NCBI GenBank assembly: GCA_016719925.1
Contig: JADJYC010000004.1
Coordinates: 56,697 to 120,696, forward strand
Direction of reading: 5' to 3'
Origin: Crocinitomicaceae bacterium
GTDB taxonomy: Bacteria; Bacteroidota; Bacteroidia; Flavobacteriales_D; Crocinitomicaceae
Length of the DNA: 64,000 nt
How positions within the stretch are numbered: the first letter of the stretch is position 1; each line of letters starts with the position of its first letter. This document shows positions 1 to 64,000 of the stretch, piece after piece. Position numbers and translations under genes: made by a program. The notes beneath the pieces were generated by a model. That model ran no database searches and was not told the origin of the DNA. It was given only the letters and a program-made list of their open reading frames with translations.

Positions 1-324
1 GACGAATCAGATGTATCAGATTTTGCAGAAGTAGATCCGGCTTTTCCGGGTGGTGAAAGTGCAATGATTAAATTTATTCAGGAAAACGTAACTTACCCAG
101 AGCTTTCACGTGAAATGGGTGAACAGGGAACGGTATATGTTCAGTTTGTTGTGCATACAGATGGCAGTATTCAGAATGTAAAAGTACTGAAAGGAGTTTC
201 AGAATTATTAGACCGGGAAGCAGTCAGAGTAATTAAAAAAATGCCAAACTGGAGTCCCGGTAAACAAGACGGAGAACCAGTACGTGTGCGTTACCAGATA
301 CCCATTAATTTTAGAATTGCATAA
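1..324 (+). CDS. tonB: Energy transducer TonB, C-terminal domain (5' end lies outside the window)
   Basis: The ORF is open from base 1. The C-terminal motif ...GTVYVQFVVHTDGSIQNVKVLKGVSELLDREAVRVIKKMPNWSPGKQDGEPVRV... is a typical TonB_C fold sequence. Confidence 0.7.
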   Translation, partial: DESDVSDFAEVDPAFPGGESAMIKFIQENVTYPELSREMGEQGTVYVQFVVHTDGSIQNVKVLKGVSELLDREAVRVIKKMPNWSPGKQDGEPVRVRYQIPINFRIA

Positions 325-728
325 TGATTACAATCAAAGATAATACACATAAAACTATGCTTGACAAATTAGCACCGCACAGCAGGGTCTGGGTTTTTCA
401 GGCCAATCGCTTTTTTGATTTTCGTGAAGGAGAATTTATAAAAAAAGAAATGCAGCAATTTATTCCTTCATGGGCATCTCATGGCAACGAATTATACGGT
501 GATTTTGAACTGGCTGAAAATCTTTTTCTGATTGTTGGTGTGGATGAAAAAAAGAGTCCTACCAGCGGCTGTTCAGTGGACAGTTTGAACAGAGCAGTAA
601 AAAAAATTGGAGATGAACTGAATATTGAATTCTTTGACCGGTTGCGTGTGGCTTATTATGACAAACAAGCGAAAATTCATGTCTTGCCGTTAAATGAATT
701 TAAAGATCTGATTAAAAAGATCAGGTAA
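324..728 (+). CDS. Hypothetical protein (134 aa)
   Basis: Clean ORF directly following tonB. I recognise no family. Confidence 0.35.
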   Translation: MITIKDNTHKTMLDKLAPHSRVWVFQANRFFDFREGEFIKKEMQQFIPSWASHGNELYGDFELAENLFLIVGVDEKKSPTSGCSVDSLNRAVKKIGDELNIEFFDRLRVAYYDKQAKIHVLPLNEFKDLIKKIR

Positions 729-837
729 CCGGTTCTACCATTGTCTTCAATAATCTGATTGAAACAAAAGAAGATCTTGAAACCAAATGGAAATCTCCCG
801 TTAAAAATTCATGGCATAAAAATCTGGTTCAGATACT

Positions 838-2385
838 GTGAAAAAAATCTGGCTGTTCATATTGACCATTCATTGTCTGACTTTGTCAGCGCAGGAAAAA
901 ATTGATCCGGCCAATTTTAAGTATGACCTTTTGAATCAGCTGGTGTGGGAAGAAGTCAACAACATGCGCACCAGAAAAAGAGCTGATTCACTCATCTATG
1001 ATAAATCACTGGACGACGCATCCAATGATCATGCAAAGTATATGGGAGAAAATGATGTGCTTACACACGTTCAGAAATCAAGAGACAAAAAAACACCGCT
1101 TGACAGGGTAGTCTATTATGGCGGAACCCATGATCAGGTTGGAGAAAATGTGCAGGTATTTGCAATTGGACAAACCTTTGAAGATTCAAACGGAAAACTC
1201 ACCTATGAAAAATTAGCCAAAGAAATTGTGGAAGTTTGGAAAGAATCCAAAGAGCATTATGAAAACATGTTGAATCCTGATTACACCGTTGTTTCTTATG
1301 GATTTTATATCAAAGACGGAAAACTGTATGTATGTCAGCTGATGGCCACGCAGCCCTTTGAAGAAAAATACAAATTTGAAAAAGGTCCTTCTTTTTTTGT
1401 GAAAGGAATTGATGACTGCGCTGCCTGCAAAAAGACCAAAAGGAGACTTGCCAAAGATCAGGCCTTTTTAGGCTGGTACACGGTTTCAAATGATTCTGTC
1501 TACTACTGGAATATGGATTCGTATGCAAGCGGCGGTAAAAAAGCAAAACGCAATATCAATAAAATTTTTGGCGCCGGCGGAACCATTTCCATGGATGTCA
1601 TCCACAATGAACAATTTGACTGCAACGGTCATGCAAGTTTTCACAATTCATATTATTATGATGGATATTACTTAGGCTACATCAATAAAAAATCACTGAA
1701 AAATGATTTGCATCCGTCAGAAAATATTTATCAGATTTATGTTGGACAAAAACCAGAATTCCCGGATACATTTTATCAGGTAGATTTTAATCTGGTAAAA
1801 AGAAAAAAATATTGCATGCACAGCATGACAATTTATGTTACGCCCGATCATCTCAAACCAACAGAGTATTTTACTATTCCAAATCCAACGGTTGATCTCA
1901 ACAAAACAATTATTATTGAAGACTCGGTTGAAGTGCGCGTCAATTTTCAGCGCGGACAAACCAATGAAGACACCACCATTTTTGAACCGCTTCTAATTTC
2001 TTTAGACAGTCTCATCAAAGCAGATCATGAAATTCAGTCAATCCATTTTACCGGTGTTGCCTCTATTGAAGGTGATGAACAATCCAATCAAAAACTCTTT
2101 AATAAACGGGGAACGCTCATTTCAAACTACCTTAAAAAATATTATCCAACACTGCCAATGAAAAGTGAATTCTATGAAAATTTTGATGAATTCAGAGCAG
2201 GTCTTGCAACATTGGGTCATCAGGATATCATGCAATACAGCGATGACTCATTGCGTCAGTGGGCAAACCAGCATAGAAATGAACCGGCTATTGAAAATCT
2301 GCTGAATGATACGCGTTACTCATCCGTTCAGATAGTTTACAGAGATTATATAAAGATAAAAATGAAGCCTATGGTTTTTCAGTAA
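838..2385 (+). CDS. Secreted CAP/SCP/PR1-like domain protein with a C-terminal extension
   Basis: Signal peptide MKKIWLFILTIHCLTLSAQ. The CAP-like segment reads HAKYMGENDVLTHVQ...GENVQVF...WKESKEHYENMLNPDYTVVSYGFY. Total 515 aa. Confidence 0.5.
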   Translation: MKKIWLFILTIHCLTLSAQEKIDPANFKYDLLNQLVWEEVNNMRTRKRADSLIYDKSLDDASNDHAKYMGENDVLTHVQKSRDKKTPLDRVVYYGGTHDQVGENVQVFAIGQTFEDSNGKLTYEKLAKEIVEVWKESKEHYENMLNPDYTVVSYGFYIKDGKLYVCQLMATQPFEEKYKFEKGPSFFVKGIDDCAACKKTKRRLAKDQAFLGWYTVSNDSVYYWNMDSYASGGKKAKRNINKIFGAGGTISMDVIHNEQFDCNGHASFHNSYYYDGYYLGYINKKSLKNDLHPSENIYQIYVGQKPEFPDTFYQVDFNLVKRKKYCMHSMTIYVTPDHLKPTEYFTIPNPTVDLNKTIIIEDSVEVRVNFQRGQTNEDTTIFEPLLISLDSLIKADHEIQSIHFTGVASIEGDEQSNQKLFNKRGTLISNYLKKYYPTLPMKSEFYENFDEFRAGLATLGHQDIMQYSDDSLRQWANQHRNEPAIENLLNDTRYSSVQIVYRDYIKIKMKPMVFQ

Positions 2386-2417
2386 AGAGCATTGAAGATT
2401 TAGTAGAACAGAATAAC

Positions 2418-3172
2418 ATGCGCGAACTGATTCCGCTCTATGAAGTCATGGCTAATAAAGTAATTGAAGGAAACAACGAAATAAAAGATTCTATGCTGAA
2501 TTTGAATTTCCCAACATCCTCTGAATTTGCCAAATTACATTGGTATAAATTTATTTTGGAATTAAATGTTGCGCCTGAAACCGTCACCGAAGACAAACTG
2601 AATGAACTGAAAAAACTGGGAGCAATTCCTACTACCGGAGATTATCTGGAATACCGTTTACTGTTCAATATTTTTAACGGAAATGAAAACATTGATGTAT
2701 CAGATTTTGGAGAAATTCAACCGGAGCTTAAATCCAAAAAACAAAAAGCCTGGATTGAATGTCTGGATTTAATTAGCGGCGTACAAAACAACCGGTATTC
2801 TGATAAAATGGCTGTTCCGATTTTATTGAATCACGTTTTAAAAAATAAATTTCCGATTAAACAAACCTATTTTATCTGTCAGTATTTAATTGAATGGGGA
2901 TACACTACGGAACCGTATGTTCTCTTATCCAAATTTGCGAAAATGCCCGACAAATTCCAAAACTCTATACACAATTCATCAAGCTTGGATATTACCTGGG
3001 AATGTTTGAAAATAAAAAGGAATGGAAAAAAATACTGGTGGTTTTAAAAAATCTGGCAGCTGCAAGTGACAAAGAATTCTGTTCACTTTTTGAATGGAAT
3101 CAGATGGGCGTGCGTGCGCTTTCATACCCTGAAATTGCCGATCTGTTCTGCACCAAATGCAGGGAGCAATAA
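2418..3172 (+). CDS. Hypothetical protein, possibly frameshifted (ORFs 2418..3047 and 2894..3172 overlap in different frames)
   Basis: Two protein-like ORFs overlap by ~150 nt. The second frame reads a plausible continuation LYTQFIKLGYYLGMFENKKEWKKILVVLKNLAA.... This follows the homopolymer-indel pattern seen elsewhere in the window. Confidence 0.3.
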
Positions 3173-3262
3173 GCCGATGCACGATCTTGTTGATGATTCA
3201 TTCAACATTCCGTATCTTGCAATACCTAACTCAATGTTTACCTGAACACGTCTGATTCAAAT

Positions 3263-4252
3263 ATCCTGAAAGATCAATTTGGCAGAGTCCATGATTACCT
3301 GCGTATTTCTCTTACAGAAAGATGCAATCTCCGTTGTTTTTACTGCATGCCTGAAGAAGGTGTTCCGTTAAGAGAAAAAGCGGAATTTATGTCGGCTGAA
3401 GAAACTGTTCAGATTGCTGAGGAATTCATTAAACTGGGAATAAAAAAAATCCGTCTGACCGGTGGAGAGCCCCTGATCAAAAAAAACTTTGCAAAAATTT
3501 TGCATGATCTTTCAACGTTTGAAATTGAACTTGCATTAACTACCAACGGAATTCTGATTGATCAGTATATCCATGATTTTAAAACTGCCGGATTAAAATC
3601 CATAAACGTCAGTCTGGACTCACTGAATGAAAACAATTTCAAAACCATTACACGCCGGTCAGATTTTCAGCGCGTGATGAATAATATTGATTTGCTGATT
3701 GAACAGGGAATCTCACCAAAAATAAATGCGGTTGTAATGCGCGGGGTGAATGATCATGAACTGATTAACTTTGTTAAATGGGGAGCAGAAAAAGATCTGT
3801 CAGTGCGGTTTATTGAGTTCATGCCTTTTGACGGAAACAAATGGAACTGGGATAAAAAAGTTTCATATCAGGAAATTTTAACTGCCCTTGAAAATCATTT
3901 TGGAAAAGATAAGATCATTCCGCTAATGGGTGGAAAAAATGATACCAGCAGAAATTTTAAATTAGAAAATTCAAAAGGCAGTTTTGGAATTATCAGCAGT
4001 GTTACCAATCCGTTTTGCGACACCTGTAACCGGATACGCTTAACGGCAGACGGAAAAATAAAAAACTGTCTCTTCGCCTCTTCTGAAACTGATTTGCTGA
4101 GCGAAGTAAGAAAAGGAAATTCAATAACGCAATTAATTCGTGATTCGATCTTCACTAAAAAATCAGCCCGTGCCGGTATTCCGTCATTTGAAGAACCTGC
4201 TCATGTTGAAGCGTTTTTCAAGAACCGGAGTATGATTACTATTGGAGGGTAA
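3263..4252 (+). CDS. moaA: GTP 3',8-cyclase MoaA (molybdenum cofactor biosynthesis protein A)
   Basis: N-terminal motif LKDQFGRVHDYLRISLTERCNLRCFYCMPEEG carries the radical-SAM Cys triad. The C-terminal motif CDTCNRIRLTADGKIKNCLF is the second Fe-S cluster. No in-frame ATG exists upstream of the Cys triad (frame stop at 3227-3229), so the true start (CTG 3242, ATC 3263, or an upstream error) is unresolved. Confidence 0.85.
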   Translation: MLKDQFGRVHDYLRISLTERCNLRCFYCMPEEGVPLREKAEFMSAEETVQIAEEFIKLGIKKIRLTGGEPLIKKNFAKILHDLSTFEIELALTTNGILIDQYIHDFKTAGLKSINVSLDSLNENNFKTITRRSDFQRVMNNIDLLIEQGISPKINAVVMRGVNDHELINFVKWGAEKDLSVRFIEFMPFDGNKWNWDKKVSYQEILTALENHFGKDKIIPLMGGKNDTSRNFKLENSKGSFGIISSVTNPFCDTCNRIRLTADGKIKNCLFASSETDLLSEVRKGNSITQLIRDSIFTKKSARAGIPSFEEPAHVEAFFKNRSMITIGG

Positions 4253-4278
4253 CTTTCATTTTGTTAAATAAATTATTT

Positions 4279-4379
4279 ACCACGGAGACACGGAGAGCAC
4301 AGAGTTTCACAGAGAAATTATTAGCACAAAACAAAATCTAAATCTCCGTGTTACTCCATGCTCTCCGTGTCTCCGTGGT
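4279..4379. repeat. MITE-like palindromic element, copy A
   Basis: Left arm ACCACGGAGACACGGAGAG... and right arm ...TCTCCGTGTCTCCGTGGT are ~35-bp imperfect inverted repeats around an AT-rich core. Related copies lie at 5052-5140, 39843-39948 and 39991-40098. Confidence 0.7.
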
Positions 4380-4459
4380 AGAAGAAACTCAATTCATCTG
4401 CTCCACTCATAGCAATGCGTTGATCTGAGATTCATGAAATTGACTCTTTTTTCGTAAAT

Positions 4460-4699
4460 TTGAGTATGAAGTCAACGATTCAACATACAAAAATTGAACT
4501 TATTCAATGGCTCACAACCTTGGAAGACCAAACCATTCTGAATAAAATTCTTGCACTCAGAAAAAAGGAAACAAAAGACTGGTGGCAAAACCTTTCTGAA
4601 TCTGAAAAGGAATCCATTGAAAAGGGATTAAAAGATGCAAAAAACGGTAAACTAAAGTCCCATAATAAGGCCAGAAAGGTGTATGAAAAATGGCTATAG
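4460..4699 (+). CDS. Putative antitoxin of a RelE/ParE-type toxin-antitoxin pair
   Basis: A 79-aa ORF overlapping the downstream RelE/ParE-like toxin gene by 17 nt, the classic type II TA arrangement. It has a lysine-rich C-terminus. Confidence 0.5.
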   Translation: MSMKSTIQHTKIELIQWLTTLEDQTILNKILALRKKETKDWWQNLSESEKESIEKGLKDAKNGKLKSHNKARKVYEKWL

Positions 4700-4988
4700 A
4701 ATTTTCTGGACAGATCATGCACTGAATGAACTTAAAACAACTTTCGATTTTATAAACGAACATTGGACGCAAAGAGAGATTAAAAATTTGGCTCAGGAAA
4801 TTGAACTGGTTGTTGAGTTATTATCCAGAAGTCCTAAAATCTTTCCAGAATCATCTTCAAAAAAAGGAATCTACAAAGCACTTGTCACTCCGCTCAATAC
4901 GATTTACTTCAGAGTTAATGGAAACTCAGTAGAAATCTTGTCCTTTTTCGCTAATAGAAAAAATCCGTCAAAGCTAAAAGCAGAATAA
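4683..4988 (+). CDS. Type II toxin-antitoxin system RelE/ParE family toxin
   Basis: 101 aa. MKNGYRIFWTDHALNELKTTFDFINEHW...IYFRVNGNSVEILSFFANRKNP follows the pattern of ParE/RelE plasmid-stabilisation toxins. Confidence 0.65.
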   Translation: MKNGYRIFWTDHALNELKTTFDFINEHWTQREIKNLAQEIELVVELLSRSPKIFPESSSKKGIYKALVTPLNTIYFRVNGNSVEILSFFANRKNPSKLKAE

Positions 4989-5051
4989 TTTTTAATCAGA
5001 TTTTCTACTCAAAATCGTTTGGTGAATTATAAATTATTTAACAAAGAGATA

Positions 5052-5140
5052 TTGAGATCATTGAGTTTCACAGAGAAATTATTAGCATCACACAAAATCA
5101 AATTCTCCGTGCAACTCCATGCTCTCCATGTCTCCGTGGT
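5052..5140. repeat. MITE-like element, copy B (left arm degenerate)
   Basis: Shares ...GAGTTTCACAGAGAAATTATTAGCA...TCTCCGTG..CTCCATGCTCTCCATGTCTCCGTGGTTAAAAAAA with copy A. Confidence 0.6.
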
Positions 5141-5148
5141 TAAAAAAA

Positions 5149-5511
5149 TTAATTTCTTGGATCAATCACTTCAGGGTTCACCAGCACAGGAACACAACCC
5201 GGCTTATGATAAATACAGATGATCAATGGATCACCCAATTTCAGATTCAGTTCATCCAGCATAATTTCAAACGTGGAACCTTTGGTAATCCGGTTGGAAA
5301 TTTCACCGTTCACTTCTGGCGCACGCGTAATGCAAACGGTACTGTCAGCATTAGAAGGATTATAGACAATCAGATTTCTCAATTCATAGTTGCCATAGAA
5401 TTTTGTGCATACATCTTCTGTCTGATCTTGTACAGTGTTTTCACTTTTCCAAAAATGAAATGAAGACAGCATCAAAAATGCGCAAACTACTATTACCGGA
5501 ATTCTTGCCAT
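5149..5511 (-). CDS. Hypothetical secreted protein (120 aa)
   Basis: N-terminal hydrophobic signal MARIPVIVVCAFLMLSSFHF. No recognisable domain. Confidence 0.35.
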   Translation of the reverse strand: MARIPVIVVCAFLMLSSFHFWKSENTVQDQTEDVCTKFYGNYELRNLIVYNPSNADSTVCITRAPEVNGEISNRITKGSTFEIMLDELNLKLGDPLIICIYHKPGCVPVLVNPEVIDPRN

Positions 5512-5606
5512 AACTGAAATTTAAGAAAATATTCCTATATCTCACCTGAACCAGTCACAAGAATTGTTCCAATCTCAAAACAAGAAAGAATTTCTAAATT
5601 TGATAC

Positions 5607-6140
5607 ATGTCTCACAAAAAACTCAAACTGCAGGAACTTAACCGAATTTCAGCCAATGAATTCAAAGAAGCTGAAAAAATTCCGCTTATAATTGTTTTAG
5701 ATAACATCCGCAGTTTTAATAATGTCGGATCTGTTTTCAGAACTGCGGATTCATTTCGGATAGAAAAAATATTTTTATGCGGCATTACACCTCAGCCACC
5801 TCACCGTGAAATTCATAAAACCGCATTAGGAGCAACTGAAACTGTCAGCTGGGCCTACGCGGTGGACACCCTGGAATTAGTTCAATCACTCAGAAGTTCA
5901 GGCGTTCACTGTTTTGCCATTGAGCAAACTGAAAACTCAACCATGCTTGACAAATTTTCACCGGACAAAAACAACCGCTACGCTTTTGTGTTTGGTAATG
6001 AAGTAGACGGTGTGAGACAAGATGTAATTGATAACTGCAACGGTGTAGTTGAAGTACCCCAGTTTGGAACAAAACACTCGTTGAATATTTCTGTTTGTGC
6101 GGGGGTGGTGATGTGGGATTTTTGTGGTAAATTTAAATGA
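5607..6140 (+). CDS. TrmH/SpoU family RNA 2'-O-methyltransferase
   Basis: SPOUT motifs: ...IIVLDNIRSFNNVGSVFRTADSF... and ...VFGNEVDGVRQDVIDNCNGVVEVPQFGTKHSLNISVCAGVVMWDF. Confidence 0.8.
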   Translation: MSHKKLKLQELNRISANEFKEAEKIPLIIVLDNIRSFNNVGSVFRTADSFRIEKIFLCGITPQPPHREIHKTALGATETVSWAYAVDTLELVQSLRSSGVHCFAIEQTENSTMLDKFSPDKNNRYAFVFGNEVDGVRQDVIDNCNGVVEVPQFGTKHSLNISVCAGVVMWDFCGKFK

Positions 6141-6235
6141 AAGGGTGATTCGTTTGATTGGTGCAGAGTAAATCAGATCTAAAGCTATAATGGCAATCAT
6201 ATTCAATACATTGCAATCAATTTAAAATAACAAAC

Positions 6236-6979
6236 TTGAAAATACCCTTTGAACCAGAAATCTTTGATGTCAAAATCAATATTCATTTGATTCTGGAATA
6301 TTTAGCGTTTTTCATTGCTTTCAGATACTATTTAATTTTAAGAAAGACATCCAATGATTCCATTTCAAATGGAAATCGACTTTCAATTATTTTAGGTGCA
6401 GTTCTTGGAGCACTTGCTGGTTCAAGAATAATTGGATTTTTGGAAAATCCGGATATCACGTTGAGTACTGAAAATCTTTTAGCATTGTACAATTTAAAAT
6501 CTATTATGGGCGGATTATTTGGTGGGTTAATTGGCGTTGAAGCAGCAAAAAAAATAATTCACGAAAAACAATCTTCAGGTGACTTGTTCACCTTTCCTAT
6601 CATCACCGGAATTATAATTGGGCGCATTGGTTGCTTTTTAAGTGGAATTAACGAATTTACCTATGGCAAAGAAACAGACTTCATTGCCGGCATGGACCTG
6701 GGAGATGGATTATACCGGCACCCAACCGCTTTATATGAAATAATCTTTTTAATTATGCTTTTTATTTTTCTCAAAAACAAAAACTCCAATACAAAAAAAG
6801 AAAGCGGTTTATTATTCAAAGTATTTATGATTTCGTATTTTGGGTTTCGCTTCGTTATTGAATTCATTAAACCAAACACATTTTTCGTTTTTGGACTAAG
6901 CAGCATTCAGTGGCTATGCATCATTTGCTGGATCTATTATTTTCCGGTTTTAAAAAGAATAACAAGAAATGCCAACTAG
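6236..6979 (+). CDS. Prolipoprotein diacylglyceryl transferase (Lgt) family membrane protein
   Basis: Lgt-like signature GRIGCFLSGINEFTYG...GLYRHPTALYEIIFLIMLF...FGFRFVIEFIKP and multiple transmembrane segments. The ORF overlaps the start of the downstream radical-SAM gene. Confidence 0.65.
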   Translation: MKIPFEPEIFDVKINIHLILEYLAFFIAFRYYLILRKTSNDSISNGNRLSIILGAVLGALAGSRIIGFLENPDITLSTENLLALYNLKSIMGGLFGGLIGVEAAKKIIHEKQSSGDLFTFPIITGIIIGRIGCFLSGINEFTYGKETDFIAGMDLGDGLYRHPTALYEIIFLIMLFIFLKNKNSNTKKESGLLFKVFMISYFGFRFVIEFIKPNTFFVFGLSSIQWLCIICWIYYFPVLKRITRNAN

Positions 6980-8359
6980 AAAATACGTCTACTACGACTA
7001 TACCATAAGTTTATGTCCGGAGTGTTTAAAACGCATTGACGCTAAAATTGTATTTGAAAACAACAACGTTTACATGTTGAAGAGATGTCCGGAACATGGG
7101 AACTCCAAAGTTCTGATAGCTGATGACATTGAATACTACAAAAGCATCAGAAACTATAACAAAGCTTCCGAAACACCTTTTCGATTCAATACCAAGACAA
7201 ATTATGGATGTCCCTATGACTGTGGTCTTTGCCCTGACCACGAGCAACATTCATGTCTAAGTATAATTGAGATAACTGATCGCTGCAACCTGACCTGTCC
7301 AACTTGTTATGCAAACTCATCACCATCCTTTGGAAGACATAGAACTTTCGAAGAAGTAAAATCAATGTTAGACACGATCGTAGAAAATGAAAAAGAACCT
7401 GACGTTGTACAAATCAGTGGTGGTGAACCAACATTACACCCACAATTTTTGAAATACTTGATTATGCTAAAACCTTGCCGGTCAAACACCTGATGGTGAA
7501 TACAAACGGAATTGAAATCGCAAAAGACTTTGAATTTGCTAAACGGCTGAAAAATTATTCTCCCGACTTTGAAATTTATCTTCAATTCGATTCTTTCAAG
7601 GAAGAAAATCTGGTTTCACTCAGGGGAGCAAATCTAAAAAAAATAAGGGAAAAGGCAATCGAACATCTTAATCAACTAAATCTTTCTACAACTCTTGTAG
7701 TCACTTTACAAAAAGGTTTAAATGACAGTGAAATTGGAGAAATAGTTGATTATGCACTTAAACAAAAATGTGTTAGAGGCGTAACTTTTCAACCAATACA
7801 AGTTGCCGGGAGAACTGAAAATTTTAATCACGAAAATGAAAGGATTACACTCACCGAAGTCAGAAGAAAAATTCTGGAGCAAACCAACATATTTAATCAG
7901 GACGATTTAATTCCGGTACCATGTAATCCGGATTCACTGGTCATGGGATACGTATTAAAATTAGACGGAAAAAATATACCACTTACCAGATATATCAATC
8001 CGTCTGATCTGCTAGATAACAGCAAAAATACAATAGTCTACGAACAAGACGAAACATTGCATCAAAAGATGTTTGAAATTTTCAGCACCGGAACATCAAC
8101 CGATAAAGCTTCTTCAAAATTGCATAGTCTTCTTTGTTGTCTTCCTTCTGTTGAGGCGCCAAATCTTAGTTATGATAATTTGTTCCGTATTATCATCATG
8201 CAATTCATCGATGCCTACAATTTTGATGTAAGAGCAATTAAGAAATCCTGTGTTCACATTGTAAATAAGGACAATAAAATAATCCCCTTTGAAACAATGA
8301 ACATCTTTTACCGTGATGACAAAAAAGAATATTTAGAAAAACTGATAACAAAACATTAA
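6969..8359 (+). CDS. Radical SAM protein with an N-terminal Cys-rich (zinc-ribbon-like) domain, broken by a frameshift at the T5 run 7446-7450
   Basis: CPECLKRIDAKIV...CPEHG...YGCPYDCGLCPDHEQHSC precedes the radical-SAM cluster ITDRCNLTCPTCYA. The GGEPTLHPQF segment in frame 0 continues as EILDYAKTLPVKHLMVNTNGIEIAK in frame +2. A T6 at this site would give a continuous ~460-aa protein. Confidence 0.7.
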
Positions 8360-8361
8360 TT

Positions 8362-8544
8362 ATGGGTGGAATATTTTCTTTAATTATTATTATCTACATT
8401 ATTTGTCATATCCCGGCGATTATAGCACTAATCATGGGTCTGGTTGCATTAAAAAGCAATCCGGAATACGCAAAAAAACTTTTAATTTTTGCTGGCATTT
8501 ATTTCTTAATTGGAGGAGGAATCTGTGGAACAATATTGAGTTAA
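8362..8544 (+). CDS. Small hydrophobic membrane protein (60 aa)
   Basis: Two predicted TM helices. Located directly after the radical-SAM gene. Confidence 0.3.
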   Translation: MGGIFSLIIIIYIICHIPAIIALIMGLVALKSNPEYAKKLLIFAGIYFLIGGGICGTILS

Positions 8545-8593
8545 ATTAATTGAAAAATAAACCTGAATTAATATCTGTAACTCAGTAACTCAA

Positions 8594-9262
8594 ATGACCA
8601 AAGAATTCAACGCTACAAAAATCGGAGCAATATTTACGCTGGTTAGTTTCTTCAGCACATTTACATTTATTGTTCCAATGTTTTTTATAATTCCGGTTGC
8701 ATTGATGTTTGAGAACATTATTGGTCCTGCTCCCTATTCAAAAATTGGCACCACCGCTATCATTTTTCTTTCAATAGTCACTACGCTGGCTTGTCTTGTA
8801 CTTTTCGTTTCTACCTTTCGTTTGCGGCGGTCTGGTCAAGATCTGACTTCCGGTGCATTGATTTTCTTTTTTGTTGTAATAACATTCATTATTCATCCGC
8901 TGGGATTTTTTTTATACGTTTCAACTAACTGGAGAATGGCCAATGACGGACAATTTATATTTGCTATTTTTCAGCCGTTTGCTTTCACCAGTTTTGCCTA
9001 TTTCATTATTGGTGTGACTACTGATCTAATTCGAAACTTTGGATCAAATAATTTGACTCCACCAGTTCAGACTGAATCAATAACTCCAAAAATTCATGAC
9101 CAACAAAAAGAAAGCTCTGACAACGAAGAACTGATTACAGTTTATTTCAGCCATTACAGAACAAAATCTAATGAGGAACTTGAACATATTATTCAAAATA
9201 AAGGTTGGCAATCCGAAGCAAAGATTGCAGCACAGCGTACTTTAAATGAAAGAAAACAATAA
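8594..9262 (+). CDS. Hypothetical multi-pass membrane protein (222 aa)
   Basis: Four or five hydrophobic segments followed by a hydrophilic C-terminal tail. Confidence 0.4.
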   Translation: MTKEFNATKIGAIFTLVSFFSTFTFIVPMFFIIPVALMFENIIGPAPYSKIGTTAIIFLSIVTTLACLVLFVSTFRLRRSGQDLTSGALIFFFVVITFIIHPLGFFLYVSTNWRMANDGQFIFAIFQPFAFTSFAYFIIGVTTDLIRNFGSNNLTPPVQTESITPKIHDQQKESSDNEELITVYFSHYRTKSNEELEHIIQNKGWQSEAKIAAQRTLNERKQ

Positions 9263-9306
9263 ACTACGTGTTCAGATTCTAAACCCAATAAAGTAACACA
9301 TTCAAA

Positions 9307-9975
9307 ATGCCCAAAGCTATAATCATCGGCGCAACCGGCCTAATCGGTAAAGCCCTCATAAAAGAACTAACTTCCAATTCTGACTATACTGAAGTAGTAT
9401 TAATTGCCAGAAAAAAAATTGAAAACCTGCCGGCAAAATTCAGAGTGATTCAAATTGATTTTGATAAAATTGAAGAAATCAAAAATGAAATAACAGGAGA
9501 TGTTTTATTTTCTGTTCTGGGAACAACAATGAAAACGGCGGGCTCAAAAGAAGCGCAATACAAAATAGATTTTGATTATCAGTATAACGTTGCCAGAATT
9601 GCTTCAGAGAACGGAGTAAAAAATTTGGTTTTACTTTCTTCTGCCGGGGCAAATTCCAAATCATCTATTTTCTATTCACGCATGAAAGGTGAACTGGATG
9701 ATGCCGTAAAAAAATTAAACTTTAGTCACATTTCTATTATCAGACCTTCGATGCTCACCGGAAAAAGGAAAGAATTCAGACTGGGTGAAAAGATATTTAC
9801 ACCAGTTGCGTACATCTTAAATATCATTCCGTTTGCCAGAAAATATCGTCCGATAAAAGATGTCATTGTTGCTCAGGCAATGATTAATGCAGTCACAAAA
9901 AATCCAAATCAATATCAGATCTATGAACTGAATGAAGTGTTTAAACTGGCTGGTAAGCAGAATTCTTACAAGTAA
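9307..9975 (+). CDS. NAD(P)H-binding protein (atypical SDR / NmrA-like oxidoreductase)
   Basis: N-terminal Rossmann motif MPKAIIIGATGLIGKALIKEL and the overall 222-aa length fit this family. Confidence 0.7.
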   Translation: MPKAIIIGATGLIGKALIKELTSNSDYTEVVLIARKKIENLPAKFRVIQIDFDKIEEIKNEITGDVLFSVLGTTMKTAGSKEAQYKIDFDYQYNVARIASENGVKNLVLLSSAGANSKSSIFYSRMKGELDDAVKKLNFSHISIIRPSMLTGKRKEFRLGEKIFTPVAYILNIIPFARKYRPIKDVIVAQAMINAVTKNPNQYQIYELNEVFKLAGKQNSYK

Positions 9976-10190
9976 TTTTTTTGATTTATTTCACGCAAAG
10001 ACGCCAAGTTCGCAAAGCATTTTAGACATTCAACGTTTATAGTTAATGAGTTGATAAGTTCAAAAAAATTGACTCCAGACTAAAGACTCCAGACTAAAAC
10101 ACTCAAATACAAATGACGTATAACTTCAGCAGAAAATTGACTCAAGATTTTTTTCGAATTCTTAATTCAAAATAACTGAGCCTGTCGAAG

Positions 10191-11939
10191 TCACCACTTC
10201 ACAAAATTCACATTTTCCACGTTTGAATTATTCAGTGAACAGATGCGGTAATTTCCTGATGGTAATCTGGACACATCTATTTTGCCTGCATTATGAACCG
10301 TTCCGGTGATAACAATTTCACCAACTGCATTCAGAATTTTATAATCAAATAATCCGTTGTATGTAATGTTAAGATAAATCTGATCAATGCTCATTTCCGC
10401 TTTTAAACCGCCGCTTTGTGTAATTCCGGTATTGGAACCAACAGTAAAACTTTGTTTTGAACTGCATCCGATTGCATCCACAATTAAAACCTCATACGTA
10501 CCGGATGTAATATTATTCAGATCTTCTGTTCTTCCCATTTCCATTCCGTCTTTGGTCCAGTAATAACTGTATGGATAAGTTCCGCCGGCGGGTGTCAGAT
10601 TAATAGAACCAGATTGATTGTATGTTGATTCCTTTACATCTGCAGTTGCAGAAACTTTATTTACCACAACAAAAACAGATGCTTCATTGGAACATTGATT
10701 CTGTGAACCGGCATCATATGAACGCACGGTATAACTATTTACACCAACCGGAGGTGAAAACGGAACACCGTTCAGAACTCCTTTATCCCATGTATAATTT
10801 TCTGCACCTTGTCCATAAAGAATGGTTGATTCTCCTTCACAGATAATTCCGTTTGTTGTAGTTGCTTTCAAATTTCTGGACAAAACATTCAGTTCAACAC
10901 TGTATGTACATTCCCTGTTATCAGAACTTGTTACAGTGTAAGTTGTTCTTCCAACAGGCGGCGTAAAAGGAATGTTATTAGTCACACCATGATCCCAGCT
11001 CAGCGTTGAACGATAATTGGAAACAGCACTGAGTGTAAAAGTTTCTCCCTCACACAATGTTGTATTTCCGCTCAGTTTAACAATTGGATTTGTGCAGATA
11101 ATATCCGGAGAAAAATTTCCGCCGCCGGTTCTGATAATTACTTTTCCGTTTCCGTCATTTACTCCCTGTTCATGTTTTACCTGCGATGCTTTTTTAAAGG
11201 CAAAACTGCTTCCGCCTCCACCACCTGACCAGCAACCACCGCCGCCTCCGTAATATCCGCCACCACCACCGGTTCCGCATGTTCCGGCAGGGCCGCTTCC
11301 GCCAACACCTAATGTTCCGTCACCTGCTTTTTCATACCCTGACCATTTTCCTCCTACTCCTCCATTTTCCTGTGTTGCTCCTCTTCCTCTTGATTCATCA
11401 GCCTGAAGATGATTTGAAAATCCGTCTTGTCCAACAACATCACCACCATGTCCGCCATCATCACCACCGTCAGCATAATTATACGCTGCTCCGCCACCGC
11501 CACCGGCTACAAGAATTCTTCTTTCAAGTTCAACTCCGTCAATCCGGATATCCGTTGCTCCACCGCCTCCTCCACCGCTGTAAATGCCAGATGTATTTCC
11601 CTGATCCGCCTCCGTTAAAACCAGATGTTCCGCCAACACCGCTCGAACCATCACCTCCTTTTCCGCCAACAAAAATATAGAGTGTCTGACCCGGGTGAAC
11701 AGGAATTGTTGCCTGCACTCTTCCGCCTTTTCCTGGTGTGTACTCTTCATACTTTACACCGCTGTAATCATTCCAACCGCCACTGGCACCATATAAATCA
11801 ACCTGCAAAGAATACACACCATTAGGAACAACATAACGCTGATAATCTCCGGTGTATTCAAAGGTTTTGTTTTGGGCAAAAACCGGAATTAAAAGTGAAT
11901 AAAGATTCAGAATCAAAGTCAAAGAAAGATTTTTTTCAT
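10191..11939 (-). CDS. Glycine-rich secreted protein with tandem Ig-like modules and a T9SS C-terminal sorting domain, broken by two frameshifts
   Basis: N-terminal piece (ORF 11539..12066) contains signal-peptide-like LTLILNLYSLLIPVFAQ then ...FVGGKGGDGSSGVGGTSGFNGGGSG. The long ORF continues GGGGGGATDIRIDG...GGGGYYGGGGG, then three ~80-aa Cys-containing modules and a T9SS CTD-like end. A T7 run at 11930-11936 (A7 on the coding strand) and a TTT at ~11597 break the frame. Confidence 0.55.
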
Positions 11940-12086
11940 AGTACAGTAAATCATTACTACAGCTATATACAATCAGAAATGATTCAGGTTCATTTTTTTT
12001 ATTCCAATCTAACTTTGAAAAATTTTTGAGTTTTGTATAATCGGTCAGGGCTGACAAACTTGACATTTTATTTGGAAATATACTAT

Positions 12087-12122
12087 TTTGTACATATATT
12101 TGTACATAATAACGTACATATT
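12087..12122 (+). promoter_or_regulatory. Putative autoregulatory operator and promoter of the yefM-yoeB pair (three TGTACA half-sites)
   Basis: TTGTACATATATTTGTACATAATAACGTACATA lies immediately upstream of the antitoxin start. Short TGTACA palindromes are typical Phd/YefM operators. Confidence 0.4.
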
Positions 12123-12129
12123 TAGAGAT

Positions 12130-12363
12130 ATGATGACAACTTCCATTTCTGATTTCAGAAAAGACATTAAAAAGTATCTGGATAAGGTTTCAGAAAATTA
12201 CGAGACATTAATCATCAACAGAGGAAAGGATACCGGTGTTGTTATTATGTCTCTTGAGGAATATAATTCTATGTCCGCAACACAGCACGAATTGTCTTCA
12301 AAAAGAATGAAGAACGACTTGACTCTGCAATTTCCAAACTCAAAAAAGGGAAAAACTGAATAA
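12130..12363 (+). CDS. yefM: Type II antitoxin, Phd/YefM family
   Basis: MMTTSISDFRKDIKKYLDKVSENYETLIINRGKDTGVVIMSLEEYNSM is the canonical YefM fold sequence. The more likely start is the ATG at 12130 rather than the ORF-track start at 12088. Confidence 0.75.
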   Translation: MMTTSISDFRKDIKKYLDKVSENYETLIINRGKDTGVVIMSLEEYNSMSATQHELSSKRMKNDLTLQFPNSKKGKTE

Positions 12364-12378
12364 AAAACTTATCAGTTA

Positions 12379-12636
12379 ATGAAATACATTTTTGTTGATG
12401 AGTCTTGGGAAGATTATCTCTACTGGCAAAAGACGGATAAACAAATTCTAAAAAAAATAAATGAACTTCTCAAGGATGTTTCCCGCACACCTTTTGCCGG
12501 AATTGGAAAACCTGAACCATTAAAACACAAGTACAAAGGGTTCTGGTCAAGACGGATTGATTCAGAACATCGTCTGATCTATGCTTACCGTGAAGGTGAA
12601 ATTCTGATTGCAAAATGCAGGTTTCATTATGACTGA
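12379..12636 (+). CDS. yoeB: Type II toxin YoeB (Txe/YoeB family mRNA interferase)
   Basis: MKYIFVDESWEDYLYWQKTDKQILKKINELLKDVSRTPFAGIGKPEPLKHKYKGFWSRRIDSEHRLIY...HYD. It is 85 aa and starts 16 nt after yefM. Confidence 0.8.
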   Translation: MKYIFVDESWEDYLYWQKTDKQILKKINELLKDVSRTPFAGIGKPEPLKHKYKGFWSRRIDSEHRLIYAYREGEILIAKCRFHYD

Positions 12637-13419
12637 CTACTCAATCACAACCGTCATGGTATCCGTTGAAAACGCACCAAAATATCCGATTGCGTTTCCT
12701 TCCAGGTTACTGGTTGGATTTGCCGGAGCGGTGGAATTACTTTCATTGCTTGATAACGTGTACAGGTAAGTATAGTTTGCTTTATCAAGTGTAATGAGCT
12801 CTATAAAAACAGTATCCCCTTTATAAGCATCTGCACCAAAAAATGGTGCGTTGTATGATTGTCCGTTTATAAAATCATCATTGCCGATATAATAATAATC
12901 TGTTTGTTCTTCACTGTTAATCCAGATTCTCAATCTGTAATGATTAACTTCATTGACATTGTCTACTGAAAAATATTCTACCATGTGAGCAGTATCTTCA
13001 TTCACTGCAAATGGCGATGCATAATAAATAATTGAATCAATTTCAGGTTTTGCAAAAGAATGACACTGTGAAGTAATGATCTCTCCGCCAATATTTATAT
13101 ACAGGGAATAATCATTTTGTGGTAATACCTCAAAAGAAGGGTTTGTGTAGAATCCCGGAACATAAGGATCTTCCGGAAAAATATATTCATTTCCGTCCTT
13201 ATCAGTTACTCTTACATCTGCTCCTGAAATTTTATCGAAAGACTGATCAGTATAAACCGCTGATGTATAAGAAAGTTTAATCGAATTATTTCCCGGCCCA
13301 TCTTTCAAAACAGCTTCTACCACAATTCTTGATTCGGCTTCATTCAAATCCAGATCAATTACTTTTTCACAGGAAGTAAAAACCAGAACTGAAAATATGA
13401 AAACCCAAAAATTTTTCAA
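12637..13419 (-). CDS. DUF4249 family lipoprotein, paralog 2
   Basis: MKNFWVFIFSVLVFTSCEKVIDLDLNEAESRIVVEAVLKD... is the typical DUF4249 N-terminus found downstream of TonB-dependent receptor genes. It is a paralog of 13421..14227. Confidence 0.65.
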   Translation of the reverse strand: MKNFWVFIFSVLVFTSCEKVIDLDLNEAESRIVVEAVLKDGPGNNSIKLSYTSAVYTDQSFDKISGADVRVTDKDGNEYIFPEDPYVPGFYTNPSFEVLPQNDYSLYINIGGEIITSQCHSFAKPEIDSIIYYASPFAVNEDTAHMVEYFSVDNVNEVNHYRLRIWINSEEQTDYYYIGNDDFINGQSYNAPFFGADAYKGDTVFIELITLDKANYTYLYTLSSNESNSTAPANPTSNLEGNAIGYFGAFSTDTMTVVIE

Positions 13420-13420
13420 G

Positions 13421-14227
13421 CTATTGCGGCATTATAATTGTCATGGTATCTGTTGTGTACATTCCAAAATATCCGAGAGCACCGTTTTCCATATTAGAAA
13501 CCGGATTGGAAGGTGTTGGTGAAAAAGGATCACCACTGTCACTAGACGACAAAGTAGAGTAGTAAGTATAATTTGCTTTGTCAATAGAAAGCAATTCTAT
13601 AAAAACAGTATCCCCTTTTTCAACGGTAGTTGCAAAAAGGGGCTGCGTATAAACCTGACCGTTGAACAATTCATCATTGGTGACATAAAGATTTTCATCT
13701 GCAGCACCATTTACCCAGGCTCTCACCCGGTAATAATTTGTTGCAGTTTCATCATCTGTAAAATTGAAAAAAACCAGATACGTTGTGTCAGTTCCAAAAC
13801 CAAAAGAACCTAATTGTTCAATATAAGTAAGTGAATCAATCATGGGTTTATAAAAGGTCTGTGATGCAGATGTAAAAGTATCCGTTGCAGTATAAATTGT
13901 CAGGCTGTAATTTGTATTTGGTGCAGCTGCAAAAGTCGGGTGATTGTATTTTCCGGGCTCACCGGGTAATTCTCCCAGATAGGTATTTGTTCCGCTTCCA
14001 TCTGTGATAAAAACAGTTGCTCCGCTTATCTTTTCAAAATTACTCTCTTCATAAACAGAACCAGTTTTAGAAAGTATCACATAGTTTGATCCGGGCTCAT
14101 CTTTGAAAACAGCCTCAACTACTACTTTTCTGTCTGCGTCATTCAAAGGAATTTCGATGACCTTTTCACAAGAGTAAAATCCAAAACCAGACAATATAAT
14201 TCCCAAATTCAAAATTGCGTTTTTCAT
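13421..14227 (-). CDS. DUF4249 family lipoprotein, paralog 1
   Basis: MKNAILNLGIILSGFGFYSCEKVIEIPLNDADRKVVVEAVFKD... The architecture is conserved with the adjacent paralog. Confidence 0.65.
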   Translation of the reverse strand: MKNAILNLGIILSGFGFYSCEKVIEIPLNDADRKVVVEAVFKDEPGSNYVILSKTGSVYEESNFEKISGATVFITDGSGTNTYLGELPGEPGKYNHPTFAAAPNTNYSLTIYTATDTFTSASQTFYKPMIDSLTYIEQLGSFGFGTDTTYLVFFNFTDDETATNYYRVRAWVNGAADENLYVTNDELFNGQVYTQPLFATTVEKGDTVFIELLSIDKANYTYYSTLSSSDSGDPFSPTPSNPVSNMENGALGYFGMYTTDTMTIIMPQ

Positions 14228-14231
14228 TTTC

Positions 14232-16604
14232 TTAGAATTTAAAGTTGTATGTAATGGAAGGAATTATTTTGAAAAGCGCTAGTTGTACCGCTTCAGTTTC
14301 ACCGGTCTCTGCATTTTCTTTGAATGAAATGGAATAGGCGTTTTCTCTTGCATAAGCATTGTAAACAGAAAGATTCCAGCTGCTTTCCCATTTTCTTGGA
14401 ACTTGTTTTTCAGTTCCCGTTTCAGCATCTTTTACTGTTTTATAATCTTTATACGTATAGGTAATTCCCAAATCAAGTCTATGATAATCAGGCATGCGGT
14501 AACCGTTTCTTTCTGTATAATAATTTACAATTTGACCGTCAACTTCATATTTACCGCTTGGAAATGTTACCGCATTCCCTGTGTAATAAACCCAAGTTGC
14601 AGAAACGACAATTTGTTTATTGATTTCATACATACCTACTACTGAAATATCATGCGTTCTGTCTTGTCTTGCAGGATACCAGGTGCTGTCATTGATTCCG
14701 TCAAATAATCTTTCTGTCTTTGATAAAGTATAGGCAACCCAACCGGTAAATGCCCCGCGTTTTTTTCTCAGTAAAAATTCCATTCCGTATGCGCGTCCGT
14801 CTCCGTACAACAACTCTCCTTCAACAGTAGGGTTCAGTGTTACCTCAGCACCATCTCTGTAGTCGATTACATTCTGCATATCTTTATAATACAACTCGAT
14901 TGATCCTTCCAGTTTATTGTCAAAGAAATTCTGGAAGTAACCAATAGCATACTGATCAGCAATTTCAGGTTTAATATTATTACTTGATGGTAACCAGATA
15001 TCTGTTGGTGAAGTTGCTGTTGTGTTTGAAATAAGATGCACAAACTGATACGTTCTTCCGTAATTGGCTTTAATTGAACTTTGTTCATTCAATATAAATG
15101 TTATTCCCATTCTTGGTGACAAACCGTTGTAACTTGTTACCGGTTCCCAGTCTCCGAATGTCGCTGTATCAATTACATCACCGGCATTATTGTAAGTATA
15201 AAAATCACCCGGACCCAATTGGGTAAAATTGTCAAAACGCAAACCATAATTTAAAACTATTCTCTTTTTGATTTTCTGTTCATTCTGAATGTAAACAGAT
15301 GATTCAATGCTGTATCTTTTCTGAATATCATTCAATTCAAAATTGATACCTGAACCTGTCTCAATTTCACCTGGTTTAAATGTGTGATGAATAAAATTAC
15401 CGCCAAATTTCAATGTGTTATTGGAGTTGATATACCAGTCAAAATCTTCTTTTACGTTGATGTCCTGTATTTCAGAACCAATTTCAAAGGTCTGATTTCC
15501 GCCGCCAAATTTTATTTTGTAATTGTAGTTGCTGAATACAACGGATGTATTACCAAACAACTTATCTGAATAAATGTGATTCCATCTCAGTGTTCCTGTT
15601 GCGTTTCCCCAGTCAAATCCAAACTGATCACTGAAACCAAAATTGTCTCTTCCAAAATATCCTGAAAGAAACAAACGGTCTTTTTCACCTAATCTGTAAT
15701 TCGCTTTTGCATTCAAATCATAGAAATAAAGGATAGATTTATTCAATGCTTCATTGTCTGATAATTTCAGAAAAATATCTGCATACGTTCTTCTGCCGGA
15801 TACAATGAATGAACCTTTATCTTTTACAATTGGTCCTTCAAGAGTTAAACGTGAAGAAATCAATCCAATACCTCCGCTTGCAGAAAATTCTTTCATATTT
15901 CCTTCTTTCATTTTGATGTCCATCACTGATGAGAGTCTTCCGCCAAATTCTGCCGGAGCACCGCCTTTATACAATTTGACATCTTTTAAAGCATCTGAAT
16001 TAAACACACTGAAAAAACCAAGCAGGTGAGAAGCGTTGTAAACCGGCGCACCATCCAGCAAAATCAAATTCTGATCTGAACCACCTCCTCTTACATAAAA
16101 TCCTGAATTACCTTCACCTGCTGATTTTACACCGGGTAATAACTGCATGGTTTTGAAAATGTCTTTTTCTCCAAAAATCACCGGAATGTTTTCAATATCT
16201 TTCATGGTGATTTTTTCTACACTCATTTCACCGGAGGTTACATTTTCATTTTCTTTTTCTGTAGTGATTTCAATTGCATCAAATGTTTTTGCCTCTGGCA
16301 GCATTTCCAGGTTTTTTGTAATGTTTGCATTTAATTCTATTTTCTCTTCAAAAGTTTGAAATCCGAGTGATTTATATTGCAAAGTATAAGTGCCTTTTGG
16401 CAAAGTGAGTGAATAAAAACCAAACGTATTGGAAATAGCACCGGTACCCGGCAATTCCAGAACGGCAATACGCGCACCAATAATATCTTCACCTGTTGCA
16501 CCATCTTTTAATGTACCGCTGATGGTAAATTTTTCCTGAGCAGAAATGAAGAATGGACTAAGAAGGAAAAAAGATAAACTGAGTAATAATTTGTAGCTTT
16601 TCAT
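14232..16604 (-). CDS. TonB-dependent receptor with N-terminal carboxypeptidase-regulatory-like domain
   Basis: Signal peptide, CarbopepD_reg-like segment FTISGTLKDGATGEDIIGARIAVLELPG, plug and barrel motifs, and a C-terminal ...SITYNFKF ending in an aromatic residue. 790 aa. Confidence 0.85.
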   Translation of the reverse strand: MKSYKLLLSLSFFLLSPFFISAQEKFTISGTLKDGATGEDIIGARIAVLELPGTGAISNTFGFYSLTLPKGTYTLQYKSLGFQTFEEKIELNANITKNLEMLPEAKTFDAIEITTEKENENVTSGEMSVEKITMKDIENIPVIFGEKDIFKTMQLLPGVKSAGEGNSGFYVRGGGSDQNLILLDGAPVYNASHLLGFFSVFNSDALKDVKLYKGGAPAEFGGRLSSVMDIKMKEGNMKEFSASGGIGLISSRLTLEGPIVKDKGSFIVSGRRTYADIFLKLSDNEALNKSILYFYDLNAKANYRLGEKDRLFLSGYFGRDNFGFSDQFGFDWGNATGTLRWNHIYSDKLFGNTSVVFSNYNYKIKFGGGNQTFEIGSEIQDINVKEDFDWYINSNNTLKFGGNFIHHTFKPGEIETGSGINFELNDIQKRYSIESSVYIQNEQKIKKRIVLNYGLRFDNFTQLGPGDFYTYNNAGDVIDTATFGDWEPVTSYNGLSPRMGITFILNEQSSIKANYGRTYQFVHLISNTTATSPTDIWLPSSNNIKPEIADQYAIGYFQNFFDNKLEGSIELYYKDMQNVIDYRDGAEVTLNPTVEGELLYGDGRAYGMEFLLRKKRGAFTGWVAYTLSKTERLFDGINDSTWYPARQDRTHDISVVGMYEINKQIVVSATWVYYTGNAVTFPSGKYEVDGQIVNYYTERNGYRMPDYHRLDLGITYTYKDYKTVKDAETGTEKQVPRKWESSWNLSVYNAYARENAYSISFKENAETGETEAVQLALFKIIPSITYNFKF

Positions 16605-16838
16605 GTGTTGAATTCTTTCAATGTGACGTATTTGGGTTCAATTTGTTACTGCAAAATTGGTTATTTATTTCTGAGTGAGTGACCAATTTCTATCAAATCA
16701 CTCTTTTTCTCTATCAATCAGGTTAACAGAGCAGTCTTCAAAATGTTCATTTAAGCGGTCTGGCAGCTCGTAGGTAAAATCCGAGTTTTGATTGAATCAA
16801 ACGGTGAAAAACCGTTGACATACCTATCTTTACCGTCA

Positions 16839-17855
16839 ATGAAAGCTGCTATTAAATATTCTTTATTGGCCTGGTTACTATACATCGCTTTTTGGCTTTG
16901 GCTGGTTTCAGGCTATATCGATGTGGGGCCGGCAACCATTCGTGTCCTGGGAATAGTCATCGTTCAAATGATACTGTTCTACACTAACCTGCTCTATTTT
17001 ATACCGGCATTTCTGGATACCAAAAACAAAGTAAGCTATTTTCTGATCATTAGTGTGGTTCTGGCTGTAGCAGTTGTTGGCGGGGCATTTTTGGATATGT
17101 ATCTGAATCATTTATATCCTTTTAAGTTCGATAAATTTCATCCGCAGCCGTTAAGCGGATACTTTTTTGCACGCACAGTAATTTCAGTTATGCCTTTGAT
17201 TGTGAGTTCACTGATCAGCCGTTCCATGCAGGTAAGAAAACAGAAAGAAGAAAGTCTGGAATTAAAAAATAAAATGCTGGAAGCAGAAACCAAAGCGTTA
17301 AAAGCACAAATCAATCCGCACTTTTTATTTAATTCACTCAATAATATTTACGCACTTTCTCAAATTAAATCTGATAAAACATCAGACGCTATTCTGCATC
17401 TTTCTGAAATTTTGAGATATGTTACCTATGACAGTAACCAGAATTTTGTAGATCTGAAAGATGAAATAAAAACCATTGAAAGTTTTATTTTACTTCAGGC
17501 TTTGAAAGATGACAATCAGTCAAACATCCGTATTGAAATTGATTCAGCAAACGGACATTATAAAATTGCGCCGCTGCTTTTGATTCCTTTTATTGAAAAT
17601 GCTTTTAAGCACAGCAATCATGAAGACAAGGAAAAAGGATGGATTGAAATAAAACTTTTTGCATATGACGGAAAACTAAATCTGATTTGTTCAAACAGCA
17701 TTGGCCAAACAGATGTAAAAGATAATACGGGCGGTGTAGGAATGGAAAATGTAAGAAAAAGATTGTCTCTGCTTTATCCTGAAAGACATAAATTAAACAT
17801 CTTTACAGATAAGAGCACATTTAAAACTGAACTTGAAATTCTGCTGAACAAATGA
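16839..17855 (+). CDS. Sensor histidine kinase, LytS/YehU family
   Basis: Four or five N-terminal TM helices. The His_kinase motif LKAQINPHFLFNSLNNIYALSQIK and the ATPase region ...IPFIENAFKHS...GGVGMENVRKRL are present. The ORF track begins at 16788, but the likely start is an internal Met. Confidence 0.75.
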   Translation: MKAAIKYSLLAWLLYIAFWLWLVSGYIDVGPATIRVLGIVIVQMILFYTNLLYFIPAFLDTKNKVSYFLIISVVLAVAVVGGAFLDMYLNHLYPFKFDKFHPQPLSGYFFARTVISVMPLIVSSLISRSMQVRKQKEESLELKNKMLEAETKALKAQINPHFLFNSLNNIYALSQIKSDKTSDAILHLSEILRYVTYDSNQNFVDLKDEIKTIESFILLQALKDDNQSNIRIEIDSANGHYKIAPLLLIPFIENAFKHSNHEDKEKGWIEIKLFAYDGKLNLICSNSIGQTDVKDNTGGVGMENVRKRLSLLYPERHKLNIFTDKSTFKTELEILLNK

Positions 17856-18547
17856 TGAACTGTATTATAGTAGATGATGAACAACCGGCAAGAGTTTTGC
17901 TGGAATCTTATGTTTCAAAAATTACTGAAATTAAATTAGTTGCTGTTTGCAAAAACGCAGAAGAGGCCATTGAAGTGATCAATAAAAATTCCGTTGATTT
18001 GATTATTACAGATATTCAGATGCCGGGCAAATCAGGAACAGATTTTATCAAGTCACTGGAAAAAATTCCACTGGTCATATTTTCAACTGCTTACCGTGAT
18101 TATGCCATGGAAGGATTTGAACTGGATGCAGTGGATTATTTACTAAAACCTTATTCGTTTGAACGCTTTCAGAAAGCAATTACCAAAGCATTTTCTTATT
18201 TTGAACTGAAAGGAAAACAAGTTCCAAGTGCAGATCTGAAAACCACATACCTCACAATTAAAGCAGATCACAAACTGTATAAAGTACAGTATGCTGATAT
18301 CCGCTACATTGAAGGTATGCGTGAGTATGTCTCTTTCTACACTCCAACCGGAAGAATTACTGCTTTGATGTCATTAAAATTTCTGGAACAAAATCTGCCG
18401 CAGGAAATTTTTGTGCGCTGCCATAAATCATATATAGTTAATAAAAATGTGGTGGAAGCTTTAGACGGACATAATCTGATTGTTCAGGGAAAACAGATTC
18501 CTGTTGGGCAGTTGTACAAAGAAGACGTGCTGAAAAATATTTTCTGA
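17852..18547 (+). CDS. LytTR family DNA-binding response regulator
   Basis: REC domain MMNCIIVDDEQPARVLLE...DLIITDIQMPGKSGTDF plus a C-terminal LytTR domain (...IRYIEGMREYVSFYTPTGRI...FVRCHKSYIVN). It overlaps the kinase gene by 4 nt. Confidence 0.85.
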   Translation: MMNCIIVDDEQPARVLLESYVSKITEIKLVAVCKNAEEAIEVINKNSVDLIITDIQMPGKSGTDFIKSLEKIPLVIFSTAYRDYAMEGFELDAVDYLLKPYSFERFQKAITKAFSYFELKGKQVPSADLKTTYLTIKADHKLYKVQYADIRYIEGMREYVSFYTPTGRITALMSLKFLEQNLPQEIFVRCHKSYIVNKNVVEALDGHNLIVQGKQIPVGQLYKEDVLKNIF

Positions 18548-18934
18548 TCACTGATTATTCACCAGATCTCTGAATTTTTTCAATGCTCTGATATCAACCA
18601 GTAATTTACTGTAATACAATTTCCGGTCATAATCATCTGCCTTCACCATAATTGCACCGTGTTCAAAACGCAGATCTTTTAATCCGGAAATTTTTGCTCT
18701 CCGTCTTGGCATTCCAAATTGATTGTTTACCCAGATTTCATTTTCCGTCACCACAATGTACGGTAAAAAATACATCGGCACAGAAAAAACGAGAAGACCG
18801 AAAATCAAAAACCAGGATTCTCTGGAGGGCTTTAATCCCTGATTTTCTGAATATAGTGTAAGCGCAAGCAAAAGCAGCGCAAGCGCAACCGGTAATGAAA
18901 CAATTACTTTATTGTAGCCAATTTTTATTTTCAT
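18548..18934 (-). CDS. Hypothetical membrane protein (128 aa)
   Basis: Two TM helices and a basic C-terminus. It starts 1 nt after the end of the upstream peptidase gene. Confidence 0.35.
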   Translation of the reverse strand: MKIKIGYNKVIVSLPVALALLLLALTLYSENQGLKPSRESWFLIFGLLVFSVPMYFLPYIVVTENEIWVNNQFGMPRRRAKISGLKDLRFEHGAIMVKADDYDRKLYYSKLLVDIRALKKFRDLVNNQ

Positions 18935-20965
18935 CTATTTCAGATAATGATCCAGCCAGGAATAAAATTCGCGGTGCCAGATAATAGCATTTTGAGGTGT
19001 TAATACAAAGTGATTTTCATCCGGAAATAAAACCATTTTACTTTCAATGCCTTTTAACTGAAGCGCCTGAAAGGCCTCCATTCCCTGATTCAGCGGAACT
19101 CTGAAATCTTGCTCACCGTGGAAAATCAACATGGGTGTATTCCAGTTCTGCACTTTTCTGTGCGGTGAATTTTCCAGATACGATTTAGGCGATTGCACAC
19201 CATAATAATCTCCGCCTATATCACTGTTGGCAAAAAATAATTCTTCAGTTGTACCGTACCAGCTTTCCAGATTAAATAAACCGCAATGTGAGATAAAACA
19301 CTTAAAGCGGTTTTCATGAATGCCTGCCAGATAATAAACTGAATATCCGCCATAACTTGCACCAACCGCACCAATTTTATCTGCATTGACATACGGTTCT
19401 TTTTTTATTTCATCTACTGCTGCAAGATAATCTTCCATCGGTTGTCCGCCCCAGTCTTCACGAATTGCATCATTCCACTCTTGTCCAAATCCCGGTAAAC
19501 CTCTTCTGTTTGGTGCAATGATAATATAATCATTTGCAGCCATCAATTGAAAATTCCAGCGGTATGAAAAGAATTGTGAAACGGCGCTTTGCGGTCCTCC
19601 CTGACAATATAAAAGTGCAGGATATTTTTTTGTCTTGTCAAAATCAGGAGGAAAAATAACCCACACCAATTGTTTTTTTCCATCCGTTGTTGTTACCCAT
19701 CTTTTTTCTACTGTACCGGTTTTTATTTTTGAATAGATGTCTTTGTTTACATCTGTCAGTTGAGTTTCTTCTCCCTTTTTAATACTCACTTTAAAAATAT
19801 CAGTTGGATGATTCATATCCATTCTGCCTCCAACAATAAAATCACCGGCAAGTTCTATTGAAGTATAATCATGATCACCGCTGGTAATCTGACGGATTTG
19901 TTTTGATTTAAAATCGTATTCAAAAAGCTGAACGCATGCTTCTTTCACTGATTTGAAATAAATTTTATCTCCCTTTGGACTCCATACAAATCCATCAACG
20001 GTTATGTCAAATCCAGAAGTGATATTGGAAATAGTTTTAGTTGCACCATCATAAATCACAATGTCATTTTTATCTGCTTCATATCCATCCTCTTCCATAC
20101 TCAGCCAGGCAATTTTAGAACCGTCTTCAGAATAGGAAGGATCTACATCATATCCTTTCATTCCGGAGGATAAATTAGTAGTTGAACCGGTTGCAATGTC
20201 GTACGCATAAATATCTGCGTTGGTACTTACGGCAAATTGTTTTCCTTCTGATTTTTTGCAGACATATAAAATTGTTTTCTGATCAGGTGAAATTGTAAAA
20301 TGTTCTATTCCGCCAAATGGTTTCAAGGGTGATTCAAAATTTTCTCCTTCAAGGATATCTTTTCCTTTACCGGTAAATTTTCCGTCTTTTTTATTCAGAA
20401 AGAAAACATGCGATCGCATGCCGTCTTCCCAGTCACTCCAATGTCTGTACATTAAATCATCAATTACCCTTACATTGGAATTGGGCATATCCGTATGAAA
20501 TTCTGCTCCGGTATATTTTTCCATTTTTACTTCATTGCAATATACCAGCAAAGATTCATCCGCTGAAAATTTGAATCCGGACATTCCACCATCCACAAAA
20601 GAAATCTGCACAGGCGGAATTCCATTGATTGCGTCAATGGCAAATACATTCACCCCTCCTTCTCCTTTAGCAAGATAATAGATGTTTTTACTGTCCTTGC
20701 TCCAGGTGATATTGAACTCTGATCCTTTGGTTGTGGTAAGTTGTTTGATAGTTCCGCCACCAAACGGAACCAGATAAATATTGCTTTCAGAAGAATTGTC
20801 TTCTACTTTGTATTCACGCTGTGTAAAAGCAATAGTTGAATTATCAGGCGAGACAGCAATTTCACCAATGCGTTTCAGTTTCCACAAAAGTTCCGGCGTC
20901 ATTCTGTCTTGCGAAAATGACAAGGTGTAAAAAAGAATTCCTGAAAGTAAAAAGAGATTTTTCAT
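18935..20965 (-). CDS. S9 family peptidase (prolyl oligopeptidase / dipeptidyl aminopeptidase-like, beta-propeller plus alpha/beta hydrolase)
   Basis: Signal peptide, an N-terminal propeller region, and a catalytic Ser motif GAVGASYGGY with downstream D/H region ...LIFHGEQDFRVP.... Confidence 0.8.
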   Translation of the reverse strand: MKNLFLLSGILFYTLSFSQDRMTPELLWKLKRIGEIAVSPDNSTIAFTQREYKVEDNSSESNIYLVPFGGGTIKQLTTTKGSEFNITWSKDSKNIYYLAKGEGGVNVFAIDAINGIPPVQISFVDGGMSGFKFSADESLLVYCNEVKMEKYTGAEFHTDMPNSNVRVIDDLMYRHWSDWEDGMRSHVFFLNKKDGKFTGKGKDILEGENFESPLKPFGGIEHFTISPDQKTILYVCKKSEGKQFAVSTNADIYAYDIATGSTTNLSSGMKGYDVDPSYSEDGSKIAWLSMEEDGYEADKNDIVIYDGATKTISNITSGFDITVDGFVWSPKGDKIYFKSVKEACVQLFEYDFKSKQIRQITSGDHDYTSIELAGDFIVGGRMDMNHPTDIFKVSIKKGEETQLTDVNKDIYSKIKTGTVEKRWVTTTDGKKQLVWVIFPPDFDKTKKYPALLYCQGGPQSAVSQFFSYRWNFQLMAANDYIIIAPNRRGLPGFGQEWNDAIREDWGGQPMEDYLAAVDEIKKEPYVNADKIGAVGASYGGYSVYYLAGIHENRFKCFISHCGLFNLESWYGTTEELFFANSDIGGDYYGVQSPKSYLENSPHRKVQNWNTPMLIFHGEQDFRVPLNQGMEAFQALQLKGIESKMVLFPDENHFVLTPQNAIIWHREFYSWLDHYLK

Positions 20966-20970
20966 AGCGT

Positions 20971-22185
20971 TTATTTTACAATTCGTTTTATAAGAAATTT
21001 ACCCGGCAGGTATGATACTACTGTCCCCAGACAAAGTGTGATTGACAAAATTAATATCAGATCAGAAACTTTAAGATGTATCGGGAATGCTTCACCAAAT
21101 TCTTCATCTAGCATAATGAAACCGAACTGCTGTTGTAAAAAACAAATTCCGTAACCAATCACTAAACCAAAAATTAATCCTGAAAGATTAATCATCATTC
21201 CTTCATAAAAGAAAATGTTCTGAAGTTGTCCTTTGGTAGCACCCAGAGCACGTATCGTCAGAAGGTTACTTTGCTTTTCCAAAACGAGCATGGTAATGGA
21301 AGAAACCAGCGTGAATGTCACCATAAAAAATATGAACGTCAGAAACAAAACAATCAGCCACTTTTCCATCTGACTGGTTTGATAAATCAGTTGGTTCTGT
21401 TCAAAATGAGTTTTTATTTTAAAACCACTTCCAAGTATTGCAGCCAGTTCAATTTTCTTTTCTTCCAGATCTGTTCCGGGTTCAAAACTCATTTCCAGCG
21501 AAGTGATTTCATTTTTGATATTGAGTGCATCAGATGCGTATGAAATAGGAACCACAAGCACACGCTCATCTACTTTGTTGTTGAATGCAAAAACACCGGC
21601 TATTGCAATCTTTCTTGATTCAAATCCATCAATTCCTCCGCTCTTGATTTTCTCTTCCCGGTTTGGAACATAAATAGTAAAATCATCATACGGCATATCT
21701 CCCTGTGCAATGTAACCGTTCAGATTGATCAATGCACCAACACCAATAACTCCAAGCGGTCCAAACTCATCTTCCAGAACAGCTTCACCGTCTTCCAGAT
21801 GCGATTCCATTTCACTCATCTCAATAAACTGCTGTTCCACTCCTTTGATCTGACCAATGATAAACTTGTCATCGTTTTTGATAATGCAAATTTCTTCAAG
21901 AACTTCGGTTGCATTTTCGAGTCCTTCTATTTCAAAAACCTCTTTGGGCAAATAAGTTCTGCTGAACGTTTTGGTGCTGGTTGATTCAATGCGGATATCC
22001 TGTTCGTACGCACTGTTGATTTCAATTACTAATTGCTCAATGCCGTTGAATGCTGAAAGAACAATCACCAGCGCAATAGTAGAAATGGCTATTCCGATTA
22101 CAGAAATAATGGAAATAATATTGATGGCGTTGTGCGTCTTCTTAGAAAAAAGATACCTTTTAGCTATGAAGAAAGAAGCGTTCAT
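20971..22185 (-). CDS. FtsX-like ABC transporter permease (LolE-like)
   Basis: N-terminal TM, large periplasmic loop and three C-terminal TM helices. The motif ...TIRALGATKGQLQNIFFYEGMMI... is characteristic of FtsX/LolCE permeases. Confidence 0.7.
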   Translation of the reverse strand: MNASFFIAKRYLFSKKTHNAINIISIISVIGIAISTIALVIVLSAFNGIEQLVIEINSAYEQDIRIESTSTKTFSRTYLPKEVFEIEGLENATEVLEEICIIKNDDKFIIGQIKGVEQQFIEMSEMESHLEDGEAVLEDEFGPLGVIGVGALINLNGYIAQGDMPYDDFTIYVPNREEKIKSGGIDGFESRKIAIAGVFAFNNKVDERVLVVPISYASDALNIKNEITSLEMSFEPGTDLEEKKIELAAILGSGFKIKTHFEQNQLIYQTSQMEKWLIVLFLTFIFFMVTFTLVSSITMLVLEKQSNLLTIRALGATKGQLQNIFFYEGMMINLSGLIFGLVIGYGICFLQQQFGFIMLDEEFGEAFPIHLKVSDLILILSITLCLGTVVSYLPGKFLIKRIVK

Positions 22186-22523
22186 TTACCTTTCAGAAGC
22201 TTGTCAATTTTTTCAGAATAATCCAGTGAATCATCTATCTCAAACGCAAATTCCGGAATTCGTCTCAAAGATTTTCCCAATCTTTTACCCATTTCATATC
22301 TGATCTGGGGTTTATGGTGCTGAATATTGGCAAAAGGGACATTTCTGTCAGGCACACCAAAAATGCTCAGATACACTTTGGCAAAAGACAAATCGGGTGC
22401 AACTCTGACTGCTGTAGCTGTTACCATAGCCCCCATACACAATTCACGGGTTTCTTCCCTGAAATATTTGCTGAACTCCTGCTGTATCAGGGTTTCAAAT
22501 TTCTGCTGTCTCACTGAACTCAT
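22182..22523 (-). CDS. rbfA: 30S ribosome-binding factor RbfA
   Basis: MSSVRQQKFETLIQQEFSKYFREE...VTATAVRVAPDLSFAKVYLSIFG...RRIPEFAFEIDDSLDYSEKIDKLL aligns with the RbfA consensus. The start was chosen at an internal Met of the longer ORF. Confidence 0.7.
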   Translation of the reverse strand: MSSVRQQKFETLIQQEFSKYFREETRELCMGAMVTATAVRVAPDLSFAKVYLSIFGVPDRNVPFANIQHHKPQIRYEMGKRLGKSLRRIPEFAFEIDDSLDYSEKIDKLLKGK

Positions 22524-22624
22524 AGTGCAAAAATACGATAATCCCCGGTTTTTGACTTTTCCCGGTTTGAAAAACAATTCACACAATTTGCCGTTATCCT
22601 GAAATTCACCCTACTTTTGAAGCC

Positions 22625-24475
22625 ATGAAAGGATTTGTCCAGATTTTTAAACTTGCGTTTACTTATAAGCGGACAGCTGTTGCAGTTATTATCTTCAACT
22701 TTCTTTTTGCCATTTTTAATCTCCTTTCTCTTGTCCTTTTTGTCCCGTTTCTGGAATTGATTTTTAAAGAAGAAAAAAACGGAGAACTTGAAACCATTGT
22801 CAAACCAGATTGGGATACCAGTAAAGGCGCCATTGATTATTTCAGTGACTATTTTGAATACATGCAGGCAACTTTTATTAAAACACATGGTGAAGCAGGT
22901 GCCCTGGCTTTTATTTGTATTGCCGTTTTAGTTGCATTTCTTTTAAAGAATTTATTCCGTTATGGCGCCATCTGGCATCAGTCGTATTTACGAATGGCTG
23001 TGGTACGTGATCTCAGAAAACAACTTTTTGGAAAAGCTATTCATTTACCGCTTGCCTATTATTCTGAAGAGAAAAAAGGAAATTTACTGGCGCGCATGAC
23101 TGCCGATTTGAATGAAATTGAAATTGCTGTTGTGTATATTCTTGAAATTATTTTCCGTGAACCTATTTCAATCATCATTGCTTTATCCGTTTTATTTTAC
23201 TGGAGTACAGAACTTACTTTGTTCTCACTGATACTGATGCCGGTGAGTGCTTTTTTTATTTCCAGAATTGGCAAGAGTTTAAAACGTACTTCAGCCAAAG
23301 GCCAGCAGCAAATGGGTCAGGTGCTTTCAGTTATTGAAGAATCACTTGGTGGTGTCAGAATCATTAAAGCATTCAATGCTGAAAAAACTGCGCAAAAAAG
23401 ATTGGAAAAAGAAAATGATCATCATCAGAATTTAATGACCCGCGCGTTCAGAAAAAAAGAACTTGCTTCACCGCTGAATGAATTTTTAGGAGCTGCTGTT
23501 TTAATTTCTATTGTTTGGTTTGGCGGAAAAATAATTTTGGAAAAAGGAGGCGGAACATCTGCCATGACCGGTGATGAATTTATTGCGTTCATTATTGTTT
23601 TCTCTCAATTACTTCGTCCGGTGAGCGGTATTGCAAGCGGACTCGCCGCAACCAGCAAAGGTTCTGCTTCCATTGACCGGATCAATGAAATTCTGGATCT
23701 CACGGAGCAAATTCAAGATCCGAAAAATCCGGTACAGAAAAATTCATTTGACCGCACAGTAGAATTTGATCATGTGGTTTTTGCGTATGCTGATGAGCCG
23801 GTGCTGAAAAATATTTCTTTCAAACTTGATAAAGGAAAAACGATTGCCCTGGTTGGTGAAAGTGGTAGTGGCAAGTCAACTATTTCTGATTTGATTCCGC
23901 GGTTTTATGATGTAAAATCCGGCGCTGTTAAAATTGATGATGTCAATGTGAAAGACATGACCAAAAAAGATTTGCGTGAATTGATCAGCGTGGTGACGCA
24001 GGAATCTATTCTCTTCAATGACAGTATTCACAATAATATTGCTTTTGGAAAACCCGATGCTACAGAAGAAGAAATCATTGCCGCAGCAAAAATTGCCAAC
24101 GCGCATGAATTTATTTCATCGTTTGAAAATGGATACGATACAAACATTGGTGACCGTGGAAATAAACTTTCCGGCGGACAAAAACAACGTTTGAGTATTG
24201 CACGCGCCGTACTAACTAATGCACCTATCATGATTCTGGATGAAGCTACCTCAGCACTTGATACCGAATCTGAAAAACTGGTTCAAGATGCACTGGACCG
24301 TTTGATGAAAAACAGAACGTCACTGGTTATTGCGCATCGCCTCAGCACCATTAAAAATGCTGATCAGATTATCGTTCTGAAAAAAGGTGAAATTGTTGAG
24401 CAAGGCACACACGCTGAACTAATCGCTGCCAATGGCTATTACAAATCACTTTGTGATATTCAGGCGGTGATTTGA
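22625..24475 (+). CDS. ABC transporter ATP-binding/permease protein (MsbA-like exporter)
   Basis: Six TM helices, then Walker A GESGSGKST, signature LSGGQKQRLSIARA and Walker B ILDEATSALD. 616 aa. Confidence 0.85.
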   Translation: MKGFVQIFKLAFTYKRTAVAVIIFNFLFAIFNLLSLVLFVPFLELIFKEEKNGELETIVKPDWDTSKGAIDYFSDYFEYMQATFIKTHGEAGALAFICIAVLVAFLLKNLFRYGAIWHQSYLRMAVVRDLRKQLFGKAIHLPLAYYSEEKKGNLLARMTADLNEIEIAVVYILEIIFREPISIIIALSVLFYWSTELTLFSLILMPVSAFFISRIGKSLKRTSAKGQQQMGQVLSVIEESLGGVRIIKAFNAEKTAQKRLEKENDHHQNLMTRAFRKKELASPLNEFLGAAVLISIVWFGGKIILEKGGGTSAMTGDEFIAFIIVFSQLLRPVSGIASGLAATSKGSASIDRINEILDLTEQIQDPKNPVQKNSFDRTVEFDHVVFAYADEPVLKNISFKLDKGKTIALVGESGSGKSTISDLIPRFYDVKSGAVKIDDVNVKDMTKKDLRELISVVTQESILFNDSIHNNIAFGKPDATEEEIIAAAKIANAHEFISSFENGYDTNIGDRGNKLSGGQKQRLSIARAVLTNAPIMILDEATSALDTESEKLVQDALDRLMKNRTSLVIAHRLSTIKNADQIIVLKKGEIVEQGTHAELIAANGYYKSLCDIQAVI

Positions 24476-24479
24476 TTTT

Positions 24480-24635
24480 TTACATCAACCCTCCCCTGTC
24501 CAAACTCCTATACTGTATTGCTTCTGCCAAATGATGTGGTTCAATGTTCACACTTTTTTCCAGGTCAGCAATAGTTCTGGCCACTTTTAAAATCCGTCCG
24601 TATGATCTAGCTGATAAACCCATTTTATCCATGGC
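24480..24635. repeat. 156-bp direct duplication of the yifB/comM 3' end (copy 1, displaced)
   Basis: About 93% identical to 25249-25404. Its reverse strand encodes [52 protein letters not shown], the exact C-terminal 52 aa of the yifB product. Confidence 0.85.
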
Positions 24636-25176
24636 GAGTTTTAAATCCTATTTTTCTAATCTCAATTTTTTCATTTTTAACTTCATCCTGAATCATCAAT
24701 CCATCGATATATTCAAAAAGTAACTCAATACTCTTGGTATTTCCATCAGTTTTTTGTTCGATCTTTTCGATTAACGATCTGAGCTCCGAATGATTTATCA
24801 CCATTTTACGCAAAGAAACAAAAGCTCTTATTATTGCGATATTCATCTCTCTTGCGCGCTTGCTTTTGAGCACGCTGGATAACATTGCAACACCCGTTTC
24901 AGTAAATGCAAAAGGTTCGGATCCTCCTAAATGTTGTTTGGAAGGAATAATATTCTGTTCAATTATAATTTCTATTTCTTCAGGAGATAGAACAAACATA
25001 AAATCCGTTGGAAATAAATCCAAGTTTCTGCGAACAGCTTGTTTTAATGCTCTGGTTTCAACTCCATAAATTTCTGCAAGATGAATATCAAGCATCACTT
25101 TCTCCTCTCTTAAAACAAAAATTTTATCGATTATGTTGTCTTCAGGTTTTACTTCTGATATTTCCTTAATCTTCAT
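24625..25176 (-). CDS. ORF6N (KilA-N related) domain protein
   Basis: [52 protein letters not shown] matches the ORF6N domain common in Bacteroidetes mobile elements. The gene lies between the two copies of the 156-bp repeat. Confidence 0.7.
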
Positions 25177-25198
25177 GTCTTTATTAGCTTTGATATGG

Positions 25199-25215
25199 TA
25201 TCACAATTTGTGACA
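25199..25215. promoter_or_regulatory. 13-bp palindrome TCACAATTTGTGA upstream of the ORF6N gene (candidate operator)
   Basis: Perfect TCACAA-T-TTGTGA palindrome 23 nt upstream of the ORF6N start. A second identical copy is at 27032-27044. Confidence 0.3.
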
Positions 25216-25248
25216 CCATTACATTAAGTTCAATCATTTAACTATTCA

Positions 25249-26781
25249 TTACATCAACCCTCCCCTATCCAAACTCCTATACTGTATAGCCTCTGCCAAA
25301 TGATGCGGTTCAATGTTCACACTTTTTTCCAGGTCAGCAATTGTTCTGGCTACTTTCAAAATCCGTCCGTATGATCTTGCAGATAAACCCATTTTATCCA
25401 TGGCATTTTTTAGAAGCAATTGCCCGGCATCTGAAACCTGACAATATTTTTCACTCAGCTGCGGATTCAATTGTGCGTTGTAATAAATGCCTTTGTATTC
25501 TTTGTATCGGTTTTCCTGCAAAGCTCTTGCGGCAACAACACGTTTTCTGATTTCTTCACTGCTTTCTCCTTTTCTTACATCTGCCAACTCCTCAAATTTT
25601 ACCGCCGGAACTTCAATGTGCAAATCAATTCTGTCCATGAGCGGACCGGAGATTTTCTGCAAATATCTTTTCACCACAATTTCAGGATCAGAATTTGGAT
25701 CATTGGCATCGTAAAAATTTCCTGACGGAGATGGATTCATACTTGCAACCAACATAAATCCCGCCGGATATTCCACCGACATTTTTGCTCGTGAAATTGT
25801 CACCACTCTATCTTCCAAGGGCTGACGCATCACTTCTAAAACCTGTCTTTTATATTCAGGCAATTCATCTAAAAATAAAATGCCGTTGTGCGCCAGAGAA
25901 ATTTCACCGGGTTTTGGATTTGATCCGCCGCCAACGAGTGCTACATCGGAAACCGTGTGATGCGGCGACCGAAATGGCCGTGTCATCAGCAATCCATGAT
26001 TGGCACCTACCAATCCGGCAACGGAATGTATTTTAGTTGTCTCCAGTGCTTCATCAATTGTCAGCGGTGGTAAAATGGTTGGAAGTCTTTTAGCCAGCAT
26101 TGTTTTTCCTGAACCGGGAGGACCAACCAATAAAATATTATGCCCGCCGGATGCCGCAATTTCAAGCGCTCGTTTGACATGCTCTTGTCCTTTTACATCG
26201 GCAAAATCAACCAGATAATTTAATGCATCCTCTGCTCTATCATCACGCTGAAATTTTGCGGGAACAATGGCTTTCATTCCGTTCAGATAATCCACCACAT
26301 CTCTGATATTTTCCACACCAATGATATCAATGCCTTCCACAATTGCTGCTTCGTTTGCATTCTGATACGGCAGAATAAATCCTTTGAATCCCATGTCGCG
26401 CGCTTTGATGGCAATGGATAATGCACCACGAATTGGCTGCACACCGCCGTCTAAAGAAAGCTCACCCATGATCAGGTATTTTTCAATTTCAGGATTGACG
26501 ATTTGTTCACTCGCAGATAAAATTCCAACAGCAATGGTGAGATCATACGCTGACCCTTCTTTGCGAATATCTGCCGGAGCCATGTTCACCGTTATTTCAC
26601 GCCGCGGATATTTATAATCTGCGTTGGTAAACGCCGCTTTGATTCGTTGATGACTTTCTTTAATAGCACTGTCCGGCAACCCCACCAGAAAAAAATTGAT
26701 TCCGTTGCTCAGATTTGTTTCAACCGTGATGGGAATTGCTTCTATCCCATATACTGCACATCCAAAAGTTTTGACTAACAT
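25249..26781 (-). CDS. comM: YifB/ComM family Mg-chelatase-like AAA+ ATPase
   Basis: Lon-like N-terminal domain, Walker A VGPPGSGKTM, Walker B/sensor FLDELPE, and the C-terminal ...[17 protein letters not shown]... 510 aa. Confidence 0.85.
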   Translation of the reverse strand: MLVKTFGCAVYGIEAIPITVETNLSNGINFFLVGLPDSAIKESHQRIKAAFTNADYKYPRREITVNMAPADIRKEGSAYDLTIAVGILSASEQIVNPEIEKYLIMGELSLDGGVQPIRGALSIAIKARDMGFKGFILPYQNANEAAIVEGIDIIGVENIRDVVDYLNGMKAIVPAKFQRDDRAEDALNYLVDFADVKGQEHVKRALEIAASGGHNILLVGPPGSGKTMLAKRLPTILPPLTIDEALETTKIHSVAGLVGANHGLLMTRPFRSPHHTVSDVALVGGGSNPKPGEISLAHNGILFLDELPEYKRQVLEVMRQPLEDRVVTISRAKMSVEYPAGFMLVASMNPSPSGNFYDANDPNSDPEIVVKRYLQKISGPLMDRIDLHIEVPAVKFEELADVRKGESSEEIRKRVVAARALQENRYKEYKGIYYNAQLNPQLSEKYCQVSDAGQLLLKNAMDKMGLSARSYGRILKVARTIADLEKSVNIEPHHLAEAIQYRSLDRGGLM

Positions 26782-26850
26782 TTTTTGTTTTCATAAAATC
26801 GTTTTGAGTATTGGAGATCGTTTTGTCTCTTTTACAAGACAGATGTTTTT

Positions 26851-26946
26851 AGAGGTGGTCGCAAATTGCGACCACCTCTGAATTAGTTGCTGCGATTGAC
26901 TTTAAGCAATATCTTTAAATTGGAGGTGCTAAATTGGCACCTCCAA
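26851..26946. other. Two strong hairpins in the yifB upstream region (12-bp stem GGTGGTCGCAA/TTGCGACCACC and 10-bp stem TTGGAGGTGC/GCACCTCCAA)
   Basis: Perfect inverted repeats at 26851-26880 and 26920-26946, in the intergenic region between convergent and divergent minus-strand genes. Confidence 0.4.
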
Positions 26947-27320
26947 TTACGCGTACAAATACAATCTTGAACATTCCAAATAATATAGGAAAATGACCTC
27001 ACACGTTGTTTGAACAGAAAACTTGAAATCACAATTTGTGACCCCAATTCTGAATATTCATTATCAGAATGTCGAAATAAAAATTCCATTAAAAAAATAA
27101 TAAATCGTCTTGAATACTGGAGATCGTTTTGATCTGCGAAAGCAGAACAGGGAAGAATTGAGAATTACAATTCGGGGACCAAGGTATTAAAAAAATTCTA
27201 AATCGCTAAAAATCCGGGAGGACTAAAAAAAATTTGATGTATCCATTAGATCAGAAGGTTAAAATAAAATGGATTACCGAAAGTTGATTTTTTAATCGGA
27301 TCAGAATTATAGATTAATCC

Positions 27321-28385
27321 TCAATATTTGAAAAAATGGTTGGTCTGAATCAGATTTCCATTATTGGTGATTTGATAATAATAGATTCCTGAATAAAGCA
27401 TTGATAAGTCGATTATAATTTCCTGATTGAAATTTGTTTCGTCCAGTTTTCTGCCATCTGCCGAGTAAATAGTCAATAGAAGCGTATTTTCGTTTTGAGG
27501 CTGATTCGTTTTGAAAATGATAAAATCATCTGCTGGATTTGGATACACCGAAAATTTTTGACTGCCAACTTCACTTATTGAACCTGTTGGGTGAACCGCG
27601 TATCCGCTCTGAATATTTTTTAGTGCCCAACCGTTTTTTCCAGAAGTAGTATTATCCGATATAAAATTGAATCTGAAAATTAATGAATCGTTTTGATCGG
27701 CAGTTTTCACACCCCCATAGTTAAAAAACATTTCAGTGTAGAACTCTTGCCACAAATCATATGTACCTGTGTAAACACAGCTGGAATCAAACAGTGAATC
27801 TCTGTAGCCGTTAATTTCATGGTAATAATTGTGAAAGGCATCAGTGGCTAGTTGATGCATATAAATAGTATCGCTGTTGTCAGTTATCATCTGATAATAA
27901 AAATCACTAAAAACAACATCGCTTGCTGATCCAACAGGCATCAGATAGCGCAACCAGAACGTAGTTAATGTGTCACCATCATGAACATAATCAATTGAAT
28001 CATTGTCGATATTTATATCAATGAAGCCTCCGGCATGATTCGTATCAGTATCTATTTTGTGATCAAAGGATAAAACGTAAGCTGTTCCTAATTCAACATA
28101 GCCACCTTCATATGGTCTGGTAAGAATAATTTCTACACTGGCTGACGTATTTGACGAATACATATTTAAAGTATCCGTAACTAATATATCTGTTGATGAA
28201 GTTCCGAAAAAAGGTTTATAAGATTGTCCGTAATGCCAAACTAAACTGTCATTTGCAGTTTGCCATTGGAGTTGATTTTCAGAAATTGGATTTATTTCGT
28301 ATTCCCAGTATAATAAAGGCCCTTGAGCAAATAGTTTGAAACCAAGATTTGAAATCAATAAAATAAATAAGAATTGAAATTTCAT
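27321..28385 (-). CDS. Secreted protein with a T9SS C-terminal sorting domain
   Basis: Signal peptide MKFQFLFILLISNLGFKLFAQ. C-terminal ...FSVYPNPADDFIIFKTNQ...GRKLDETNFNQ...LYSGIYYYQITNNGNLIQTNHFFKY resembles a type-A T9SS CTD. Confidence 0.5.
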   Translation of the reverse strand: MKFQFLFILLISNLGFKLFAQGPLLYWEYEINPISENQLQWQTANDSLVWHYGQSYKPFFGTSSTDILVTDTLNMYSSNTSASVEIILTRPYEGGYVELGTAYVLSFDHKIDTDTNHAGGFIDINIDNDSIDYVHDGDTLTTFWLRYLMPVGSASDVVFSDFYYQMITDNSDTIYMHQLATDAFHNYYHEINGYRDSLFDSSCVYTGTYDLWQEFYTEMFFNYGGVKTADQNDSLIFRFNFISDNTTSGKNGWALKNIQSGYAVHPTGSISEVGSQKFSVYPNPADDFIIFKTNQPQNENTLLLTIYSADGRKLDETNFNQEIIIDLSMLYSGIYYYQITNNGNLIQTNHFFKY

Positions 28386-28398
28386 GTCTCAAAATACT

Positions 28399-28989
28399 TT
28401 AAAAAACAAAATCACCCGTGAATATTCGTCTCAATATAATGAATGAGTGAATGAATAATTTTATGTGAATTTCCTGAACGCGGTCAGCCCAGTTGCTCAT
28501 GGGTGTTCTGATTTCCAGATCAACCATTTCAGCCATTTTGCCACCGCTTTTACCGGTTAATCCAACAACAAACATCTTATTTGCTTTTGCCGCCAGCACA
28601 GCATTGATCACGTTTTGTGAGTTACCACTGGTTGAAATAGCCAATAAAACATCACCCGGACGACCAATACTTTCTACGTATCTTGAAAAGATATAATCAT
28701 AGCCGTAATCATTTGCAATGCAGGTAATATGCGCCGGATCAGAAATAGCAACGGCGGGAATAGGTCCGCGGTTTTCTCTGAATCTACCGGTCATTTCTTC
28801 AGCAAAATGCATGGCATCACTCATAGAGCCTCCGTTTCCGCATGAAATGACTTTACCCCCCTTTTTTATTGAGGCAATGATGGTATCACCGGCTTTTTTA
28901 ATTTTTTCAAAATTTGACGGGTCAGCAATGAATTTTTCCAGTACTGACTGGGCTTCCAAAAAATGGTCCGCTATTTGTTTAGTGCTCAT
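28399..28989 (-). CDS. gmhA: D-sedoheptulose 7-phosphate isomerase (SIS domain)
   Basis: [32 protein letters not shown]...[17 protein letters not shown] are the GmhA SIS motifs. 196 aa. Confidence 0.8.
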
Positions 28990-29103
28990 TGAACGCAGAT
29001 TTTATCAAATGTAGCTAAAAATGTAAATAATGCGTTTAGCTGATTTGTGAATCTTGGTTATATTTGAAGGTTGTATAATACTTGTGCCAAAACTATTGAG
29101 ACT

Positions 29104-29529
29104 ATGAAAAGAATAATTTTACCCGGTATATTTTCGCTGATACTCGGAACGACATTTGCCCAAACGGGATGTTATACTGAGTGGAAAGCTGCATTTGATG
29201 AGCGCGGTTCATACGCCATTGGTGATGAAGTTCACCGCAATGTTTATATCGCATTTGTTGAAGAAGGTGAATCTTATTGTGTTGCAGGAAAAGCAAGAGT
29301 AGAGTACGGAAAAATTGTTTCTATCTGGCTGATGTTTGAAGATGGCACCTATGATCTGATGGAAGCGGATAAATTTTCAACCAAAACTAAAACTTCTCCG
29401 GGCATTGTAAACGGAATCTCTGAAGAAATCATTACCAAAGAAGGTGAAAAACTCTACATCATTTTTGTAGATAAAATCAAACCTAAAAAGAAAACATACA
29501 AAACAGTTGGTGGTCCTGGAGATCAGTAA
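29104..29529 (+). CDS. Hypothetical secreted protein
   Basis: Signal peptide MKRIILPGIFSLILGTTFAQ. Start chosen at the internal Met of ORF 29071. Confidence 0.4.
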   Translation: MKRIILPGIFSLILGTTFAQTGCYTEWKAAFDERGSYAIGDEVHRNVYIAFVEEGESYCVAGKARVEYGKIVSIWLMFEDGTYDLMEADKFSTKTKTSPGIVNGISEEIITKEGEKLYIIFVDKIKPKKKTYKTVGGPGDQ

Positions 29530-29550
29530 TTGAAAAAAAGAATCTTTTGT

Positions 29551-29592
29551 AAATCCGTTGCCTTAGGTGACGGATTTTTTTTGCTAAATTAT
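29551..29592. terminator. Rho-independent terminator between convergent genes
   Basis: AAATCCGT-TGCCTTAGGTG-ACGGATTT stem-loop followed by a T8 run. Confidence 0.6.
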
Positions 29593-29596
29593 TAAT

Positions 29597-30391
29597 TCAG
29601 AATTGCCATACCGGACCAGCAGAAATAATCATGGAGTCATGTGTAATCCAGACAACGTTATCGCTTGTACTGCTTGATGCCCAATAGCCAAAATTCAATT
29701 CAATCTGCGTGTTAATACCGACAGAAAACCGTGCGCCGGCAGCAGCTCTGAAATCCCACCCCATCCTTGTTTCATTAAATGTTGGTGTGATTACAGATGT
29801 ACCTGTTCTGCCAGGCCAATAAGCAAAGCCTGAGGCTACCAGAATTGAAAACTCCGTTTTATTGAAAGGCTGAAACAACGCATTTAAACGCAGATTCGGA
29901 TTCATCATCATTCTTGCGGCATCATTTGTTTCCGGTTTGCCCCACATGCTCAATAACTCAAAACCCAAAGAAAAATTCTGATGCAATTTGTAATCTATAA
30001 AAGGCGTAATGCCAAAAGAATATTTTGCTTTTGTAAAAACACTGTTGACATTAAACAATCCAAAACTTCCACCGTGCACATTTATTCCGGCTATCCAATT
30101 TTTGTGATTTTCAGGAACAAGTTCGAACCTGCATTCCTGAATTTTTCCGCTTTCAATTACAACTGTTTTTGTTTCAGAAAGAAAACCCTGTTTGTATGCT
30201 CTTACTGAAAATTCACCCGGCATTAAATCTTCAACAAGCAAGCCTGACATCTCCGCTTTTGTTTTCCCTTTAAACTGATCGTTGATATAAATGCTTACAC
30301 CTTCTTCACAATAAATCTGAAGTGTTCCGGTTTGTGCAAAAGTGAAAAAAATACCAAATAAAGAGAAGTATAAAATGACAACTATTTTCAT
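29597..30391 (-). CDS. Hypothetical outer-membrane beta-barrel-like protein with an N-terminal PEGA-like segment
   Basis: Signal peptide. Alternating hydrophobic beta-strand pattern ending ...AGPVWQF with a C-terminal aromatic residue. Confidence 0.4.
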   Translation of the reverse strand: MKIVVILYFSLFGIFFTFAQTGTLQIYCEEGVSIYINDQFKGKTKAEMSGLLVEDLMPGEFSVRAYKQGFLSETKTVVIESGKIQECRFELVPENHKNWIAGINVHGGSFGLFNVNSVFTKAKYSFGITPFIDYKLHQNFSLGFELLSMWGKPETNDAARMMMNPNLRLNALFQPFNKTEFSILVASGFAYWPGRTGTSVITPTFNETRMGWDFRAAAGARFSVGINTQIELNFGYWASSSTSDNVVWITHDSMIISAGPVWQF

Positions 30392-30403
30392 GAATCTGGT
30401 ATA

Positions 30404-31489
30404 TTATTCTTTAATCATTACATCCAGATAAATGGGCAAATGATCTGCAAAGCCGCCGTGATAATTAAACCCAACATAGGTACGGTTTGTGGTTTTTCCA
30501 ATACCGTCAGACTCCGGTTCCAGTAAATAATCAGCGTCAAAAATCTGAACAAGATTCATTGGTGTAATCAGATTTCCGGTTTGAAAATACATGTTTGGTG
30601 AAGCAATAAACTGATCCAGAATTCCCCATTCATGCTGATAACTGTGTGTGCCTTTTATGTTTTCATATTGCCACATCAGATTAATAAGATCTCCTTTTTT
30701 AAACTGAGCAGAATCTTTCACCGCTTTTAATATTTCATGCATGCTGATATCATCGGGATGATCATTAAAATCTCCCATAGCCAGAATATATGCATCAGGA
30801 TTCAGTGTCATCAGTGAATCAAATTTTTCCTTCAGTGTTTTTGCAGCAAACTGTCTTTTATGTTCTGTTTGCATTTGACCGCCGTATCTGGAGGGCCAGT
30901 GATTGACGAATAAATGCAAGGTGTCTTTGCCAACCAATCCTTTCATGTATAAAATATCACGTGTTGGAGAATGATCAACCGGAAAAATCAATTCATACGA
31001 ATAGAAATTCAAAAAAGAAAAATGTTCAGGTCTGTATAAAAATGCTACATCAATTCCCCTTGCATCTTTTGATTCCTGATGCACAATTTCATAACCAAAT
31101 TCTTTGAGCGGCGAATTATAAACAAGATCTTTCAGACACTGAATATTTTCAATTTCACACAAACCAATCACGGCCGGTGGTTCCCACTGACCTATTGCCA
31201 GAGCGGTTTTCCCGATTTTTGCAAGTTTATCATTGTAGCGCTGATAAGTCCAGTATCGTGTTCCTTCTTCAGTAAACTCATCATCATTTTTAATTGAATC
31301 ATTTGTGGGATGAAAAAGATTTTCCACGTTGTAAAACATGATGCGAATTCCCTTTTTTTCTTCCTGCGGATTTTGTGCGTTTGTGTTAGAGCCAAAGAAA
31401 GATAGAAAAGAAAAAAGGACTATGGGCAAAGGACAGAGGACAAAGCGAAAAGGAAAAAGGACAAAGGGATTTCTTTTGTTTGATTTCAT
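30404..31489 (-). CDS. Endonuclease/exonuclease/phosphatase (EEP) family protein
   Basis: ...IRIMFYNVENLF...GLCEIEN... are EEP motifs. The N-terminal ~35 aa (RNPFVLFPFRFVLCPLPIVLFSF) is encoded by the heptamer repeat array at 31423-31475. Confidence 0.65.
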   Translation of the reverse strand: MKSNKRNPFVLFPFRFVLCPLPIVLFSFLSFFGSNTNAQNPQEEKKGIRIMFYNVENLFHPTNDSIKNDDEFTEEGTRYWTYQRYNDKLAKIGKTALAIGQWEPPAVIGLCEIENIQCLKDLVYNSPLKEFGYEIVHQESKDARGIDVAFLYRPEHFSFLNFYSYELIFPVDHSPTRDILYMKGLVGKDTLHLFVNHWPSRYGGQMQTEHKRQFAAKTLKEKFDSLMTLNPDAYILAMGDFNDHPDDISMHEILKAVKDSAQFKKGDLINLMWQYENIKGTHSYQHEWGILDQFIASPNMYFQTGNLITPMNLVQIFDADYLLEPESDGIGKTTNRTYVGFNYHGGFADHLPIYLDVMIKE

Positions 31490-31540
31490 CGTGGAATCGT
31501 CATAATACTTTTTAACCCTTTGTCCTTTGTCCTCAAATTA
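31423..31540. repeat. Heptamer-array inverted pair (GGCAAAGGACAGAGGACAAAG ... CCCTTTGTCCTTTGTCC)
   Basis: The forward array at 31423-31475 and the reverse-complement array at 31513-31540 flank a 40-bp AT-rich spacer. This is the same family as the arrays at 56.0-62.3 kb. Confidence 0.7.
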
Positions 31541-32464
31541 ATCTTCTCCTTCAGAATTTTCAGCCAGTTTTGATCCAACCAAAGTTCCGTGAATGATCTG
31601 GTCCTGGAAATCTTTCATTGCATTCGGAGAGTGAGGAATCAAAATTGAAGTATTTTTTCCGTTTGATCCGATATGATTCAGTGTATCGAAATATTGTGTC
31701 AATAAAACAAAATGCATGACTTCTTCATGAGAAACACCTTTAAGGGTTTTCTGAAAATCTTCTACAGATTCTTTAAACCCGCGAATAATTTCTCTGCGCT
31801 GAGCGGCAATACCTTCACCTGATAATCTTTTTGATTCAGCATCAGCTTCAGCGGCTTTCACCACACGGATTTTAGCTCCTTCAGATTCTTCCATGGTAGC
31901 TTCTTTATCACGTTTTGCGGCGTTAATTCTGTTCATTGAATCTTTTACTTTTGCATCCGGATCTATATCTGTGATCAATGCTTTTACAATCAGATATCCG
32001 TAATCATCCATGGAGTCAGCAAGATTTTGTCTTACCGCAGTTGCAATATCTTCTTTCTTGGCAAACACATCATCCAGTTCCATTTTAGGAACCTCAGCAC
32101 GCACATCATCAAAAATATAAGATGCAATCTGATGTCTTGCATTATCTAATGAATAATGCGCTTCCCAAAGTTTATCCTGCATTACCTGAAACTGAACGGA
32201 AACTCTTAAATGAACAAATACGTCATCACGCGTTTTTGTTTCTACATCAACATCGAGTTGCTGCACACGCATATTAATAACGCCGGATTTTTTATCAATA
32301 AAGGGAATAATAAATCCAAGTCCGGCACCAGCCATTTTTTTAAATTTTCCCAATCGCTGAATTACAAATACTGTTTTTTCGTTGACCAGAATTATTGACT
32401 TGACCAACAGTAATAATAAAATTGCACCGCCAACGCTGTACATTACAATCATTTCTTGTTCCAT
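31538..32464 (-). CDS. SPFH domain / band 7 family protein (stomatin/flotillin-like)
   Basis: N-terminal TM, then ...VFVIQRLGKFKKMAGAGLGFIIPFIDK...VQQLDVDVETKTRDDVFVHLRVSVQFQV... typical of band-7 proteins. Confidence 0.8.
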   Translation of the reverse strand: MEQEMIVMYSVGGAILLLLLVKSIILVNEKTVFVIQRLGKFKKMAGAGLGFIIPFIDKKSGVINMRVQQLDVDVETKTRDDVFVHLRVSVQFQVMQDKLWEAHYSLDNARHQIASYIFDDVRAEVPKMELDDVFAKKEDIATAVRQNLADSMDDYGYLIVKALITDIDPDAKVKDSMNRINAAKRDKEATMEESEGAKIRVVKAAEADAESKRLSGEGIAAQRREIIRGFKESVEDFQKTLKGVSHEEVMHFVLLTQYFDTLNHIGSNGKNTSILIPHSPNAMKDFQDQIIHGTLVGSKLAENSEGED

Positions 32465-32684
32465 AATAGTAGAGTAGATTTAATTTATATTCCTTTGGCA
32501 AAACAAATTGAAGAATTCTGAATAATTACTTCAGGGCTGTATTGGCAAAGGGATTTAAAGGTACAATTTTTTTTAAACCATTCACAATCAGTCAAGAAAA
32601 ACTCTGATTATGAAGTTAATCTGAAATATATTTTGTTATTTCACGCATAATTGATATATTTCAGTATCCCAAGTACTTAAAATT

Positions 32685-33333
32685 ATGTTAGACTATATTC
32701 TCCATTTGTCACCCGGAATTTTGATTGCTCTGGTAATTGTGATCTTTATTGGTCTGGTTTCTCAGGCAGCACTTTATGCAAAAGCCGGAGAACCTTGGAT
32801 TGCCGCGCTTGTGCCTGTCTGGAATGTAATCATTTTTGTGGATGTAGTTGGTCGTCCAAAATGGCAAAAGCTGGATTATAATGGTGCCAGGAATAATCAT
32901 TCTTGGAATGATAGGATTGTACTGGCCGCAACTGGATGGTTTGTTTCCTGTAATTGATCCTGAAACACTGGAGGCAAGTGCCTGGGGAACAAAAAGTCCA
33001 TTTTCTGAAGCCATGGTTCCGATTTATGTAATTATTGGAGCATCAATACCAATGATTATTTTTTTAATGATCATCTTCACTGAAATCTGTGAGTCATTTG
33101 GAAAACATACTACCACTGATAAAATACTGGCAGTCATTTTCAATGGTGCTTATGTTCTTTTTGCAATTGCTCTTGCACCCAATGTTCAATATGAAGCTCC
33201 GTGGTATAAAAAGAAAAGAGGTTTACCATATACTGTTCCTGAAGATCCGCGCAAAATAAAAGCTGCTCAAATGGCAAAAGCGCAGGCAATGGCAAAAGCG
33301 GCAGGGCACGGGCATTACGGGAAGAAGAAATAA
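32685..33333 (+). CDS. DUF5684-like small membrane protein, frameshifted at the A4 run 32866-32869
   Basis: AKAGEPWIAALVPVWNVIIFVDVVGRPKW is the conserved motif. ORF 32685..32957 and ORF 32848..33333 join as GRPKWQSWIIMVPGIIILG if one A is removed. Confidence 0.5.
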
Positions 33334-33339
33334 AGGGAC

Positions 33340-33810
33340 TTCAATTCACTTCGACTTCGACTACGCTCAGTCTCCGTGGACGGCTTCTTGACTTTGACTT
33401 CGAGAACCTCAGTCTCCGTGGATGGTTCTGAAAAATAAAATTCGAGGAAAATTCGTACTTCTAACTTCGTACCTCATACTTCGAATTCGGCTCACTTCGA
33501 CAATGCTCAGTACGAGTCGCTCAGTCTCCGTGAACGGATTCTTAACTTCGACTTCGGCTACGCTCAGTCTCCGTGGATGGTTCTGAAAAATAAAATTCGA
33601 GGAAAAATTTGTACTTCTAACTTAGTACCTCGTACTTGATTTCGGCTCACTTCGACAATGCTCAGTGCTAGTCGCTCAGTCTCCTTGAACGGTCTTAACT
33701 TGAGAACCTCAGTCTCCGTGGATAGCTTGACTTGACTTGACTTGCCACGCTCAGTCTCCGTGGATGGTTCTGAAAAATAAATTGAGGAAAATTGTCCTTA
33801 CCTCGTACTT
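33340..33810. repeat. Higher-order tandem repeat block carrying seven copies of the 15-mer CTCAGTCTCCGTGRA
   Basis: 15-mer copies at ~33366, 33405, 33519, 33557, 33673, 33706 and 33745. Spacing alternates ~39 and ~115 bp, and the long spacers are themselves near-identical (...TGGTTCTGAAAAATAAAATTCGAGGAAAATTCGTACTTC...). The TCTCCGTGG 9-mer equals the right-arm terminus of the MITE-like elements. Confidence 0.75.
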
Positions 33811-33816
33811 CGACTG

Positions 33817-35060
33817 CTACGCCAGAATCTCACGGTAATGCCTGTGCAAAGTAGACGAATCTGTTCCGCTCAAAAAAGAAGAATATGTAAGATGCGTGAG
33901 TAAAAAACGTTTGTCTTTTATCCATAGCGGAAGATATTTTGGCTTCTCAATCAATCCCATTTCATTCATCATTTTCAACGCAGGAATATCTGATAGATCC
34001 AACTTACCGCTGAACAATAAATCCAGGTATTCAAATTTTCCGGATGCAACAGCAACACTTAAAAAATCTGAACTCTCACCAATCCTTCCAGATAAACAAT
34101 GTCTTTTGTAAAAGGCGCTTTGCCATTTATATCTCCTCCTCTGAAAACCCGTTTGGCGCTGTCAAAGGCTTTTCCCTCATCATCTGTTTTATCAAGATAA
34201 TTCTGATAAAGATCGATGAAATTTGCACCATCAATTACCAGCTTAGTTGCAAGGACTCTGTCAGATAACCTTCGGGTTCTTTCCAGATCAATACACCCTG
34301 TAATGAATTCTGAAAATACGGCAAGACCTTCCTGTGTTTCAGTAGTACCACAATGACCTGCACCGAGAATTTTTATGTTCTTTTGTTTGTGTCCGTTCAT
34401 GGAAGTTGCAACGTGAATGTAAACTTCATGTTCTATCAACTGCTGAATATCTTTGTCTGTAAAACAGGCTGAAGGATTAATGGCAATTCTTCTTCTTCCG
34501 GCAATTGCATTGGAGGAAATCGTATCATCCATTACAACTTTAGGGCCTTCATCACCAAACATTTCACTAACTGCCTTTTCCATTTCTTCAGCAAGCGTTG
34601 CCGGCATTACACAAGCTTTTGGCGGTGCACCCAGGTCAAAGTTTTTTACATTTTCAAAAAGTTCTCCAAAGTGCTTTGCAAGATCCAGCGCCGTACTTTC
34701 ACCATCCGGCAAAATGTCCTTTGGACAACCATACATGTTTTTGGAATGTCTGAAAAAATCCTGCGTACCGCGTGACGAAAGTAACAATGCACTGCTTTCC
34801 AATTTGTCAGCGATGCGTGTTGCCCACTTGTCAATGACATCATTTACACCCAAAAGTTTCCGCGCTTTTTTCAATTCATCCAGCGCCGGATTTGGATCAA
34901 ATGGTTTGTATTCCACTGAAGGTAATTTCTGAGCTTTATTCTTAAAAAATTCCTGCTCCACTTCATTTGGCCAGGCAATATTTCTGAGAATATTTATTTT
35001 GGATGCTGCTTCATCCAACGCGTCACTGATTGCAATGATGCGCTTCTTATCATCACTCAT
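33817..35060 (-). CDS. Flavohemoglobin expression-modulating QEGLA-motif protein (DUF1704), frameshifted at the A6 run 34062-34067
   Basis: ...HVATSMNGHKQ...GHCGTTETQEGLAVFSEFITG... carries the QEGLA motif. The 333-aa ORF and the downstream 66-aa ORF join as ...VRVQIFLSVAVASGKFEYLDLLFSGKLDLS... with one extra base. Confidence 0.6.
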
Positions 35061-35069
35061 TCCTGTATG

Positions 35070-38000
35070 CTATTTTTGTATAACCAGTTTTGAAACTGAA
35101 ATACCGTTTGATGATTTAATCTGCACCATATAAACTCCGGCAGGAATTGTACTCAGATTTAATTCAAAAGAACTTCCGCTGATATTTGTTTCTTCAAACA
35201 CTGCTGAAGATCTTGAATCATACATAGTGATACTTACATCATTCAATGCAGCCGAAAATTTCAACAGACAAATTTCATTTGCCGGATTTGGATACAAACT
35301 AAAATTCAATTGAGCATTTTCATCAAATCCAATTCCGCTGATATTTACACAGGCAGATGTATCTGTACATCCATTTTCACTGACAACTACCGCATAATTT
35401 CCATCAACGGATGCAACAAAATCCTGATCAGTTTCACCGGTGATTTCAGAATTCCCATTATCACAATCAATCCACTGATAAGATGTTGCTGTTGACGTTA
35501 CAGCAGAAATTGTAAAACCTGAAAGTGAGGTTGAAACATCCACATTGTTTACGGTAAGATTAATTGTAATGGTGCTGTCACAACCTTCTGAATTTGGAAT
35601 TATATCCGTGTAAGTTCCGGTCACTGTATAGGTATTTCCTTCAGGACTTAAATAAGAACCGCATGCTGTCGGATTTATAGTACTGGAAGATTCATTGTTT
35701 ACAATCAGATCAATTGTGACTGTGCTATCACATCCTGTCATGTTGGTCAGAATCTCTACATAATTTCCGGAAGTTGTCAATGTTGCTCCAAGCGGACTTA
35801 TGTATGAACCACAGACTACAGGCGTAAGCAATGTATCATTACTGTTATTAATTACCAGTTGAATAGTTATTGTACTGTCACACCCTGCCATGTTTGGAAT
35901 GATATCAAAATAGGTTCCGGTTGTGCTGTAATTATTTCCTGCCGGACTTAAATAATTATCACATTCAACCGGAGAAATTGTACTTGCAGTTGATACACAT
36001 AAGCCTGAACCTGAAACAAACATCGGCCAGAATTTTGATGCATCATAAAATGCAACTCCGGGGTCACCGCTGCCCAAAGCAATCATGCTGGTAAATTGTC
36101 CGGTAGTACCTGTTGTTGCAAGCACCATTGGAGAATTCCATGCAATTCCTGTTGCCTCAGAAGCACGAATATATTTCAGATTTCCATTTGAACCGTCATA
36201 ATAACTGATAGCAGGATTTCCGCTGATTACTTTCAGTGAGGTGTATTGACCAATTGTTCCGGTAGTTTCAAGAGTCAGCGGGGTTGCCCATGCAGCACCG
36301 CTTGCATCCATTGCTCTCACATATTTAAGCGAGGAAGTTGTAATATCATAATAACTGATTGCAGGATTTCCGCTTACAATTTGCATTGAATTATATTGTC
36401 CTACGCTCCCTGTTATATCAATTGCCTGCGGTGCACCCCACGTTGTTCCGCTTGCGTCAGTTGCACGCACATAATTCAAATTAAAACCTGTTGCGTCATA
36501 ATAAGCAATTGCAGGATTTCCATTCACGGAAATCAATGAATTATGCTGACCCACTGTTGCAGCGTTATCAACTGTCACAGGTGTATGCACTTCCATTTGC
36601 ATCCGTTGACCGAACATATTTAAGCGCTGAGTTTGTAGCGTCATAATATGCGATAGCAGGATTTCCGTTGATCACACACAGTGAAGTATATTGCCCTGTA
36701 GTTCCGGTAATATCAATATTGACCGGAGTATTCCATGTTGTTCCATTTGCATCTGCTGCGCGAACAAATTTTAACGCTGTATTGGTTGCATCATAATATG
36801 CAATTGCAGGATTTCCATTCACAATATAAGCGGAGAGATAAGCACCAACTGATCCGGTTGCATCCACATTGACAGAAGTTCCCCATGAAGAACCTGTGGC
36901 ATCTAATGCACGAACAAAAACCAAATCCAAATTAGCAACATTCTGATAAGCTACCGCAGGAAAACCATTTGCAAGAACTGCTGAAGAATATTCTCCCACA
37001 TCTCCCGTTACATCAAATGAAGCCGGAGTACCCCAGACGGCGCCATCGGTATCGGTTGCACGAACAAATCTCAGATTAGTATTTGAAACATCATAATAGG
37101 TAATTGCAGGATTTCCATCAACAATATTTAAGCAGGTATATTGTCCGGTAGTACCGGCAGCATCAACTGAAACAGGTGCAAGCCAGATATCGCCGTTAGC
37201 ATCTGTTGCCCTGAAATATTTTAATGCTGTATTTGTTGCATCATAATAGGAAACAGCCGGAAAACCATTTACAACTTTGAGTGAATTGTATTGACCAACC
37301 GTACCTGTCAAATCAAGATCTATAGGTGTATTCCAGGTAATTCCGGTTGCATCTGCAGCACGTACATAACGCAAAGCAGAATTAGTCGCATCATAATATG
37401 TTATTGCCGGTCTGCCGTTTACTGATTCGAGCGAAGTATATTGACCTACTGTATTTGTCAGATCAATGGTAACTGACGCGCTCCATGTTAGACCATCAAC
37501 ATCAGTGGAACGAATATATTTCAGAGAAGAATTGGTTGCATCATAGTAAGAAACAGCAGGATTTCCATTGATTGTATCCAGAGATGTATACTGACCTACT
37601 GTTCCTGTTACGTCCAGATCAACAGGAGTATTCCAGACAGTTCCGCTTGCATCAGAAGCACGGCAAAAAGTCAGTGCAGAATTTGAAGCATCATAATATG
37701 TAATTGCCGGATTTCCGTTAATAGATTTCATGGATAAATATTGGCCGACACTTCCGGTTGCTTCCACCGTAACAGGAGTGCCCCAGCTGGTTCCGTTTAC
37801 ATCATTTGCACGAATATATTTGACATCCAGATTAGTTGCATCATAATATGCGATTGCAGGATTTCCATTAATTACAGCGAGTGAAGCATACTGACCAACC
37901 GTTCCAATTGCATCAACAACTACAGGCGCATTCCAGGCTGATCCATCGCTGTTTGAAGCACGGATATAAATCAAACTTAAATGCGTCACATCATAATATG

Positions 38001-38178
38001 CCATAGCTGGATTACCATTGACAATTTCCATCGATGAATATTGTCCGGTATTTCCACCTGTACCAAATGGAGTTTCAATCACAACCGGCGTACCCCAGGT
38101 TTGCGCTGATGAATTTTTTATAACTAAAATTGCTGAGAGAACCAGCAATACTTTTGAAAACGGGTAAAATAGTTTCAT
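35070..38178 (-). CDS. Large secreted repeat protein with a T9SS C-terminal sorting domain, containing ~22 tandem ~45-aa repeats, three CDSTITI modules and a CTD; one frameshift near 36590
   Basis: Signal peptide MKLFYPFSKVLLVLSAILVIKNSSAQ. Repeat unit ...NGNPAIAYYDATNxxLKYVRAxDAxGTxWxTPVxVDxTGTVGQYxSL... Three repeats of ...GTYxDIIPNxxGCDSTITIxLxVNN.... End ...YPNPANEICLLKF...AGVYMVQIKSSNGISVSKLVIQK. ORFs 36568..38178 and 35070..36644 overlap in different frames. Confidence 0.6.
36010..38100. repeat. Intragenic ~135-bp tandem DNA repeats (~22 units) encoding the 45-aa protein repeat
   Basis: Recurrent ...ATTGCAGGATTTCCATT..ACAAT...ATATTGACCAAC... units can be read directly in the sequence. 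Confidence 0.7.
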
Positions 38179-38292
38179 AGATGCAGTTTAAAATGGCGTT
38201 TGAGTAAATTTAATAAAATAAATCAATCATCATTTTAACGGCAAACAAAATACAACAGAACTCTGCTTTTCGTCAGCAATTTAACAGGAAAC

Positions 38293-39351
38293 TCAAATCA
38301 CCTTATGTTCAATCAGCATTTTAAAAGAATCAAGCATAGTCTCTTTTAATGGCCGGTATGTTACACCCAGCTCCCTGATACTTTTAGAATTATCTGCCCG
38401 CCAGGTGTGATTGACATTGTTTCGTACAAAACGAATTGTCAAGGCTCTGTTCACCAAAGGACCAAAAATTGCAACCAGCCATTTGGGCAATGCGCGGTTT
38501 GGAATTTTATATTTTGTTCCATACTCTGCGTAAACAATTTTTGCAATTTCTAAAAATGTTGTTCCGGGTCCGCTGGTGATATATCTTCCATTTGCTGATG
38601 GAGTAAAACCAGCTTTAAAATGTGCATCTGCAACATCTCTCACATCAACTGTTCCCATTCCAAGATTTGGTACGCCGGATTTTACCGTTCCGTCTCCAAG
38701 TTGTTTTAAAATGGTAAAACTTTCTGATGTTATAGAAGTTGGATTTAATGCTGGTCCTAAAACCAGACTTGGATTAATGACAACCAGATCCCACCTGTTT
38801 TGCGATTTTGAAATTTTCCACGCCTCTTTTTCAGCAAGTGTTTTTGAATAAGAATAAGGCTGATATTTTAACGATGAAGTAGTATTCCAGATTTCTTCTG
38901 TCAGAATTTTTCCCGGTGCATTTTCAATATCTGTACAATCTGTATAAATAGCTGCACAACTGCTTGTAAGAACAACCCGCTTCACTGTTGAAGTTCGTGT
39001 TGCCTGATTCAAAACATTGGCCGTACCTTTCACAGCAGGATCAATTAAATCACGCTGCGGATCTTTGTACTTACTTGTAAAAGGCGATGCAGTGTGATAA
39101 ACAAGTTCACAATCTTTCATTGCTTCATCATAAGAACCTTCCTTCAATAAATCAGCTTTGAAAAACAGAATTTTTCCGCTGCATTCATCTGCCAGTTTTT
39201 TTAAATGTGCAATTTTCTTTGCGTCATCCGGATTTCTCACTGCGGCATGAACTGTAATTCCGTTTTCAAGAAGTTGTTTCACTATCCATCCGGCTACATA
39301 TCCGGTTGCGCCGGTAACCAATACCGGTTTTGTTTTATCAATGGTGGTCAT
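38293..39351 (-). CDS. NAD-dependent epimerase/dehydratase family oxidoreductase (cinnamoyl-CoA / dihydroflavonol reductase-like)
   Basis: KPVLVTGATGYVAGWIVKQLLENGITVHAAVRNPDD plus a YxxxK-containing mid-region. 352 aa. Confidence 0.75.
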   Translation of the reverse strand: MTTIDKTKPVLVTGATGYVAGWIVKQLLENGITVHAAVRNPDDAKKIAHLKKLADECSGKILFFKADLLKEGSYDEAMKDCELVYHTASPFTSKYKDPQRDLIDPAVKGTANVLNQATRTSTVKRVVLTSSCAAIYTDCTDIENAPGKILTEEIWNTTSSLKYQPYSYSKTLAEKEAWKISKSQNRWDLVVINPSLVLGPALNPTSITSESFTILKQLGDGTVKSGVPNLGMGTVDVRDVADAHFKAGFTPSANGRYITSGPGTTFLEIAKIVYAEYGTKYKIPNRALPKWLVAIFGPLVNRALTIRFVRNNVNHTWRADNSKSIRELGVTYRPLKETMLDSFKMLIEHKVI

Positions 39352-39476
39352 TTAACTGTTTATTTTTTGAAGAAGACGAATGGATTAACAGAATATTTTA
39401 AATTTATATCTTTCAAATAATTGAACTCGACTTCACCTGATTTTGTGAGCTCAAAATTGAACATTAAATAACCATT

Positions 39477-39829
39477 ATGGACAACAGCCGTGTTTATAAA
39501 ATGATTTTTGCAAGTGTTTATCCGCTTTATGTGGCAAAAGCAGAAAGAAAAGGCAGAACAAAAGAAGAAGTGGATACGATTATGTGCTGGCTGACCGGTT
39601 ATTCTCAGAAAAAATTACAGCAGCAAATAGAAAAAAAAAGTTGATTTCAAGAACGTTCTTTGCGCAGGCGCCTCAATTAAATCCAAATGTTTCTATAATT
39701 ACAGGGGTAATTTGCGGATACCGGGTTGAAGAAATTGAAGATAAACTCATGCAGAAAGTACGTTATCTGGACAAGCTGATTGATGAGCTTGCCAAAGGGA
39801 AAACAATGGAAAAAATTCTTAGGAATTAA
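39477..39829 (+). CDS. DUF2200 family protein, frameshifted at the A9 run 39621-39629
   Basis: [54 protein letters not shown] in frame 0 continues as ...[55 protein letters not shown] in another frame. Confidence 0.6.
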
Positions 39830-39842
39830 GTCCGGTTTTTTT

Positions 39843-39948
39843 AACACGGAGACACGGAGACCAAAGAGTAACACGGAGAAGCTAAGTGAGCAAAGTTCAA
39901 CAGAGATCTTTCTCTGTGAACCTCCATGCTATCTTTGTCTCTGTGGTT
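39843..39948. repeat. MITE-like element, copy C
   Basis: AACACGGAGACACGGAGACCAAAGAGTAACACGGAGAAG...CTCTGTGAACCTCCATGCTATCTTTGTCTCTGTGGTT. Terminal inverted repeats built on CACGGAGA. Confidence 0.65.
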
Positions 39949-39990
39949 AAAAAATTACCTGATTATTTAACATTCTTCGGCAAGTTCAGG

Positions 39991-40098
39991 ACAAACGGAG
40001 ACACGGAGACCAAATATTTACACGGAGAAACTAAGTGAGCAGAGTTCAGCTGAGATTTTTTCTCTGTGAAACTCCATGTTCTCTGTGTCTCTTTGGTT
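39991..40098. repeat. MITE-like element, copy D (tandem to copy C)
   Basis: ACAAACGGAGACACGGAGACCAAATATTTACACGGAGAAACTAAGTGAGCAGAGTTCAGC...CTCTGTGAAACTCCATGTTCTCTGTGTCTCTTTGGTT. Confidence 0.65.
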
Positions 40099-40120
40099 AA
40101 AAAAAAATTCCTGATTAATT

Positions 40121-40693
40121 TCATTTCTGAATCAAACCCTCAGTCAGCTCATTCAGTACTCTTACCTTCTCTTCAAAATTTCCTTTTTGTTTTTTTCTGA
40201 AACGATGATTGAGAGAAATTGCTTTTTCAATGGAATCCGGTAAAACATCCTCCAGCCATTGTCTGATACGTTTAGCAAGTACCGGCGATTTTCCGTTAGT
40301 GGATATGCCTATTTTCAAATCTCCCCGTGTGACAACTCCTCCCAGATAAAAATCACAGAATTCAGGTTTATCGGCAACATTCAGAAGAAATTTATATTTA
40401 TCTGCCAGATCACGTAAACGCAGATTAAGTAAAGAATTATTTGTTGCAGCAATCACAATTTGTTTGTCTGCCAAATCATCCACTGAAAATGCACGATGAA
40501 ATAATTTTGAATCCGGGAATTTTTTAACCAGCTCAAAAACTTCCGGCAATATTTCAATGGCAACAAGTTCAATTTTTGCATTGGGTGATGACTTTTGAAG
40601 AAAAAACAATTTCTCCAAAGCCACTTTTCCACCACCAACAATCAGGAAATTAATTTTATCTGCTTTCAGAAAAATGGGAAATAACTCATTCAT
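40121..40693 (-). CDS. Precorrin-2 dehydrogenase / sirohydrochlorin ferrochelatase (CysG N-terminal-like, SirC)
   Basis: FLKADKINFLIVGGGKVALEKL is the Rossmann motif. The 190-aa length and the adjacency to a SUMT gene and sulfite reductase support this call. Confidence 0.7.
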   Translation of the reverse strand: MNELFPIFLKADKINFLIVGGGKVALEKLFFLQKSSPNAKIELVAIEILPEVFELVKKFPDSKLFHRAFSVDDLADKQIVIAATNNSLLNLRLRDLADKYKFLLNVADKPEFCDFYLGGVVTRGDLKIGISTNGKSPVLAKRIRQWLEDVLPDSIEKAISLNHRFRKKQKGNFEEKVRVLNELTEGLIQK

Positions 40694-40694
40694 A

Positions 40695-41448
40695 TCAGTT
40701 CAGTAAACTTAATTCTTCAAATACTTCTTCAACCTGTTTGTACGTATCCACTACTTCACCAACAACAATAACGGCCGGTGATTGAACACCTTCTTCACGT
40801 GCAGCAGCAACCAGATTTTTTATATCTGTGACCAGAATTTTTTCATCCGGTGTTGAACCGTTTTGAATAATCAAAACAGGCGTATCACTTCTTCCGGCAA
40901 TCAGAAAACTGGTTGAAATATCTTCCAGTTTTGAAGTTCCCATTAAAATAACAACAGTTGAATTTGATTGCGCAGCAAGTTTAAGATCCTTATTAAACTG
41001 ATTACCTTTTTTGATGCGGTTAAAACCCAAAATCCATCTGCTATTCCCTATGCGTTAAAGACACCTGATTCAAAGCAGTTAGTCCGGTTGCCGAGGATAT
41101 ACCCGGTATGACCTCCGTTTCAATTCCATGCTTTTTTGCAAAGAATATTTCTTCAAGTCCTCTTCCAAAAATAAACGGGTCACCACCTTTTAAGCGAATC
41201 ACTTCACCATACACCAGCGCATAAGAAACAATCAGCTGATTAATTTTTTCCTGCGTAAAGGAGGGTTTTCCTCCTCTTTTCCCAACAAATATTTTTAATG
41301 CGTCAGGCGCAAATTCCAACAGCTTTTCACTCACCAACGCATCGTATAAAATTACTTTTGCCTTTTGCAATTTTTCCAATGCTCTGAGTGTTATCAGATC
41401 TTCAGCACCAGGCCCGGCGCCGATCAATATTAGTTTATTCGTTTTCAT
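40695..41448 (-). CDS. cobA: Uroporphyrinogen-III C-methyltransferase (SUMT, CobA/CysG C-terminal-like), with two frameshifts at C3 41046-41048 and T6 41007-41012
   Basis: LILIGAGPGAEDLITLRALEKLQKAKVILYDALV...RLKGGDPFIFGRG...VIPGISSATG...LTHRE ends in a stop. It continues as GIADGFWVLTASKK, then GNQFNKDLKLAAQSNSTVVILMG in three frames. Confidence 0.75.
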
Positions 41449-41912
41449 TTTTTATCAATGAGTATGTTTATTAATTCGTAAAATCTTTTTCCTGTTTGAA
41501 TCCAATCTGAATTTTCAGCAGCGGATTCTGAAGCGTTTCTGTATTCATAAATCAGGCTTTCAAAAGTTGGCTGAATAAAATAGGCCGCCACTTTTTCATA
41601 ATGATTTTCAAATTCTTTTTGAATCTGTTCCTTTGAATTGGTTTCAATTCCCAGTTTAAGCAAGTAACATTTTGCTGTTTGAATTATAGATGAATAAACA
41701 GTATAAGCAGCATCAGCGTATTGCTGATTCAGAAAAAAATAATCTGCTTCATCCAGTTTTTCATTTGCTTCAAACAACAACGTTTTTGCCAGATCAATTT
41801 TCACTCCTGCACACTCTCCGATACCAATTTCAGTTTTGAACTTTTCAGCTGAACCCCAGTCGAGATACTCCTCATCATTTACCTCATTCACATCTGCAAC
41901 TGGTTTCAGCAA
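41445..41912 (-). CDS. Hypothetical protein (155 aa) in the sulfite reductase-siroheme cluster
   Basis: No recognisable domain. It overlaps the cobA start by 4 nt. Confidence 0.35.
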   Translation of the reverse strand: MLKPVADVNEVNDEEYLDWGSAEKFKTEIGIGECAGVKIDLAKTLLFEANEKLDEADYFFLNQQYADAAYTVYSSIIQTAKCYLLKLGIETNSKEQIQKEFENHYEKVAAYFIQPTFESLIYEYRNASESAAENSDWIQTGKRFYELINILIDKK

Positions 41913-41960
41913 TTCATAAAAGTAATTTTTACCTTTTCGGTTATAATAGGTGTTGAACGA

Positions 41961-43508
41961 TTAAAAATTTTGTTTCTCCCTTTTAAAATCATTCAGAATA
42001 AACCGGATTACATGCTCTACTCTTTTGGTTGGAACCTTGATTACTTTGTCTGCAAATTGAGCCGCTCCGTTCCCAATATTTGCACCGCCAAGTAAAACCT
42101 GCAAAGCAGGAATCGTATTTCCGTTCACCTGAAAACTACTGCCGTGAAATCCAATATCTGCAACAGCATGCTGACCACATGCATTCATACATCCGCTTAT
42201 TTTTATCACGATTTCTTCTTCAAAAATCAGCTCGTTAAATTCTGAAACAAGTACTTTCTCAATTACCTCAGCAACATTGTAAGTAGAAGTAATTCCTAAA
42301 TTACAGGTTGATGTTCCGGGGCAAGCAGTGATATCACGAATTGTTCCGGCACCAAAATCAGAAACATCTGCTTTCTGCAAATCATGGAAAAAATCCTCCA
42401 GCAAATCTTCCGGTATACTTCTGACCAGAATATTCTGATCAATTGTAAGTCTTGCAGATTCACCGCTGTAATATTCAATGATATCGGCCAGTTGAATCAA
42501 TTGATCTGCAGTCATATTTCCATTTGTAATTTTAATCAAAGCAGAAAAATGTCCGTTTTGTTTTTGAGCAAAGACATTTGTTTCATACCACTTTTCAAAA
42601 GGAGTTAACCTGTTGCCTTTTTTCTTTTTACTGACAGAAGAAATATTTATTTTGGTATCAATTAGAATTTTTGGTGCAGATGTATAAACAAGTTCAGTTG
42701 CAAGTTCTGATTTCAGTTTTTCAATACCGATTTCTTTAATCAAAAATTTCAATCTCGCTTTTTGACGTTTATTTCTTTCACCCAACCGGTCAAACACTTT
42801 GACAATAGCTTCACCAAATTTCAGCAAATCTTCAGCAGGCAAAAAATCTGTTATTGAAATTGCGTGTGCCGGCTGAGCTCCCAAACCACCGCCAATAAGC
42901 ACTTTGAAACCAGGCTGATTATCTTGTAAAACCGGAATCAATCCCAAATCATGTATGTAGGTACGCGCCTGATCTCTGAATGAAGATGAAAGTGCAACTT
43001 TAAATTTTCTGCCTAATTCCTGCCCAATTGGATTTCGTAAAAAATATCTGAATAATTCAAATCCGTAGGGAGTAATATCAAAAGGTTCTTCAGCATCGAC
43101 CCCTGCAAAAGGCGAAGCTGTTATATTTCTAACTGTATTTCCGCAAGCTTCTCTTAAGGTGATGTCATTTTTTTCCAGCTCTGCCCACAACTCTGGTGTT
43201 CTGTCCAGACTGACATGATGTATCTGAATATCCTGGCGGGTGGTGAGATGTACTTTTCCATTTGAATATTCTTTAGATATCAGTGCAATTCTTCTCAATT
43301 GATCCGGTGAAATAATACCAAGAGGCAATTTGATACGCACCATCTGAACACCCTGCTGACGCTGGCCGTAAACGCCGCGTGCCAAACGTAAACTGCGGAA
43401 TGATTCTTCAGCAATTTCTCCATTCCGGTACTGATAAATTTTTTTCTCGAGTTCCAGTATGTCTTTCTCAACTACTGGATTTTCTAATTCTGTTCTGAAA
43501 CTTTGCAT
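41961..43508 (-). CDS. Siroheme-dependent sulfite/nitrite reductase hemoprotein subunit (ferredoxin-type)
   Basis: Two NIR_SIR-like halves and the Fe-S/siroheme Cys motifs ...DITACPGTSTCNLGI...KISGCMNACGQHAVADIGF. 515 aa. Confidence 0.8.
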   Translation of the reverse strand: MQSFRTELENPVVEKDILELEKKIYQYRNGEIAEESFRSLRLARGVYGQRQQGVQMVRIKLPLGIISPDQLRRIALISKEYSNGKVHLTTRQDIQIHHVSLDRTPELWAELEKNDITLREACGNTVRNITASPFAGVDAEEPFDITPYGFELFRYFLRNPIGQELGRKFKVALSSSFRDQARTYIHDLGLIPVLQDNQPGFKVLIGGGLGAQPAHAISITDFLPAEDLLKFGEAIVKVFDRLGERNKRQKARLKFLIKEIGIEKLKSELATELVYTSAPKILIDTKINISSVSKKKKGNRLTPFEKWYETNVFAQKQNGHFSALIKITNGNMTADQLIQLADIIEYYSGESARLTIDQNILVRSIPEDLLEDFFHDLQKADVSDFGAGTIRDITACPGTSTCNLGITSTYNVAEVIEKVLVSEFNELIFEEEIVIKISGCMNACGQHAVADIGFHGSSFQVNGNTIPALQVLLGGANIGNGAAQFADKVIKVPTKRVEHVIRFILNDFKREKQNF

Positions 43509-43539
43509 ACAATTTTATTTTTATGTGTCACATAAAAAA

Positions 43540-43572
43540 AGCCCGGTTATTAAAACCGGGCTTCCACATTAT
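43540..43572 (-). terminator. Intrinsic-terminator-like hairpin in the 5' leader of the sulfite reductase gene
   Basis: On the minus strand GCCCGGTTTTAATAACCGGGC is followed by TTTTTTT and lies ~37 nt upstream of the ATG at 43508. No minus-strand CDS lies upstream. Confidence 0.4.
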
Positions 43573-43951
43573 TTAAGTAAACACTAATTATGAGTAATAT
43601 CCGGTTTGAGATCTTTTCTGATCTTCATCATCATACTACAACACATCATTGCTTTTTTCATCTTTTTGTTTTTTACTGTTTTACTTTTCTGTTTTTTACA
43701 GTTGATCAAATTTCATTTCCGGGACAAATGTATTTCAAAAAATGAGAGTTCCAAAGAAATATTCTACTTTTTTGATAGATTTAATAGATTATACTGATTT
43801 TATTGGGATGTAGAGCAAAAAATACAAAATCTGACATCAAATTATTAGTCTTTACAAACCTTTATGAACCTTTTATCGTTCAAAATGATGGGTAAACACT
43901 GCTGACTACTTTGATTACCCGCCTTATTTTTACACTACCAAAACAAAAAAA

Positions 43952-45829
43952 ATGAAAACCGGATTTCTTTCTGCAGCACTTTGTGTGGTGACATTTCAGT
44001 CTTTTATATCAGTTGCGCAACTCACACCTGATTATAATGATGTGATGATACCCATGTCTGATATGGAAGAATTAGAAGCGGATGTTTACATTCCGGCCGG
44101 ATGCACAAGCTGTGAAGTAATTTTAGTTCAGACACCTTACAACAAAGATTTATTTGAATGGAGTTTGCCGTTGGGAATTGGATTGAATGTGGATGCACAA
44201 CAATTCATCTGGGTGATTGTTGACTGGAGAGGATTCCATGGATCAGCCGCAGCAGCAATTCCAAGTCCTGACCGCGGACAAGATGCTTTTGATATTTGTG
44301 AATGGATTGTTGATCAGCCGTGGCATGCTGACCGCATTGGAACATGGGGACCATCAGCATTAGGCAATATTCAATATCAGCTTATTGGAAAACATCACCC
44401 AAATCATACGTGTGCTGTACCCATTGTTGCTAATCCACAATTTTCATATGACAGTTATTTTACCGGAGGAGTTTTGGAAGAAGCAAGATTACAACAGCTG
44501 GATAATTTAGGCTATGGACTTTCACCCATTGTTATGGCCAATGTTTATTACAGCACAACGTGGATGGCGGCAGAAAATCAAACATATTTTCCTGATGATA
44601 TTGAAATTCCGACTTTACAAATTGGCGGATGGTATGATCACAATATTGATGAAATGATGGAATTTTACAAAGACAGCAGAAACGATGCACTTGCCTCAGT
44701 GCAGGATGAACAGTGGCTGCTCGTAGGTCCGTGGGTGCATGGTGGAACCGGAATTGCGTTTGTTGGTTCTGCAGTGCAGGGAGAATTGACTTACCCAAAT
44801 GCTGAATTAGTGAATAATGAAATGGCCTGGGATTTTTTCGAATACTATTTACTTGATTCAATTAATGACTGGCAGAACACCGCAAAAATTACGTACTACG
44901 AATTAGGAGAAAATGTCTGGCAGACTTCAGATGCAGATGATATTGCAGCAACCGGTTCAGAAATTCTTTATCTGAATAATTTAAACAGACTTACGGTAGA
45001 AAACGGAAACGGAAGTTCAACTTTTCTTTCTGATCCAACTGACCCAACACCAACTATTGGTGGTGCAACGCTCAGTGATGATTTGGAACAAGGACCTTAC
45101 GATCAATCCTATTTGGACGGCAGAGATGATATTTTTACTTTTTCATCTGACACACTTGAAACTTCAGTTACGGTTACAGGAAGAATTACGTTAAATTTAT
45201 TTGTAAGTGCAACTACTGCTGATTGTGATATTGCTGTGAGATTAGTGGATGTTTATCCTGACGGAACAAACATGCTGATTACAGACGGAATTAAAAGAAT
45301 GCGTTTCAGAGATGGTTATACATTAGCAGATGAAGAATTGATGATTCCCGGTGAAATTTATGAAGTGGAAGTTGCGCTGCCTTTTACAAATTATACCTGG
45401 CTGCCTGATCACCAAATAAAAATTTATGTCAGCGGAAACAGTTCTACACGCTGGAATTTGAATCTGCAGGATGGATTAGCCATGTACACTTCTGCTTTGC
45501 CTGTTACGTCTACCATTACACTGCATCACAATGAAATGTATCCAAGTAAAATTGTTTTGCCGGGAGATAATCCTTTTCTTGCGTTGAATGAGAATCAGGA
45601 AACTTCAAACTTCGAAATTTTTCCAAATCCGGCAAATACATCGCTTACACTTTTGAGTGCTGAAAATTTTAAAAACTATTCAATCTCTGATCTTCAGGGA
45701 AGAGTGGTTATGTCAGGCAAGTTAAATTCCAATGTGCTGACAATTGAAAATCTGGAAACAGGAATTTATTTGCTTTCTCTGACAGATGAAAATGGTTTGA
45801 TCACGTGTAAGAAATTCATTAAAGAATAA
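43952..45829 (+). CDS. CocE/NonD family hydrolase (X-Pro dipeptidyl-peptidase S15-like) with a T9SS C-terminal sorting domain
   Basis: Signal peptide. ...VILVQTPYNKDLFEW... and GPSALGNIQYQ are S15 motifs, followed by a beta-sandwich region. The CTD reads FEIFPNPANTSLTLL...GIYLLSLTDENGLITCKKFIKE. Confidence 0.75.
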   Translation: MKTGFLSAALCVVTFQSFISVAQLTPDYNDVMIPMSDMEELEADVYIPAGCTSCEVILVQTPYNKDLFEWSLPLGIGLNVDAQQFIWVIVDWRGFHGSAAAAIPSPDRGQDAFDICEWIVDQPWHADRIGTWGPSALGNIQYQLIGKHHPNHTCAVPIVANPQFSYDSYFTGGVLEEARLQQLDNLGYGLSPIVMANVYYSTTWMAAENQTYFPDDIEIPTLQIGGWYDHNIDEMMEFYKDSRNDALASVQDEQWLLVGPWVHGGTGIAFVGSAVQGELTYPNAELVNNEMAWDFFEYYLLDSINDWQNTAKITYYELGENVWQTSDADDIAATGSEILYLNNLNRLTVENGNGSSTFLSDPTDPTPTIGGATLSDDLEQGPYDQSYLDGRDDIFTFSSDTLETSVTVTGRITLNLFVSATTADCDIAVRLVDVYPDGTNMLITDGIKRMRFRDGYTLADEELMIPGEIYEVEVALPFTNYTWLPDHQIKIYVSGNSSTRWNLNLQDGLAMYTSALPVTSTITLHHNEMYPSKIVLPGDNPFLALNENQETSNFEIFPNPANTSLTLLSAENFKNYSISDLQGRVVMSGKLNSNVLTIENLETGIYLLSLTDENGLITCKKFIKE

Positions 45830-46026
45830 TAGTTTTTTACTGCGAATAAACAAATAGCAAACTCTGGTTATCTTCAATTCCCGCTGATTAACGCGATTTG
45901 TTCCGCGGATAAAAGCGCTGATCGACTTAGAAAAATCAAATATCGAAATTACAAATCGCAAATTACTTTATTAAATACAAGAGTACTCCGGTTTTGGAAT
46001 TTGTAATTTTGAAATTGGAATTTTTC

Positions 46027-47037
46027 TTAAAACCCATTCACTCCATTCACAGTAGTGTACTTCAGCACATTTTTCTTATCCGGGTGGATGCGTGCAAAAG
46101 CAGCCTGAACAGCAAGTGTACCTTCATGAAAACCGCAGAGAATTAATTTCAGTTTTCCTTCATAGGTATTTACATCTCCCACTGCAAAAATTCCTTTCCG
46201 GTTGGTAGAATAATCTTTTGTATCTACCTTGATAGCACTCTTTTCAATCTCCAATCCCCAGTCAGCAATTGGACCCAGACTTGGTTTCAAACCAAACAGC
46301 GGTACAAAATGATCTGTCTCCTTTACCTGATCACCAATTGTGTTGTGTTTTATTGTAACAGATTGTAGTTTTCCGTTTCCATTTAACCCTACTACTTCGG
46401 CTTCGGTAATTAATTTTATTTTTCCGGCATCTGCCAGATTCATTACTTTCTGAACTGAATCTAAATGACCTCTGAAAGAAGAATTGCGGTGAACAAGCGT
46501 GAGTTCTTTGGCAATATTATTTTCCACCAGATAAATTGACCAGTCTAATGCAGAATCTCCTCCACCTGCAACAATAACTTTTTTATCCTGATAAAATTTT
46601 GGATCACGGATGATGTATTCTACCCCTTTATCTTCAAAATTTTCCAGATTTTCTACCGGCGGTTTTCTTGGTTCAAACACACCCAATCCACCTGCAATAA
46701 TAACTACCGGCGCTTTGTGTTGTGTTCCTTTATTGGTTGTAACGATGAACTGATTATCATCGGTCTCATCAATTTTTACGGCAGATTCACCCAACGTGAA
46801 TCCAGGTTTAAACGGAGCTGATTGTTCCATGAGACGTTCAATCAAATCGCCAGCATCCACAGTTGGAAAACCCGGAATATCGTAGATTGGTTTTTTCGGA
46901 TAAATCTCGGTTAATTGTCCTCCCGGTTGAGGAAGTGAATCAATCAAGTGGCATTTCAATTTTAAAAGACCTGCTTCAAAAACGGTGAAAATACCTACCG
47001 GTCCGGCACCGATAATAATAATATCTGTTGTGATCAT
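46027..47037 (-). CDS. Ferredoxin-NADP+ reductase, thioredoxin-reductase-like type (YumC-like)
   Basis: TTDIIIIGAGPVGIFTVFEAGLL..., the second dinucleotide motif VIVAGGGDSALDW, and a 336-aa length. Confidence 0.75.
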   Translation of the reverse strand: MITTDIIIIGAGPVGIFTVFEAGLLKLKCHLIDSLPQPGGQLTEIYPKKPIYDIPGFPTVDAGDLIERLMEQSAPFKPGFTLGESAVKIDETDDNQFIVTTNKGTQHKAPVVIIAGGLGVFEPRKPPVENLENFEDKGVEYIIRDPKFYQDKKVIVAGGGDSALDWSIYLVENNIAKELTLVHRNSSFRGHLDSVQKVMNLADAGKIKLITEAEVVGLNGNGKLQSVTIKHNTIGDQVKETDHFVPLFGLKPSLGPIADWGLEIEKSAIKVDTKDYSTNRKGIFAVGDVNTYEGKLKLILCGFHEGTLAVQAAFARIHPDKKNVLKYTTVNGVNGF

Positions 47038-47166
47038 TTTAGTTTTAAAATAAGTTAGACAATAAATCCGGAAATGAAATTTGCCAACTGAAGAACAAAA
47101 TTAGACATAAATTGTTCTGACAACCAAAGAAAAAAGAAAGAAAGATGATTTGACTGACTTATATAA

Positions 47167-47403
47167 TCAGACTGACTCCACCGATTTTACATCCGGCATC
47201 GCATTTCTGACAGCCTCTTCAATTCCGGCTTTTAGGGTCATTACACTCATGGAACAGGTTTCACAGGCACCCAGCAAACGCACTTTAACCACATTGTCTT
47301 TGGTTACTTCCACCAACTCAACATCACCGCCGTCTTTTTGCAAAAACGGGCGAATTGACTGAAGTGCATCTTCTATTTTTTGTGAACGATCCATAGGCCT
47401 CAA
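47167..47403 (-). CDS. NifU-like (Nfu) Fe-S cluster assembly domain protein
   Basis: ...IRPFLQKDGGDVELVEV..VVKVRLLGACETCSMSVMTLKAGIEEAV... carries the CxxC motif of the NifU C-terminal domain. Confidence 0.7.
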   Translation of the reverse strand: MRPMDRSQKIEDALQSIRPFLQKDGGDVELVEVTKDNVVKVRLLGACETCSMSVMTLKAGIEEAVRNAMPDVKSVESV

Positions 47404-47705
47404 TAATAGGGCGGTACAAAGATAATGATTCTCAGATGAAAACGATCCCGCCTTTTTGGATTATTTCATTTATCAAAAATATATTCAGAAAATCAAGCAT
47501 GCGAACCAATTACAGTTAATTTACTGTAAGTACAATCAATTAACGCAGTCAATGCTACGCCTGTGCTTCTGGCAAAAAATGATCCCGCCTAATAAAAGAA
47601 AAACCGTAAGGAAGAAATAATTTGAATTGCTCATAAAATCTTGTATATTGGCATAACATTTAACTCATTATCATCAACTTATGAACCTCGTTTTTACCCC
47701 CCATT

Positions 47706-48839
47706 TTGCTTTTAAGCAGATGCAAATCAATTATTCTTGGAATTTTATTTCTGACTTCATTTTCAGTTTTTTCTCAAAACCCAACAGTTATAAATGACTC
47801 TTTGGTAGTGAATCAACGGCTATATGCAAAAGAAAAATTGATTGTTGACTTAGAAGCAAAGTTTAAACAGGACATCAAAGTGCAGGGAAGCGCTAGAATC
47901 AATACAGATTTGAGAGTAGATGGGGAACTTCGTGTAGACGGTTTAGCAAAATTCATGAGCAATGTTAAAATGGAAGGTCTGACTTCCTTACCATTTGTTG
48001 ATTCAACAATAAAAGTTGTTATTATTCAACCCAACGGTCAATTAAAAACTGTAGGAATAGGAGTATTAGGTGATGGAATTTATGAATTTGTTCCATGCAT
48101 GCCGGGTGACGTTCCGAATCCTCATTGGTCAAGTGGATTAAACAAAATATATAATGCATGTGATCCTGTAAGAGTGGGTATTGGAACCACAACACCTGAT
48201 CACAAACTCCATGTTGTGGGAGTAAACTATGCCCAAAAATTTTTAGGAGGTAACGTTGGTGCAACAGCTACCGCATTGCTTAATCTCTACTGTCAGAATA
48301 CGTCTCAAGATTTGATGCATGTGGGAATTAAAGTGGGCGGACTTGCTCAGGAAATGCGTTTCATTATCAAAAATGATGGTGACATTACTATCTACAATGA
48401 AGGTGCTGATCCGACTATTACTTTAAACAACGGAACCGGACATGCTCTGGTAATTAATTCAAATGCCGGTTCAAAAATTTTGCAACTGGAAGATAACGGC
48501 ATGTTGCGTGCGCGCGAAATAAAAGTGGATGAGGATAACTGGCCAGATTATGTTTTTAATGATGATTATAAACTAATGTCTCTGGAAGATCTGAGAGCAT
48601 TTATCATGCACAATAAACATTTACCCAATATTCCCTCTTCTACAGAAGTTCACAACGCTGGACTGAATATTGGACAAATTCAAACACTTCAAATGGAAAA
48701 GATTGAAGAGCTTACACTCTACACTCTGGAATTAAACGAAGAAATTAACTCCCTGAAAGCAGAAAATGAATTGTTGAAGACCGAATTAAATACTCTTAAG
48801 GAGAGTTTTAACGAATTGAAATTGCTTTTAACGAAGTAG
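47706..48839 (+). CDS. Tail-fiber-domain protein with a C-terminal Peptidase_S74-like intramolecular chaperone domain and coiled coil
   Basis: Signal peptide. C-terminal ...REIKVDEDNWPDYVFNDDYKLMSLEDLRAFIMHNKHLPNIPSSTEVHNAGLNIGQIQTLQMEKIEELTLYTLELNEEINSLKAENELLK matches the endosialidase/tail-spike chaperone domain. Confidence 0.55.
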   Translation: MLLSRCKSIILGILFLTSFSVFSQNPTVINDSLVVNQRLYAKEKLIVDLEAKFKQDIKVQGSARINTDLRVDGELRVDGLAKFMSNVKMEGLTSLPFVDSTIKVVIIQPNGQLKTVGIGVLGDGIYEFVPCMPGDVPNPHWSSGLNKIYNACDPVRVGIGTTTPDHKLHVVGVNYAQKFLGGNVGATATALLNLYCQNTSQDLMHVGIKVGGLAQEMRFIIKNDGDITIYNEGADPTITLNNGTGHALVINSNAGSKILQLEDNGMLRAREIKVDEDNWPDYVFNDDYKLMSLEDLRAFIMHNKHLPNIPSSTEVHNAGLNIGQIQTLQMEKIEELTLYTLELNEEINSLKAENELLKTELNTLKESFNELKLLLTK

Positions 48840-48846
48840 TTGTGAT

Positions 48847-51713
48847 ATGAAAAGGTATAGCATAATTTTAGTTTTTTTAGGCAGTTTAAATTTAATAGGT
48901 CAGGAAGACACCATGGTGTTTACCGATGAAATTGAAGCAGGAAATTACATTTTTGGACAACTTGATCCTCAATATTACGATTATGCATTATTGAATAGAT
49001 CCATGTCTACTTTCCCATTATTGTATGAGCAGATTGCAGGTAATTATAATCATGTCATGACTACTGATGATTGGCTTCTGATTTATTCTGATTTAGCATT
49101 GTCTTGTTATGACACAACATTGATTCCTACTATAACGGCGATGGCTCAGAGAATCTATGATTTTTATACGTTTCATGATTATCATTACACGGATCTTATC
49201 CAGCCGTTTGGGTTGATACTTCACAATACAAGTATGATTGATACACTTAATTTTTCAAATGGAAACATACAGGTTATCGATGGGCGCATGACTTCATTTA
49301 CTGAAGAAAATTCGCTTTACACAAAAAAACTTATAAAAAGCGCAACTTTAATGGAGTTTTATCCGGATAATGGATATACTCAGGGCAAACTAAAATACGA
49401 CCCTTCTTTTATTGTTGTGAGCGAAGATATTACTTTACTAAATTTAGAAATAGATATTAATGATGGCGGGGGTTACCAGAATTTCGGTATGTCAAACCCT
49501 TTGATTACTTATGATCGATCAAGAGACTCAGTTGTTGCGAATGCGGTTATTTCCTATGAATTAAATGATTCGATTTATCAAGACACTATTAGTTTCTATT
49601 TAACCACTTCAAGTAATATTAAATCTAGCAGATCTGCCGATCACTGGGATTATAGTTTTGAGTTTGATGCATTACCCGGCAACGATTTAACTTACGAAGT
49701 TGGGATTAAGTACGGTTGTGGAAACGGAAATCTCATTAGAAGACCGATAATAATTTCTTGCGCTTATCGCCCTGCAATACAACCGTTTTCAATGGACAAA
49801 TACTGGGAACAATTTAATGTGGGAGGGCTGTTTGATAGCTTCGTAGCTTTGGGATATGATGTAATATTTGTGAAAGACAAACCTGGTTATCGTTCGATAG
49901 AAGACGCAGGAACAGAATTGGGAGAGTTTATCAAAGAAATTAATAATGTAAAAAAAATAAATTATCCAAACGAAGATTGGGAGACTGTTGTAATGGGATA
50001 TAGTATGGGAGGCCAAAAAGCCCGCTATGCTCTGCTTAAATTGGAAAAGCAACACATGGAGAATGGGGAGCCTCATCATCATACAAAACTTTATATACCT
50101 TTTGATTCACCGCATCATAGCGCAAATGTTCCCTTATTAACCCAAGCCACATACAAAACTTTTAAATTGACAAATGCTTTGGCAGCGGTTGCAAATAACA
50201 GTCTCGTTGATGCAGCGTCAAGAGATCAGGGAGCATACAGCATTTATAGCAGTACTATCTTTGCACCACCCACAGTCGTAGGTACTTTAGATCTGTTGCC
50301 TTTACCTGAACCAGATGCAGTGAACTATCAATATGAAGTAAATAATAATTTCCATCATCAGTTTACGAATCTGATGGATACCAGAATTTCTTTTCCAGCA
50401 TTCACAAGAAATATTGCAGTTTCAACAGGTAGTTATAAAGATGATTATGAAGTTGTCTGGGGACTGAGCCCGGGAATTGAAATGTTTACTCAACATGCAC
50501 CGGGATATTTTTGGGTTCCTTTTTTAGGGTTTACGAACGGTTTTGTTAATCGAAAATTGTGGTCGTCTGAATACTCTACTACGACCCCTCAACCTAGCTT
50601 TAGTAGAAAGGATTTATATTTTGTTCTTGTGGTATTCCCGTTTTATATTCAAAGGGCATATAATTTCATTGAACATCAGGAATATGATTTATCGCAGGGA
50701 GGGTATAAAACTATTTTTTACAGTGGTCTTACAGGAGGTGCAACAACTATACTTAAATCAACTGCATATGGATTAGGGAATTTACAATATGACAAGGAAG
50801 TTTGTTTTTTGCCACTTGTATCTGCACTTGCTATTAATCCCGATATCTGGGGAAATAATCACTTATATTACAATTTACAGGAGGAGGGCTTAATGTACCA
50901 AAGTCAAGAAGATTTTGATCAGGATAATAAATCAGATATATATGGATATCCTCACATTGCCCATAATACTAATCACTTTGACATTACTCCTTTTGAAGCT
51001 GTATATGCTGATGATTTTAATTGGGATCATATTGTCATGAATGAAACTTTGGAAGATTATTTGAATGGTGATCAAACATATTTTGATAATCTGCGGGTTT
51101 TTTAAATGATGAAGTGGAAGGTTGGGTCGTTCCTCTTCAAAATAAAGTCATTGGTCAAAACCATGTTCAAAATCCAAGCTTTGAATATAAAGCCTGGTAC
51201 AAATCAAGGTACCAGATTTTTATTGGAAATAACGTAACGCCAAAAACAGATCCTGGTGATTATATAATTGAAAATTCTGGAAATATTACGGTTTATGCTG
51301 GTGTAGAAATTGTAATTAAAGATGGCTTTCATGCCAAACCTGGGAGCACATTTCATGCGTTTATTCAAGAACCAAGTGATTGTTATGTTTCTGGAGGTAA
51401 GTCAGCGTCTACAATTTCTGAAAATAGTGGTGGCACAGAAAAAATACTGCTGGCTGATGAAGGCGTTATCAGTGATGAGAAAAATAATGTCATCTTGATA
51501 CCAAATCCAAATACTGGCAACTTTATTTTTTCAATAGAAGAGACTCATCCAAACGGTCAACTGTATGTTTATGGTCTTGACGGTAAAATTTATTATGAGC
51601 AATCAATCTATCAAAGTAAAACTGCTTTGGAATTGAGTTTAGCAAAAGGCGTCTATTTGGTTGTATTTATCTCCGGTCAGAAAAGAGAAACGGCAAAACT
51701 AGTTATTCAATAA
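48847..51713 (+). CDS. Large secreted alpha/beta-hydrolase-like (lipase-like GYSMGG) protein with a GFHAK domain and T9SS CTD, frameshifted at the T6 run 51098-51103
   Basis: Signal peptide MKRYSIILVFLGSLNLIGQ. A nucleophile-elbow-like VVMGYSMGGQKARYAL is present. ORF 48847..51105 ends ...NLRVF*, and T7 would continue LNDEVEGWVVPLQNK... into ORF 51114..51713, which ends in the T9SS CTD ...GVYLVVFISGQKRETAKLVIQ. Confidence 0.5.
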
Positions 51714-51724
51714 ATTTCCTGAAA

Positions 51725-52345
51725 ATGAAACAAATATTAATATTGGTGTTATTCACTGTGGTTGTTTTATCATGCAAAAAATCAACTCTGGTTGTGATTC
51801 AAGCAGAAGATTATGTTACAGGTGAAGGAAGTGCGTATGCGGGTATGGAGTATGCGGTTTCAGAAGCGTGGATTCCATTTTTTGAAACAAAATCAAAAAT
51901 TGTAGCCACAGGATATCTCGATGAAAATGGTTATGCATCATTTGACTTAAAAATGAAAAATAATCGTAAATATATATTAGGAGTTAGTGAGCCGGAAAAT
52001 ATTTGTTATGGAGGTCTAATGCAGCATTATTTGGAGCATGAGAAAAACAATCATATTGCATTTAAATACTCTACTTGCTCATATCTGAAAATTATTGTTA
52101 ACAATATAAATTGCGTTGATGAAAATGATGAAATTAAATATACTCGGACTTGGTTAACAGGTGATGAAATAGGTACTGAAGTAATAAAACACGGGTGTTA
52201 CTCTTTTGAAGGAAGTTATTTCGAGCTGCCTGCGGGTGATTATCGATATGATTGGGTAGTTACCAAAAGTGGAATGACATCGAACTATAGCCAGAATTTC
52301 ATCTTATTAAGTGGTGATAGCCTTGTTTTTCAGATTGATTATTAA
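51725..52345 (+). CDS. Hypothetical lipoprotein (paralog of 53624..54283)
   Basis: Lipobox VVLSC. The C-terminal pattern NCVDENDE...HGCYSF...PAGDYRY... is shared with the ORF at 53624. Confidence 0.4.
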   Translation: MKQILILVLFTVVVLSCKKSTLVVIQAEDYVTGEGSAYAGMEYAVSEAWIPFFETKSKIVATGYLDENGYASFDLKMKNNRKYILGVSEPENICYGGLMQHYLEHEKNNHIAFKYSTCSYLKIIVNNINCVDENDEIKYTRTWLTGDEIGTEVIKHGCYSFEGSYFELPAGDYRYDWVVTKSGMTSNYSQNFILLSGDSLVFQIDY

Positions 52346-52377
52346 GTATAAAGGTCTATAAAGTTAAAAAGCGATTA

Positions 52378-52938
52378 ATGTTGTATAATAAAATAAAAGA
52401 TACGTTGTTTATTAAAATAATTTATATTTCAATCATTGCTGTTTCTTGCAATAAATCGGATGATAATGGCAATTCTTCAGATGAATGTGCACCAAACAGT
52501 GGAAGTTTCAATGTGGATGTGAACGGGAATAATTATGATATGATTGTGAATTCTGAAACCCAATTCACTATTCTTTATAATTATTCAGGAACCAATGAAA
52601 CTGAATTTATTATTGATTCCAAAGATCAAAACGGAAATCCAATGAATATTGAGTTAGCTTTCCCTGGTCAGTTCAACAACGGCACAACTGCTTATTCGAA
52701 TGATGTATTAGATTTTGACTTTTTTACTATTGATGTTGATACATTTAATTTATATGTATCGTCTGTTACTTTTGAGGTTTCGGAGAGTGATTTCAATTCT
52801 CAGGATGGAACATATAACCCTGTAATTTCTTCTTTTACAGGTACAGCACATTCATTTCCATGGACAAATGGGCAACCGCCTCTAAATACGTTGAGTATAA
52901 GCGGGTCATTTTGCCTGAACGGAATTATATTGCCGTAA
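52378..52938 (+). CDS. Hypothetical lipoprotein, possibly the N-terminal part of the downstream T9SS-CTD ORF
   Basis: Lipobox IAVSC. The downstream ORF 52977..53627 has no signal peptide of its own. Confidence 0.35.
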   Translation: MLYNKIKDTLFIKIIYISIIAVSCNKSDDNGNSSDECAPNSGSFNVDVNGNNYDMIVNSETQFTILYNYSGTNETEFIIDSKDQNGNPMNIELAFPGQFNNGTTAYSNDVLDFDFFTIDVDTFNLYVSSVTFEVSESDFNSQDGTYNPVISSFTGTAHSFPWTNGQPPLNTLSISGSFCLNGIILP

Positions 52939-52976
52939 ATCTTTGGATACAGTTTTAACATCTCCGGTTTATCCGG

Positions 52977-53627
52977 ATGAGGACGAAATGGGTATACAAG
53001 TTTATGCAACAAAAAACATTTATCATGGATGAATTAGAACCTACGGTAGTGTATTTACAGAATCAACGAGTAGGTTGGAATACAAATGGAGTAGAATACA
53101 AAGCGCAGTATGAAGCTTCTTACGCAATTTTTTTGGGTGAAAACGTGAGTCCAAAAACTGATGTTGCACCTTATGAAATATGGAACAACGGCAGCATTTT
53201 TTGTATGGCTGAAACACACATAACGCTTTCCAAAGGTTTTCATGCCAAAGCGGGATCTGAATTTCACGCGCAAATTGGATATGTAGGCTATAGTCCATGC
53301 ACAGATGGTAAATCTTCCGAACAAGTAACTACTGTTGTAAATGACACTTATAAACCGGAAATCTCATCCGATGAAACTGTTATCGAAAGTGATAATAAAA
53401 ATTACATCATTGCTCCAAACCCAAGCATTGGAGAACAAAGTTTCCAGATTTTAAGTTCTAATAGTGAAACATTGACTATTAGACTTTTTGATTTATCTGG
53501 TAAACAAATTTACTGGGGCCGAATCCAAGCAAACACTAATTTATCTCCAGACCTACAATCAGGAGTTTATATTGTAATAATTGACAACGGAACATCAGAA
53601 CAAATTGAAAAACTTGTGATCCAATGA
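52977..53627 (+). CDS. GFHAK-domain protein with a T9SS C-terminal sorting domain
   Basis: VGWNTNGVEYKAQYEASYAIFLGENVSPKTDVAPYEIWNNGSIFCMAETHITLSKGFHAKAGSEFHA is paralogous to residues of ORF 51114 (YKAWYKSRYQIFIGNNVTPKTD...GFHAKPGSTFHA). It ends with the CTD ...GVYIVIIDNGTSEQIEKLVIQ. Confidence 0.45.
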   Translation: MRTKWVYKFMQQKTFIMDELEPTVVYLQNQRVGWNTNGVEYKAQYEASYAIFLGENVSPKTDVAPYEIWNNGSIFCMAETHITLSKGFHAKAGSEFHAQIGYVGYSPCTDGKSSEQVTTVVNDTYKPEISSDETVIESDNKNYIIAPNPSIGEQSFQILSSNSETLTIRLFDLSGKQIYWGRIQANTNLSPDLQSGVYIVIIDNGTSEQIEKLVIQ

Positions 53628-54283
53628 AAATACAAATGTTAGCAAGTTTGATAGCAATATTTTTATTCTTTAACTGCAATAAGGAAGAAAGTGAAATGTG
53701 GACAGAAGTTCATGTTTCTGCTAAAAATGCTCATACCGGTGAACCATTATCAGACATTTACATAGGTTTGATTGAGTGGGACAATCGGTTATTGTTTGAT
53801 TCAAAAGGCAAATCAATTTCAGAGGGCTTTACCGATACAAATGGCGAATACCATTTCGAATGGAAAGCCAGGCGTGGAAACGGATTCACTTATGATTACG
53901 TTGCACAGGCCAATCCGGAAAAATACTATCAGGAAAATTTTCAACAAATTGATTTTTTAAAAAAGGGAGAAATTCACCATTATAATATTACGTTACTGCC
54001 TTATGCTGGACTGTATTATCATATCCAAAACGAAAACTGTTTTGATGGAACAGACAGTATGTGGTTTAAGCGTGAACATGATTTAATTGATTATCAGAGT
54101 GAGGACTGGAATCCATTGCCGCGTGTAGGATGTTATAGTTTGTTTTCTGATATACCTTACGATGTCCCAATGGGTAATTATACATTTACTATGAAAATCA
54201 AACGCAATGGAATAATTACCTATTTAGAAAAAGAAATTACTCTGATAGAAGGACAAGTAGACACAATTGAGTTGTTTTATTAA
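53624..54283 (+). CDS. Hypothetical lipoprotein (paralog of 51725..52345)
   Basis: Lipobox FLFFNC. It shares ...ENCFDGTD...VGCYSLF...PMGNYTF with the ORF at 51725. Confidence 0.4.
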   Translation: MKIQMLASLIAIFLFFNCNKEESEMWTEVHVSAKNAHTGEPLSDIYIGLIEWDNRLLFDSKGKSISEGFTDTNGEYHFEWKARRGNGFTYDYVAQANPEKYYQENFQQIDFLKKGEIHHYNITLLPYAGLYYHIQNENCFDGTDSMWFKREHDLIDYQSEDWNPLPRVGCYSLFSDIPYDVPMGNYTFTMKIKRNGIITYLEKEITLIEGQVDTIELFY

Positions 54284-54306
54284 TAAAATGAAATCGTTTT
54301 AAGTTT

Positions 54307-54846
54307 TTGTTTTGTAACTCTAATAATTTTATAATTTGCATGTTACATGTGTTTTCTAAAAGTCTCATCCTTTTAATTCTTTTTTATATAGGTACTAATG
54401 TCTGTACAGGTCAAAAAAAATCCAAAATGCAGTTGAAGTTAACAAGCACAGAGTTAAATCAGCCTCATTTTTTTAAGGAGCATCGAAAGATATCCGTTTG
54501 GATTAATGATTCCGTCTCTTATAGAGGAATTTTCACAATTCCTGACTCAACACATGTTTCCTTAGCAGATACTAGCATTTTTATTGATGATATCAAAGGA
54601 ATAAAAGGTAAAAATACCAGAAGAGCAGCAGGAGCTCCAGCTGTGATTTTGGCACCTGTCTTCAGTGGTCTTATAGTTGAGTATATTCTTTTAATTTACG
54701 ATAATTCTTTTTTTTCTTACTTTCCTTTGCCTACTTTTTGCGGGATTGGAGGAACGTTAGTTGGCACAATAACGGTAGTACTTTGTATGGATAACAAGAC
54801 ATATCTTAACTTAGAAAATTCAGATTTTCGAATTATCGAGCGATGA
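54307..54846 (+). CDS. Hypothetical membrane protein (179 aa)
   Basis: N-terminal and C-terminal hydrophobic segments. No recognisable domain. Confidence 0.3.
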   Translation: MFCNSNNFIICMLHVFSKSLILLILFYIGTNVCTGQKKSKMQLKLTSTELNQPHFFKEHRKISVWINDSVSYRGIFTIPDSTHVSLADTSIFIDDIKGIKGKNTRRAAGAPAVILAPVFSGLIVEYILLIYDNSFFSYFPLPTFCGIGGTLVGTITVVLCMDNKTYLNLENSDFRIIER

Positions 54847-55010
54847 ATTCCTGATTCCGAAGATGAATTTTTTTTCGTTACGAGTAACATTGGATCATGG
54901 AAAGAAAAATGGAAGTGAGTTAAACAGTATATGCTTTAAATTTTCAAATTCTGGGTCAGTTATTATAAACTAAGAGTAATATGAATGAATCAAACATCAA
55001 TTAAATGGAT

Positions 55011-56059
55011 TTACTTCAAATTATCAATAACCTTTTTCACCATCTCTTCAAACACCTGAGCAGACAACGTATTTTCCTGCAAAACAGCTGGCCGCCCAAC
55101 ATCACCTGCCTCGCGAACGCTTTGTATCAAAGGAACCTGAGCAAGTAAAGGTACATTCATCGATTCAGCCAAATTCTTTGCACCGTCTTTTCCAAAAATG
55201 AAGTACTTATTGTTTGGTAACTCTTCCGGCGTAAACCAGGCCATGTTTTCTACAATTCCTAAAACAGGTACTTTCAACGAATCCATACGGAACATATTGA
55301 TTCCTTTTCGTGCATCTGCCAAAGCAACTTCTTGCGGCGTACTGACAATAACAACTCCTGTTAACGGAACATTTTGCACCAATGTCAAATGCACATCACC
55401 AGTTCCGGGAGGTAAATCCACAATCATAAAATCGAGATCACCCCAATCCGCATCTTTGAACATTTGATTTAATGCTTTGGTTGCCATAGGGCCTCGCCAT
55501 ACAACCGCTTGTTCAGGATCAGCAAAAAATCCAATGGAAAGAATTTTTACTCCGTATGATTCGATTGGTTTGATCAAAGTTTTTCCATCTTTTCTACACC
55601 AACCGGTCTTTGTCCAACCAAATCAAACATGGTTGGCATGGATGGTCCGTAAATATCCGCATCTACCAATCCAACTTTATAACCAAGTTTAGCCAGACCT
55701 GCGGCCAGATTTGCAGTGATGGTAGATTTTCCAACACCACCTTTTCCGGATGCAACGGCAATAATGTGTTTTACATTGGAAAGAATTGCACGCACTTCAG
55801 GTTCTTTATCTTTTGGAAGCGGTACCAATGAAATTTCTGCTTCAATGTCTTTTCCGAACGCACGTTCAAGCTGAAACTGCAATGCTTCTTCCATCCGCTT
55901 TTTTGCATGCATGGCAGGATTGTACACCTTGACACTGAATGAAATTTTATTACCGTCAATTTTTATATCCGAAACGAGATCAAGTGTGATGATGTCTTTT
56001 TTCAGATCAGGCTCGATGACTTTTCTGAGCGCTTCGATTAGGTTTTCTTGTGTGATCAT
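55011..56059 (-). CDS. apbC: Mrp/NBP35 family Fe-S cluster carrier ATPase (ApbC), frameshifted at the T4 run 55590-55593
   Basis: N-terminal DUF59-like segment, P-loop [19 protein letters not shown], ...VGVEK in one frame, then [22 protein letters not shown]...DLPPGTGD in the other. Confidence 0.75.
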
Positions 56060-56063
56060 TGTT

Positions 56064-56250
56064 TAGGGCTAAGGGCAAAGGACTAAGGACAAAGGGATTC
56101 GTTTTGTTAGCTTAATGCTTGCCAATTATTTTTTAGTTGTTTTTTTGGAGAACTAAGGGCAGGGGGCTAAGGACTAAGGGGAACTTTTAATTTTAAAAAA
56201 CTTTTCCATTGACCTTTGCCCCCTGTCCTTAGCCCTTTGACCTATTTAGA
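56064..56250. repeat. Heptamer-repeat element: forward arrays (56064-56098, 56150-56188) and inverted array (56212-56245)
   Basis: GGGCTAAGGGCAAAGGACTAAGGACAAAGGG...AACTAAGGGCAGGGGGCTAAGGACTAAGGGG...CCTTTGCCCCCTGTCCTTAGCCCTTT. The first ~85 bp are homologous to 57018-57102. Confidence 0.7.
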
Positions 56251-57012
56251 TTTAAACTTATTAATAGCATTCACTGTAAATTCTGAAAGTACCAACTCAC
56301 CACTCATTCCCGCGCGCACTTTTAAAAGACTGTCCCAGTTCTCTGTTCCTTCCCAGAATATTTTTTTGAGTTTAGACATAGCTTCCGGATTTGACTCCGC
56401 TAATTTATTTGCCAACACATCTATTGCTTTATCCATTTCTTCAACTGTATCAAAAAGTTGTGTATAAAGTCCCTTTTCTCTTGCCCATTCTGCAGAATGA
56501 AATTCAGTTGCGTTGATGGTCATTTGTGACATGGCAGACAAACCAACTTTTCTTTGCACTGCTGGTCCAACTACAAACGGTCCGATGCCTACTGCCAATT
56601 CAGATAATTTTACTTCAGCACCTTTAGTTGCAAAACAATAATCTACTGATGATGCAAGTCCTACTCCTCCACCTACTGCTTTTCCCTGAACTCTTCCAAT
56701 AATTAATTTCGGAGATTTTCTGCAGGCATTAATCACGCTTGCAAATCCTGAAAAGAAAATTTTTCCGGTCTTCAGATCTTTAATTGAAATCAACTCATCA
56801 AAACTGGCTCCGGCACAAAATGCTTTATCACCTGCTGATTTTAATACAATCACTTTCACTTTACTCATTGCGCTGACATCGGTAATTGTCTTTGCCAGCT
56901 GCGCCAGAATTTTTCCCGGCAGTGAGTTACTTAAAGGATGACCAAACTCAATGGTTGCGATTCCTTTTTCGTTTACTTCTGATTTTACGTGACCTTGGTT
57001 GAGTGCGCTCAT
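56242..57012 (-). CDS. Enoyl-CoA hydratase/isomerase family protein (crotonase fold)
   Basis: ...VIVLKSAGDKAFCAGASFDEL... carries the oxyanion-hole motif. 256 aa. Confidence 0.8.
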   Translation of the reverse strand: MSALNQGHVKSEVNEKGIATIEFGHPLSNSLPGKILAQLAKTITDVSAMSKVKVIVLKSAGDKAFCAGASFDELISIKDLKTGKIFFSGFASVINACRKSPKLIIGRVQGKAVGGGVGLASSVDYCFATKGAEVKLSELAVGIGPFVVGPAVQRKVGLSAMSQMTINATEFHSAEWAREKGLYTQLFDTVEEMDKAIDVLANKLAESNPEAMSKLKKIFWEGTENWDSLLKVRAGMSGELVLSEFTVNAINKFKSK

Positions 57013-57017
57013 ATTTT

Positions 57018-57102
57018 TTAAGGGCTAAGGGCAGAGGGCTAAGGACAAAGGGATTGACTTTGATGGCTTAACACTTGCCGAATATTTCTTTAATTGTTTT
57101 TT
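57018..57102. repeat. Heptamer-repeat element (homolog of 56064-56148)
   Basis: GGGCTAAGGGCAGAGGGCTAAGGACAAAGGGATTGACTTTGATGGCTTAACACTTGCCGAATATTTCTTTAATTGTTTTTTAG. Confidence 0.7.
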
Positions 57103-57503
57103 AGTTCAAGTTTTGAAATCATTGACTTTATCATTTTCTCAACTTGTAAAATTTGATTTTTTAGACTTGTTATATCATTCTCATTAACATAATTTAGTCT
57201 TACACAAATTTCCAGTTGAGTATTTAGCTCACATATAGATCCATAAGAAATTCTTAGAAATTGAATGTAACTTCCAAGATATTTTCTACCCCAACCTTCT
57301 GCTATATTTGAAGGAACAGAAACTGCTGCCCGACGGATTTGATTTGTGATACCAAACTTTTCATCTGAAGGGAAATCCTTAGAAACTTCATAAACATGAA
57401 CAACCAAATCCATCGCCTTCTGCCAAACAATTAAATCACGATACGAATTTATTTTTCCGTATTCTACTGTTCCCTCTTCAAATATCCAATTCTCTAATTC
57501 CAT
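57090..57503 (-). CDS. Four-helix-bundle protein (TIGR02436-like, 23S rRNA intervening-sequence protein family)
   Basis: ...SYRDLIVWQKAMDLVVHVYEVSKDFPSDEKFGITNQIRRAAVSVPSNIAEGWGR... is the family signature. It is flanked by heptamer arrays on both sides. Confidence 0.7.
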   Translation of the reverse strand: MELENWIFEEGTVEYGKINSYRDLIVWQKAMDLVVHVYEVSKDFPSDEKFGITNQIRRAAVSVPSNIAEGWGRKYLGSYIQFLRISYGSICELNTQLEICVRLNYVNENDITSLKNQILQVEKMIKSMISKLELKNN

Positions 57504-57524
57504 TTCCGTATTATAAATTAATTA

Positions 57525-57570
57525 CAACCCCTTAGTCCTCTGTCCTTAGCCCTTTGCCCTAACTCTGATT
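57525..57570. repeat. Heptamer array (reverse orientation)
   Basis: CCCCTTAGTCCTCTGTCCTTAGCCCTTTGCCCTAA. Confidence 0.65.
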
Positions 57571-59607
57571 TAGTTTTTTTACCATAGTTAAAATTGTTGC
57601 AATAGCAACCGTCTCCCCAGTCTCATCATACACATCTACTAAAAACTTTACGATGCCTTTTGCAATGTCTGCTTCATTTCTTTTTTCCTGATCTACTTTT
57701 TCTTTTACTGTAAATCTCACGCCAATTGTTGCTCCGGGATAAACAGGTTTTGTAAAGCGCGCTTCATCTATTCCATAATTCAAAAGTACCGGCCCTTTTT
57801 TAGGATCAACAAATAAACCTGCTGCTTTTGAAAGAATAAAATAACCGTGCGCAACTCGTCTTTCAAAAATAGTTCCGTCCAGTGAAGTGGCATCCATGTG
57901 TGCGTAAAAATTATCTCCGCTTACATTTGCAAAATTGACTATGTCTGCATCACTTACGGTGTGTTTGTGAGTGAAAACGGTTTCACCAATTTCCAATTCT
58001 TCAAAATGTTTTCTGAAGACATGTGGAACTGCTTCCGGCAGATCTGCGCCTACCTGAAACTGTTCTGTGATTTTTGTAATTGTTTGCGGATGTCCTTGTA
58101 TGGCGGTGCGCTGTAAATAATGCATCACGCCTCTTTTTCCTCCCATCTCTTCTCCCCCACCAGCACGGCCAGGACCACCATGCGTAAGCATTGGCATAGG
58201 CGAACCGTGTCCTGTACTTTCATCTGCACAACGTCTGTTCAATACATGAATTCTGCCATGTGATGTAGCTGCTCCCAAAACATATTCTTTTGCAATTTCA
58301 TCATCCGCTGTAATGATTGAAGACACCAAAGATCCTTTACCCATTTTGGCAATTTCAATTGCATCTTCTAAATTTTTATACGGCATGATGGTTGACACCG
58401 GGCCAAAACATTCAATGTTGTGTACACCTTGATTTTTAAACGGATCATCATTCCTGAAAACAATCGTTGGAAAAAATGCACCTTTATTTTTATCTGCGCT
58501 CAGCACATCAAAATTATCCATGTCACCAATCACAATTTTCTGCTCTTTCATCAACAACTCAACATTGTGACGAACGCGTTCAACTTGTAATTTTGTAGCA
58601 AGTGATCCCATTCTTACATTGGCATCTGCCGGATCTCCGATTGTGTTTTTTGCCAGACGTGATGCAAGAGCTTTTTGCACATCATCGATTAAGTTTTCAG
58701 GAACAACAATTCTTCTGACGGAAGTACATTTTTGTCCTGCCTTTACGGTAATTTCTCTCTGAACTTCTTTAATGAAAATATCAAATTCCGGTGTGCCCGG
58801 CACAGCGTCTTTACCAAGAATTGCAGCATTTAATGAATCTGCTTCCAGGTTAAATGAAACAGAATTATCTACTATGTTGGGTAAACTTTTTAATTTTTTT
58901 CCGGTTGATGCGGATCCTGTAAATGTTACAACATCATCCTGAGAAACGTGATCTAAAATTCCTCTTCCCAAACCGCAAACTAACTGAAGAGATCCTTCAG
59001 GAATAATTCCGGAAGCCACTATGTCTCTCACCATTTCTTCAGTCAGAAAACAAGTAAATTCAGATGGTTTAACAATTGCCGGTACGCCTGCAAAAAAGTT
59101 CACCGCAATTTTTTCAAGCATTCCCCAAATTGGAAAATTAAATGCGTTGATGTGTATAGCAACTCCTTGTTTCGGTACCATAATGTGGTGACCGATAAAA
59201 GACCCCCCTTTGGAAAGAGGAATAGCAGTACCATCTACATAATAAGGCAAATCCGGAAACTGTCTTCTTAATGAAGCATTGGCAAATAAATTGCCGCAAC
59301 CTCCTTCAATATCAATCCATGAATCTAATCTTGTTGCACCTGTCCATGCACTCACCTCATAATACTTCTTTTTATTTTTCATTAAGAAGAGAGCGAGTTC
59401 TTTCAGCATCAAACCGCGCTGCTGAAACGTCATTTTACGCAATGCTTTTCCTCCGGTTGATTTTGCGTAATTCATCATTGCGGCGTAATCCAATCCGGCT
59501 GAAGAGCAGGTTCCGATTTTTTCACCGGTAATAGCGTTGAATAATTCGGTTTCTATTCCGTCACCGCTGATCCATTTTCCAAGTGCATAATTTTGGTAGA
59601 CTTTCAT
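57559..59607 (-). CDS. paaZ: PaaZ-like bifunctional protein: N-terminal aldehyde dehydrogenase domain fused to a C-terminal MaoC-like (R)-hydratase domain
   Basis: ALDH-like N-terminus ...[30 protein letters not shown].... The C-terminus ...[22 protein letters not shown]...[13 protein letters not shown]... is a MaoC hot-dog fold. 682 aa. Confidence 0.7.
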
Positions 59608-59635
59608 TTGTTGTCAGGTTTGAGGGATAAAGTTA

Positions 59636-59860
59636 TGTTATTTTTTAGGACTAAGGGCTAAGGACTAAGGGCTAAGGGCTATTGACTTCGGACTTAGGGC
59701 TGAATGGTGAGGACTTAGGCAAATGAAAAATTTGTTTTGGATAATGATCCTTCTGAGATATAATTTATTCTCGAAACTCATTCCTTGAGCAAAAAACCTT
59801 GGCTAATTCAACTATAAATCCCTTGTCCTCTGCCCTTAGCCCTTTGTCCTATAATAATCT
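59636..59860. repeat. Heptamer-array inverted pair (forward 59636-59712, reverse 59815-59860)
   Basis: AGGACTAAGGGCTAAGGACTAAGGGCTAAGGGCTATTGACTTCGGACTTAGGGCTGA ... ATCCCTTGTCCTCTGCCCTTAGCCCTTTGTCCTAT. Confidence 0.7.
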
Positions 59861-59925
59861 AATCGGACTATTTTTGTTTTTGATTAAGAAACCCCTTATC
59901 TTTGCCCCAGTTCTTAATTTTATTT

Positions 59926-60032
59926 ACTTATAAAGAAAGGTGGAGGGACCGGCCCTGCGAAACCTTGGCAACCTGTTCCTTTCAGAGAATAAGGTGCCAA
60001 TTCCTTCCTGTTTATTATCGGGATAATATAAG
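59926..60032 (+). ncRNA. SAM-I (S-box) riboswitch in the 5' leader of the metH N-terminal module
   Basis: CTTATAAAGAAAGGTGGAGGGACCGGCCCTGCGAAACCTTGGCAACC...AAGGTGCCAATTCC...GGGATAATATAAG matches the SAM-I consensus (GGUGGAGGGAC.GGCCC..GAAACC..GGCAACC...AAGGUGC.AAUUCC) with a closing P1 CTTATA/TATAAG. Confidence 0.75.
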
Positions 60033-60070
60033 CGTTAATCAGTTTTCCGGTCTCGCCTCTGTAGTTGTTT

Positions 60071-61099
60071 ATGAACGATATCAGAGAAATATTAAAACAT
60101 CGCATTTTGGTGCTGGACGGCGCTATGGGCACTATGATTCAGCGGTATAAACTGGAAGAAGCAGATTTCAGAAAAGGCTGGTTTGAAAATCATCCAAAAC
60201 CGCTGAAAGGAAACAATGATTTATTGGTTTTGACCAGACCGGATATCATCAAAGAAATTCATCGTGAATATTTAGAAGCCGGTGCTGACATTCTGGAAAC
60301 AAACACATTCAGCGGAACTACTATTGCGCAAGCTGATTATGGCCTGGAAAAATATGCATACGATATTAATTTTCACGGTGCAAAAATTGCCAAAGAAGTT
60401 TGTCAAGAATTCACAAAAAAAAATCCGGACAAATTAAGATTTGTTGCCGGATCAATCGGACCGACCAACGTGACACTTTCTATTTCTCCAAATGTCAATG
60501 ATCCGGGATTCAGAAGTACAACTTTTGATAAAATGGTTGTGGCTTATGAAGAACAGGTGAAAGGATTGATCGATGGAGGAGCTGATTTGCTTTTAATAGA
60601 AACAATTTTTGATACACTCAATGCAAAGGCAGCACTTTTTGCAACTCAAAATGTACAGGAAAAACTGGGAACAAATCTTCCCATCATGATTTCAGGAACA
60701 ATAACGGATGCCAGCGGACGAACGCTATCTGGTCAAACTGCTGAAGCATTTTTAGTTTCAGTTCAGCATGCAGATTTACTTTCTGTTGGATTGAATTGTG
60801 CTTTAGGCGCAAGTACGCTGAGACCATATCTTCAGGTATTGAAAAAAAATGCACCGTTCGCTATTTCAGCGCATCCAAATGCCGGACTTCCAAATGAAAT
60901 GGGTCAATATGATGAGACTCCGGAAATGATGGCCGCACAAATTAAAACATTCCTGGATGAAGGTTTGGTAAATATTGTTGGAGGATGCTGCGGAACAACA
61001 CCGGCGCATATTAAGGCGATTGCGGAGCTGGTTGAAAAGAGGGCAAAGGGCAGAGGACAAAGGGCAGAGGACAAAGGAAATGTAGTAACGGGTTCTTGA
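60071..61099 (+). CDS. metH: Homocysteine S-methyltransferase module of cobalamin-dependent methionine synthase (MetH N-terminal domain as a separate ORF)
   Basis: [24 protein letters not shown]...[21 protein letters not shown] are Hcy-binding domain motifs. The last ~20 codons ([18 protein letters not shown]) are encoded by a heptamer repeat array. Confidence 0.8.
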
Positions 61100-61212
61100 A
61101 AAAAATAAATACTAATTTGAAAATTCAACTGGAAAAATAATGCAACGTCTTGAAAATAAAAATAACTCATACGGACAAAACCCTCTGTCCTTAGCCCTTA
61201 GACCTCTGTCCT
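61037..61212. repeat. Heptamer-array inverted pair (forward 61037-61082, reverse 61176-61212)
   Basis: AGGGCAAAGGGCAGAGGACAAAGGGCAGAGGACAAAGG ... CCCTCTGTCCTTAGCCCTTAGACCTCTGTCC. The forward arm overlaps the 3' end of the metH N-terminal ORF. Confidence 0.7.
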
Positions 61213-61217
61213 AAAAA

Positions 61218-61959
61218 ATGGCATCACATTTCGGTAAAATATTAGGCGGTGGTTTAGGCTGGGCTTTCGGTGGTCCGCTTGGTGCTTTAATTGGCGTAGC
61301 TATTGGCGGAATTCTTGACGTTGGAAATTCTGCGGGACAAACACGAAGAACTATTATTGGCAATCAACCTCATCAGACACAAGCAGGTGATTTTGGTGCA
61401 GCATTGATTGCGCTTTCTGCGGTGGTCATGAAAGCAGATGGAAAAATTCTGAAATCAGAAATTCAGTTTGTACGTGATTTTTTTACCAGACAATTTGGTG
61501 TTCCCCGCACCAATGAATACATCAAATTACTTCAGGAAATTTTAAAACAGGATATTCCGGTAAGAGAAATTTGTTTTCAGATTCGTCACAACATGGAGCA
61601 TCCGCTGCGACTTGAATTGCTTCGTTATCTTTTGAAGTTTCAAAAGCCGATGGTCATGTTGACAAATCAGAAATTCATATTCTGCATCAACTTTCGGACT
61701 ACTTGGGAATATCAGAAAAGATTTTCTCTCGCTGAAAAACATGTATTATAAAGATGTCGATTCAGCCTATAAAATTTTAGAAATAAACACAAAGGCAACT
61801 GACGAAGAAGTAAAAAAAGCATACCGAAAAATGGCAGTCAAATATCACCCTGATAAATTAAGTTCATTAGGGCCGGAATTTGAAAAAAACGGAAAAGAAA
61901 AATTTCAGAAAGTACAGGAGGCGTATGATAAGATTAAGAAAGAACGTGGATTTAAATGA
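61218..61959 (+). CDS. DjlA-like co-chaperone: Gly-rich TM segment plus TerB-like domain plus C-terminal J-domain (HPD), with two frameshifts (T4 61630-61633, A4 61716-61719)
   Basis: MASHFGKILGGGLGWAFGGPLGALIGVAIGGIL. TerB-like ...ALIALSAVVMKADGKILKSEIQFVRDFF.... Corrected reading ...RYLFEVSKADGHVDKSEIHILHQLSDYLGISEKDFLSLKNMYYKD.... J-domain DSAYKILEINTKATDEEVKKAYRKMAVKYHPDK. Confidence 0.55.
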
Positions 61960-62288
61960 GGACAGAGGGCAGAGGGCAAAAGGCAAAGGGCAGAGGGCAG
62001 AGGCAAAGGGCAGAGGAAAAAGCCAAAAGGTTTTAAAAAAAATGATCGAACTGAAATACTAAAATAAATAGATTGAAAATACAACAACCTTTAATATTAT
62101 AATTAACCAAAACATTAGTTAAATACTGATATGGCCAAAACAAAAACCCTTTATCCTTGGTCCTCTGTCCCTAGCCCTCAAAAAATTGAAAGAATATTTA
62201 AGAAACAGAACTAGTAAAAAAATTGACGAGTGCCGGGGAATCAAACCAAATCCCTTTGTCCTTAGCCCTCTGTCCTTAGCCCTATAAA
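61957..62288. repeat. Heptamer arrays (forward 61957-62022; reverse 62148-62182 and 62240-62288)
   Basis: GAGGACAGAGGGCAGAGGGCAAAAGGCAAAGGGCAGAGGGCAGAGGCAAAGGGCAGAGG ... CCCTTTATCCTTGGTCCTCTGTCCCTAGCCCTC ... CCCTTTGTCCTTAGCCCTCTGTCCTTAGCCCTAT immediately precedes the ATG at 62290. Confidence 0.7.
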
Positions 62289-62289
62289 A

Positions 62290-64000
62290 ATGAACATACA
62301 TCCTGACTACCCCGGAAAATACCAATACAAATGGAACCAATTACCCAACATGAAGTTGAGCGGACTGGAACCTTTGGAACTAACACCTGAATCCAATTTT
62401 GTAAATGTTGGTGAGCGGACCAATGTTGCTGGCTCAGCAAAATTTTTGAAACACATCAAAGAAGGAGAGTTTGAAGCTGCATTGCAAATTGCACGTGATC
62501 AGGTTGAAGGCGGTGCGCAAATCATTGACGTGAACATGGATGATGGTTTGATAGAAGGAAAAGAAGCGATGGTGAAATTTTTAAACCTCATTGCATCAGA
62601 ACCGGACATTGCGCGTGTACCCATCATGATAGATTCATCCAAATGGGAAATTATTGAAGAAGGATTGAAATGTGTTCAGGGAAAATGCGTGGTAAATTCA
62701 ATCTCATTAAAAGAAGGAGAAGAAAATTCATTCATCAGGCAAAAAAATAAAACAATACGGCGCTGCGGTAATAGTGATGGCGTTTGATGAAAACGGTCAG
62801 GCTGATACCTATGAAAAAAGAATTCAGATGTGTGAACGTTCATACCGGATTCTGGTTGACAAAGTAAAATTTCCGCCACAGGATATCATTTTTGATCCAA
62901 ACGTTTTTCCGGTTGCAACAGGTATGGAAGAACATAAATTGAACGCACTTGATTTTTTCAGAGCAACAAGATGGATCAGGGAAAATTTACCCGGTGCACA
63001 TGTGAGCGGAGGAATTTCAAACGTCTCCTTTTCATTCAGGGGAAATAATCCCGTGCGTGAAGCTATGCACTCTGCGTTTTTATATCACGCTATTGAAAAC
63101 GGAATGGATATGGGAATTGTAAACCCAACCATGCTGGAGGTATATGATGAGATTCCAAAAGAATTGCTGGAGCGTGTTGAAGACGTTTTATTAAACACAA
63201 GAGAAGATGCAACCGACAGGTTACTGACATTTGCAGAATCATTTGTTGGCGGCGCAAAAGAAAAGAAAGCAGAGCTTGAATGGAGAAAAGAAAATTTACA
63301 GGACCGTATCACCTATTCTTTAGTTAAGGGAATTACTGAGTTCATTGATCAGGATGTGGAAGAAGCACGATTGTCTGTCAAACAACCTATCGAAGTAATT
63401 GAAGGACATCTGATGAACGGAATGAATGTAGTGGGAGATTTATTCGGATCGGGGGAAAAATGTTTTTACCACAGGTTGTAAAATCTGCCCGCGTTATGAA
63501 AAAGGCAGTTGCTTATTTATTACCATACATTGAAGCATCCAAAACTGAAACAAAAGCCAAAGGAAAAGTGTTGATGGCCACCGTAAAAGGGGATGTGCAC
63601 GACATCGGAAAAAATATTGTAGGCGTTGTTTTAGGCTGCAATAATTATGAGATTATTGATTTGGGCGTGATGGTTCCGGCTGAAAAAATTCTGGAAGTTG
63701 CCAAAAAAGAAAAAGTTGATGTGATTGGTTTGAGTGGTTTAATTACACCTTCATTGGATGAAATGGTACACGTTGCAAAAGAAATGGAACGTGAGGGATT
63801 TACCATTCCTCTTTTGATTGGAGGAGCCACAACTTCTAAAGTTCACACCGCTGTAAAAATAGAGCAGAATTACAAAAAGGGACAAACCGTTTACGTACTG
63901 GATGCCTCACGGTCAGTAACTGTTGTTTCAAGTTTGTTATCTGATGACAAAGAAAAATTCATCAGAGAAGTTCAGGAAGATTTTTCACGCGTGAGAGAAA
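62290..64000 (+). CDS. metH: Cobalamin-dependent methionine synthase, pterin-binding plus B12-binding modules (3' end outside the window), with two frameshifts (A7 62741-62747, A5 63456-63460)
   Basis: ...[30 protein letters not shown]...IIDVNMD... is the pterin domain. ...[15 protein letters not shown]... follows in the next frame. ...[12 protein letters not shown], then [26 protein letters not shown]...[11 protein letters not shown] (B12 DxHxxG) in a third frame. Confidence 0.8.

Follow-up and report, generated by a model that had tools for sequence, protein, structure and literature searches.

The broken genes of the window, that is the whole stretch of 64,000 nucleotides analysed here, are very probably consensus errors of the Crocinitomicaceae MAG, stemming probably from error-prone long reads that were partly corrected. 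An assembler or polisher would miscount the bases of single-base runs, usually dropping one; a miscount inside a gene would shift its reading frame, and gene callers would then output a truncated protein or split the gene into two or three pieces. The sequencing platform and the polishing history are presumed ones, and the length of the contig (320 kb) is compatible with a long-read origin.

The window proteins are MBK9191331-83 (locus tags IPM77_), encoded on an NCBI contig of 320,367 bp. The reference for comparison is a set of seven short contigs of GCA_020054605.1, ending at repeats, which cover 51.6 kb of the window with 99.4-99.9% identity. A second reference, an ENA contig with a SPAdes-type name (L093), extends over a further, overlapping part. 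The “true” length of a run is its length in the independent same-species assembly. The other assemblies represent a population that differs a little from that of the window (about 0.1-0.2% SNPs). The SNPs, which appear real and selected, and a SNP-dense tract at 41960-42426 identify the window as a distinct strain at the sequence level, and individual sites may reflect strain-specific mutation because the other assemblies come from that slightly different population. The lesions, with the window state given before the true one, are the following:

714-718, plus strand: A5, true A6; hypothetical gene of 172 aa (324-841) broken, contig L086 versus window.
2358-2362, plus strand: A5, true A6; gene of a CAP-domain protein (778 aa; 838-3172; Pfam CAP), first break.
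2949, plus strand: G, true GG; CAP-domain protein, second break.
7446-7450, plus strand: T5, true T6; radical SAM gene broken (463 aa when intact).
11599-11601, minus strand: C3, true C2 (extra base); Gly-rich T9SS gene broken (582 aa when intact).
11930-11936, minus strand: T7, true T8; Gly-rich T9SS gene, directly after the ATG.
12300-12304, plus strand: A5, true A6; YefM antitoxin (82 aa when intact).
12351-12355, plus strand: A5, true A6; YefM antitoxin, second lesion.
28463, minus strand: A, true AA, adjoining T4; C-terminus of a SIS-domain gene altered (192 aa when intact).
32866-32869, plus strand: A4, true A3 (extra base), also covered by L093; DUF5684 gene broken (215 aa when intact).
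33637-33799, no strand assigned: twelve deletion events, each of between 1 and 10 nt, all within the last copy of an intergenic 156-nt tandem repeat.
34067, minus strand: T, true TT, flanking A6 at 34061-34066; DUF1704/MATCAP gene broken (414 aa when intact).
36584-36585, minus strand: 5 nt (ACCCC) missing between these bases; gene of a repeat protein of ~1040 aa with a T9SS tail broken.
39631-39639, plus strand: A9, true A8 (extra base); DUF2200 gene (116 aa when intact).
39647-39651, plus strand: TCAAGAA versus TCGAAA, one extra base and one mismatch; DUF2200 gene, second lesion.
41007-41012, minus strand: T6, true T7; cobA (251 aa when intact).
41046-41048, minus strand: C3, true C4; cobA.
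41961-41963, minus strand: in-frame TAA, GAA in the other assembly and GAG in a sister species; sulfite reductase (687 aa when intact) divided into parts of 515 and 171 codons.
51098-51103, plus strand: T6, true T7; gene of a T9SS-tailed protein broken (955 aa when intact).
55590-55593, minus strand: T4, true T5; apbC/mrp broken (349 aa when intact).
61630-61633, plus strand: T4, true T5; djlA-like gene (247 aa when intact).
61716-61719, plus strand: A4, true A5; djlA-like gene.
62723-62726, plus strand: A4, true A5; metH.
62741-62747, plus strand: A7, true A8; metH.
63451-63460, plus strand: G5A5 block in metH, outside the same-species contigs; frame change placed at 63454-63457 by orthologues.

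An earlier note had listed 14 definite frameshift sites from the window alone, and a lesion was found at all 14, displaced by 0-10 nt. Some of its details changed. The A9 of the DUF2200 gene, given as 39621-39629, lies at 39631-39639 and is accompanied by the second lesion at 39647-39651. In the DUF1704 gene the A6 run spans 34061-34066 rather than 34062-34067, and the missing base is the T at 34067. A lesion expected near 36590 in the repeat protein is the 5-nt ACCCC deletion at 36584/5. The metH shift, assigned to A5 at 63456-63460, is there, although probably as two extra bases: all 100 homologues containing the motif at 63451-63460 read GDLFG-x-GK-MFLPQ, from which two extra bases in the G5A5 block are most likely and one missing base is less likely. 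The suspected ORF 2418..3172 is the C-terminal part of the CAP-domain protein, which carries two lesions, and the second break at 2949 accounts for it. The ORF 52378..53627, also suspected, was rejected as a frameshift: it comprises two distinct genes, of 186 and 207 aa, which are the same in the other assembly, with no indel. Seven lesions were absent from that list (714-718, 12300-12304, 12351-12355, 28463, 62723-62726, 39647-51 and the stop codon at 41961-41963).

The split genes are recognizable within the window, where consecutive parts of one Pfam profile are matched by neighbouring ORFs in different frames. The eight cases are Radical_SAM (profile positions 1-70 then 62-165 across adjacent ORFs), ALK_LTK_GRD (4-73 then 77-240), MATCAP/DUF1704 (1-296 then 296-363), TP_methylase (1-134 then 150-211), ParA/NUBPL (1-59 then 62-245), Pterin_bind (1-108 then 111-244), B12-binding_2 (2-53 then 52-73) and, weakly, DUF5684 (2-22 then 22-78). 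In other assemblies the radical SAM, Gly-rich T9SS, CAP, YefM, SIS, DUF5684, DUF1704, DUF2200, CobA, sulfite reductase, T9SS-tailed, ApbC and DjlA proteins are intact, at the lengths listed above. Restoring A8 on the coding strand of the Gly-rich gene (11930-11936) restores the signal peptide MKKNLSLTLILNLYSLLIPVFAQ, and the DUF5684 protein with one A taken out has an exact copy in two other assemblies. Frame-breaking indels relative to the same-species contigs were found at all 22 covered sites, the contigs always having the in-frame length and every gene intact, which supports the earlier attribution of the shifts to sequencing error and not to real pseudogenisation. GCA_020054605.1, L093 and the sister species are free of all 22 lesions, and the sister-species contigs (84-88% identity) likewise hold the genes in a single frame.

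The converse reading, that the window has the right sequence and the error lies in the short-read assemblies or the repairs, could draw on the shortness of the GCA_020054605.1 contigs and their ends at repeats. It is hardly conceivable: the proteins of the short contigs are full-length, match their homologues in length and complete the Pfam profiles (DUF1704 has 414 aa, as do its homologues), two unrelated assemblies are identical base for base wherever the window carries an indel, and the sister species agree on the frame. An exceedingly improbable alternative is that programmed ribosomal frameshifting or transcriptional slippage rescues the genes in vivo. Transcriptional slippage can arise at A7-A9 tracts; nevertheless, most of the sites are short runs, no conserved frameshift was found among the orthologues, and these, as the same-species contigs, encode all the proteins in one frame.

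The discrepancies follow the pattern of miscounted runs. Outside the intergenic repeat cluster there are 22 isolated single-base differences, mostly in homopolymers, of which 17 are bases missing from the window and five are extra (P = 0.017), in line with the earlier description of mostly under-called homopolymers. The rate of run-length mismatch per run is 0.08%, 0.15%, 0.14% and 0.37% for true lengths 1-4, then 1.8%, 3.9%, 4.4% and 14% for lengths 5-8, and the single run of length 10 is mismatched (1/1). Runs with a true length of at least 5 make up 5.2% of the sequence and hold 14 of the 21 single-base coding indels (P = 8e-14). The earlier account is to be amended for five extra bases, one 5-nt deletion and one nonsense substitution. 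Errors are found in non-coding DNA too, the twelve deletion events at 33637-33799 falling in one intergenic repeat copy where the C of CTTCG is dropped repeatedly and two other assemblies concur with each other and contradict the window.

In assemblies and MAGs from Nanopore R9.4.1 reads, indels in homopolymers are documented to remain, above all at low coverage, and to fragment gene calls; the IDEEL test quantifies the frameshifted or truncated calls that result (Sereika et al. 2022, PMC9262707). The window resembles such assemblies by its single-base indels concentrated in homopolymers at a rate rising with run length, its genes in fragments whose correct lengths are recoverable from short-read data, and its long (320 kb) metagenome-bin contig. 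It differs from them by the 5-nt deletion, the complex change at TTCGAA, the nonsense substitution and the uneven spread of lesions. A lesion-free gap of 16.1 kb (12355-28463; P = 0.03 under uniformity) requires that an error model assume uneven polishing or coverage. Miscalls of 454 pyrosequencing or Ion Torrent are also alike, with under- and over-calls that scale with run length; metagenome contigs of 320 kb are rare for these platforms, which the sequence alone does not distinguish from others. Three lesions are poorly accounted for by a simple homopolymer miscount: the loss of ACCCC at 36584, the TCGAA/TCAAGAA difference at 39647-51 and the replacement of GAA by TAA at 41963. The last one is a substitution adjoining a T4 run, and may be either a consensus error or a real mutation.

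The substitutions between assemblies behave differently from the indels. Coding substitutions comprise 61 synonymous, 27 nonsynonymous and one nonsense change, while each of the 22 coding indels disrupts its frame, no length being divisible by three (15 further indels are non-coding); purifying selection acts on the substitutions and no such filter acts on the indels. About 27% of the window genes are hit by lesions. Among them the YefM antitoxin is broken next to an intact YoeB toxin, a combination that is biologically implausible. Selection on the SNPs, the frame-breaking nature of the coding indels and the YefM-YoeB pair together argue for consensus error. They bear directly on the possibility of genuine and very recent pseudogenisation, for example in a mismatch-repair-deficient mutator lineage or at the start of genome decay, by slipped-strand homopolymer indels. 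Real slippage likewise rises with run length, the window is a distinct strain with real, selected SNPs and a SNP-dense tract, and the nonsense codon and 5-nt deletion are unlike classic homopolymer miscalls. Decaying or host-restricted genomes also have many frameshifted genes, often in A/T runs as here. Yet such inactivation is very unlikely. Within 51.6 kb it would have to yield 22 indels that break a frame, compared with about 60 SNPs when the dense tract is set aside, and to strike over a quarter of the genes under strong purifying selection on substitutions. The deletions within a single repeat copy, several losing the same C of CTTCG, would require parallel mutations. In contrast to decaying genomes, the window has a population 99.4-99.9% identical in which the genes are intact, no IS insertions or large deletions are present in it, and the gene fragments are undegraded, with 92-100% identity to orthologues on either side of each shift.

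Slipped-strand contingency loci, known from Neisseria, Haemophilus and Campylobacter, are poly-G/C or poly-A tracts within the 5' coding part or the promoter of genes for surface proteins. That some long tracts of the window are real phase-variable loci, each assembly having caught one state, is unlikely as well; the tracts in question are the poly-C at 47697 and three A tracts, namely the A8 that follows the ATG of the Gly-rich T9SS gene, the A8 of metH and the A8/9 of the DUF2200 gene. Most true runs (2-6 nt) are too short for contingency loci, and the affected genes are mostly housekeeping or metabolic ones (metH, cobA, apbC). The association of a long 5' tract, a secreted-protein gene and an on/off frame was found only at 47697-47702; A8 at 11930 likewise follows an ATG. 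Two features are found at this place:

47697-47702, plus strand: C6 in the window versus C10 (L087) and C11 (L085); poly-C just after the ATG at 47681.
47710-47713, plus strand: T4, true T3 (extra base), 8 nt past the poly-C tract.

The tract sits upstream of a 343-aa gene, the first in a cluster of six that share one orientation; three of the six code for a T9SS sorting tail. The ATG at 47681 reads into a good signal peptide and on into the 343-aa ORF only when the number of C is a multiple of three (6, 9 or 12), and in the orthologue L094 the ATG is immediately followed by such a signal peptide. The position in the lead gene of the cluster, the length varying between assemblies and this frame dependence liken the tract to contingency loci. 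It departs from them by its absence from both orthologues found (L094, 55%; L095, 44%), by lengths known at the contig level only and by the company of 20 or more other lesions in short runs of housekeeping genes. The two short-read contigs, L087 and L085, both break at the tract; C tracts of at least 10 are miscalled on all platforms, however, and the L085 sequence past the tract resembles degraded read ends. The earlier note had allowed for phase variation at a few long tracts; the poly-C, absent from its list, is the best candidate in the window, while C6, C10 and C11 could all be miscalls.

Extrapolated to the whole genome, the state of the window would mean about a quarter of the genes broken in a strain that is only about 0.1-0.2% from an intact one.

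The broken genes of the window are an artefact of the deposited assembly and no biological feature. Their cause, as the earlier note had proposed, is with high confidence sequencing or consensus error, chiefly under-called homopolymers: the genes are intact elsewhere, missing bases outnumber extra ones in the window by 17:5 (P = 0.017), and the indels show no trace of selection.

The window has a base composition of 36-39% G+C. Exact protein look-up identified its proteins as MBK9191331-MBK9191383 (locus tags IPM77_07370-07600), encoded on a contig of 320,367 bp in the NCBI metagenome-assembled genome (MAG) 'Crocinitomicaceae bacterium'. Its nearest named relatives are MAGs of Crocinitomicaceae and isolates of Crocinitomix/Paracrocinitomix. 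GTDB species genomes were set aside as a base-level reference, the best relative in the sulfite reductase scan being just 60% identical. Contigs of the same organism were reached through exact window proteins that recur on a second contig. Seven contigs of GCA_020054605.1 (JAHZTR01...), of 4.8-11 kb each, are 99.4-99.9% identical to the window and cover 51.6 kb of it in total; L092, which is one of them, and the ENA contig L093 come from unrelated projects. The comparison included sister-species contigs (L081, L082, L090 and L091) of 84-88% nucleotide identity. Local gene content varies between the species of the window and that of L082. The latter contig, compared with window 6191-9262, is without lgt, the radical SAM gene and the 222-aa gene, and carries a different small gene where the window has the yefM-yoeB pair.

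Same-organism contigs, with the window span covered and the source
L086, window 1-8541, GCA_020054605.1
L088, window 8528-15756, GCA_020054605.1
L089, window 24351-29200, GCA_020054605.1
L092, window 31960-37574, GCA_020054605.1
L093, window 32385-33781, SPAdes-named ENA contig
L085, window 37436-47778, GCA_020054605.1
L087, window 47581-54453, GCA_020054605.1
L083, window 54252-63004, GCA_020054605.1

Every gene broken in the window is one full-length ORF in all same-organism and sister-species contigs compared. The intact products are the radical SAM protein (463 aa), Gly-rich T9SS protein (582 aa), CAP-domain protein (778 aa), YefM (82 aa), SIS protein (192 aa), DUF5684 (215 aa), DUF1704 (414 aa), repeat protein (about 1037 aa), DUF2200 (116 aa), CobA (251 aa), sulfite reductase (687 aa), T9SS-tailed protein (955 aa), ApbC (349 aa) and DjlA (247 aa). 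All stop-to-stop segments and same-strand neighbour pairs in different frames were listed, and the fragments were scanned against Pfam. In every claimed gene with a junction-spanning domain the upstream fragment matches the start of the profile and the downstream fragment the remainder: Radical_SAM 1-70 / 62-165, ALK_LTK_GRD 4-73 / 77-240, MATCAP (DUF1704) 1-296 / 296-363, TP_methylase 1-134 / 150-211 (a gap consistent with two shifts 39 nt apart), ParA/NUBPL 1-59 / 62-245, Pterin_bind 1-108 / 111-244, B12-binding_2 2-53 / 52-73 and, as a weak match, DUF5684 2-22 / 22-78. The DjlA-like gene shows TerB, then DnaJ. Such consecutive profile parts on neighbouring fragments mean that the frameshifts are truly present in the window sequence. 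The majority of the remaining genes are intact. A short duplicate of the YifB C-terminal Mg_chelatase_C region beside the ORF6N gene (24483-24644; a 50-aa gene in L089) is a fragment without frameshift.

The count of frame-breaking lesions, set at fourteen or more by the earlier note, reaches 23 indels and one nonsense codon, and about 16 of the about 59 genes of the window are affected.

Discrepancies between the window and the independent assembly, whose run length is taken as true (one base missing from the window unless stated; "new" marks lesions missed in the earlier note)
714-718, A5, true A6, new
2358-2362, A5, true A6, CAP-domain protein
2949, G, true GG, CAP-domain protein
7446-7450, T5, true T6
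11599-11601, C3, true C2, one base extra
11930-11936, T7, true T8
12300-12304, A5, true A6, new
12351-12355, A5, true A6, new
28463, A, true AA, new
32866-32869, A4, true A3, one base extra, DUF5684
34067, T, true TT, adjoining A6, DUF1704
36584/5, 5 nt (ACCCC) missing, repeat protein
39631-39639, A9, true A8, one base extra
39647-39651, complex change TCGAA/TCAAGAA, one base extra, DUF2200, new
41007-41012, T6, true T7
41046-41048, C3, true C4
41961-41963, in-frame TAA (other assembly GAA, a sister species GAG) interrupting the 687-aa sulfite reductase, new
47710-47713, T4, true T3, one base extra
51098-51103, T6, true T7
55590-55593, T4, true T5
61630-61633, T4, true T5
61716-61719, A4, true A5
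61981-62000, window longer by 20 nt in a G-rich repeat of GGGCAGA/GGGCAAA type, 22 nt downstream of djlA; copy number differs between the assemblies
62723-62726, A4, true A5, new
62741-62747, A7, true A8

All 14 sites regarded as definite in the earlier note hold lesions, as judged from contigs of the other assembly and, for metH 63456, from orthologues; one position was 10 nt off and one lesion lies in the neighbouring dinucleotide. The latter is that of DUF1704, where an A6-to-A7 miscount is ruled out and the missing base is the adjacent T (TT read as T). Neither version of the repaired DUF1704 protein has an exact match in the protein collection, because of other SNPs. Removal of one A at 32866-9 turns DUF5684 into a 215-aa protein with an exact match there, and the MAG's deposited product MBK9191359.1 (window 32685-33330) has just 150 of these residues. 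MBK9191377.1 (window 53624-54283) has 211 aa versus 219 aa called in the other assembly. The miscounts are mostly missing bases, as claimed, with extra bases at three of these sites, or four with metH 63456-63460. That site lies past the end of L083, and orthologues put the shift at 63454-63457. All 100 motif-containing MetH homologues (100/100) read GDLFG-x-GK-MFLPQ, one residue fewer than the window with a single added A. The single missing A is probably wrong, and by this comparison the G5A5 block of the window probably has two bases too many. The coding region for methionine synthase (60065-64000) comes in two separate parts, a homocysteine S-methyltransferase gene at 60065-61099 and a pterin/B12 body from 62290, which are separated by the djlA-like gene; the layout is identical in the other assembly.

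As for the cases given only as probable, the repeat protein (~36590) does carry a lesion, which is a 5-nt deletion and not a single-base shift. ORF 2418..3172 turned out to form the tail of the CAP-domain protein, which has two lesions. The suspected frameshifted gene at 52378..53627 is in L087 a pair of genes (186 and 207 aa), indel-free.

A rival to consensus miscounts, in a MAG probably built from partly corrected long reads, is real, recent pseudogenisation. The run-length mismatch rate between assemblies is 0.08%, 0.15%, 0.14% and 0.37% for true lengths of 1, 2, 3 and 4, and 1.8%, 3.9%, 4.4% and 14% for lengths of 5, 6, 7 and 8 (1/1 for 10). Runs of at least five, 5.2% of the sequence, hold 14 of the 21 single-base coding indels (P = 8e-14). 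Real slippage would likewise track run length, so that this dependence is not decisive by itself. Coding substitutions between the assemblies (61 synonymous, 27 nonsynonymous, 1 nonsense; P = 7e-18 versus 25% synonymous) reflect strong purifying selection on real strain differences, whereas each of the 22 coding indels breaks the frame, with no length divisible by three. A shared population history could not give both selected substitutions and unselected indels; the indels never met selection.

Discrepancies of the same type occur also in non-coding DNA, as a cluster of deletions in a single tandem-repeat copy. The intergenic repeat at 33330-33820 (1377-1883 of L092), between DUF5684 and DUF1704, comprises about 2.4 copies of a 156-nt unit with GACTTC sub-repeats, and twelve deletion events at 33637-33799 are confined to its last copy in the window. 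The C of CTTCG is repeatedly missing there, with L092 and L093 concurring against the window, and real mutation would require parallel deletions of that same base. A motif-specific, methylation-type error at TTCGA/TCGA was rejected: the assemblies agree at 54 of 61 TTCGA sites, and CTTCG deletions are found only in the one repeat copy and at the DUF2200 site. Another intergenic repeat, of ~126 nt, occurs in two 85% identical copies (39846-39968 and 39995-40120) between DUF2200 and the siroheme synthase N-terminal-domain gene.

Real breaks would moreover need the simultaneous loss of MetH, CobA, sulfite reductase and ApbC, and would leave the YefM antitoxin without its C-terminal part beside an intact YoeB toxin. 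Extrapolated genome-wide, this would amount to about a quarter of all genes disrupted in a strain that differs by 0.1-0.2% from one in which they are intact. No decay is seen in the fragments, both sides of each shift being 92-100% identical to orthologues.

For Nanopore R9.4.1 assemblies and MAGs, above all at low coverage, homopolymer indels that split gene calls are documented as the error that remains (PMC9262707). An activated-sludge long-read MAG study describes a pipeline of Racon, two medaka rounds and one Illumina Racon round, and lists Crocinitomicaceae MAGs, for which one table row gives values of about 5-10x that appear to be coverages (PMC8012365). By its accession and locus-tag patterns the present MAG may belong to that series; a full-text search for its accessions and locus tag gave no hit, and its contig was matched to none of the Crocinitomicaceae MAGs listed there.

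Error of this kind leaves some features unexplained. The 16-kb stretch 12355-28463 is free of frame-breaking lesions (P = 0.03 under uniform placement), with similar homopolymer content and genes that are intact by orthologue comparison; uneven polishing or coverage along the contig is the likely, putative reason. Simple miscounting of a run does not fit three lesions, namely the loss of ACCCC, the change TCGAA/TCAAGAA and the TAA codon. This codon adjoins a T4 run and stands at the edge of an SNP-dense tract of ~470 nt (41960-42426; 33 SNPs, 24 synonymous and 8 nonsynonymous) that, from its SNP pattern, looks like a recombined allele. The window-specific codon neighbouring the TAA is TCG (Ser), which matches the sister-species state and shows that the allele is real. 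The stop codon itself may be either genuine or erroneous.

The poly-C tract lies at 47697-47702, in a region (window 47681-47713) that corresponds to 101-136 of L087 and to the end of L085. Its length is C6 in the window, C10 in L087 and C11 in L085. Both contigs end at the tract, and the L085 tail past it resembles degraded read ends. The tract lies 16 nt downstream of an ATG at 47681. With a length of 3n, translation from the ATG gives MNLVFTPP(P)HFALSRCKSIILGILFLTSFSVFSQNPTV..., which is a good signal peptide fused to a 343-aa ORF. This ORF opens a cluster (47.7-54.3 kb) of six genes in the same direction, and a T9SS sorting tail (Por_Secre_tail) is present in three. A tract of C10 or C11 brings the ATG frame to an early stop, and only lengths divisible by three join ATG and gene. 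The first ATG, GTG or TTG of the gene frame in L087 is a GTG from which the product would lack the signal peptide. In the 55% identical orthologue L094, an ATG is directly followed by a signal peptide and then QNPT(I/V)I, with no poly-C; L094 is one of the two distant orthologues that a metagenome scan found, and the tract is in neither. The layout makes the gene a candidate slipped-strand contingency locus, and is equally that of a tract miscounted on every platform. It seems improbable that the tract is a genuine on/off switch or, separately, that the TAA is a real strain-specific loss of assimilatory sulfate reduction. If true, the former would place a contingency locus in a free-living member of the Flavobacteriales, uncultured and from an environmental community.

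The main value of these results is a warning about the MAG, in which about 16 of about 59 window genes are mis-encoded, and about its truncated proteins, such as MBK9191359.1, which are already in databases. The read-free test is reusable: the assembly is set against near-identical contigs of other assemblies, and selection on substitutions is then compared with that on indels. As artefacts, the broken genes have little biological interest. Their practical effect is real, since inferences from this MAG on auxotrophies (Met, Cys, siroheme), missing Fe-S assembly and pseudogene loads would be misleading.

Follow-up and report, generated by a model that had tools for sequence, protein, structure and literature searches.

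comM, its duplicated 3' end and the inserted ORF6N gene

The window (the whole 64-kb stretch of DNA that was analysed) carries on its minus strand an intact comM gene, also termed yifB (25249-26781), which encodes a protein of 510 amino acids with matches to the Pfam families ChlI, Mg_chelatase and Mg_chelatase_C and a score of 627 bits against the NCBIfam model TIGR00368 (cut-off 362). Convergent with comM, on the plus strand, is a gene for an ABC transporter of 616 amino acids (22625-24475; Pfam ABC_membrane and ABC_tran), which is the resident downstream neighbour of comM and is syntenic with positions 6189-8039 of a related locus (L090), at approximately 86% DNA identity. Between the two genes lie a second copy of the comM 3' end and an inserted gene.

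The two copies of the gene end form direct repeats of 156 bp each: R1 (25249-25404, minus strand), which is attached to the body of comM, and R2 (24480-24635, minus strand), a displaced copy that has no upstream comM body and adjoins the native ABC-transporter junction directly, with the stop codon of the transporter gene 4 bp from its own. The repeats align without gaps in a register of 769 and are identical at 147 of 156 positions (94.2%), close to the figure of about 93% given in a preliminary description of this locus. On the minus strand both encode the same peptide, corresponding to the last 51 amino acids plus the stop codon of ComM/YifB; the earlier recognition of one and the same gene end in both copies was correct, and its length (‘last 52 aa plus stop’) was not. 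One boundary of the homology lies exactly at the stop codon and the other at 24635/25404, beyond which only 10 of the next 17 nucleotides match. The sequence CAATTG near the repeat boundary was considered as a target motif and rejected, since comM contains five copies of it and R1 of locus L250 (see below) contains none.

Between R1 and R2 there are exactly nine mismatches, all of them synonymous changes at third codon positions (Nei-Gojobori: nine synonymous, none non-synonymous; dS = 0.34, dN = 0), and the probability that nine random changes would all fall at synonymous sites is about 1e-6. Because every difference is synonymous, the comparison indicates that R1 and R2 each evolved as a working gene end, in separate lineages; the earlier count (about nine, all synonymous) and the earlier proposal that the second comM end had diverged under purifying selection in another lineage are both borne out. 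One of the copies would thus derive from another, closely related lineage, R1 being the functional copy by virtue of its attachment to comM and R2 most likely the resident comM 3' end, moved downstream by the insertion. An attempt to call the native copy by comparison with L090 was uninformative, because L090 agrees with R1 at six of the sites and with R2 at three, in interleaved order, and is itself saturated (dS 1.3).

The 613 bp between the repeats (24636-25248) contain, as originally described, a single open reading frame and a perfect 13-bp palindrome. The reading frame is an ORF6N (KilA-N-related) gene of 183 codons with a Pfam ORF6N match (24625-25176, minus strand; here assigned to ‘subfamily A’), whose last 11 nucleotides lie inside R2; the downstream repeat supplies its last three codons and stop codon, which places the junction at the natural C-terminus of the protein. 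The left part of the unique insert is a 72-bp leader (25177-25248, minus strand) that extends from the comM stop codon to the ORF6N start codon and has no homology to the sequence downstream of R2; in L250, L082 and L262, too, a comparable leader of 58-72 bp comes after the stop codon of the gene upstream. Within the leader is a 21-bp near-palindrome, GGTATCACAATTTGTGACACC (25197-25217), whose centre is some 30 bp before the ORF6N ATG and whose core is the 13-bp palindrome TCACAATTTGTGA (25201-25213). A search of positions 24300-27400 against Rfam gave no relevant match. An independent assembly (L001, GCA_020054605.1) has the same structure and is 99.92% identical over 4851 bp, with four differences from the window and none in the repeats, which indicates that the arrangement of repeats and insert is not an assembly artefact.

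The ORF6N protein matches the Pfam family of that name (PF10543) with E = 7.7e-27 (93.8 bits against a curated cut-off of 27.8) and the PADLOC profile PDC-S05, a candidate anti-phage defence family, with E = 9.5e-50. Its predicted model consists of a winged-helix/APSES-like DNA-binding domain followed by helices, with no nuclease or recombinase fold. The protein is probably a winged-helix DNA binder and would repress its own gene at the palindrome. The palindrome itself is probably a family-wide cis site (a putative operator): among 10 distinct subfamily-A loci, five have an equivalent palindrome at 26-34 bp before the ATG, and three more have one elsewhere upstream. Most ORF6N genes also have the same palindrome core within their coding sequence, where it is read in different frames; the gene in the window has lost its internal copy.

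Subfamily-A proteins are 60-76% identical to one another across Bacteroidota orders, at unrelated genomic places, and belong to a family with more than 7900 close homologues. The literature on ORF6N that was searched contained nothing on gene mobility, on flanking gene-end duplications or on a palindrome within the coding sequence. In the viral contigs of IMG/VR, a single-protein scan with the ORF6N protein of the window gave no match, and a profile scan recovered only other ORF6N subfamilies, at no more than 56% identity, with a flanking repeat (38 bp) in only 2 of 76; subfamily A is thus not phage-borne in that collection. Plasmids in PLSDB likewise contained no subfamily-A gene, the best match being 50% identical.

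No recombinase or transposase was found by Pfam in the insert, and searches by tblastn with four tyrosine recombinase queries, which have limited sensitivity, detected no such gene anywhere in the 64-kb window, nor beside the comM 3' end at 160 Bacteroidota comM loci (each covered to at most 6 kb of flank); integrase-like matches were confined to two of those loci (L015 and L023), in neither case at the comM 3' end. The absence of an integrase had been noted in the preliminary description, which had regarded the structure as the hallmark of an integrative element, here perhaps a small remnant, and had proposed a search for larger, integrase-bearing elements at the same comM position. The 160 loci gave no such element and lend no support to an integrase-driven island or its remnant. 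In two distant lineages (L082/L083 and L261/L262), two Xer-like recombinase genes, conserved as a pair, do directly precede a subfamily-A gene.

Related arrangements at comM and at other genes

The closest available view of the locus before insertion is provided by L090, whose ComM protein is 96% identical to that of the window and is followed by the same convergent ABC transporter gene, with no ORF6N gene at the junction and no duplication of comM. Because insert and duplication are absent from this close relative, they appear to be a recent gain. A search for an empty site in related genomes had been proposed earlier; the junction in L090 lacks both features and is occupied by an IS200/RAYT-like gene, so that it is not strictly empty. 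The comM genes of the window and L090 differ with dS 1.3, as against 0.34 between R1 and R2, and the two repeats are equally far from L090 (29 differences for R1 and 32 for R2), from which it would follow that L090 is a far more distant relative of donor and recipient than these are of each other. When comM was scanned along its length for mosaicism by comparison with L090, divergence was unchanged near R1.

Elsewhere, comM is followed at once by an ORF6N gene, with no duplication, in L084/L085 (where the order SIS, Por-tail, comM, ORF6N is the same), and by an ORF6N pseudogene in L006; a decayed comM fragment was sought downstream of ORF6N in L084 and L006, and none was found. The window also contains a second, older ORF6N-type scar, upstream of comM (26796-27131, minus strand), in which the comM leader is present as a pair of 30-bp direct repeats (26796-26825 and 27102-27131) that enclose approximately 276 bp of decayed sequence with three ORF6N-type palindromes (26848-26882, 26918-26948 and 27028-27046). 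At the corresponding position, L090 has an intact ORF6N gene of subfamily B between the same leader repeats.

The design seen in the window recurs at the rlmL gene of L250-L252, a structure found in three samples, in which a 195-bp duplicated 3' end surrounds an ORF6N gene of the same subfamily as its sole cargo. In L250 the duplicate ends differ by 16 synonymous and six non-synonymous changes (dN/dS 0.08), and the homology again has a boundary at the stop codon. The order of parts is common to both loci (a gene 3' end, a leader of about 70 bp with a palindrome, ORF6N, and a displaced 3' end), and L250, an unrelated genome, is an independent replicate of it. At comM itself, four Flavobacteriia (L038, L060, L037 and L069) carry duplications of comM ends, 88-211 bp long and 95-99% identical, around single orphan genes without a recombinase domain, and no other gene with such repeats was found in these four loci; the process would seem to be a general one at comM. 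The break in homology falls exactly at the stop codon in the window and likewise in L250, L038 and L060. Duplication lengths cluster at 107-195 bp, the repeat boundaries at comM vary by lineage (156, 116 and 88 bp), and duplications of the 5' end occur as well.

A further regularity concerns the far end of the insert. Flanking repeats accompany four of the subfamily-A loci, and in each of these the downstream copy starts no more than about 11 nucleotides from the ORF6N stop codon (at -11 in the window, about +9 in L250, 0 in L254 and -6 in L087, where the copy is partial), as compared with gaps of 32-128 nucleotides for cargo other than ORF6N; of the 10 distinct loci in the sample, five have no flanking repeat. 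In L254 and L087 the ORF6N cassette is associated with non-coding repeats, and the segment upstream of the ORF6N gene ranges from 156 bp of comM and 195 bp of rlmL to 3.6 kb with four genes (L254). Candidates for a short microhomology are a possible TAAAA a few nucleotides from the joint of ORF6N and R2 in the window, and a TAG/CTAG at the joint in L254. Two candidates were set aside. L087 had been considered as a third example of the gene-end type and proved to be a tandem ORF6N pair (subfamilies B and A) with common upstream and downstream flanks, which bears out the position of the repeat at the stop codon and nothing more; and the 128-bp repeats that enclose a toxin-antitoxin-like pair in the window (4268-5156) are members of a dispersed hairpin repeat family, also present at 39.8-40.1 kb, and do not represent a target duplication.

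Possible origins of the duplicated end

Acquisition by recombination anchored in comM (either as an insertion-duplication, or as a one-sided event that combines homologous and illegitimate joining), with no need of an integrase encoded by the insert, is on balance the probable origin of the structure, the route being reconstructed from its parts. A 769-bp unit, comprising a foreign but functional comM 3' end, the 72-bp leader with its palindromic site and the ORF6N gene, would have been acquired from a closely related lineage in which the ORF6N gene already lay just downstream of comM. Its entry would have been through homology to comM, because no homology common to both genomes extends beyond that gene. 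This might have occurred through one crossover between comM and a small molecule, circular or ‘ends-in’ (a Campbell-type insertion-duplication), or by a homologous crossover within comM together with an illegitimate joint (homology-facilitated illegitimate recombination, HFIR) that linked the end of ORF6N to codon 460 of the resident comM. By either route comM would stay intact, ending in one of the two alleles of its last 51 codons, and the other allele would become a dead fragment downstream, beside the original ABC-transporter junction.

In support of comM-anchored recombination, the arrangement required of the donor (comM followed by ORF6N, without duplication) exists in L084/L085 and L006, and the structure has one homologous anchor, with homology that stops at the comM stop codon. 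Also in its favour are the synonymous-only divergence of R1 and R2, the lack of insert and duplication in L090, the searches described above in which no recombinase was found, the replicate at rlmL, the second assembly with its identical structure, and the precedent of HFIR-type displacement at T6SS and Rhs loci (PMC5361080). Homology-driven recombination also accounts for the integrase-less single-gene insertions at comM ends in the four other Flavobacteriia. What counts against recombination in its plain form is the regularity of the joints near the ORF6N stop codon, which would not be expected of random illegitimate joining and hints at a defined cassette end. The clustering of duplication lengths and the subfamily-A genes that follow Xer-like pairs also count against it.

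Two rival readings involve a cassette. One is a site-specific mini-element, in which a 769-bp circle would act as an attP-bearing cassette for a tyrosine or serine recombinase encoded elsewhere (or would be the last remnant of a larger island) and the repeats would be attL and attR. Such an element would match the architecture of e14 in icd (a directly repeated 3' end whose copies differ mostly by synonymous changes, and a gene left intact; PMC13626634), a recombinase acting in trans is conceivable given the subfamily-A genes that directly follow Xer-like pairs, and the palindrome, with its inverted arms and short centre, is laid out like a recombinase core site. It is nonetheless judged unlikely: the four tblastn queries found no integrase in the insert, in the 64-kb window or beside the comM 3' end at 160 loci, and the same ORF6N cassette is found with the rlmL 3' end and with non-coding repeats (L254 and L087), a variety of sites for which one recombinase specificity cannot account. 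The lineage-dependent repeat boundaries at comM (156, 116 and 88 bp) and the existence of 5'-end duplications are equally difficult to reconcile with it. The remnant version would, in addition, require two independent deletions to arrive at the same product in the window and in L250; since these would not both leave the same minimal design, a minimal cassette fits much better, and the insert is best read as something other than a decayed integrase island. The preliminary description had also offered a minimal cassette mobilised in trans, of which the cassette is favoured by its recurrence at rlmL, and the integrase in trans is not needed to explain the structure. The other is a self-defined ORF6N cassette, composed of the protein and its palindromes; its right end would be fixed at the stop codon, its left end would vary with the stretch of host DNA picked up from upstream (in the manner of one-ended ISCR/IS91-type elements), and that captured piece would serve as a homology arm for re-insertion. 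The junctions within about 11 nucleotides of the ORF6N stop codon at four loci, the variety of captured upstream segments, the conservation of the protein (60-76%) at unrelated places across Bacteroidota orders, and the retention of the palindrome at the nucleotide level both upstream of and inside ORF6N genes, in different frames, would all be consistent with it; the predicted protein, however, has no nuclease or recombinase fold, cargo other than ORF6N shows the same kind of duplication at comM, the sample comprises only 10 distinct loci (five without a flanking repeat), and the gene of the window itself lacks the internal palindrome. The reading is regarded as quite unlikely, and a similarly low probability is assigned to its broader form, in which subfamily-A ORF6N genes and their paired palindromes (one about 30 bp upstream, one within the coding sequence) would constitute an unrecognised class of minimal mobile cassettes in Bacteroidota, about 0.6 kb long, devoid of a conventional recombinase, fixed at the right end and equipped with a captured upstream gene end as a portable homology arm. 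If this were true, the cassette could enter any genome that has the conserved gene, regardless of the downstream sequence, and the frame-independent conservation of the palindrome would mark the cis site of its mobility.

Duplication in place, by a long target-site duplication or a local tandem event followed by divergence within this genome, would explain the direct orientation of the repeats, their exact fit to the edges of the insert and their comparable lengths at several loci; it is very improbable, however, because a dead copy would change at all codon positions, with some 40% of changes synonymous by the estimate used here. With that proportion, nine synonymous changes out of nine have P ~3e-4, the 16 of 22 in L250 are also too many, and a dS of 0.34 would imply long residence, yet the non-functional fragment has accumulated no disruptive change at all. 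A transposon or IS with target-site duplication was rejected on similar grounds, as the synonymous-only pattern excludes neutral decay and no transposase is present. A chimera of the comM ends of two strains might be suspected in a metagenome-assembled genome whose two copies resemble strain variants; that it arose in assembly is scarcely credible, given the identical structure in an independent assembly (at 99.92% identity), the lack of a long k-mer common to the ORF6N/R2 junction and comM through which a graph could be mis-joined, and the analogous structures in three samples (L250-L252).

Significance and comparison with known systems

Textbooks associate the replacement of a gene end with integrase-borne prophages and islands. 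At this locus it results from a 0.6-kb insert with a single gene, in which no integrase was found, and corresponding structures affect two housekeeping genes and several Flavobacteriia. Their recurrence without an integrase means that scars of gene-end duplication are not automatically decayed islands, and suggests a small-scale, little-known route by which genes move; a gene like comM, conserved but poorly syntenic, may on this view be an entry point at which accessory genes or candidate defence genes are received singly, by one-sided homology. Should a defined end and a cis site prove to belong to the ORF6N cassette itself, the cassette would represent a new type of minimal mobile element and provide a function for a very large, uncharacterised family, and the frame-independent palindrome inside ORF6N coding sequences is a directly testable lead. 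As a protein, the cargo is by profile score a clear member of the ORF6N/KilA-N family and of PDC-S05, and the fold predicted for it resembles that of APSES/winged-helix proteins.

The e14 element is about 15 kb long, encodes its own integrase and undergoes site-specific excision. Together with the lambdoid phage 21, it occupies icd of E. coli, where the icdC pseudogene is the displaced original end (PMC13626634, and Hill et al. 1989 cited there). The likeness to the window lies in an element situated within the 3' end of a housekeeping gene that supplies a replacement end and leaves the gene functional, with conservative or synonymous differences (PMC13626634). The differences are equally marked: the window has 613 bp plus the repeat, one gene that is not a recombinase and no integrase that could be found, and its type of cargo is present at the 3' end of another gene as well.

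The choice of comM as target is shared with the AbaR/Tn6022-type islands of Acinetobacter baumannii (PMC11441513, PMC7508600). Those are Tn7-like transposons of tens of kilobases (with tns genes and a 5-bp duplication) that interrupt and inactivate comM, whereas the comM of the window is intact and accompanied by a 156-bp repeat and no tns genes; the mechanisms are unrelated.

A further parallel is offered by the ‘C-terminal displacement’ by HFIR that produces orphaned 3' ends in the T6SS effector-immunity arrays of Vibrio cholerae and in Rhs/CDI systems (PMC5361080). There, too, a conserved upstream gene is the single homologous anchor, the far joint is illegitimate, the resident 3' part is orphaned downstream and no integrase is involved (PMC5361080). 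The displaced ends of the T6SS and Rhs systems are variable toxin domains with their immunity genes, and their exchange brings functional diversification, whereas both ends in the window encode the same peptide and the duplication is a mere scar. A regular junction at the ORF6N stop codon is, moreover, not a feature of HFIR.

Another related system is ISCR1, reportedly described by Toleman, Bennett and Walsh in 2006 as the element by which complex class 1 integrons are formed. Its rolling-circle transposase, of the HUH type, is about 500 amino acids long, and it has a defined oriIS; the predicted ORF6N protein has no HUH transposase fold. The resemblance lies in the layout: a unit with a fixed end and variable adjacent DNA, re-entry by homologous recombination, and a partial duplication on both sides of the cargo.

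Two alleles of one gene end

The comM/yifB gene of the window (25249-26781, minus strand; 510 aa; Pfam ChlI, Mg_chelatase and Mg_chelatase_C; TIGR00368) encodes an AAA+ protein, and its 3' end is present twice. The attached copy (R1, 25249-25404) and a displaced copy (R2, 24480-24635) align without gaps at an offset of 769 bp, with 147 of 156 positions identical. The direct repeat is thus exactly as the preliminary description had placed it, apart from the length of its product: on the minus strand, both copies encode the last 51 (not 52) residues of ComM and the stop codon. Each of the nine differences falls at a third codon position and is synonymous, the latter as had already been read (dS = 0.34, dN = 0 by the Nei-Gojobori method; P ~1e-6 for nine random changes all being synonymous). 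One limit of the homology is exactly the comM stop codon, and the other is codon 460, beyond which 10 of the next 17 nucleotides match.

The 613-bp segment between the copies does contain, as first reported, a single open reading frame and a 13-bp palindrome. The former (24625-25176, minus strand) encodes a 183-aa ORF6N-domain protein (7.7e-27), while the latter (TCACAATTTGTGA, 25201-25213) lies within a 21-bp near-palindrome of a 72-bp leader. The last three codons and stop of the ORF6N gene fall inside the downstream repeat; the protein ends in ...GFKTRHG* where its close homologues end in ...GFKTGRK*, so that insert and repeat meet at the natural C-terminus. The structure is also present in a second assembly of the organism (GCA_020054605.1; 99.92% identity), whose four differences all fall elsewhere. 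R2 retains an ATG-initiated 50-aa reading frame (24480-24632) that has been called as a gene in that assembly; its start and the stop of ORF6N overlap (CATGGATAA), a layout typical of translational coupling, for which it is a candidate.

A scan of genome and metagenome collections for ComM produced 160 loci for comparison with that of the window, which itself derives from a Crocinitomicaceae MAG. The locus of a close relative, L090 (ComM 96% identical, DNA 83-86% identical), shares the SIS-domain gene upstream of comM and the ABC transporter converging on it, and at the comM/ABC junction it has neither an ORF6N gene nor a second comM end. Therefore the insertion postdates the divergence from L090, or L090 has lost it; the arrangement at this site is not ancestral but variable, and a recent gain is supported. 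The junction of L090, free of ORF6N and duplication, is not strictly the uninterrupted one that was to be looked for: it is occupied by a 148-aa IS200/RAYT-like gene (Y1_Tnp, 3.8e-20). Such a Y1 transposase gene lies directly downstream of comM in two genomes (L090, 5609-6055; L072, 7621-8046), and the one in L090 is bordered by GAATCCC..GGGATTC-type hairpins. At 28464, close to where the SIS-domain gene ends on its 3' side, the window has one T fewer in a run than either L090 or the second assembly. The last ~20 residues of the protein are altered as a result (196 aa versus 192 aa); the cause may be a genuine frameshift or a fault of the assembly.

The peptides encoded by R1 and R2 are identical, with four residues different from that of L090, and their DNA is about equally distant from L090 (29 and 32 differences, respectively). 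Across the whole of comM, dS between the window and L090 is 1.3, as compared with 0.34 between the two copies, which are thus alleles of two lineages, far closer to one another than to L090. Together with their synonymous-only divergence, this supports the original suggestion of a foreign replacement end; the nine sites cannot be polarised against a sequence as divergent as L090, and either copy could be the foreign one.

Upstream of comM, L090 carries an ORF6N gene of a different subfamily, B (175 aa from its likely start), between the SIS-domain gene and comM. Two direct copies of a ~35-bp stretch of the comM leader (GACAAAACGA..TATTCAAGACGATT) bracket it (region 3352-4000). The same leader repeat is found in the window as two 30-bp copies (26796-26825 and 27102-27131) that enclose only ~276 bp of decayed sequence, in which three ORF6N-type palindromes persist (26848-26882, 26918-26948 and 27028-27046). 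This stretch is a second, older ORF6N scar; given the intact gene at the same place in L090 and the palindromes in the window, ORF6N scars therefore flank comM on both sides.

Gene ends as insertion sites

Ten distinct loci of subfamily A, to which the ORF6N gene of the window belongs, were inspected. In three samples (L250-L252) the design of the window is repeated at rlmL (a THUMP/UPF0020 methyltransferase gene), in the order rlmL, stop codon, 69-bp leader with palindrome AAGATCACAATTTGTGATCTT, ORF6N and displaced rlmL 3' end, a recurrence that favors the idea of a minimal cassette. The 195-bp copy of the rlmL end is 88.7% identical and begins about 9-22 nt after ORF6N; 16 of 22 differences are synonymous (dS 0.53, dN 0.042, P ~6e-7), the others being confined to the last few residues and the boundary, and the homology again stops at the stop codon. 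At L254/L255, a 107-bp non-coding direct repeat (803-909 and 4541-4647, 94% identical), containing a terminator-like hairpin, surrounds 3.6 kb in which pirin, yceI, osmC, crp-like and ORF6N(A) genes lie, and the start of its downstream copy coincides with the stop codon of ORF6N. At L087, tandem ORF6N genes of different subfamilies have both flanks in common, and a repeat starts at each stop codon. A flanking repeat is absent from five subfamily-A loci (L082, L084, L086, L253 and L257/L262-type contexts). In two of these repeat-less loci (L082, 3156-5537; L262, 110-2625; likewise L083 and L261), the ORF6N gene directly follows a pair of Xer-like tyrosine recombinase genes; this module is conserved across lineages, with identities of only 38% and 29% for the two recombinases and ~68% for ORF6N, and with a downstream motif, GGAAAGCGGTGTTCGTCATC, in common.

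All 270 fetched sequences (2.2 Mb) were also compared with themselves. Within the 160 comM-centred loci, short, high-identity dispersed direct repeats occur only at the ends of comM; roughly 1400 neighbouring genes, by our own estimate, are without them, so that comM is enriched for duplicated ends. Four such cases, all in Flavobacteriia, each flank one orphan gene, and none of these cargos contains a recombinase domain. The comM 3' end is duplicated in Aquimarina (L038, 7424-9769; 116 bp, 95.7%), around a 641-aa beta-helix gene, and in Winogradskyella (L060, 5571-6877; 88 bp, 96.6%), around a 333-aa WG-repeat gene. The 5' end is duplicated in Polaribacter (L037, 1643-3156; 156 bp, 98.7%; 333-aa cargo), and in Muricauda (L069, 4460-6067; 211 bp, 95.3%; 329-aa cargo) the repeat comprises the neighbour's 3' end, the intergenic region and the first 67 nt of comM. 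Whether or not ORF6N is the cargo, the ends of comM are hot spots. An ORF6N gene directly follows comM, with no duplication, in L084/L085 (ComM and ORF6N each 64% identical to those of the window; order SIS, Por-tail, comM, ORF6N, as in the window), and does so as a pseudogene in L006; the arrangement needed in a donor therefore exists.

Several other repeats were seen in the window. Hairpin-forming 128-bp repeats (ACGGAGACACGGAGA...TCTCCGTGTCTCCGTGG; 4268-4395 and 5029-5156, also 39846-40104) flank a toxin-antitoxin-like pair (79 aa at 4460-4699, 101 aa at 4683-4988) with a MoaA-like gene upstream; they form a dispersed family in the genome, and so are probably not a target duplication. Heptamer-like intergenic runs (AGGGCAA/AGGACAA and complement) occupy 31400-31480, 56050-57100 and 59640-62290, and between 56 and 62 kb they adjoin many of the genes; a short-repeat cluster with CTCAGTCTCCGTGGA lies at 33345-33800 (two 44-nt copies, 100% identical, 155 bp apart); and approximately 12 tandem 150-bp coding repeats (36090-38055, 63-81% identical) lie within large minus-strand reading frames (35070-38178).

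The palindrome and the ORF6N protein

The palindrome, first noted in the promoter of this gene, is not peculiar to it. In five subfamily-A loci, a palindrome with core TC(A/G)CAA(A/T)TTG(C/T)GA (arms 9-14 nt, flanks covarying) precedes the ATG by 26-34 bp, and in three more it lies elsewhere upstream. The same element also occurs within ORF6N coding sequences, at a fixed place (nt 170-235), where the core is TCACAA[A/T][A/T]TGTGA and the arms measure 10-15 nt, again with covarying flanks. Among 30 non-redundant ORF6N genes of other subfamilies, 27 contain no palindrome longer than this internal copy, and in most of those its length exceeds that seen in 100 synonymous-codon shuffles (p <= 0.02). 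At least two reading frames are used in its translation (...LRSQIVTS... versus ...(V/L)ITNCD...), so its conservation acts at the nucleotide level. The subfamily-A version (GGTATCACAAAATGTGATACC, encoding VVSQNVIP) is present in nine of ten genes, the exception being that of the window, where it has been lost. On the simplest reading, the palindromes are a predicted operator pair for the winged-helix ORF6N protein; alternatively, they might act as a cis site in recombination.

Among more than 7900 scored ORF6N homologues, subfamily A is tight, its ~180-aa members sharing a common motif and 60-76% identity across Bacteroidota; it was not found among IMG/VR viral contigs or PLSDB plasmids. The window's protein has a match at 9.5e-50 to PDC-S05, a candidate defence family in PADLOC. 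Its AlphaFold model (pLDDT 85-90 at residues 11-125, C-terminal helices poor) gave no significant Foldseek match to the PDB, and nothing suggests a nuclease or recombinase function.

Routes of entry

Any explanation must accommodate two functional end alleles, a homology limit at the stop codon, the lack of a recombinase, the same cargo at different anchor genes, different cargos at the same anchor, and duplications of 5' as well as 3' ends. All six are accounted for by entry through homology, and we lean, with some reserve, towards the view that an ORF6N cassette from a related lineage recombined into the genome by way of comM, with no need of an integrase. Donor and recipient would have had a conserved gene in common but not its neighbour, and entry might have occurred when a circular or 'ends-in' molecule underwent just one crossover (insertion-duplication), or through one homologous crossover combined with an illegitimate joint inside the anchor; by either route, the distal part of the anchor would be duplicated, leaving one donor and one resident allele.

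Duplication in place followed by decay is contradicted by the synonymous-only pattern of R1 and R2, and is rejected. The integrative element, or remnant of one, favored in the preliminary description finds no support in an insert where no recombinase was found, whereas the minimal cassette that it also offered is supported, and the identical minimal product at rlmL makes a decayed integrase island unlikely. An ORF6N cassette with its own defined end is a rather doubtful proposition, although it would benefit from the extreme conservation of the protein, from the nucleotide-level conservation of the palindrome, and from the position of the joint, which lies no more than ~11 nt from the stop codon at all four repeat-flanked ORF6N(A) loci, versus 32-128 nt for other cargos, a proximity that plain illegitimate joining leaves unexplained.

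The proposed recombination, and the architecture that results, each have a counterpart in known systems. The displaced 3' ends of T6SS and Rhs loci are described as following the same recombination logic (PMC5361080), and it is in this respect that the comM insert would resemble them. The e14 element in icd has the same final architecture (PMC13626634); however, that of e14 is made by an integrase, whereas no recombinase was found in the comM insert.

Follow-up and report, generated by a model that had tools for sequence, protein, structure and literature searches.

Inverted Heptamer Arrays in a Crocinitomicaceae Genome as Probable Arms of Hairpin Elements of the 23S rRNA Intervening-Sequence Type

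Background

The systems closest to the locus described here are the intervening sequences (IVSs) of 23S rRNA that carry an S23p/PF05635 open reading frame (ORF), as in Coxiella burnetii (helix 45), Leptospira, and Azospirillum lipoferum AZO_p2. In the Coxiella helix-45 IVS, (GACAGAT)3 lies upstream of the S23p ORF, with a copy number that varies among strains and an RNase III cleavage site at the first repeat (PMC4990558). Also similar are the heptameric long SSRs, namely, Xanthomonas GGGAATC, Nostoc/Anabaena GGGGA(C/T)T, cyanobacterial STRR, Beggiatoaceae TAACTGA, and Geobacter GGGACCG (PMC4692102, PMC4679880, PMC2700814). These are tandem heptamers of about 3 to 14 units, mostly intergenic near gene ends and strain variable in length, and 70 to 75 "convergent" plus/minus pairs are reported for GGGAATC. 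These three papers do not mention "four helix," and "S23" and "intervening" are absent where checked; our literature searches found no report connecting heptamer repeats with PF05635 genes.

Results

The window (the whole 64-kb stretch of DNA analyzed) contains 14 arrays of a unit that, in phase, is AGGRCWR or, on the opposite strand, YWGYCCT, where chance would give none. They span 31416-31533 and 56065-62283, and the remainder of the 64 kb holds no further AGGRCWR arrays. A three-unit pattern with at most one mismatch matches 35 times, and none of 100 dinucleotide shuffles gave any match. The tandem heptamers noticed in an earlier sequence-only reading are thus real, although they run from 3 to 9 units, not 4 to 9. 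Because the independently assembled relatives L208 and L222/L223 have comparable arrays, an assembly artifact is excluded.

Seven arrays are purine rich and seven are pyrimidine rich, and every purine-rich array is followed by a pyrimidine-rich one. The resulting seven pairs, all ordered purine arm, spacer, pyrimidine arm, have spacers of about 37 to 132 nt, or about 480 nt in the pair enclosing a four-helix-bundle (4HB) ORF. Six of the seven elements are clustered in 6.2 kb around this gene, and those without the ORF share the unit and polarity of the full element. The arrays do not "bracket" genes, as had been suggested, but fill intergenic space, from the upstream stop codon to 5 to 8 nt short of the next start codon. 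The features are as follows.

31416..31467, plus strand: E0 purine-rich arm, within the 5' part of the EEP ORF as annotated (30404..31489, minus strand)
31515..31533, minus strand: E0 pyrimidine-rich arm, in the gap that separates the EEP start codon from an SPFH/band-7-like gene (stop codon at 31538)
56065..56096, plus strand: E1 outer purine-rich arm, 5 nt from mrp/apbC (minus strand; start codon at 56059)
56097..56148, minus strand: E1 relic (3' end of a 4HB cassette), sharing about 70% identity with 57053-57102
56156..56180, plus strand: E1 inner purine-rich arm (hairpin MFE -41.8 kcal/mol, z -4.5)
56218..56243, minus strand: E1 pyrimidine-rich arm, overlapping the crotonase stop codon (56242-56244)
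57021..57052, plus strand: E2 purine-rich arm (AGGGCTA AGGGCAG AGGGCTA AGGACAA AGGG), 8 nt from the crotonase gene (minus strand; start codon at 57012)
57053..57102, minus strand: E2 nonrepeat flank, 3' UTR and last codons of the 4HB ORF, homologous to 56097-56148
57090..57503, minus strand: 4HB gene (PF05635 23S_rRNA_IVP / TIGR02436), 137 aa, cargo of the ORF-bearing element
57528..57560, minus strand: E2 pyrimidine-rich arm, overlapping the PaaZ stop codon (57559-57561)
59647..59701, plus strand: E3 purine-rich arm, 40 nt from the PaaZ gene (minus strand; start codon at 59607); fold z -7.4
59825..59850, minus strand: E3 pyrimidine-rich arm, upstream of a SAM riboswitch (59925-60034) and metH-N
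61040..61077, plus strand: E4 purine-rich arm, translated as the metH-N C-terminal tail (stop codon 61097-61099)
61180..61212, minus strand: E4 pyrimidine-rich arm, ending 5 nt ahead of the djlA start codon (61218); fold z -4.0
61959..62027, plus strand: E5 purine-rich arm, about 9 units, beginning at the djlA stop codon
62160..62178, minus strand: E5 inner pyrimidine-rich arm
62251..62283, minus strand: E5 outer pyrimidine-rich arm, ending 6 nt ahead of the metH C-terminal gene (start codon at 62290)

The full element, E2 (57021-57560), sits between paaZ and the crotonase gene. Its arms form the best-matched pair in the window (57021..57052 against 57530-57554, 92% complementary over 25 nt, with variable positions in register), and on the minus strand the arm at 57528..57560 reads as purine rich and lies 5' of the 4HB ORF. 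The encoded protein matches PF05635 (E 1.4e-40), TIGR02436 (E 3.2e-38), and PDB 2gsc (E 5.5e-24) and is 100% identical to a protein of a Crocinitomicaceae MAG. The cassette is orthologous and vertically inherited in the relatives L208 and L201, and comparison with these two showed no recent mobility. It is the only true cassette in the region. The sequence-only reading had seen this gene but missed its key role for the arrays.

E1 keeps about 50 nt of the cassette 3' UTR and ORF end. The flanks at 56064-56148 and 57018-57102 (about 85 bp each) are indeed homologous beyond the heptamers, as had been noticed, with about 70% identity across the 50-nt nonrepeat part. Read directly, the relic gives QLKNNW with the stop codon lost, and the cassette ORF ends in ELKNN-stop. 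Judged by its sequence, E1 is the sole apparent case of descent from a full cassette, or of transposition of a whole unit. The spacers of the ORF-less elements proved unrelated to one another and to the 4HB gene in sequence comparison.

Some arrays extend into annotated coding sequence. The metH-N ORF, 342 aa long, reads into its array, as had been proposed; relatives have versions of about 329 aa, whose matches extend over only 94 to 95% of it. Were EEP to start at the internal Met51 instead, the E0 array would be part of its 5' UTR, and the overlapping frame at 61880..62062 is probably a spurious ORF.

All pairs in the window are predicted to fold more stably than shuffles on both strands (z -2.4 to -7.4; E0, -3.4), in agreement with the earlier description of an interspersed family of inverted arrays able to form long stem-loops. 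Close relatives have hairpins of other units at the same intergenic sites, which indicates fast element turnover. The metH-N/djlA/metH-C order is conserved in relatives whose hairpin units differ strongly, and the elements therefore do not delimit shuffled cassettes; the split of metH is ancestral. What stands of the suggested recombination and shuffling is that gene-order breakpoints among relatives coincide with array-bearing intergenic regions, which is weak evidence.

The repeat-armed layout is general for cassettes of PF05635 genes, a very large family of unknown function, in that most genes sampled have it. We compared the best-scoring 80 metagenomic loci related to the window 4HB protein (one subfamily, 43 to 57% identity), 65 of them with both flanks. 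A flanking inverted repeat scoring at least 30 occurs in 62% of the 65, a figure that may not hold family-wide because these loci are the top relatives of one subfamily. The controls gave 8% (direct comparison of the same flanks), 7% (permuted partners), and 2% (flanks displaced 480 to 700 nt). The arms are tandem in all 40 positive cassettes, with period 7 in 23 and period 8 in 17; the 5' arm is purine rich in 38, and the unit varies between cassettes, with at least 20 different units represented. Elsewhere, PF05635 cassettes have AGGGTGT arms on Calothrix and Nostoc punctiforme plasmids, AAGGTTCA-type 8-mer arms on a Riemerella plasmid, and AGAGGAC arms in an Actinomycetota MAG (L029). In Xanthomonas campestris, the PF05635 gene XCC0516 (PDB 2GSC) has its start codon overlapped by an array of GGGAATC, the dispersed heptamer of that genome (186 sites).

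The window's own unit class, AGGRCWR, occurs in more than 120 loci from more than 10 bacterial groups, going by sequence titles. With this breadth and a general cassette architecture, the arrays are not lineage specific, as had been assumed, and the earlier interpretation overall is partly supported. Only 1 of 120 loci in other genomes has a 4HB ORF in the fetched stretch of up to 8 kb. As most arrays stand alone in this way, AGGRCWR arrays could be the older entity.

A direct connection to rRNA comes from A. lipoferum AZO_p2, where a PF05635 ORF lies inside 23S rRNA (Rfam LSU, 926 bits) as a true helix-45 IVS. The stems of this IVS are AGGACGG, ATGACAG, and AGGACAG heptamers (AGGACRG type), one of them identical to a window unit. 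Its 23S flanks have no match among the 80 metagenomic cassette loci or the other loci compared.

Discussion

We consider it fairly probable that the arrays are the paired arms of an IVS-type hairpin element family, with one full and six ORF-less copies in the window. The full form would consist of a small PF05635 4HB gene with a purine-rich tandem array of 7- or 8-nt units 5' and a complementary pyrimidine-rich array 3'. Such elements would be cotranscribed with neighboring genes, and their arms would pair into RNA stems of 20 to 30 bp. By analogy with rRNA IVSs, RNase III may cleave these stems, which would divide the operon transcript and set free the 4HB mRNA of the full element. Copies without the ORF would have arisen from ORF-bearing ones through interior loss, for which direct support comes from E1 alone.

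A different and unlikely explanation is a REP/RAYT-like system, in which the pentameric 4HB protein acts in trans, recognizes tandem units (perhaps one per subunit), and serves to maintain, copy, or spread the arrays built from its own unit, the ORF-less pairs being nonautonomous partners. The clustering of six ORF-less copies with a common unit around one ORF-bearing copy would fit, as would the specificity of the unit to each cassette, even 3 kb apart on one plasmid (pNPUN01 of N. punctiforme, with AGGGTGT and GAAGTCG). Each of the two homologous PDB entries contains five identical chains as deposited, a homopentamer has been reported for the 2GSC protein, and arrays typically have 4 to 5 units. 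The motif PSNIAEG(Y/W)GR, very strongly conserved in 4HB proteins, suggests a specific site. Near cassettes, extra arrays of the own unit are about 130-fold commoner than foreign units, counted on four arrays only. Proteins that share a flanking unit are 69% identical versus 50% otherwise, but simple coinheritance could explain this similarity. Moreover, the L029 protein has the window's unit class at 34% identity, whereas proteins with other units are 43 to 57% identical to the window's, and L222 has two unit families and no 4HB cassette within the 2 kb examined. PF05635 proteins outside diversity-generating retroelements (DGRs) have no known nucleic-acid-binding or catalytic activity.

Rather improbable is the view that the arrays arose by in-place replication slippage ("long SSR") and were retained by the host at gene boundaries as hairpins of RNA or DNA, with 4HB genes merely lodging or surviving in the loops. 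Most arrays lack a nearby 4HB gene, spacers are unique, heptamer SSRs are documented as overrepresented in bacteria (PMC4692102), and differing units, or the nontandem palindromes of L211, at the same sites suggest that the site rather than the sequence is conserved. However, the polarity of the 120 genome loci (31 purine-then-pyrimidine arm pairs, 1 in reverse order) has no obvious basis in hairpin function, and the unit class recurs across phyla at GC contents of 0.32 to 0.74. Nor would slippage account for cassette arms that match in register, variable positions included, or for nonrepeat cassette sequence in E1. Each of the six TRF arrays with 4 or more heptamer units in 50 kb of N. punctiforme is at a 4HB gene, one inside the ORF and the others no more than about 200 nt away, and rRNA IVSs bring their own arms into a helix that has none in other bacteria.

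The bidirectional intrinsic terminators or insulators proposed in the sequence-only reading are very unlikely, despite GC-rich stems directly after stop codons (E1, E2, E4, and E5) and the significant stability of all pairs. No terminator-like site overlaps any array in the window, and loops are 37 to 132 nt long. On either strand, the hairpins have T-runs before and A-runs after them, the opposite of a terminator's layout, so the elements are not intrinsic terminators. Furthermore, the genes on either side of E3 are divergent, a start codon falls within E0, and other elements lie inside the apparent operons paaZ-crotonase and metH-N-djlA-metH-C, the latter conserved in order.

G-quadruplex (G4)-forming regulatory repeats, as proposed for Xanthomonas GGGAATC (for which G4 formation has been investigated) and Nostoc GGGGAYT, are scarcely credible here: AGGGCTA units have G3N4 spacing, but many window units (AGGAC) have GG only, units at other cassettes or sites lack G-runs (AGATGTC, AGTGACA, AGCGTAT, AGTTTCC, and CAAAATT), and a complementary partner 40 to 130 nt from each G-rich arm favors a duplex.

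Among known systems, the heptameric long SSRs differ from the window arrays in unit sequence and in being interpreted as G4 motifs or regulator binding sites; Beggiatoaceae TAACTGA repeats are almost all direct, whereas the window arrays are inverted. REP/BIME sequences with RAYT transposases (REPINs) are likewise short palindromic elements dispersed between genes, commonly as inverted pairs, with one protein gene flanked by repeats, many copies without an ORF, and genome-specific families. Their repeat is, however, a single imperfect palindrome of about 35 nt rather than tandem 7- to 8-mers, and they flank a Y1 (IS200/IS605-like) transposase rather than a 137-aa four-helix bundle with no known transposition chemistry. 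MITEs are also small ORF-less elements with terminal inverted repeats alongside an ORF-bearing relative, but the interiors of the window copies are unrelated, their ORF-bearing relative encodes no transposase, and inspection of the element flanks by eye revealed no target-site duplication. Avd, the DGR accessory protein, has a homologous pentameric four-helix-bundle fold. The 4HB protein matches Pfam bAvd and NCBIfam Avd weakly, far below both family cutoffs; unlike in Avd systems, neither a reverse transcriptase nor a template/variable repeat is present in the elements and the genes beside them, and no 4HB homologue was found in a phage collection.

The rRNA IVSs differ in that the window elements lie between protein-coding genes, outside rRNA (Rfam finds none in the window), six of seven lack an ORF, and RNase III excision has been demonstrated solely for rRNA IVSs. 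Yet they share with E2 the ORF family, inverted arms that enclose the ORF in a stem of more than 20 bp, tandem heptamers as arms, a repeat copy number that differs between strains, and a purine-rich arm 5' of the ORF.

Paired heptamer arrays and the gene they enclose

The repeat unit, read in phase, is AGGRCWR with its complement on the other strand, and the window holds seven arrays in each orientation. They form the arms of hairpin elements, designated E0 to E5.

Arms of the hairpin elements
E0: 31416-31467, plus strand, purine-rich; 31515-31533, complement
E1: 56065-56096 and 56156-56180, plus strand, purine-rich; 56218-56243, complement
E2: 57021-57052, plus strand, purine-rich; 57528-57560, complement
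E3: 59647-59701, plus strand, purine-rich; 59825-59850, complement
E4: 61040-61077, plus strand, purine-rich; 61180-61212, complement
E5: 61959-62027, plus strand, purine-rich; 62160-62178 and 62251-62283, complement

A pattern of three AGGRCWR-type units with at most one mismatch gave 35 matches in the window and 0 in 100 dinucleotide shuffles, and no AGGRCWR-like arrays were found elsewhere in the 64 kb. Each purine-rich array has a pyrimidine-rich one after it, the arms of a pair lie 37 to 480 nt apart, and for all seven pairs the predicted fold is stronger than in shuffled sequence, whichever strand is read (z from -2.4 to -7.4). The sequence-only reading had described the arrays as inverted pairs able to form stem-loops, and these results bear out both points. 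Chance or an assembly artefact is ruled out by the shuffles and by the presence of arrays in relatives. Like long simple sequence repeats (SSRs; at least three tandem units, over-represented, mainly intergenic), all of the arrays are intergenic or at an intergenic edge. The sole cassette for a four-helix-bundle (4HB) protein is in the midst of six of the seven elements, which together span 6.2 kb.

That cassette is E2. The best-matched arms (57020-57044 with 57530-57554; 25 nt, 92% complementary, in register at the variable unit positions as well) enclose a PF05635 gene at 57090-57503, so that the element reads, in gene sense, (AGGRCWR)n - ORF - (YWGYCCT)n. The 137-aa product matches PF05635 (E 1.4e-40, 138 bits, cut-off 33.8) and TIGR02436 (130 bits, cut-off 24), and its sequence is identical to that of an NCBI protein from a Crocinitomicaceae MAG. 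Its closest solved structures, 2GSC and 2RLD, were each deposited as five identical chains, and the 2GSC protein is reported in the literature to be a homopentameric toroid. A phage or DGR origin of the 4HB gene was considered and rejected, as tblastn gave no match among 50,697 phage records.

The ORF is absent from the other six elements, which have AT-rich spacers of 37 to 132 nt. All-against-all blastn aligned arrays only; apart from that of E1, no spacer resembled another or the 4HB gene, and an HMM of 120 homologues run on six-frame translations detected no significant 4HB relic in them (best E, 0.2). The left part of E1 is a copy of the cassette arm together with ~50 nt of 3' UTR and ORF end. 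E1 and E2 are the only pair of elements that align outside the arrays, with ~70% identity over 50 non-repeat bases, which upholds the proposed homology of two ~85-bp flanks beyond the heptamers. The analysis shows the arrays of the window to be the arms of elements of the intervening-sequence (IVS) type, one ORF-bearing and six ORF-less.

Repeat arms at other PF05635 genes

Relatives of the E2 protein (43-57% identity) were compared at 80 metagenomic loci, both flanks being present in 65. For each of the 65, the upstream 200 nt was aligned to the downstream 200 nt in reverse-complemented form, with a threshold score of at least 30.

Loci with flank alignments scoring at least 30
Real flanks, inverted: 62% of 65 loci
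Same flanks, direct: 8%
Permuted partners: 7%
Flanks displaced by 480-700 nt: 2%

The arms are tandem in all 40 positive loci, with period 7 in 23 and period 8 in 17, and the purine-rich arm is 5' of the ORF in 38. The units themselves vary by locus (for example AGGCAGT, AGATGTC, AGGGACT, AGTGACA, AGCGTAT, AGTTTCC, AGGATTCA, AGGGTTCA). A general SD-like function was considered and rejected, since a good number of the arm units have no G-rich or SD-like character. An Actinomycetota MAG carries (AGAGGAC)n - PF05635 ORF - (GTCCTCT)n, and cultured organisms have the layout too: AGGGTGT arms occur on plasmids of Calothrix brevissima and Nostoc punctiforme, and a AAGGTTCA-type 8-mer is present at a cassette on a Riemerella anatipestifer plasmid.

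In Nostoc PCC 7120, a CTGCCCT arm (AGGGCAG class) is retained on the alpha and gamma plasmids. On gamma, the position expected for the other arm, immediately upstream, is taken by an ISL3 transposase gene. The PCC 7120 cassette is duplicated between replicons along with neighbouring mobile DNA: gamma and alpha encode an identical 4HB protein (WP_010994075.1) with the same downstream CTGCCCT array, and on alpha a transposase gene lies ~550 nt from the cassette. The N. punctiforme plasmid pNPUN01 has two cassettes 3 kb apart with different units, AGGGTGT versus GAAGTCG. All six arrays of at least four heptamer units found by TRF in 50 kb of this plasmid lie within ~200 nt of a 4HB ORF or, in one case, inside it. 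The excision-factor genes xisH and xisI and a tyrosine recombinase gene (L224, the pNPUN01 locus, 26797-27533) are situated between the two cassettes, and Tn7-like transposition genes are nearby. The taxon distribution of heptamer repeats has been noted to resemble that of XisH/XisI (MacGregor 2015).

Among the metagenomic cassettes, protein identity is 69% when the flanking unit is common versus 50% otherwise. In the neighbourhood of cassettes, extra arrays of a cassette's own unit are ~130 times commoner than arrays of foreign units, in small counts. The main rival to an IVS-type origin, a REP/RAYT-like system in which a pentameric 4HB protein recognises its own units, has both observations in its favour. 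The window elements differ, however, from REP/BIME-RAYT (REPIN) systems in their organization. There, repeats flank a Y1 transposase gene, whereas here they flank a PF05635 gene, and the unit is an imperfect palindrome of ~35 nt, in contrast to tandem 7-mers in arms 37-480 nt apart. We consider this rival unlikely.

Arrays of the window's unit class are not confined to 4HB cassettes. AGGRCWR arrays occur in at least 120 loci of other genomes, with GC content from 0.32 to 0.74 and titles naming Planctomycetes, Acidobacteria, Cyanobacteria, Chloroflexi, several classes of Proteobacteria, Bacteroidales, Verrucomicrobia, Actinobacteria, and others. A PF05635 ORF stands beside them in 1 of 120 loci among the matches listed, and the association is therefore one-way: arms are found at most sampled 4HB genes, but most arrays stand alone without a 4HB gene. 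In the 120 loci listed, polarity hardly varies: purine-then-pyrimidine pairs outnumber the reverse by 31 to 1, and the spacer has a median length of 80 nt. That slippage makes the arrays in place and genes lodge in them afterwards is an account that the solitary arrays favour and this polarity disfavours, and we hold it to be distinctly improbable. IVS-type elements remain our preferred reading.

Position relative to genes

The local gene order is mrp/apbC, a crotonase gene, the PF05635 gene, and paaZ; on the other strand from the paaZ group are metH-N (the N-terminal metH gene, with the Hcy methyltransferase domain), a DjlA-like gene, and the rest of metH.

Genes and RNA features near the elements
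55011-56059: mrp/apbC, split in two overlapping ORFs at 55577/55574
59925-60034: SAM-I riboswitch (RF00162, 82 bits), upstream of metH-N, conserved in relatives L219-L222
61218-61959: DjlA-like gene, split in two overlapping ORFs at 61751/61741
62290-63481: metH C-terminal gene, split in two overlapping ORFs at 62787/62774

The split genes are intact in relatives (352 aa for mrp/apbC in L208; 248 aa and 904 aa in L219), which suggests that the splits are assembly indel errors or recent pseudogenes.

The elements fill whole intergenic regions. The purine-rich arm begins at, or a few bases from, the upstream stop codon, and the pyrimidine-rich arm ends 5 to 8 nt ahead of the next ATG (djlA, metH-C, crotonase, mrp). 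The arrays had been proposed to act as bidirectional terminators. An intrinsic terminator is a short-loop, GC-rich hairpin with a U-tract, which the window hairpins are not: on both strands they have an A-run after and a T-run before, and no terminator-like site or predicted terminator was found at any array in the window. This argues against intrinsic terminators, and we abandon that proposal. The proposed extension of the metH N-terminal module into an array, in contrast, is supported, as the metH-N ORF of the window runs into the array and is ~13 codons longer than in relatives.

In an EEP-family ORF (30404-31489, minus strand), the pyrimidine strand of an array codes for a hydrophobic, signal-peptide-like N terminus; this may be a genuine signal peptide derived from the repeat, or the ORF may be extended too far and truly start at Met51. 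A second, unrelated intergenic repeat cluster lies at 33340-33790, with 7 occurrences of the 16-mer GCTCAGTCTCCGTGGA (0 expected) within a tandem unit of 155 nt that is present in 2.2 copies. Short ACGGAGAC-type repeats were also found by TRF at 4281, 39844, and 39995.

Turnover in relatives

The site between paaZ and the crotonase gene differs among relatives.

State of the paaZ-crotonase site in relatives, with identity to the window in brackets
L208 (PaaZ 97% aa, region 81.5% nt): orthologous cassette
L210 (PaaZ 91% aa): cassette with AGGGGTT arms
L211 (PaaZ 89% aa): no cassette and no paired AGG-type arrays; other palindromes
L201 (4HB 64% aa, region 72% nt): cassette with decayed arms

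L208 also has ORF-less pairs of the window's unit class upstream of paaZ and after the crotonase gene. The palindromes of L211 are non-tandem and lie in the matching intergenic regions (8040-8140, 5235-5510, and 10340-10630); one example, TGTAGGGGTACGTTGCGACGTACCCCTACA, recurs in slightly varied form.

At metH, the N-terminal part is a separate gene of ~329 aa in every relative compared, and in L219 and L220 the two halves are separated by djlA. The split of metH is ancestral, and the arrays at this locus are therefore not borders of shuffled cassettes, contrary to what had been suggested from the sequence alone. In L219 (1240-1415) and L220 (4960-5140 and 5870-6225), with MetH-N 93-94% identical, inverted tandem heptamers of an AT-rich unit, CAAAATT / ATTTTGA, occupy the sites of the window's AGGRCWR arrays; the hairpin built of tandem heptamers persists there with its sequence replaced. 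L222 has TAGGAGT/TAGCTCT inverted heptamers at the matching metH intergenic sites, and its flanks are ~88% identical to the window, with alignment breaks at the E3 borders and the E4 start. Within conserved operons, it is thus the elements that change fastest.

Possible mechanism and significance

We propose that the elements are co-transcribed with neighbouring genes, that their arms would pair into RNA stems of 20-30 bp, and that RNase III may cut these stems, by analogy with rRNA IVSs. Such cleavage would split the transcripts into pieces, with a short A-rich leader remaining on the downstream cistron. A more far-reaching idea is that the 4HB pentamer acts as a sequence-specific partner of the 7-8-nt units, one subunit per unit and matched to its cassette, and seeds ORF-less arrays as a widespread selfish or regulatory system. 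We think this doubtful; if true, the partnership would account for a surplus of heptameric repeats that has long been noted in bacteria (STRR, GGGAATC of Xanthomonas, and others) and assign a role to a protein family whose members number in the millions.

Many bacterial genomes are enriched in heptamer repeats (STRR in cyanobacteria, known since 1990, GGGAATC in Xanthomonas, and others), 23S rRNA IVSs carry an S23p ORF, and we know of no function for the very large PF05635/TIGR02436 family beyond DGR Avd. These three puzzles, so far handled separately, are joined by the window, the repeat-armed layout being found at most sampled PF05635 genes, in a true rRNA IVS, and, ORF-less, between genes. 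In practical terms, gene calls across arrays gain artificial tails, as for metH-N, and arrays mark the fastest-evolving points in otherwise conserved operons. We found no published link of PF05635/S23p genes to tandem-repeat arms generally, most subscription journals being outside the scope of the search, and this absence is not proof of novelty. The nearest precedents are a Coxiella paper, with three heptamers in one IVS (PMC4990558), and a Xanthomonas supplement, with the array at XCC0516 (PMC4692102).

Comparison with known systems

MITEs have a common interior and target-site duplications. Apart from E1 and E2, the window elements match one another in the arrays only, and inspection of their flanks by eye showed no direct repeats. 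The long SSRs of Xanthomonas and Nostoc (STRR) resemble the window arrays in being intergenic tandem heptamers of at least three units and in frequently forming convergent plus/minus pairs. GGGAATC has 186 sites and 70 convergent pairs in Xanthomonas, paired heptamers occur in Nostoc too, and both were interpreted as G-quadruplex motifs (PMC4692102). G-quadruplex formation is unlikely to be a general property of the arms, judging from the many units without G-runs. The supplement of that study locates, without comment, an array of GGGAATC across the XCC0516 start codon (PMC4692102); XCC0516 is the PF05635 protein of PDB 2GSC. Further heptamers are TAACTGA in Beggiatoaceae and GGGACCG in Geobacter (PMC4679880, PMC2700814).

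The closest likeness is to rRNA IVSs. That of Coxiella burnetii has three tandem GACAGAT heptamers upstream of the S23p start codon, in copy numbers that differ among strains, and RNase III cuts it at the first of these heptamers, midway along a stem of 28 bp (PMC4990558). The window elements have the terminal inverted-repeat stem of ~20-30 bp (arms of 25 nt, 92%, in E2), and tandem heptamers stand in the arm 5' of the ORF as in Coxiella and Azospirillum; the PF05635/TIGR02436 protein is present in E2 only. rRNA IVSs lie in helix 9, 25, or 45 of 23S rRNA, whereas the window elements lie between protein-coding genes, and Rfam detected no rRNA or other known RNA family in the window, the SAM riboswitch being the sole match.

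On plasmid AZO_p2 of Azospirillum lipoferum 4B (13765-15330), a 23S rRNA gene (Rfam LSU, 926 bits) is interrupted by a PF05635 ORF, whose insertion adjoins what we take to be the helix-45 region. The PLSDB gene table, which omits RNA genes, has no feature in this 23S rRNA stretch. The AZO_p2 23S flanks have no match in the other compared loci, including the 80 metagenomic cassette loci, and most cassettes of the sampled kind therefore appear, from these alignments, to be located outside rRNA. The stems of the AZO_p2 IVS (AGGACGG ATGACAG AGGACGG AGGACAG, paired with the complement) are of the window's unit class, and the unit AGGACAG is common to this rRNA IVS and the window elements.

What the first reader, a model, noticed from the sequence alone, without database searches (positions are those of the whole stretch)
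60071..62290. metH modules separated by a repeat-flanked cassette encoding a DjlA-like TerB/J-domain protein
The Hcy-methyltransferase module (60071-61099) and the pterin/B12 modules (62290 onward) of methionine synthase are separated by 1.2 kb. The break lies exactly in the inter-domain linker: ...AIAELVEKR on one side, [29 protein letters not shown] on the other. The gap holds an inverted heptamer-array pair, a TerB plus J-domain gene (61218-61959), then three more arrays ending 2 nt before the downstream ATG. The upstream ORF acquires a repeat-encoded tail ([18 protein letters not shown]). Either a native split-metH pair gained an inserted cassette in its spacer, or a once-continuous metH was split by it. 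Either way the repeat arrays behave as an insertion hotspot or vehicle.
Basis: partly seen in the sequence, partly recalled or inferred. Interest (0 to 1): 0.7.

Follow-up and report, generated by a model that had tools for sequence, protein, structure and literature searches.

The report
Native split metH operon, repeat-colonised spacers
This is an ordinary, anciently two-gene vitamin-B12 methionine synthase operon with a long-resident DjlA-like chaperone gene between the halves. The heptamer repeats are separate stem-loop elements that later filled the gaps between the genes, and they did not bring the chaperone gene in.

Summary
A homocysteine-binding (Hcy) metH gene (60071-61099), a TerB/J-domain gene (61218-61959) and the pterin/B12 metH gene (62290 onward) are separated by spacers full of inverted AGGRCNN heptamer arrays (20 matches, 0 expected).

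- **The split is native.** 78 of 80 related Bacteroidota loci encode the Hcy module as its own gene.
- **djlA is an old resident.** The order Hcy-djlA-PT recurs in at least eight other contigs (DjlA identity 68-99.6%). L087 has it compact and without arrays (0 and 12 nt around djlA). L001 and L002 have unrelated spacers.
- **One control point.** A SAM riboswitch (59925-60034) and the only Bacteroidetes-type promoter match precede the Hcy gene.
- **The frameshifts are probably errors.** All five window frameshifts covered by a 99.4%-identical contig are homopolymer miscalls.
- **The arrays are a separate element.** They form long stems (z -3.4 and -6.6). The same arms flank a PF05635 (23S-rRNA-intervening-sequence protein, IVP) gene at 57020-57560.
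- **The association is general.** In 58 independent metagenomic PF05635 loci, 66% have flanking inverted short-period arrays (1% in the control).

The arrays are therefore IVS-like stem-loop elements colonising intergenic spacers, one of which overwrote the Hcy protein's C-terminus.

The parts
59873..59904 (+). Bacteroidetes-type promoter-like element (TTTG ... TATCTTTG), the only such match in 59600-62400
   Evidence: Pattern scan. It is conserved upstream of the riboswitch in L001 and L002. It is a consensus match only.
59925..60034 (+). SAM-I riboswitch leader of the operon
   Evidence: Rfam RF00162, 82 bits against a gathering score of 44.4, full length.
60071..61099 (+). Hcy-binding subunit of the split MetH. 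The conserved core ends near 61036. The last 18 codons are encoded by and just beyond the array.
   Evidence: PF02574 338 bits. NCBIfam metH positions 10-334. Aligns to 4ccz residues 8-328. The native tail KNYQLVEK is kept in L001, L002 and L084 and replaced here.
61040..61077 (+). 5' arm of the spacer-1 stem-loop (AGGGCAA/AGGACAA heptamers x5.4)
   Evidence: Pairs with 61181-61212 in the RNA fold (-47.9 kcal/mol, z -3.35).
61181..61212 (+). 3' arm of the spacer-1 stem-loop. It ends 5 nt (AAAAA) before the djlA ATG.
61218..61959 (+). DjlA-like membrane J-protein gene (TerB + J domain, HPD motif). It carries two 1-base homopolymer deletions in the window (about 61629 and 61715).
   Evidence: The reconstructed 247-aa protein gives TerB 73.5 bits and DnaJ 58.7 bits. 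NCBIfam DjlA gives 128.8 bits, below the cut-off of 162. The gene is intact at 99.6% identity in L081.
61959..62016 (+). Long 5' arm of the spacer-2 structure. It starts at the last base of the djlA stop codon.
   Evidence: Pairs with both downstream arms (fold -93.9 kcal/mol, z -6.64). It is 20 nt shorter in L081.
62147..62179 (+). Inner 3' arm of spacer 2
   Evidence: pair I18.
62252..62283 (+). Outer 3' arm of spacer 2. It ends 6 nt before the ATG at 62290.
   Evidence: pair I10.
62290..64000 (+). Pterin-binding / B12-cap / B12-binding subunit of the split MetH. It is cut by the window end and has three frameshifts in the window.
   Evidence: PF00809, PF02607 and PF02310. The DxHxxG motif (GDVHDIGKN) is visible in the translation. 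Orthologues are 901-904 aa and include PF02965.
57020..57560 (-). Complete IVS-like cassette: a PF05635 four-helix-bundle gene (57090-57503) between inverted AGGGCTA-type arrays
   Evidence: PF05635 138 bits, TIGR02436 130 bits. Arms are 92% complementary (pairs I7 and I8). Fold z -5.3. The cassette is absent from the orthologous spacer of L082.
59643..59854 (.). Gene-less stem-loop of the same arm family, between the paaZ-like gene and the metH promoter
   Evidence: pairs I3 and I4.
56065..56243 (.). Remnant of a second PF05635 cassette end (56065-56155) plus a gene-less stem-loop (56156-56243)
   Evidence: 56097-56155 aligns to the interior of the cassette (score 46 against a null maximum of 31). 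Arms (pairs I6, I11, I12).

Best explanation
Window 59.9-64.0 kb is the methionine synthase operon of a Crocinitomicaceae-like bacterium (order Flavobacteriales).

Shown:
- Cobalamin-dependent MetH is natively made from two genes. One encodes an Hcy-binding subunit. The other encodes a subunit with pterin, B12-cap and B12 domains, plus an activation domain in the orthologues.
- The operon lies behind a SAM-I riboswitch.
- The DjlA-like J-protein gene between the two metH genes is an old resident cistron, present across lineages whose DjlA is 68-96% identical.

Inferred by parsimony:
- The ancestral operon was compact: riboswitch-Hcy-djlA-queF-like-PT (PT = the pterin/B12 gene). The window's lineage lost queF. 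The Crocinitomix lineage lost djlA.

Shown by comparison with relatives:
- In this lineage the originally tiny spacers were filled by stem-loop elements whose two arms are inverted arrays of AGGRCNN heptamers.
- One of these elements overwrote the last 8 or so codons of the Hcy gene and gave it a repeat-encoded tail.
- The same arms enclose a PF05635 (23S rRNA intervening-sequence protein) gene 3 kb upstream. Such genes are generally embedded between inverted heptamer or octamer arrays.

Inferred, not shown:
- The elements behave as IVS-like selfish cassettes, with or without an ORF, that insert into or replace intergenic spacers.
- On the transcript they form stems of about 25-30 bp, which are plausible RNase III substrates. 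Cleavage would cut the polycistronic mRNA between cistrons.

The arrays did not carry djlA and did not split metH.
For: - Domains and riboswitch.
- Split is the rule: in 78 of 80 related loci the Hcy gene ends in a stop, mostly 1-12 nt before the PT gene.
- The order Hcy-djlA-PT recurs in L001, L002, L081, L082 and L083, L084 and L085.
- L087 has Hcy|djlA|queF|PT with 0 and 12 nt around djlA. L086 has Hcy-djlA-IVP-queF-PT.
- More distant DjlA homologues (57%) sit beside a rhomboid gene, not metH.
- Identities of Hcy, DjlA and PT across these loci.
- The spacers of the window, L001 and L002 are not alignable, although the flanking coding sequence is.
- L082 (about 85% nucleotide identity) carries a different arm family (AGGATTT/AGCTCTT) at three orthologous spacers, and its djlA|PT spacer keeps the same one-(+)-arm, two-(-)-arm layout.
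- Stems.
- No promoter-like or terminator-like site lies in the spacers.
- PF05635 association: window cassette. 7 of 10 IVP genes in the held loci, and 38 of 58 in an independent metagenome sample, have flanking inverted repeats above the 99th percentile of the null. Period-7 arrays occur at 50 per 100 kb against 2 per 100 kb.
- Frameshifts are errors: L081 (99.4% identical) has the extra base at all 5 sites it covers.
Against: - No transcript data exist, so co-transcription, RNase III cleavage and any effect of the stems are inferred.
- The loops of the two metH spacers show no detectable similarity to the PF05635 cassette interior or to each other. Their link to the cassette rests on the shared arm family alone.
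- L001 and L002 also have stem-loops, with other sequences, at the same spacers. A stem at these positions might therefore be selected rather than merely parasitic.
- The ancestral operon order is a parsimony argument from about 12 loci without a formal tree.
- The third PT frameshift (GG insertion at about 63450) lies outside L081 and is judged an error only by comparison with more distant relatives.
Confidence: 0.8

Rival explanations
1. One reading: djlA arrived as a repeat-flanked mobile cassette, with the heptamer arrays acting as its vehicle or as the insertion hotspot.
For: Arrays lie on both sides of djlA in the window. Arrays of the same family do flank a mobile-looking PF05635 gene. 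The Hcy|PT junction holds different genes in different lineages.
Against: Orthologous djlA occupies the same position with no arrays in L087 and L084, and with unrelated spacers in L001, L002 and L085. Each arm pair is complete within a single spacer and does not span djlA. DjlA identity falls in step with Hcy and PT identity, as expected for vertical descent.
Confidence: 0.04
2. A once-continuous metH was split by the insertion.
For: The break falls exactly in the inter-domain linker. Fused forms exist in L068 and L080.
Against: 78 of 80 relatives, spanning Flavobacteriales, Chitinophagales and Sphingobacteriales, already have two genes with 1-12 nt between them and no insert. About 20 loci have the Hcy gene with no PT gene within 6 kb.
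Confidence: 0.02
3. The locus is decaying. djlA and the pterin/B12 gene are pseudogenes and the repeats mark genome erosion.
For: There are five frameshifts in 2.8 kb of the window.
Against: All five window frameshifts covered by the 99.4%-identical contig L081 (including one in mrp) are single-base homopolymer length differences. The genes are intact there and in L082-L087. Elsewhere in the window other genes are broken in the same way, for example mrp at 55589.
Confidence: 0.05
4. The stem-loops are host-selected regulatory RNA structures rather than selfish elements. For example, they could act as processing or stability determinants that uncouple the three cistrons. Alternatively, they could be occlusion stems that upstream translation melts, coupling translation across the long spacers.
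For: A stem-loop occupies the same spacers in the window, L001, L002, L082 and L085 although the arm sequences differ. The 5' arm begins at or before the upstream stop, and in three of five relatives' spacers the 3' arm, as here, ends 5-6 nt before an A-rich start region. The Hcy ORF reads through its 5' arm in the window, L082 and L085.
Against: L087 and L084 function without such stems. Insertion into spacers of 0-12 nt would produce the same geometry automatically. The same arms occur between divergent and convergent genes and around a PF05635 gene.
Confidence: 0.25

Closest known systems
Split cobalamin-dependent methionine synthase (three-part MetH of Phaeobacter inhibens; Price et al. 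2018, PMC5764234)
   Same: The MetH modules (PF02574; PF00809; PF02607 + PF02310) are encoded by separate genes that work together.
   Different: Here there are two parts, not three, and the break is only at the Hcy|pterin linker. The classical PF02965 activation domain is retained in the orthologues. The two genes share one SAM-riboswitch operon with an unrelated J-protein gene between them.
23S rRNA intervening sequences with an S23p ORF (Coxiella burnetii, Leptospira; Warrier et al. 2016, PMC4990558)
   Same: An element of about 430-540 nt carries a PF05635 ORF between terminal inverted repeats that form a stem of about 28 bp. The Coxiella stem is cut by RNase III. The window cassette 57020-57560 has this architecture.
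   Different: It sits between protein-coding genes, not in helix 25 or 45 of 23S rRNA. Its arms are tandem heptamer arrays. Gene-less versions fill operon spacers. RNase III cleavage has not been tested here.
Intergenic heptamer direct repeats (TAACTGA repeats of Beggiatoaceae, Cyanobacteria and Bacteroidetes, MacGregor 2015, PMC4679880; cyanobacterial STRR, from memory)
   Same: Tandem 7-nt units that are almost all intergenic, often ending a few nt upstream of a start codon and sometimes overlapping the end of the upstream ORF. The function is unknown.
   Different: The unit sequence differs (AGGRCNN). Here the arrays come as inverted pairs that form stems, and they are tied to PF05635 genes. 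Neither feature is reported in the passages of that paper read here.
REP/BIME elements of enterobacteria (from memory)
   Same: Genome-specific palindromic repeats that populate intercistronic spacers and can stabilise upstream mRNA segments.
   Different: REP arms are not tandem heptamer arrays. REPs are linked to RAYT transposases, not to PF05635 genes. No RAYT was looked for here.
E. coli DjlA (membrane-anchored type III J-protein)
   Same: N-terminal glycine-rich hydrophobic segment, TerB-like middle domain and C-terminal J domain with HPD.
   Different: It scores below NCBI's DjlA equivalog cut-off (128.8 against 162). In this clade it is a cistron of the metH operon.

Membership tests
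Cobalamin-dependent methionine synthase MetH (split form) | Hcy-binding (S-methyltransferase) domain with the Zn-ligand cysteines | tested here: met
   PF02574 338 bits. NCBIfam metH model positions 10-334. The motifs GLNCALG and GGCCGTTP are visible in the translation.
Cobalamin-dependent methionine synthase MetH (split form) | Pterin-binding, B12-cap and B12-binding domains with the DxHxxG motif | tested here: met
   PF00809, PF02607 and PF02310. GDVHDIGKN is in the translation. Three frameshifts in the window had to be bridged.
Cobalamin-dependent methionine synthase MetH (split form) | AdoMet-dependent reactivation domain (PF02965) | not testable with these tools
   The window ends at 64000, before this domain. 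It is present in the orthologous 901-904 aa proteins of L082-L085 and L087.
Cobalamin-dependent methionine synthase MetH (split form) | The two polypeptides assemble into an active enzyme | not testable with these tools
   Inferred from conservation of the gene pair in 78 of 80 loci and from the precedent of the three-part MetH.
SAM-I riboswitch (RF00162) | Score above the Rfam gathering threshold over the full model, upstream of a Met/SAM gene | tested here: met
   82 bits against 44.4, model positions 1-108 of 108, ending 36 nt before the ATG.
DjlA co-chaperone | J domain with HPD, plus a TerB-like domain, plus an N-terminal membrane segment | tested here: met
   DnaJ 58.7 bits and TerB 73.5 bits. 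YHPDK is in the sequence. PF27507 DjlA_TM is recorded for the 99.6%-identical L081 protein.
DjlA co-chaperone | NCBIfam equivalog score (NF006948 cut-off 162 bits) | tested here: not met
   128.8 bits. It is therefore called DjlA-like.
23S rRNA intervening sequence (IVS) element | PF05635 ORF enclosed by terminal inverted repeats that form a long stem | tested here: met
   Window 57020-57560: PF05635 138 bits and arms 92% complementary. The metH-spacer elements have the stem but no ORF.
23S rRNA intervening sequence (IVS) element | Located in helix 25 or 45 of 23S rRNA | tested here: not met
   All copies lie between protein-coding genes. There is no rRNA in the window.
23S rRNA intervening sequence (IVS) element | Excised from the transcript by RNase III | not testable with these tools
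Intergenic heptamer repeats (TAACTGA / STRR type) | Tandem 7-nt units, intergenic, close to start codons | tested here: met
   Period 7. The arrays end 5-6 nt before the ATGs at 61218 and 62290.
Intergenic heptamer repeats (TAACTGA / STRR type) | The specific unit sequence (TAACTGA; STRR units) | tested here: not met
   The units are AGGGCAA, AGGACAG and AGGGCTA.
Mobile gene cassette carrying djlA | The gene and its flanking repeats move together and are absent from the orthologous site in relatives | tested here: not met
   djlA is present at the orthologous site in 8 other contigs without these repeats around it.

The most novel reading that the evidence does not exclude
PF05635 'four-helix-bundle / 23S rRNA IVS protein' genes may define a widespread and so far undescribed class of IVS-like cassette. 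Its termini would be inverted tandem arrays of lineage-specific 7-nt (sometimes 8-nt) units, always with the AG-rich array as the 5' arm. These cassettes, and gene-less derivatives that keep only the arms, would colonise and replace intergenic spacers, including spacers inside essential operons such as metH. They would be tolerated because the stem is removed or neutral at the RNA level. On this reading the unexplained intergenic heptamer repeats of Bacteroidota, and possibly the STRR and TAACTGA repeats of cyanobacteria and Beggiatoaceae, are footprints of the same system.
Probability: 0.4. Interest if true: 0.7.

Novelty: new variant of a known kind. Interest (0 to 1): 0.4.

Why it matters
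For the finding as stated, it matters little. The metH arrangement is a conserved native operon and not a gene-splitting event, and the apparent pseudogenes are sequencing errors.

Two by-products have more value.

1. A clade of Crocinitomicaceae keeps a DjlA-like J-protein, and ancestrally also a QueF-like protein, inside a SAM-riboswitch-controlled metH operon. This is an unexplained but stable association.
2. The heptamer arrays link two unexplained phenomena: intergenic heptamer repeats, and the orphan PF05635 protein family known from rRNA intervening sequences. The statistical association found here (66% against 1%, and a 25-fold excess of period-7 arrays) offers a testable entry point to what both are for.

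Tried and rejected
- **Fused ancestor.** Rejected, because 78 of 80 loci are split.
- **Homology of the spacers between the window, L001 and L002.** None was found beyond the coding ends.
- **Spacer loops as deletion derivatives of the PF05635 cassette.** Only 56097-56155 matches the cassette interior. The two metH-spacer loops do not match it or each other.
- **Known RNA families in the spacers.** None was found apart from the SAM riboswitch.
- **Sigma-70-type promoters and intrinsic terminators in the spacers.** Nothing was found above shuffles. A Bacteroidetes-type -33/-7 motif occurs only upstream of the riboswitch.
- **Orientation of the arms relative to the gene.** I considered using this as a test. 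An inverted repeat reads the same on both strands, so only the intrinsic asymmetry (5' arm AG-rich) is informative.
- **Literature on PF05635 plus heptamer repeats.** Four full-text searches covering these topics found no description of the association. The library is incomplete, so this is not proof of novelty.
- **Stop/start geometry of the arms as evidence for translational coupling.** Discounted, because insertion into spacers of 0-12 nt gives the same geometry.


Full report
**1. What is in the sequence**

- An ORF at 60071-61099 is a homocysteine S-methyltransferase domain (PF02574, 338 bits). It matches positions 10-334 of NCBI's full-length MetH model.
- An ORF starting at 62290 carries the pterin-binding, B12-cap and B12-binding domains. 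The DxHxxG motif is visible in its translation.
- Against human MetH (4ccz), the first ORF aligns to residues 8-328. Residue 20 of the second ORF aligns to residue 341. The break therefore falls in the 12-residue inter-domain linker.
- Between the two lies a TerB + J-domain gene at 61218-61959.
It is preceded by the only Bacteroidetes-type -33/-7 promoter match in 59600-62400.
- Neither spacer holds a terminator-like or promoter-like site, nor any known RNA family.

**2. The arrays are real**

Three consecutive RGGRCNN units occur 20 times in the window, against none in 100 shuffles. Tandem Repeats Finder reports period 7.

The arrays come as inverted pairs:

- Spacer 1: 61040-77 paired with 61181-212.
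- Spacer 2: 61959-62016 paired with both 62147-79 and 62252-83.

As RNA, spacer 1 folds at -47.9 kcal/mol (z -3.35). Spacer 2 folds at -93.9 kcal/mol (z -6.64). In both cases the arms form the stems.

The Hcy ORF runs through the first arm, which produces the tail [18 protein letters not shown].

An independent contig, L081 (GCA_020054605.1), is 99.4% identical over 8.7 kb. It has the same arrays, one of them 20 nt shorter. The arrays are therefore not an assembly artefact.

**3. The frameshifts**

In the window djlA is broken twice and the pterin/B12 gene three times.

- At every window frameshift that L081 covers (55589, 61629, 61715, 62722, 62740), L081 has one more base in a homopolymer and the gene is intact.
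- The remaining site, about 63450, has two extra G in a G-run relative to five relatives.

I read all of these as homopolymer sequencing errors and not as gene decay.

**4. The split is native**

A scan of one genome per species returned 80 loci encoding a relative of the Hcy protein (63-93% identity). They come from Crocinitomicaceae, other Flavobacteriales, Chitinophagales and Sphingobacteriales.

- In 78 of the 80 loci the Hcy gene ends in a stop codon. Only L068 and L080 are fused.
- Where the pterin/B12 gene follows, the gap is most often 1-12 nt.
- About 20 loci have no pterin/B12 gene within 6 kb.

Split MetH is a known kind of arrangement, for example the three-part enzyme of Phaeobacter (PMC5764234).

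**5. djlA is an old resident, not a repeat-borne cassette**

The order Hcy-djlA-PT (PT = the pterin/B12 gene) recurs in these contigs:

| Locus | DjlA identity to the window |
|---|---|
| L081 | 99.6% |
| L082, L083 | 96% |
| L001, L002 | 86%, 85% |
| L084 | 84% |
| L085 | 76% |

Two more distant loci show a fuller operon.

- L087 (DjlA 68%) is compact: Hcy and djlA abut (0 nt), djlA and a queF-like gene are 12 nt apart, and PT follows 124 nt after queF. It has no AGGRC or other tandem heptamer arrays.
- L086 (DjlA 71%) has Hcy-djlA-PF05635-queF-PT.
- Crocinitomix and Putridiphycobacter loci carry only the queF-like gene in the gap.

More distant DjlA homologues (57%) sit beside a rhomboid gene, away from metH.

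Hcy, DjlA and PT identities fall together across these loci. The parsimonious history is therefore an ancestral riboswitch-Hcy-djlA-queF-PT operon followed by differential loss.

**6. What the arrays are**

The spacers of the window, L001 and L002 share no alignable sequence, although the flanking codons align.

The native Hcy C-terminus (KNYQLVEK in L001, L002 and L084) is replaced by arm-encoded tails in the window, L082 and L085.

L001 and L002 have stem-loops of their own at these spacers, with different short-period arms (z -4.3 and -8.25).

L082 is about 85% identical to the window in coding DNA.

- It has AGGRC-type arms at two orthologous spacers.
- It has AGGATTT/AGCTCTT-type arms at three others.
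- Its djlA|PT spacer keeps the same layout of one (+) arm and two (-) arms, the last ending 6 nt before the ATG.

Whole spacers are therefore replaced, arms included.

Three kb upstream, the same AGGGCTA-type arms (92% complementary) enclose a 137-aa PF05635 / TIGR02436 gene at 57020-57560 (fold z -5.3). L082 has a gene-less stem-loop at that spacer. A remnant of a second such cassette lies at 56065-56155.

This is the architecture of the S23p-encoding intervening sequence of Coxiella 23S rRNA. That element is 428 nt, has a 28-bp terminal stem and is excised by RNase III (PMC4990558).

**7. The PF05635-heptamer link is general**

- In the loci already held, 7 of 10 PF05635 genes have flanking inverted repeats scoring 13 or more. 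A random-position null reaches that score in 1% of trials.
- An independent scan of metagenome contigs gave 80 PF05635 loci.
- Of the 58 with both flanks, 38 (66%) exceed the 99th percentile of a mismatched-flank null.
- The arms are tandem 7-nt or 8-nt units of many different sequences, such as AGGGACT, AGTAGCT, AGTGGTC, AGGATTC and AGGTAAC.
- Period-7 arrays of 3 or more copies occur at 50.4 per 100 kb in these loci, against 2.1 per 100 kb in the metH loci.
- Arrays upstream of the gene are AG-rich (299 AG against 41 CT). Arrays downstream are CT-rich (69 against 262).
- An inverted repeat reads alike on both strands. This means the 5' arm of the hairpin is always the AG-type array.

I found no paper describing this association. 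The closest is the report of unexplained intergenic TAACTGA heptamers in Beggiatoaceae, Cyanobacteria and Bacteroidetes (PMC4679880). Any relation to those repeats, or to cyanobacterial STRR repeats, is a lead from memory and was not tested.

**8. How it most likely works**

Shown:
- The gene content and the riboswitch.
- The conserved gene order.
- The stems.
- The replacement of spacers between relatives.

Inferred:
- One SAM-controlled transcript covers all three cistrons.
- The two MetH polypeptides assemble.
- The stem-loops are IVS-like selfish elements that entered spacers of 0-12 nt, which trivially explains why they abut stop and start codons.
- They may be cut by RNase III.

A rival reading is that the stems are selected for mRNA processing or translational coupling. 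I give it about 0.25, because stems recur at these spacers in five species, yet L084 and L087 do without them.

The metH-spacer loops have no similarity to the cassette interior. Their assignment to the same element family therefore rests on the arms only.

**9. Verdict**

The native split and the recurrent use of the junction hold. Splitting of metH and delivery of djlA by the repeats do not.
- The metH/djlA arrangement itself is ordinary.
- The heptamer-armed, PF05635-associated stem-loop elements are the more interesting result and deserve a genome-wide follow-up.

Noticed in passing
window 57020-57560; loci L090-L169: PF05635 (23S rRNA IVS protein) genes are generally flanked by inverted tandem arrays of 7-nt or 8-nt units. 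38 of 58 independent metagenome loci exceed the 99th percentile of the null. Period-7 arrays are 25-fold enriched. The 5' arm is always AG-rich.
   Followed up: partly
window 47396-55045: A 7.6 kb insertion between nifU and mrp relative to the related genome L082. It holds eight same-strand ORFs. Two have a T9SS C-terminal sorting domain and most of the others have no Pfam match.
   Followed up: partly
window 31405-31533: AGGAC-type arrays overlap the 5' end of ORF 30404-31489 (-). The pyrimidine strand of the array would encode a hydrophobic, signal-peptide-like N-terminus (MKSNKRNPFVLFPFRFVLCPLPIVLF...) for an endonuclease/exonuclease/phosphatase-family protein.
   Followed up: no
window 4278-4380, 39844-40010, 45931-46024, 33364-33701: Other short-period stem-loop or repeat families occur in the same window: a CACGGAGA octamer hairpin (87% complementary), a TTTGGAA heptamer hairpin, and a 155-nt tandem repeat (2.2 copies) that contains GTCTCCGTG motifs.
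   Followed up: no
L003, L004, L005, L008, L025, L027, L028, L035, L086, L087 (gap between Hcy and PT genes): A 144-150 aa QueF-like gene (TIGR03139, 82 bits, just below the cut-off) sits inside the metH operon in Crocinitomix, Putridiphycobacter and related genomes. The reason for a link between preQ0 reductase-like proteins and MetH is unknown.
   Followed up: partly
L004 7530-7628; L039 6990-7068; L042 6990-7040; L079 7028-7476: PF05635 cassettes with very long heptamer arrays (TAGCAAT x14, TGGCTAC x11) are inserted exactly between the Hcy and PT genes in unrelated Bacteroidota. L063 and L070 have a response-regulator gene there instead.
   Followed up: partly
window 55011-56059, 6236-8359, 35070-38178: Neighbouring overlapping ORF fragments suggest further homopolymer frameshift errors across the window. 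The mrp case at 55589 is confirmed against L081. The others were not checked.
   Followed up: partly
L048-L061 and other Chitinophagales-like loci: A 70-72%-identical Hcy-domain gene stands alone with no pterin/B12 gene within 6 kb. The partner gene is either unlinked there or the protein has another role.
   Followed up: no
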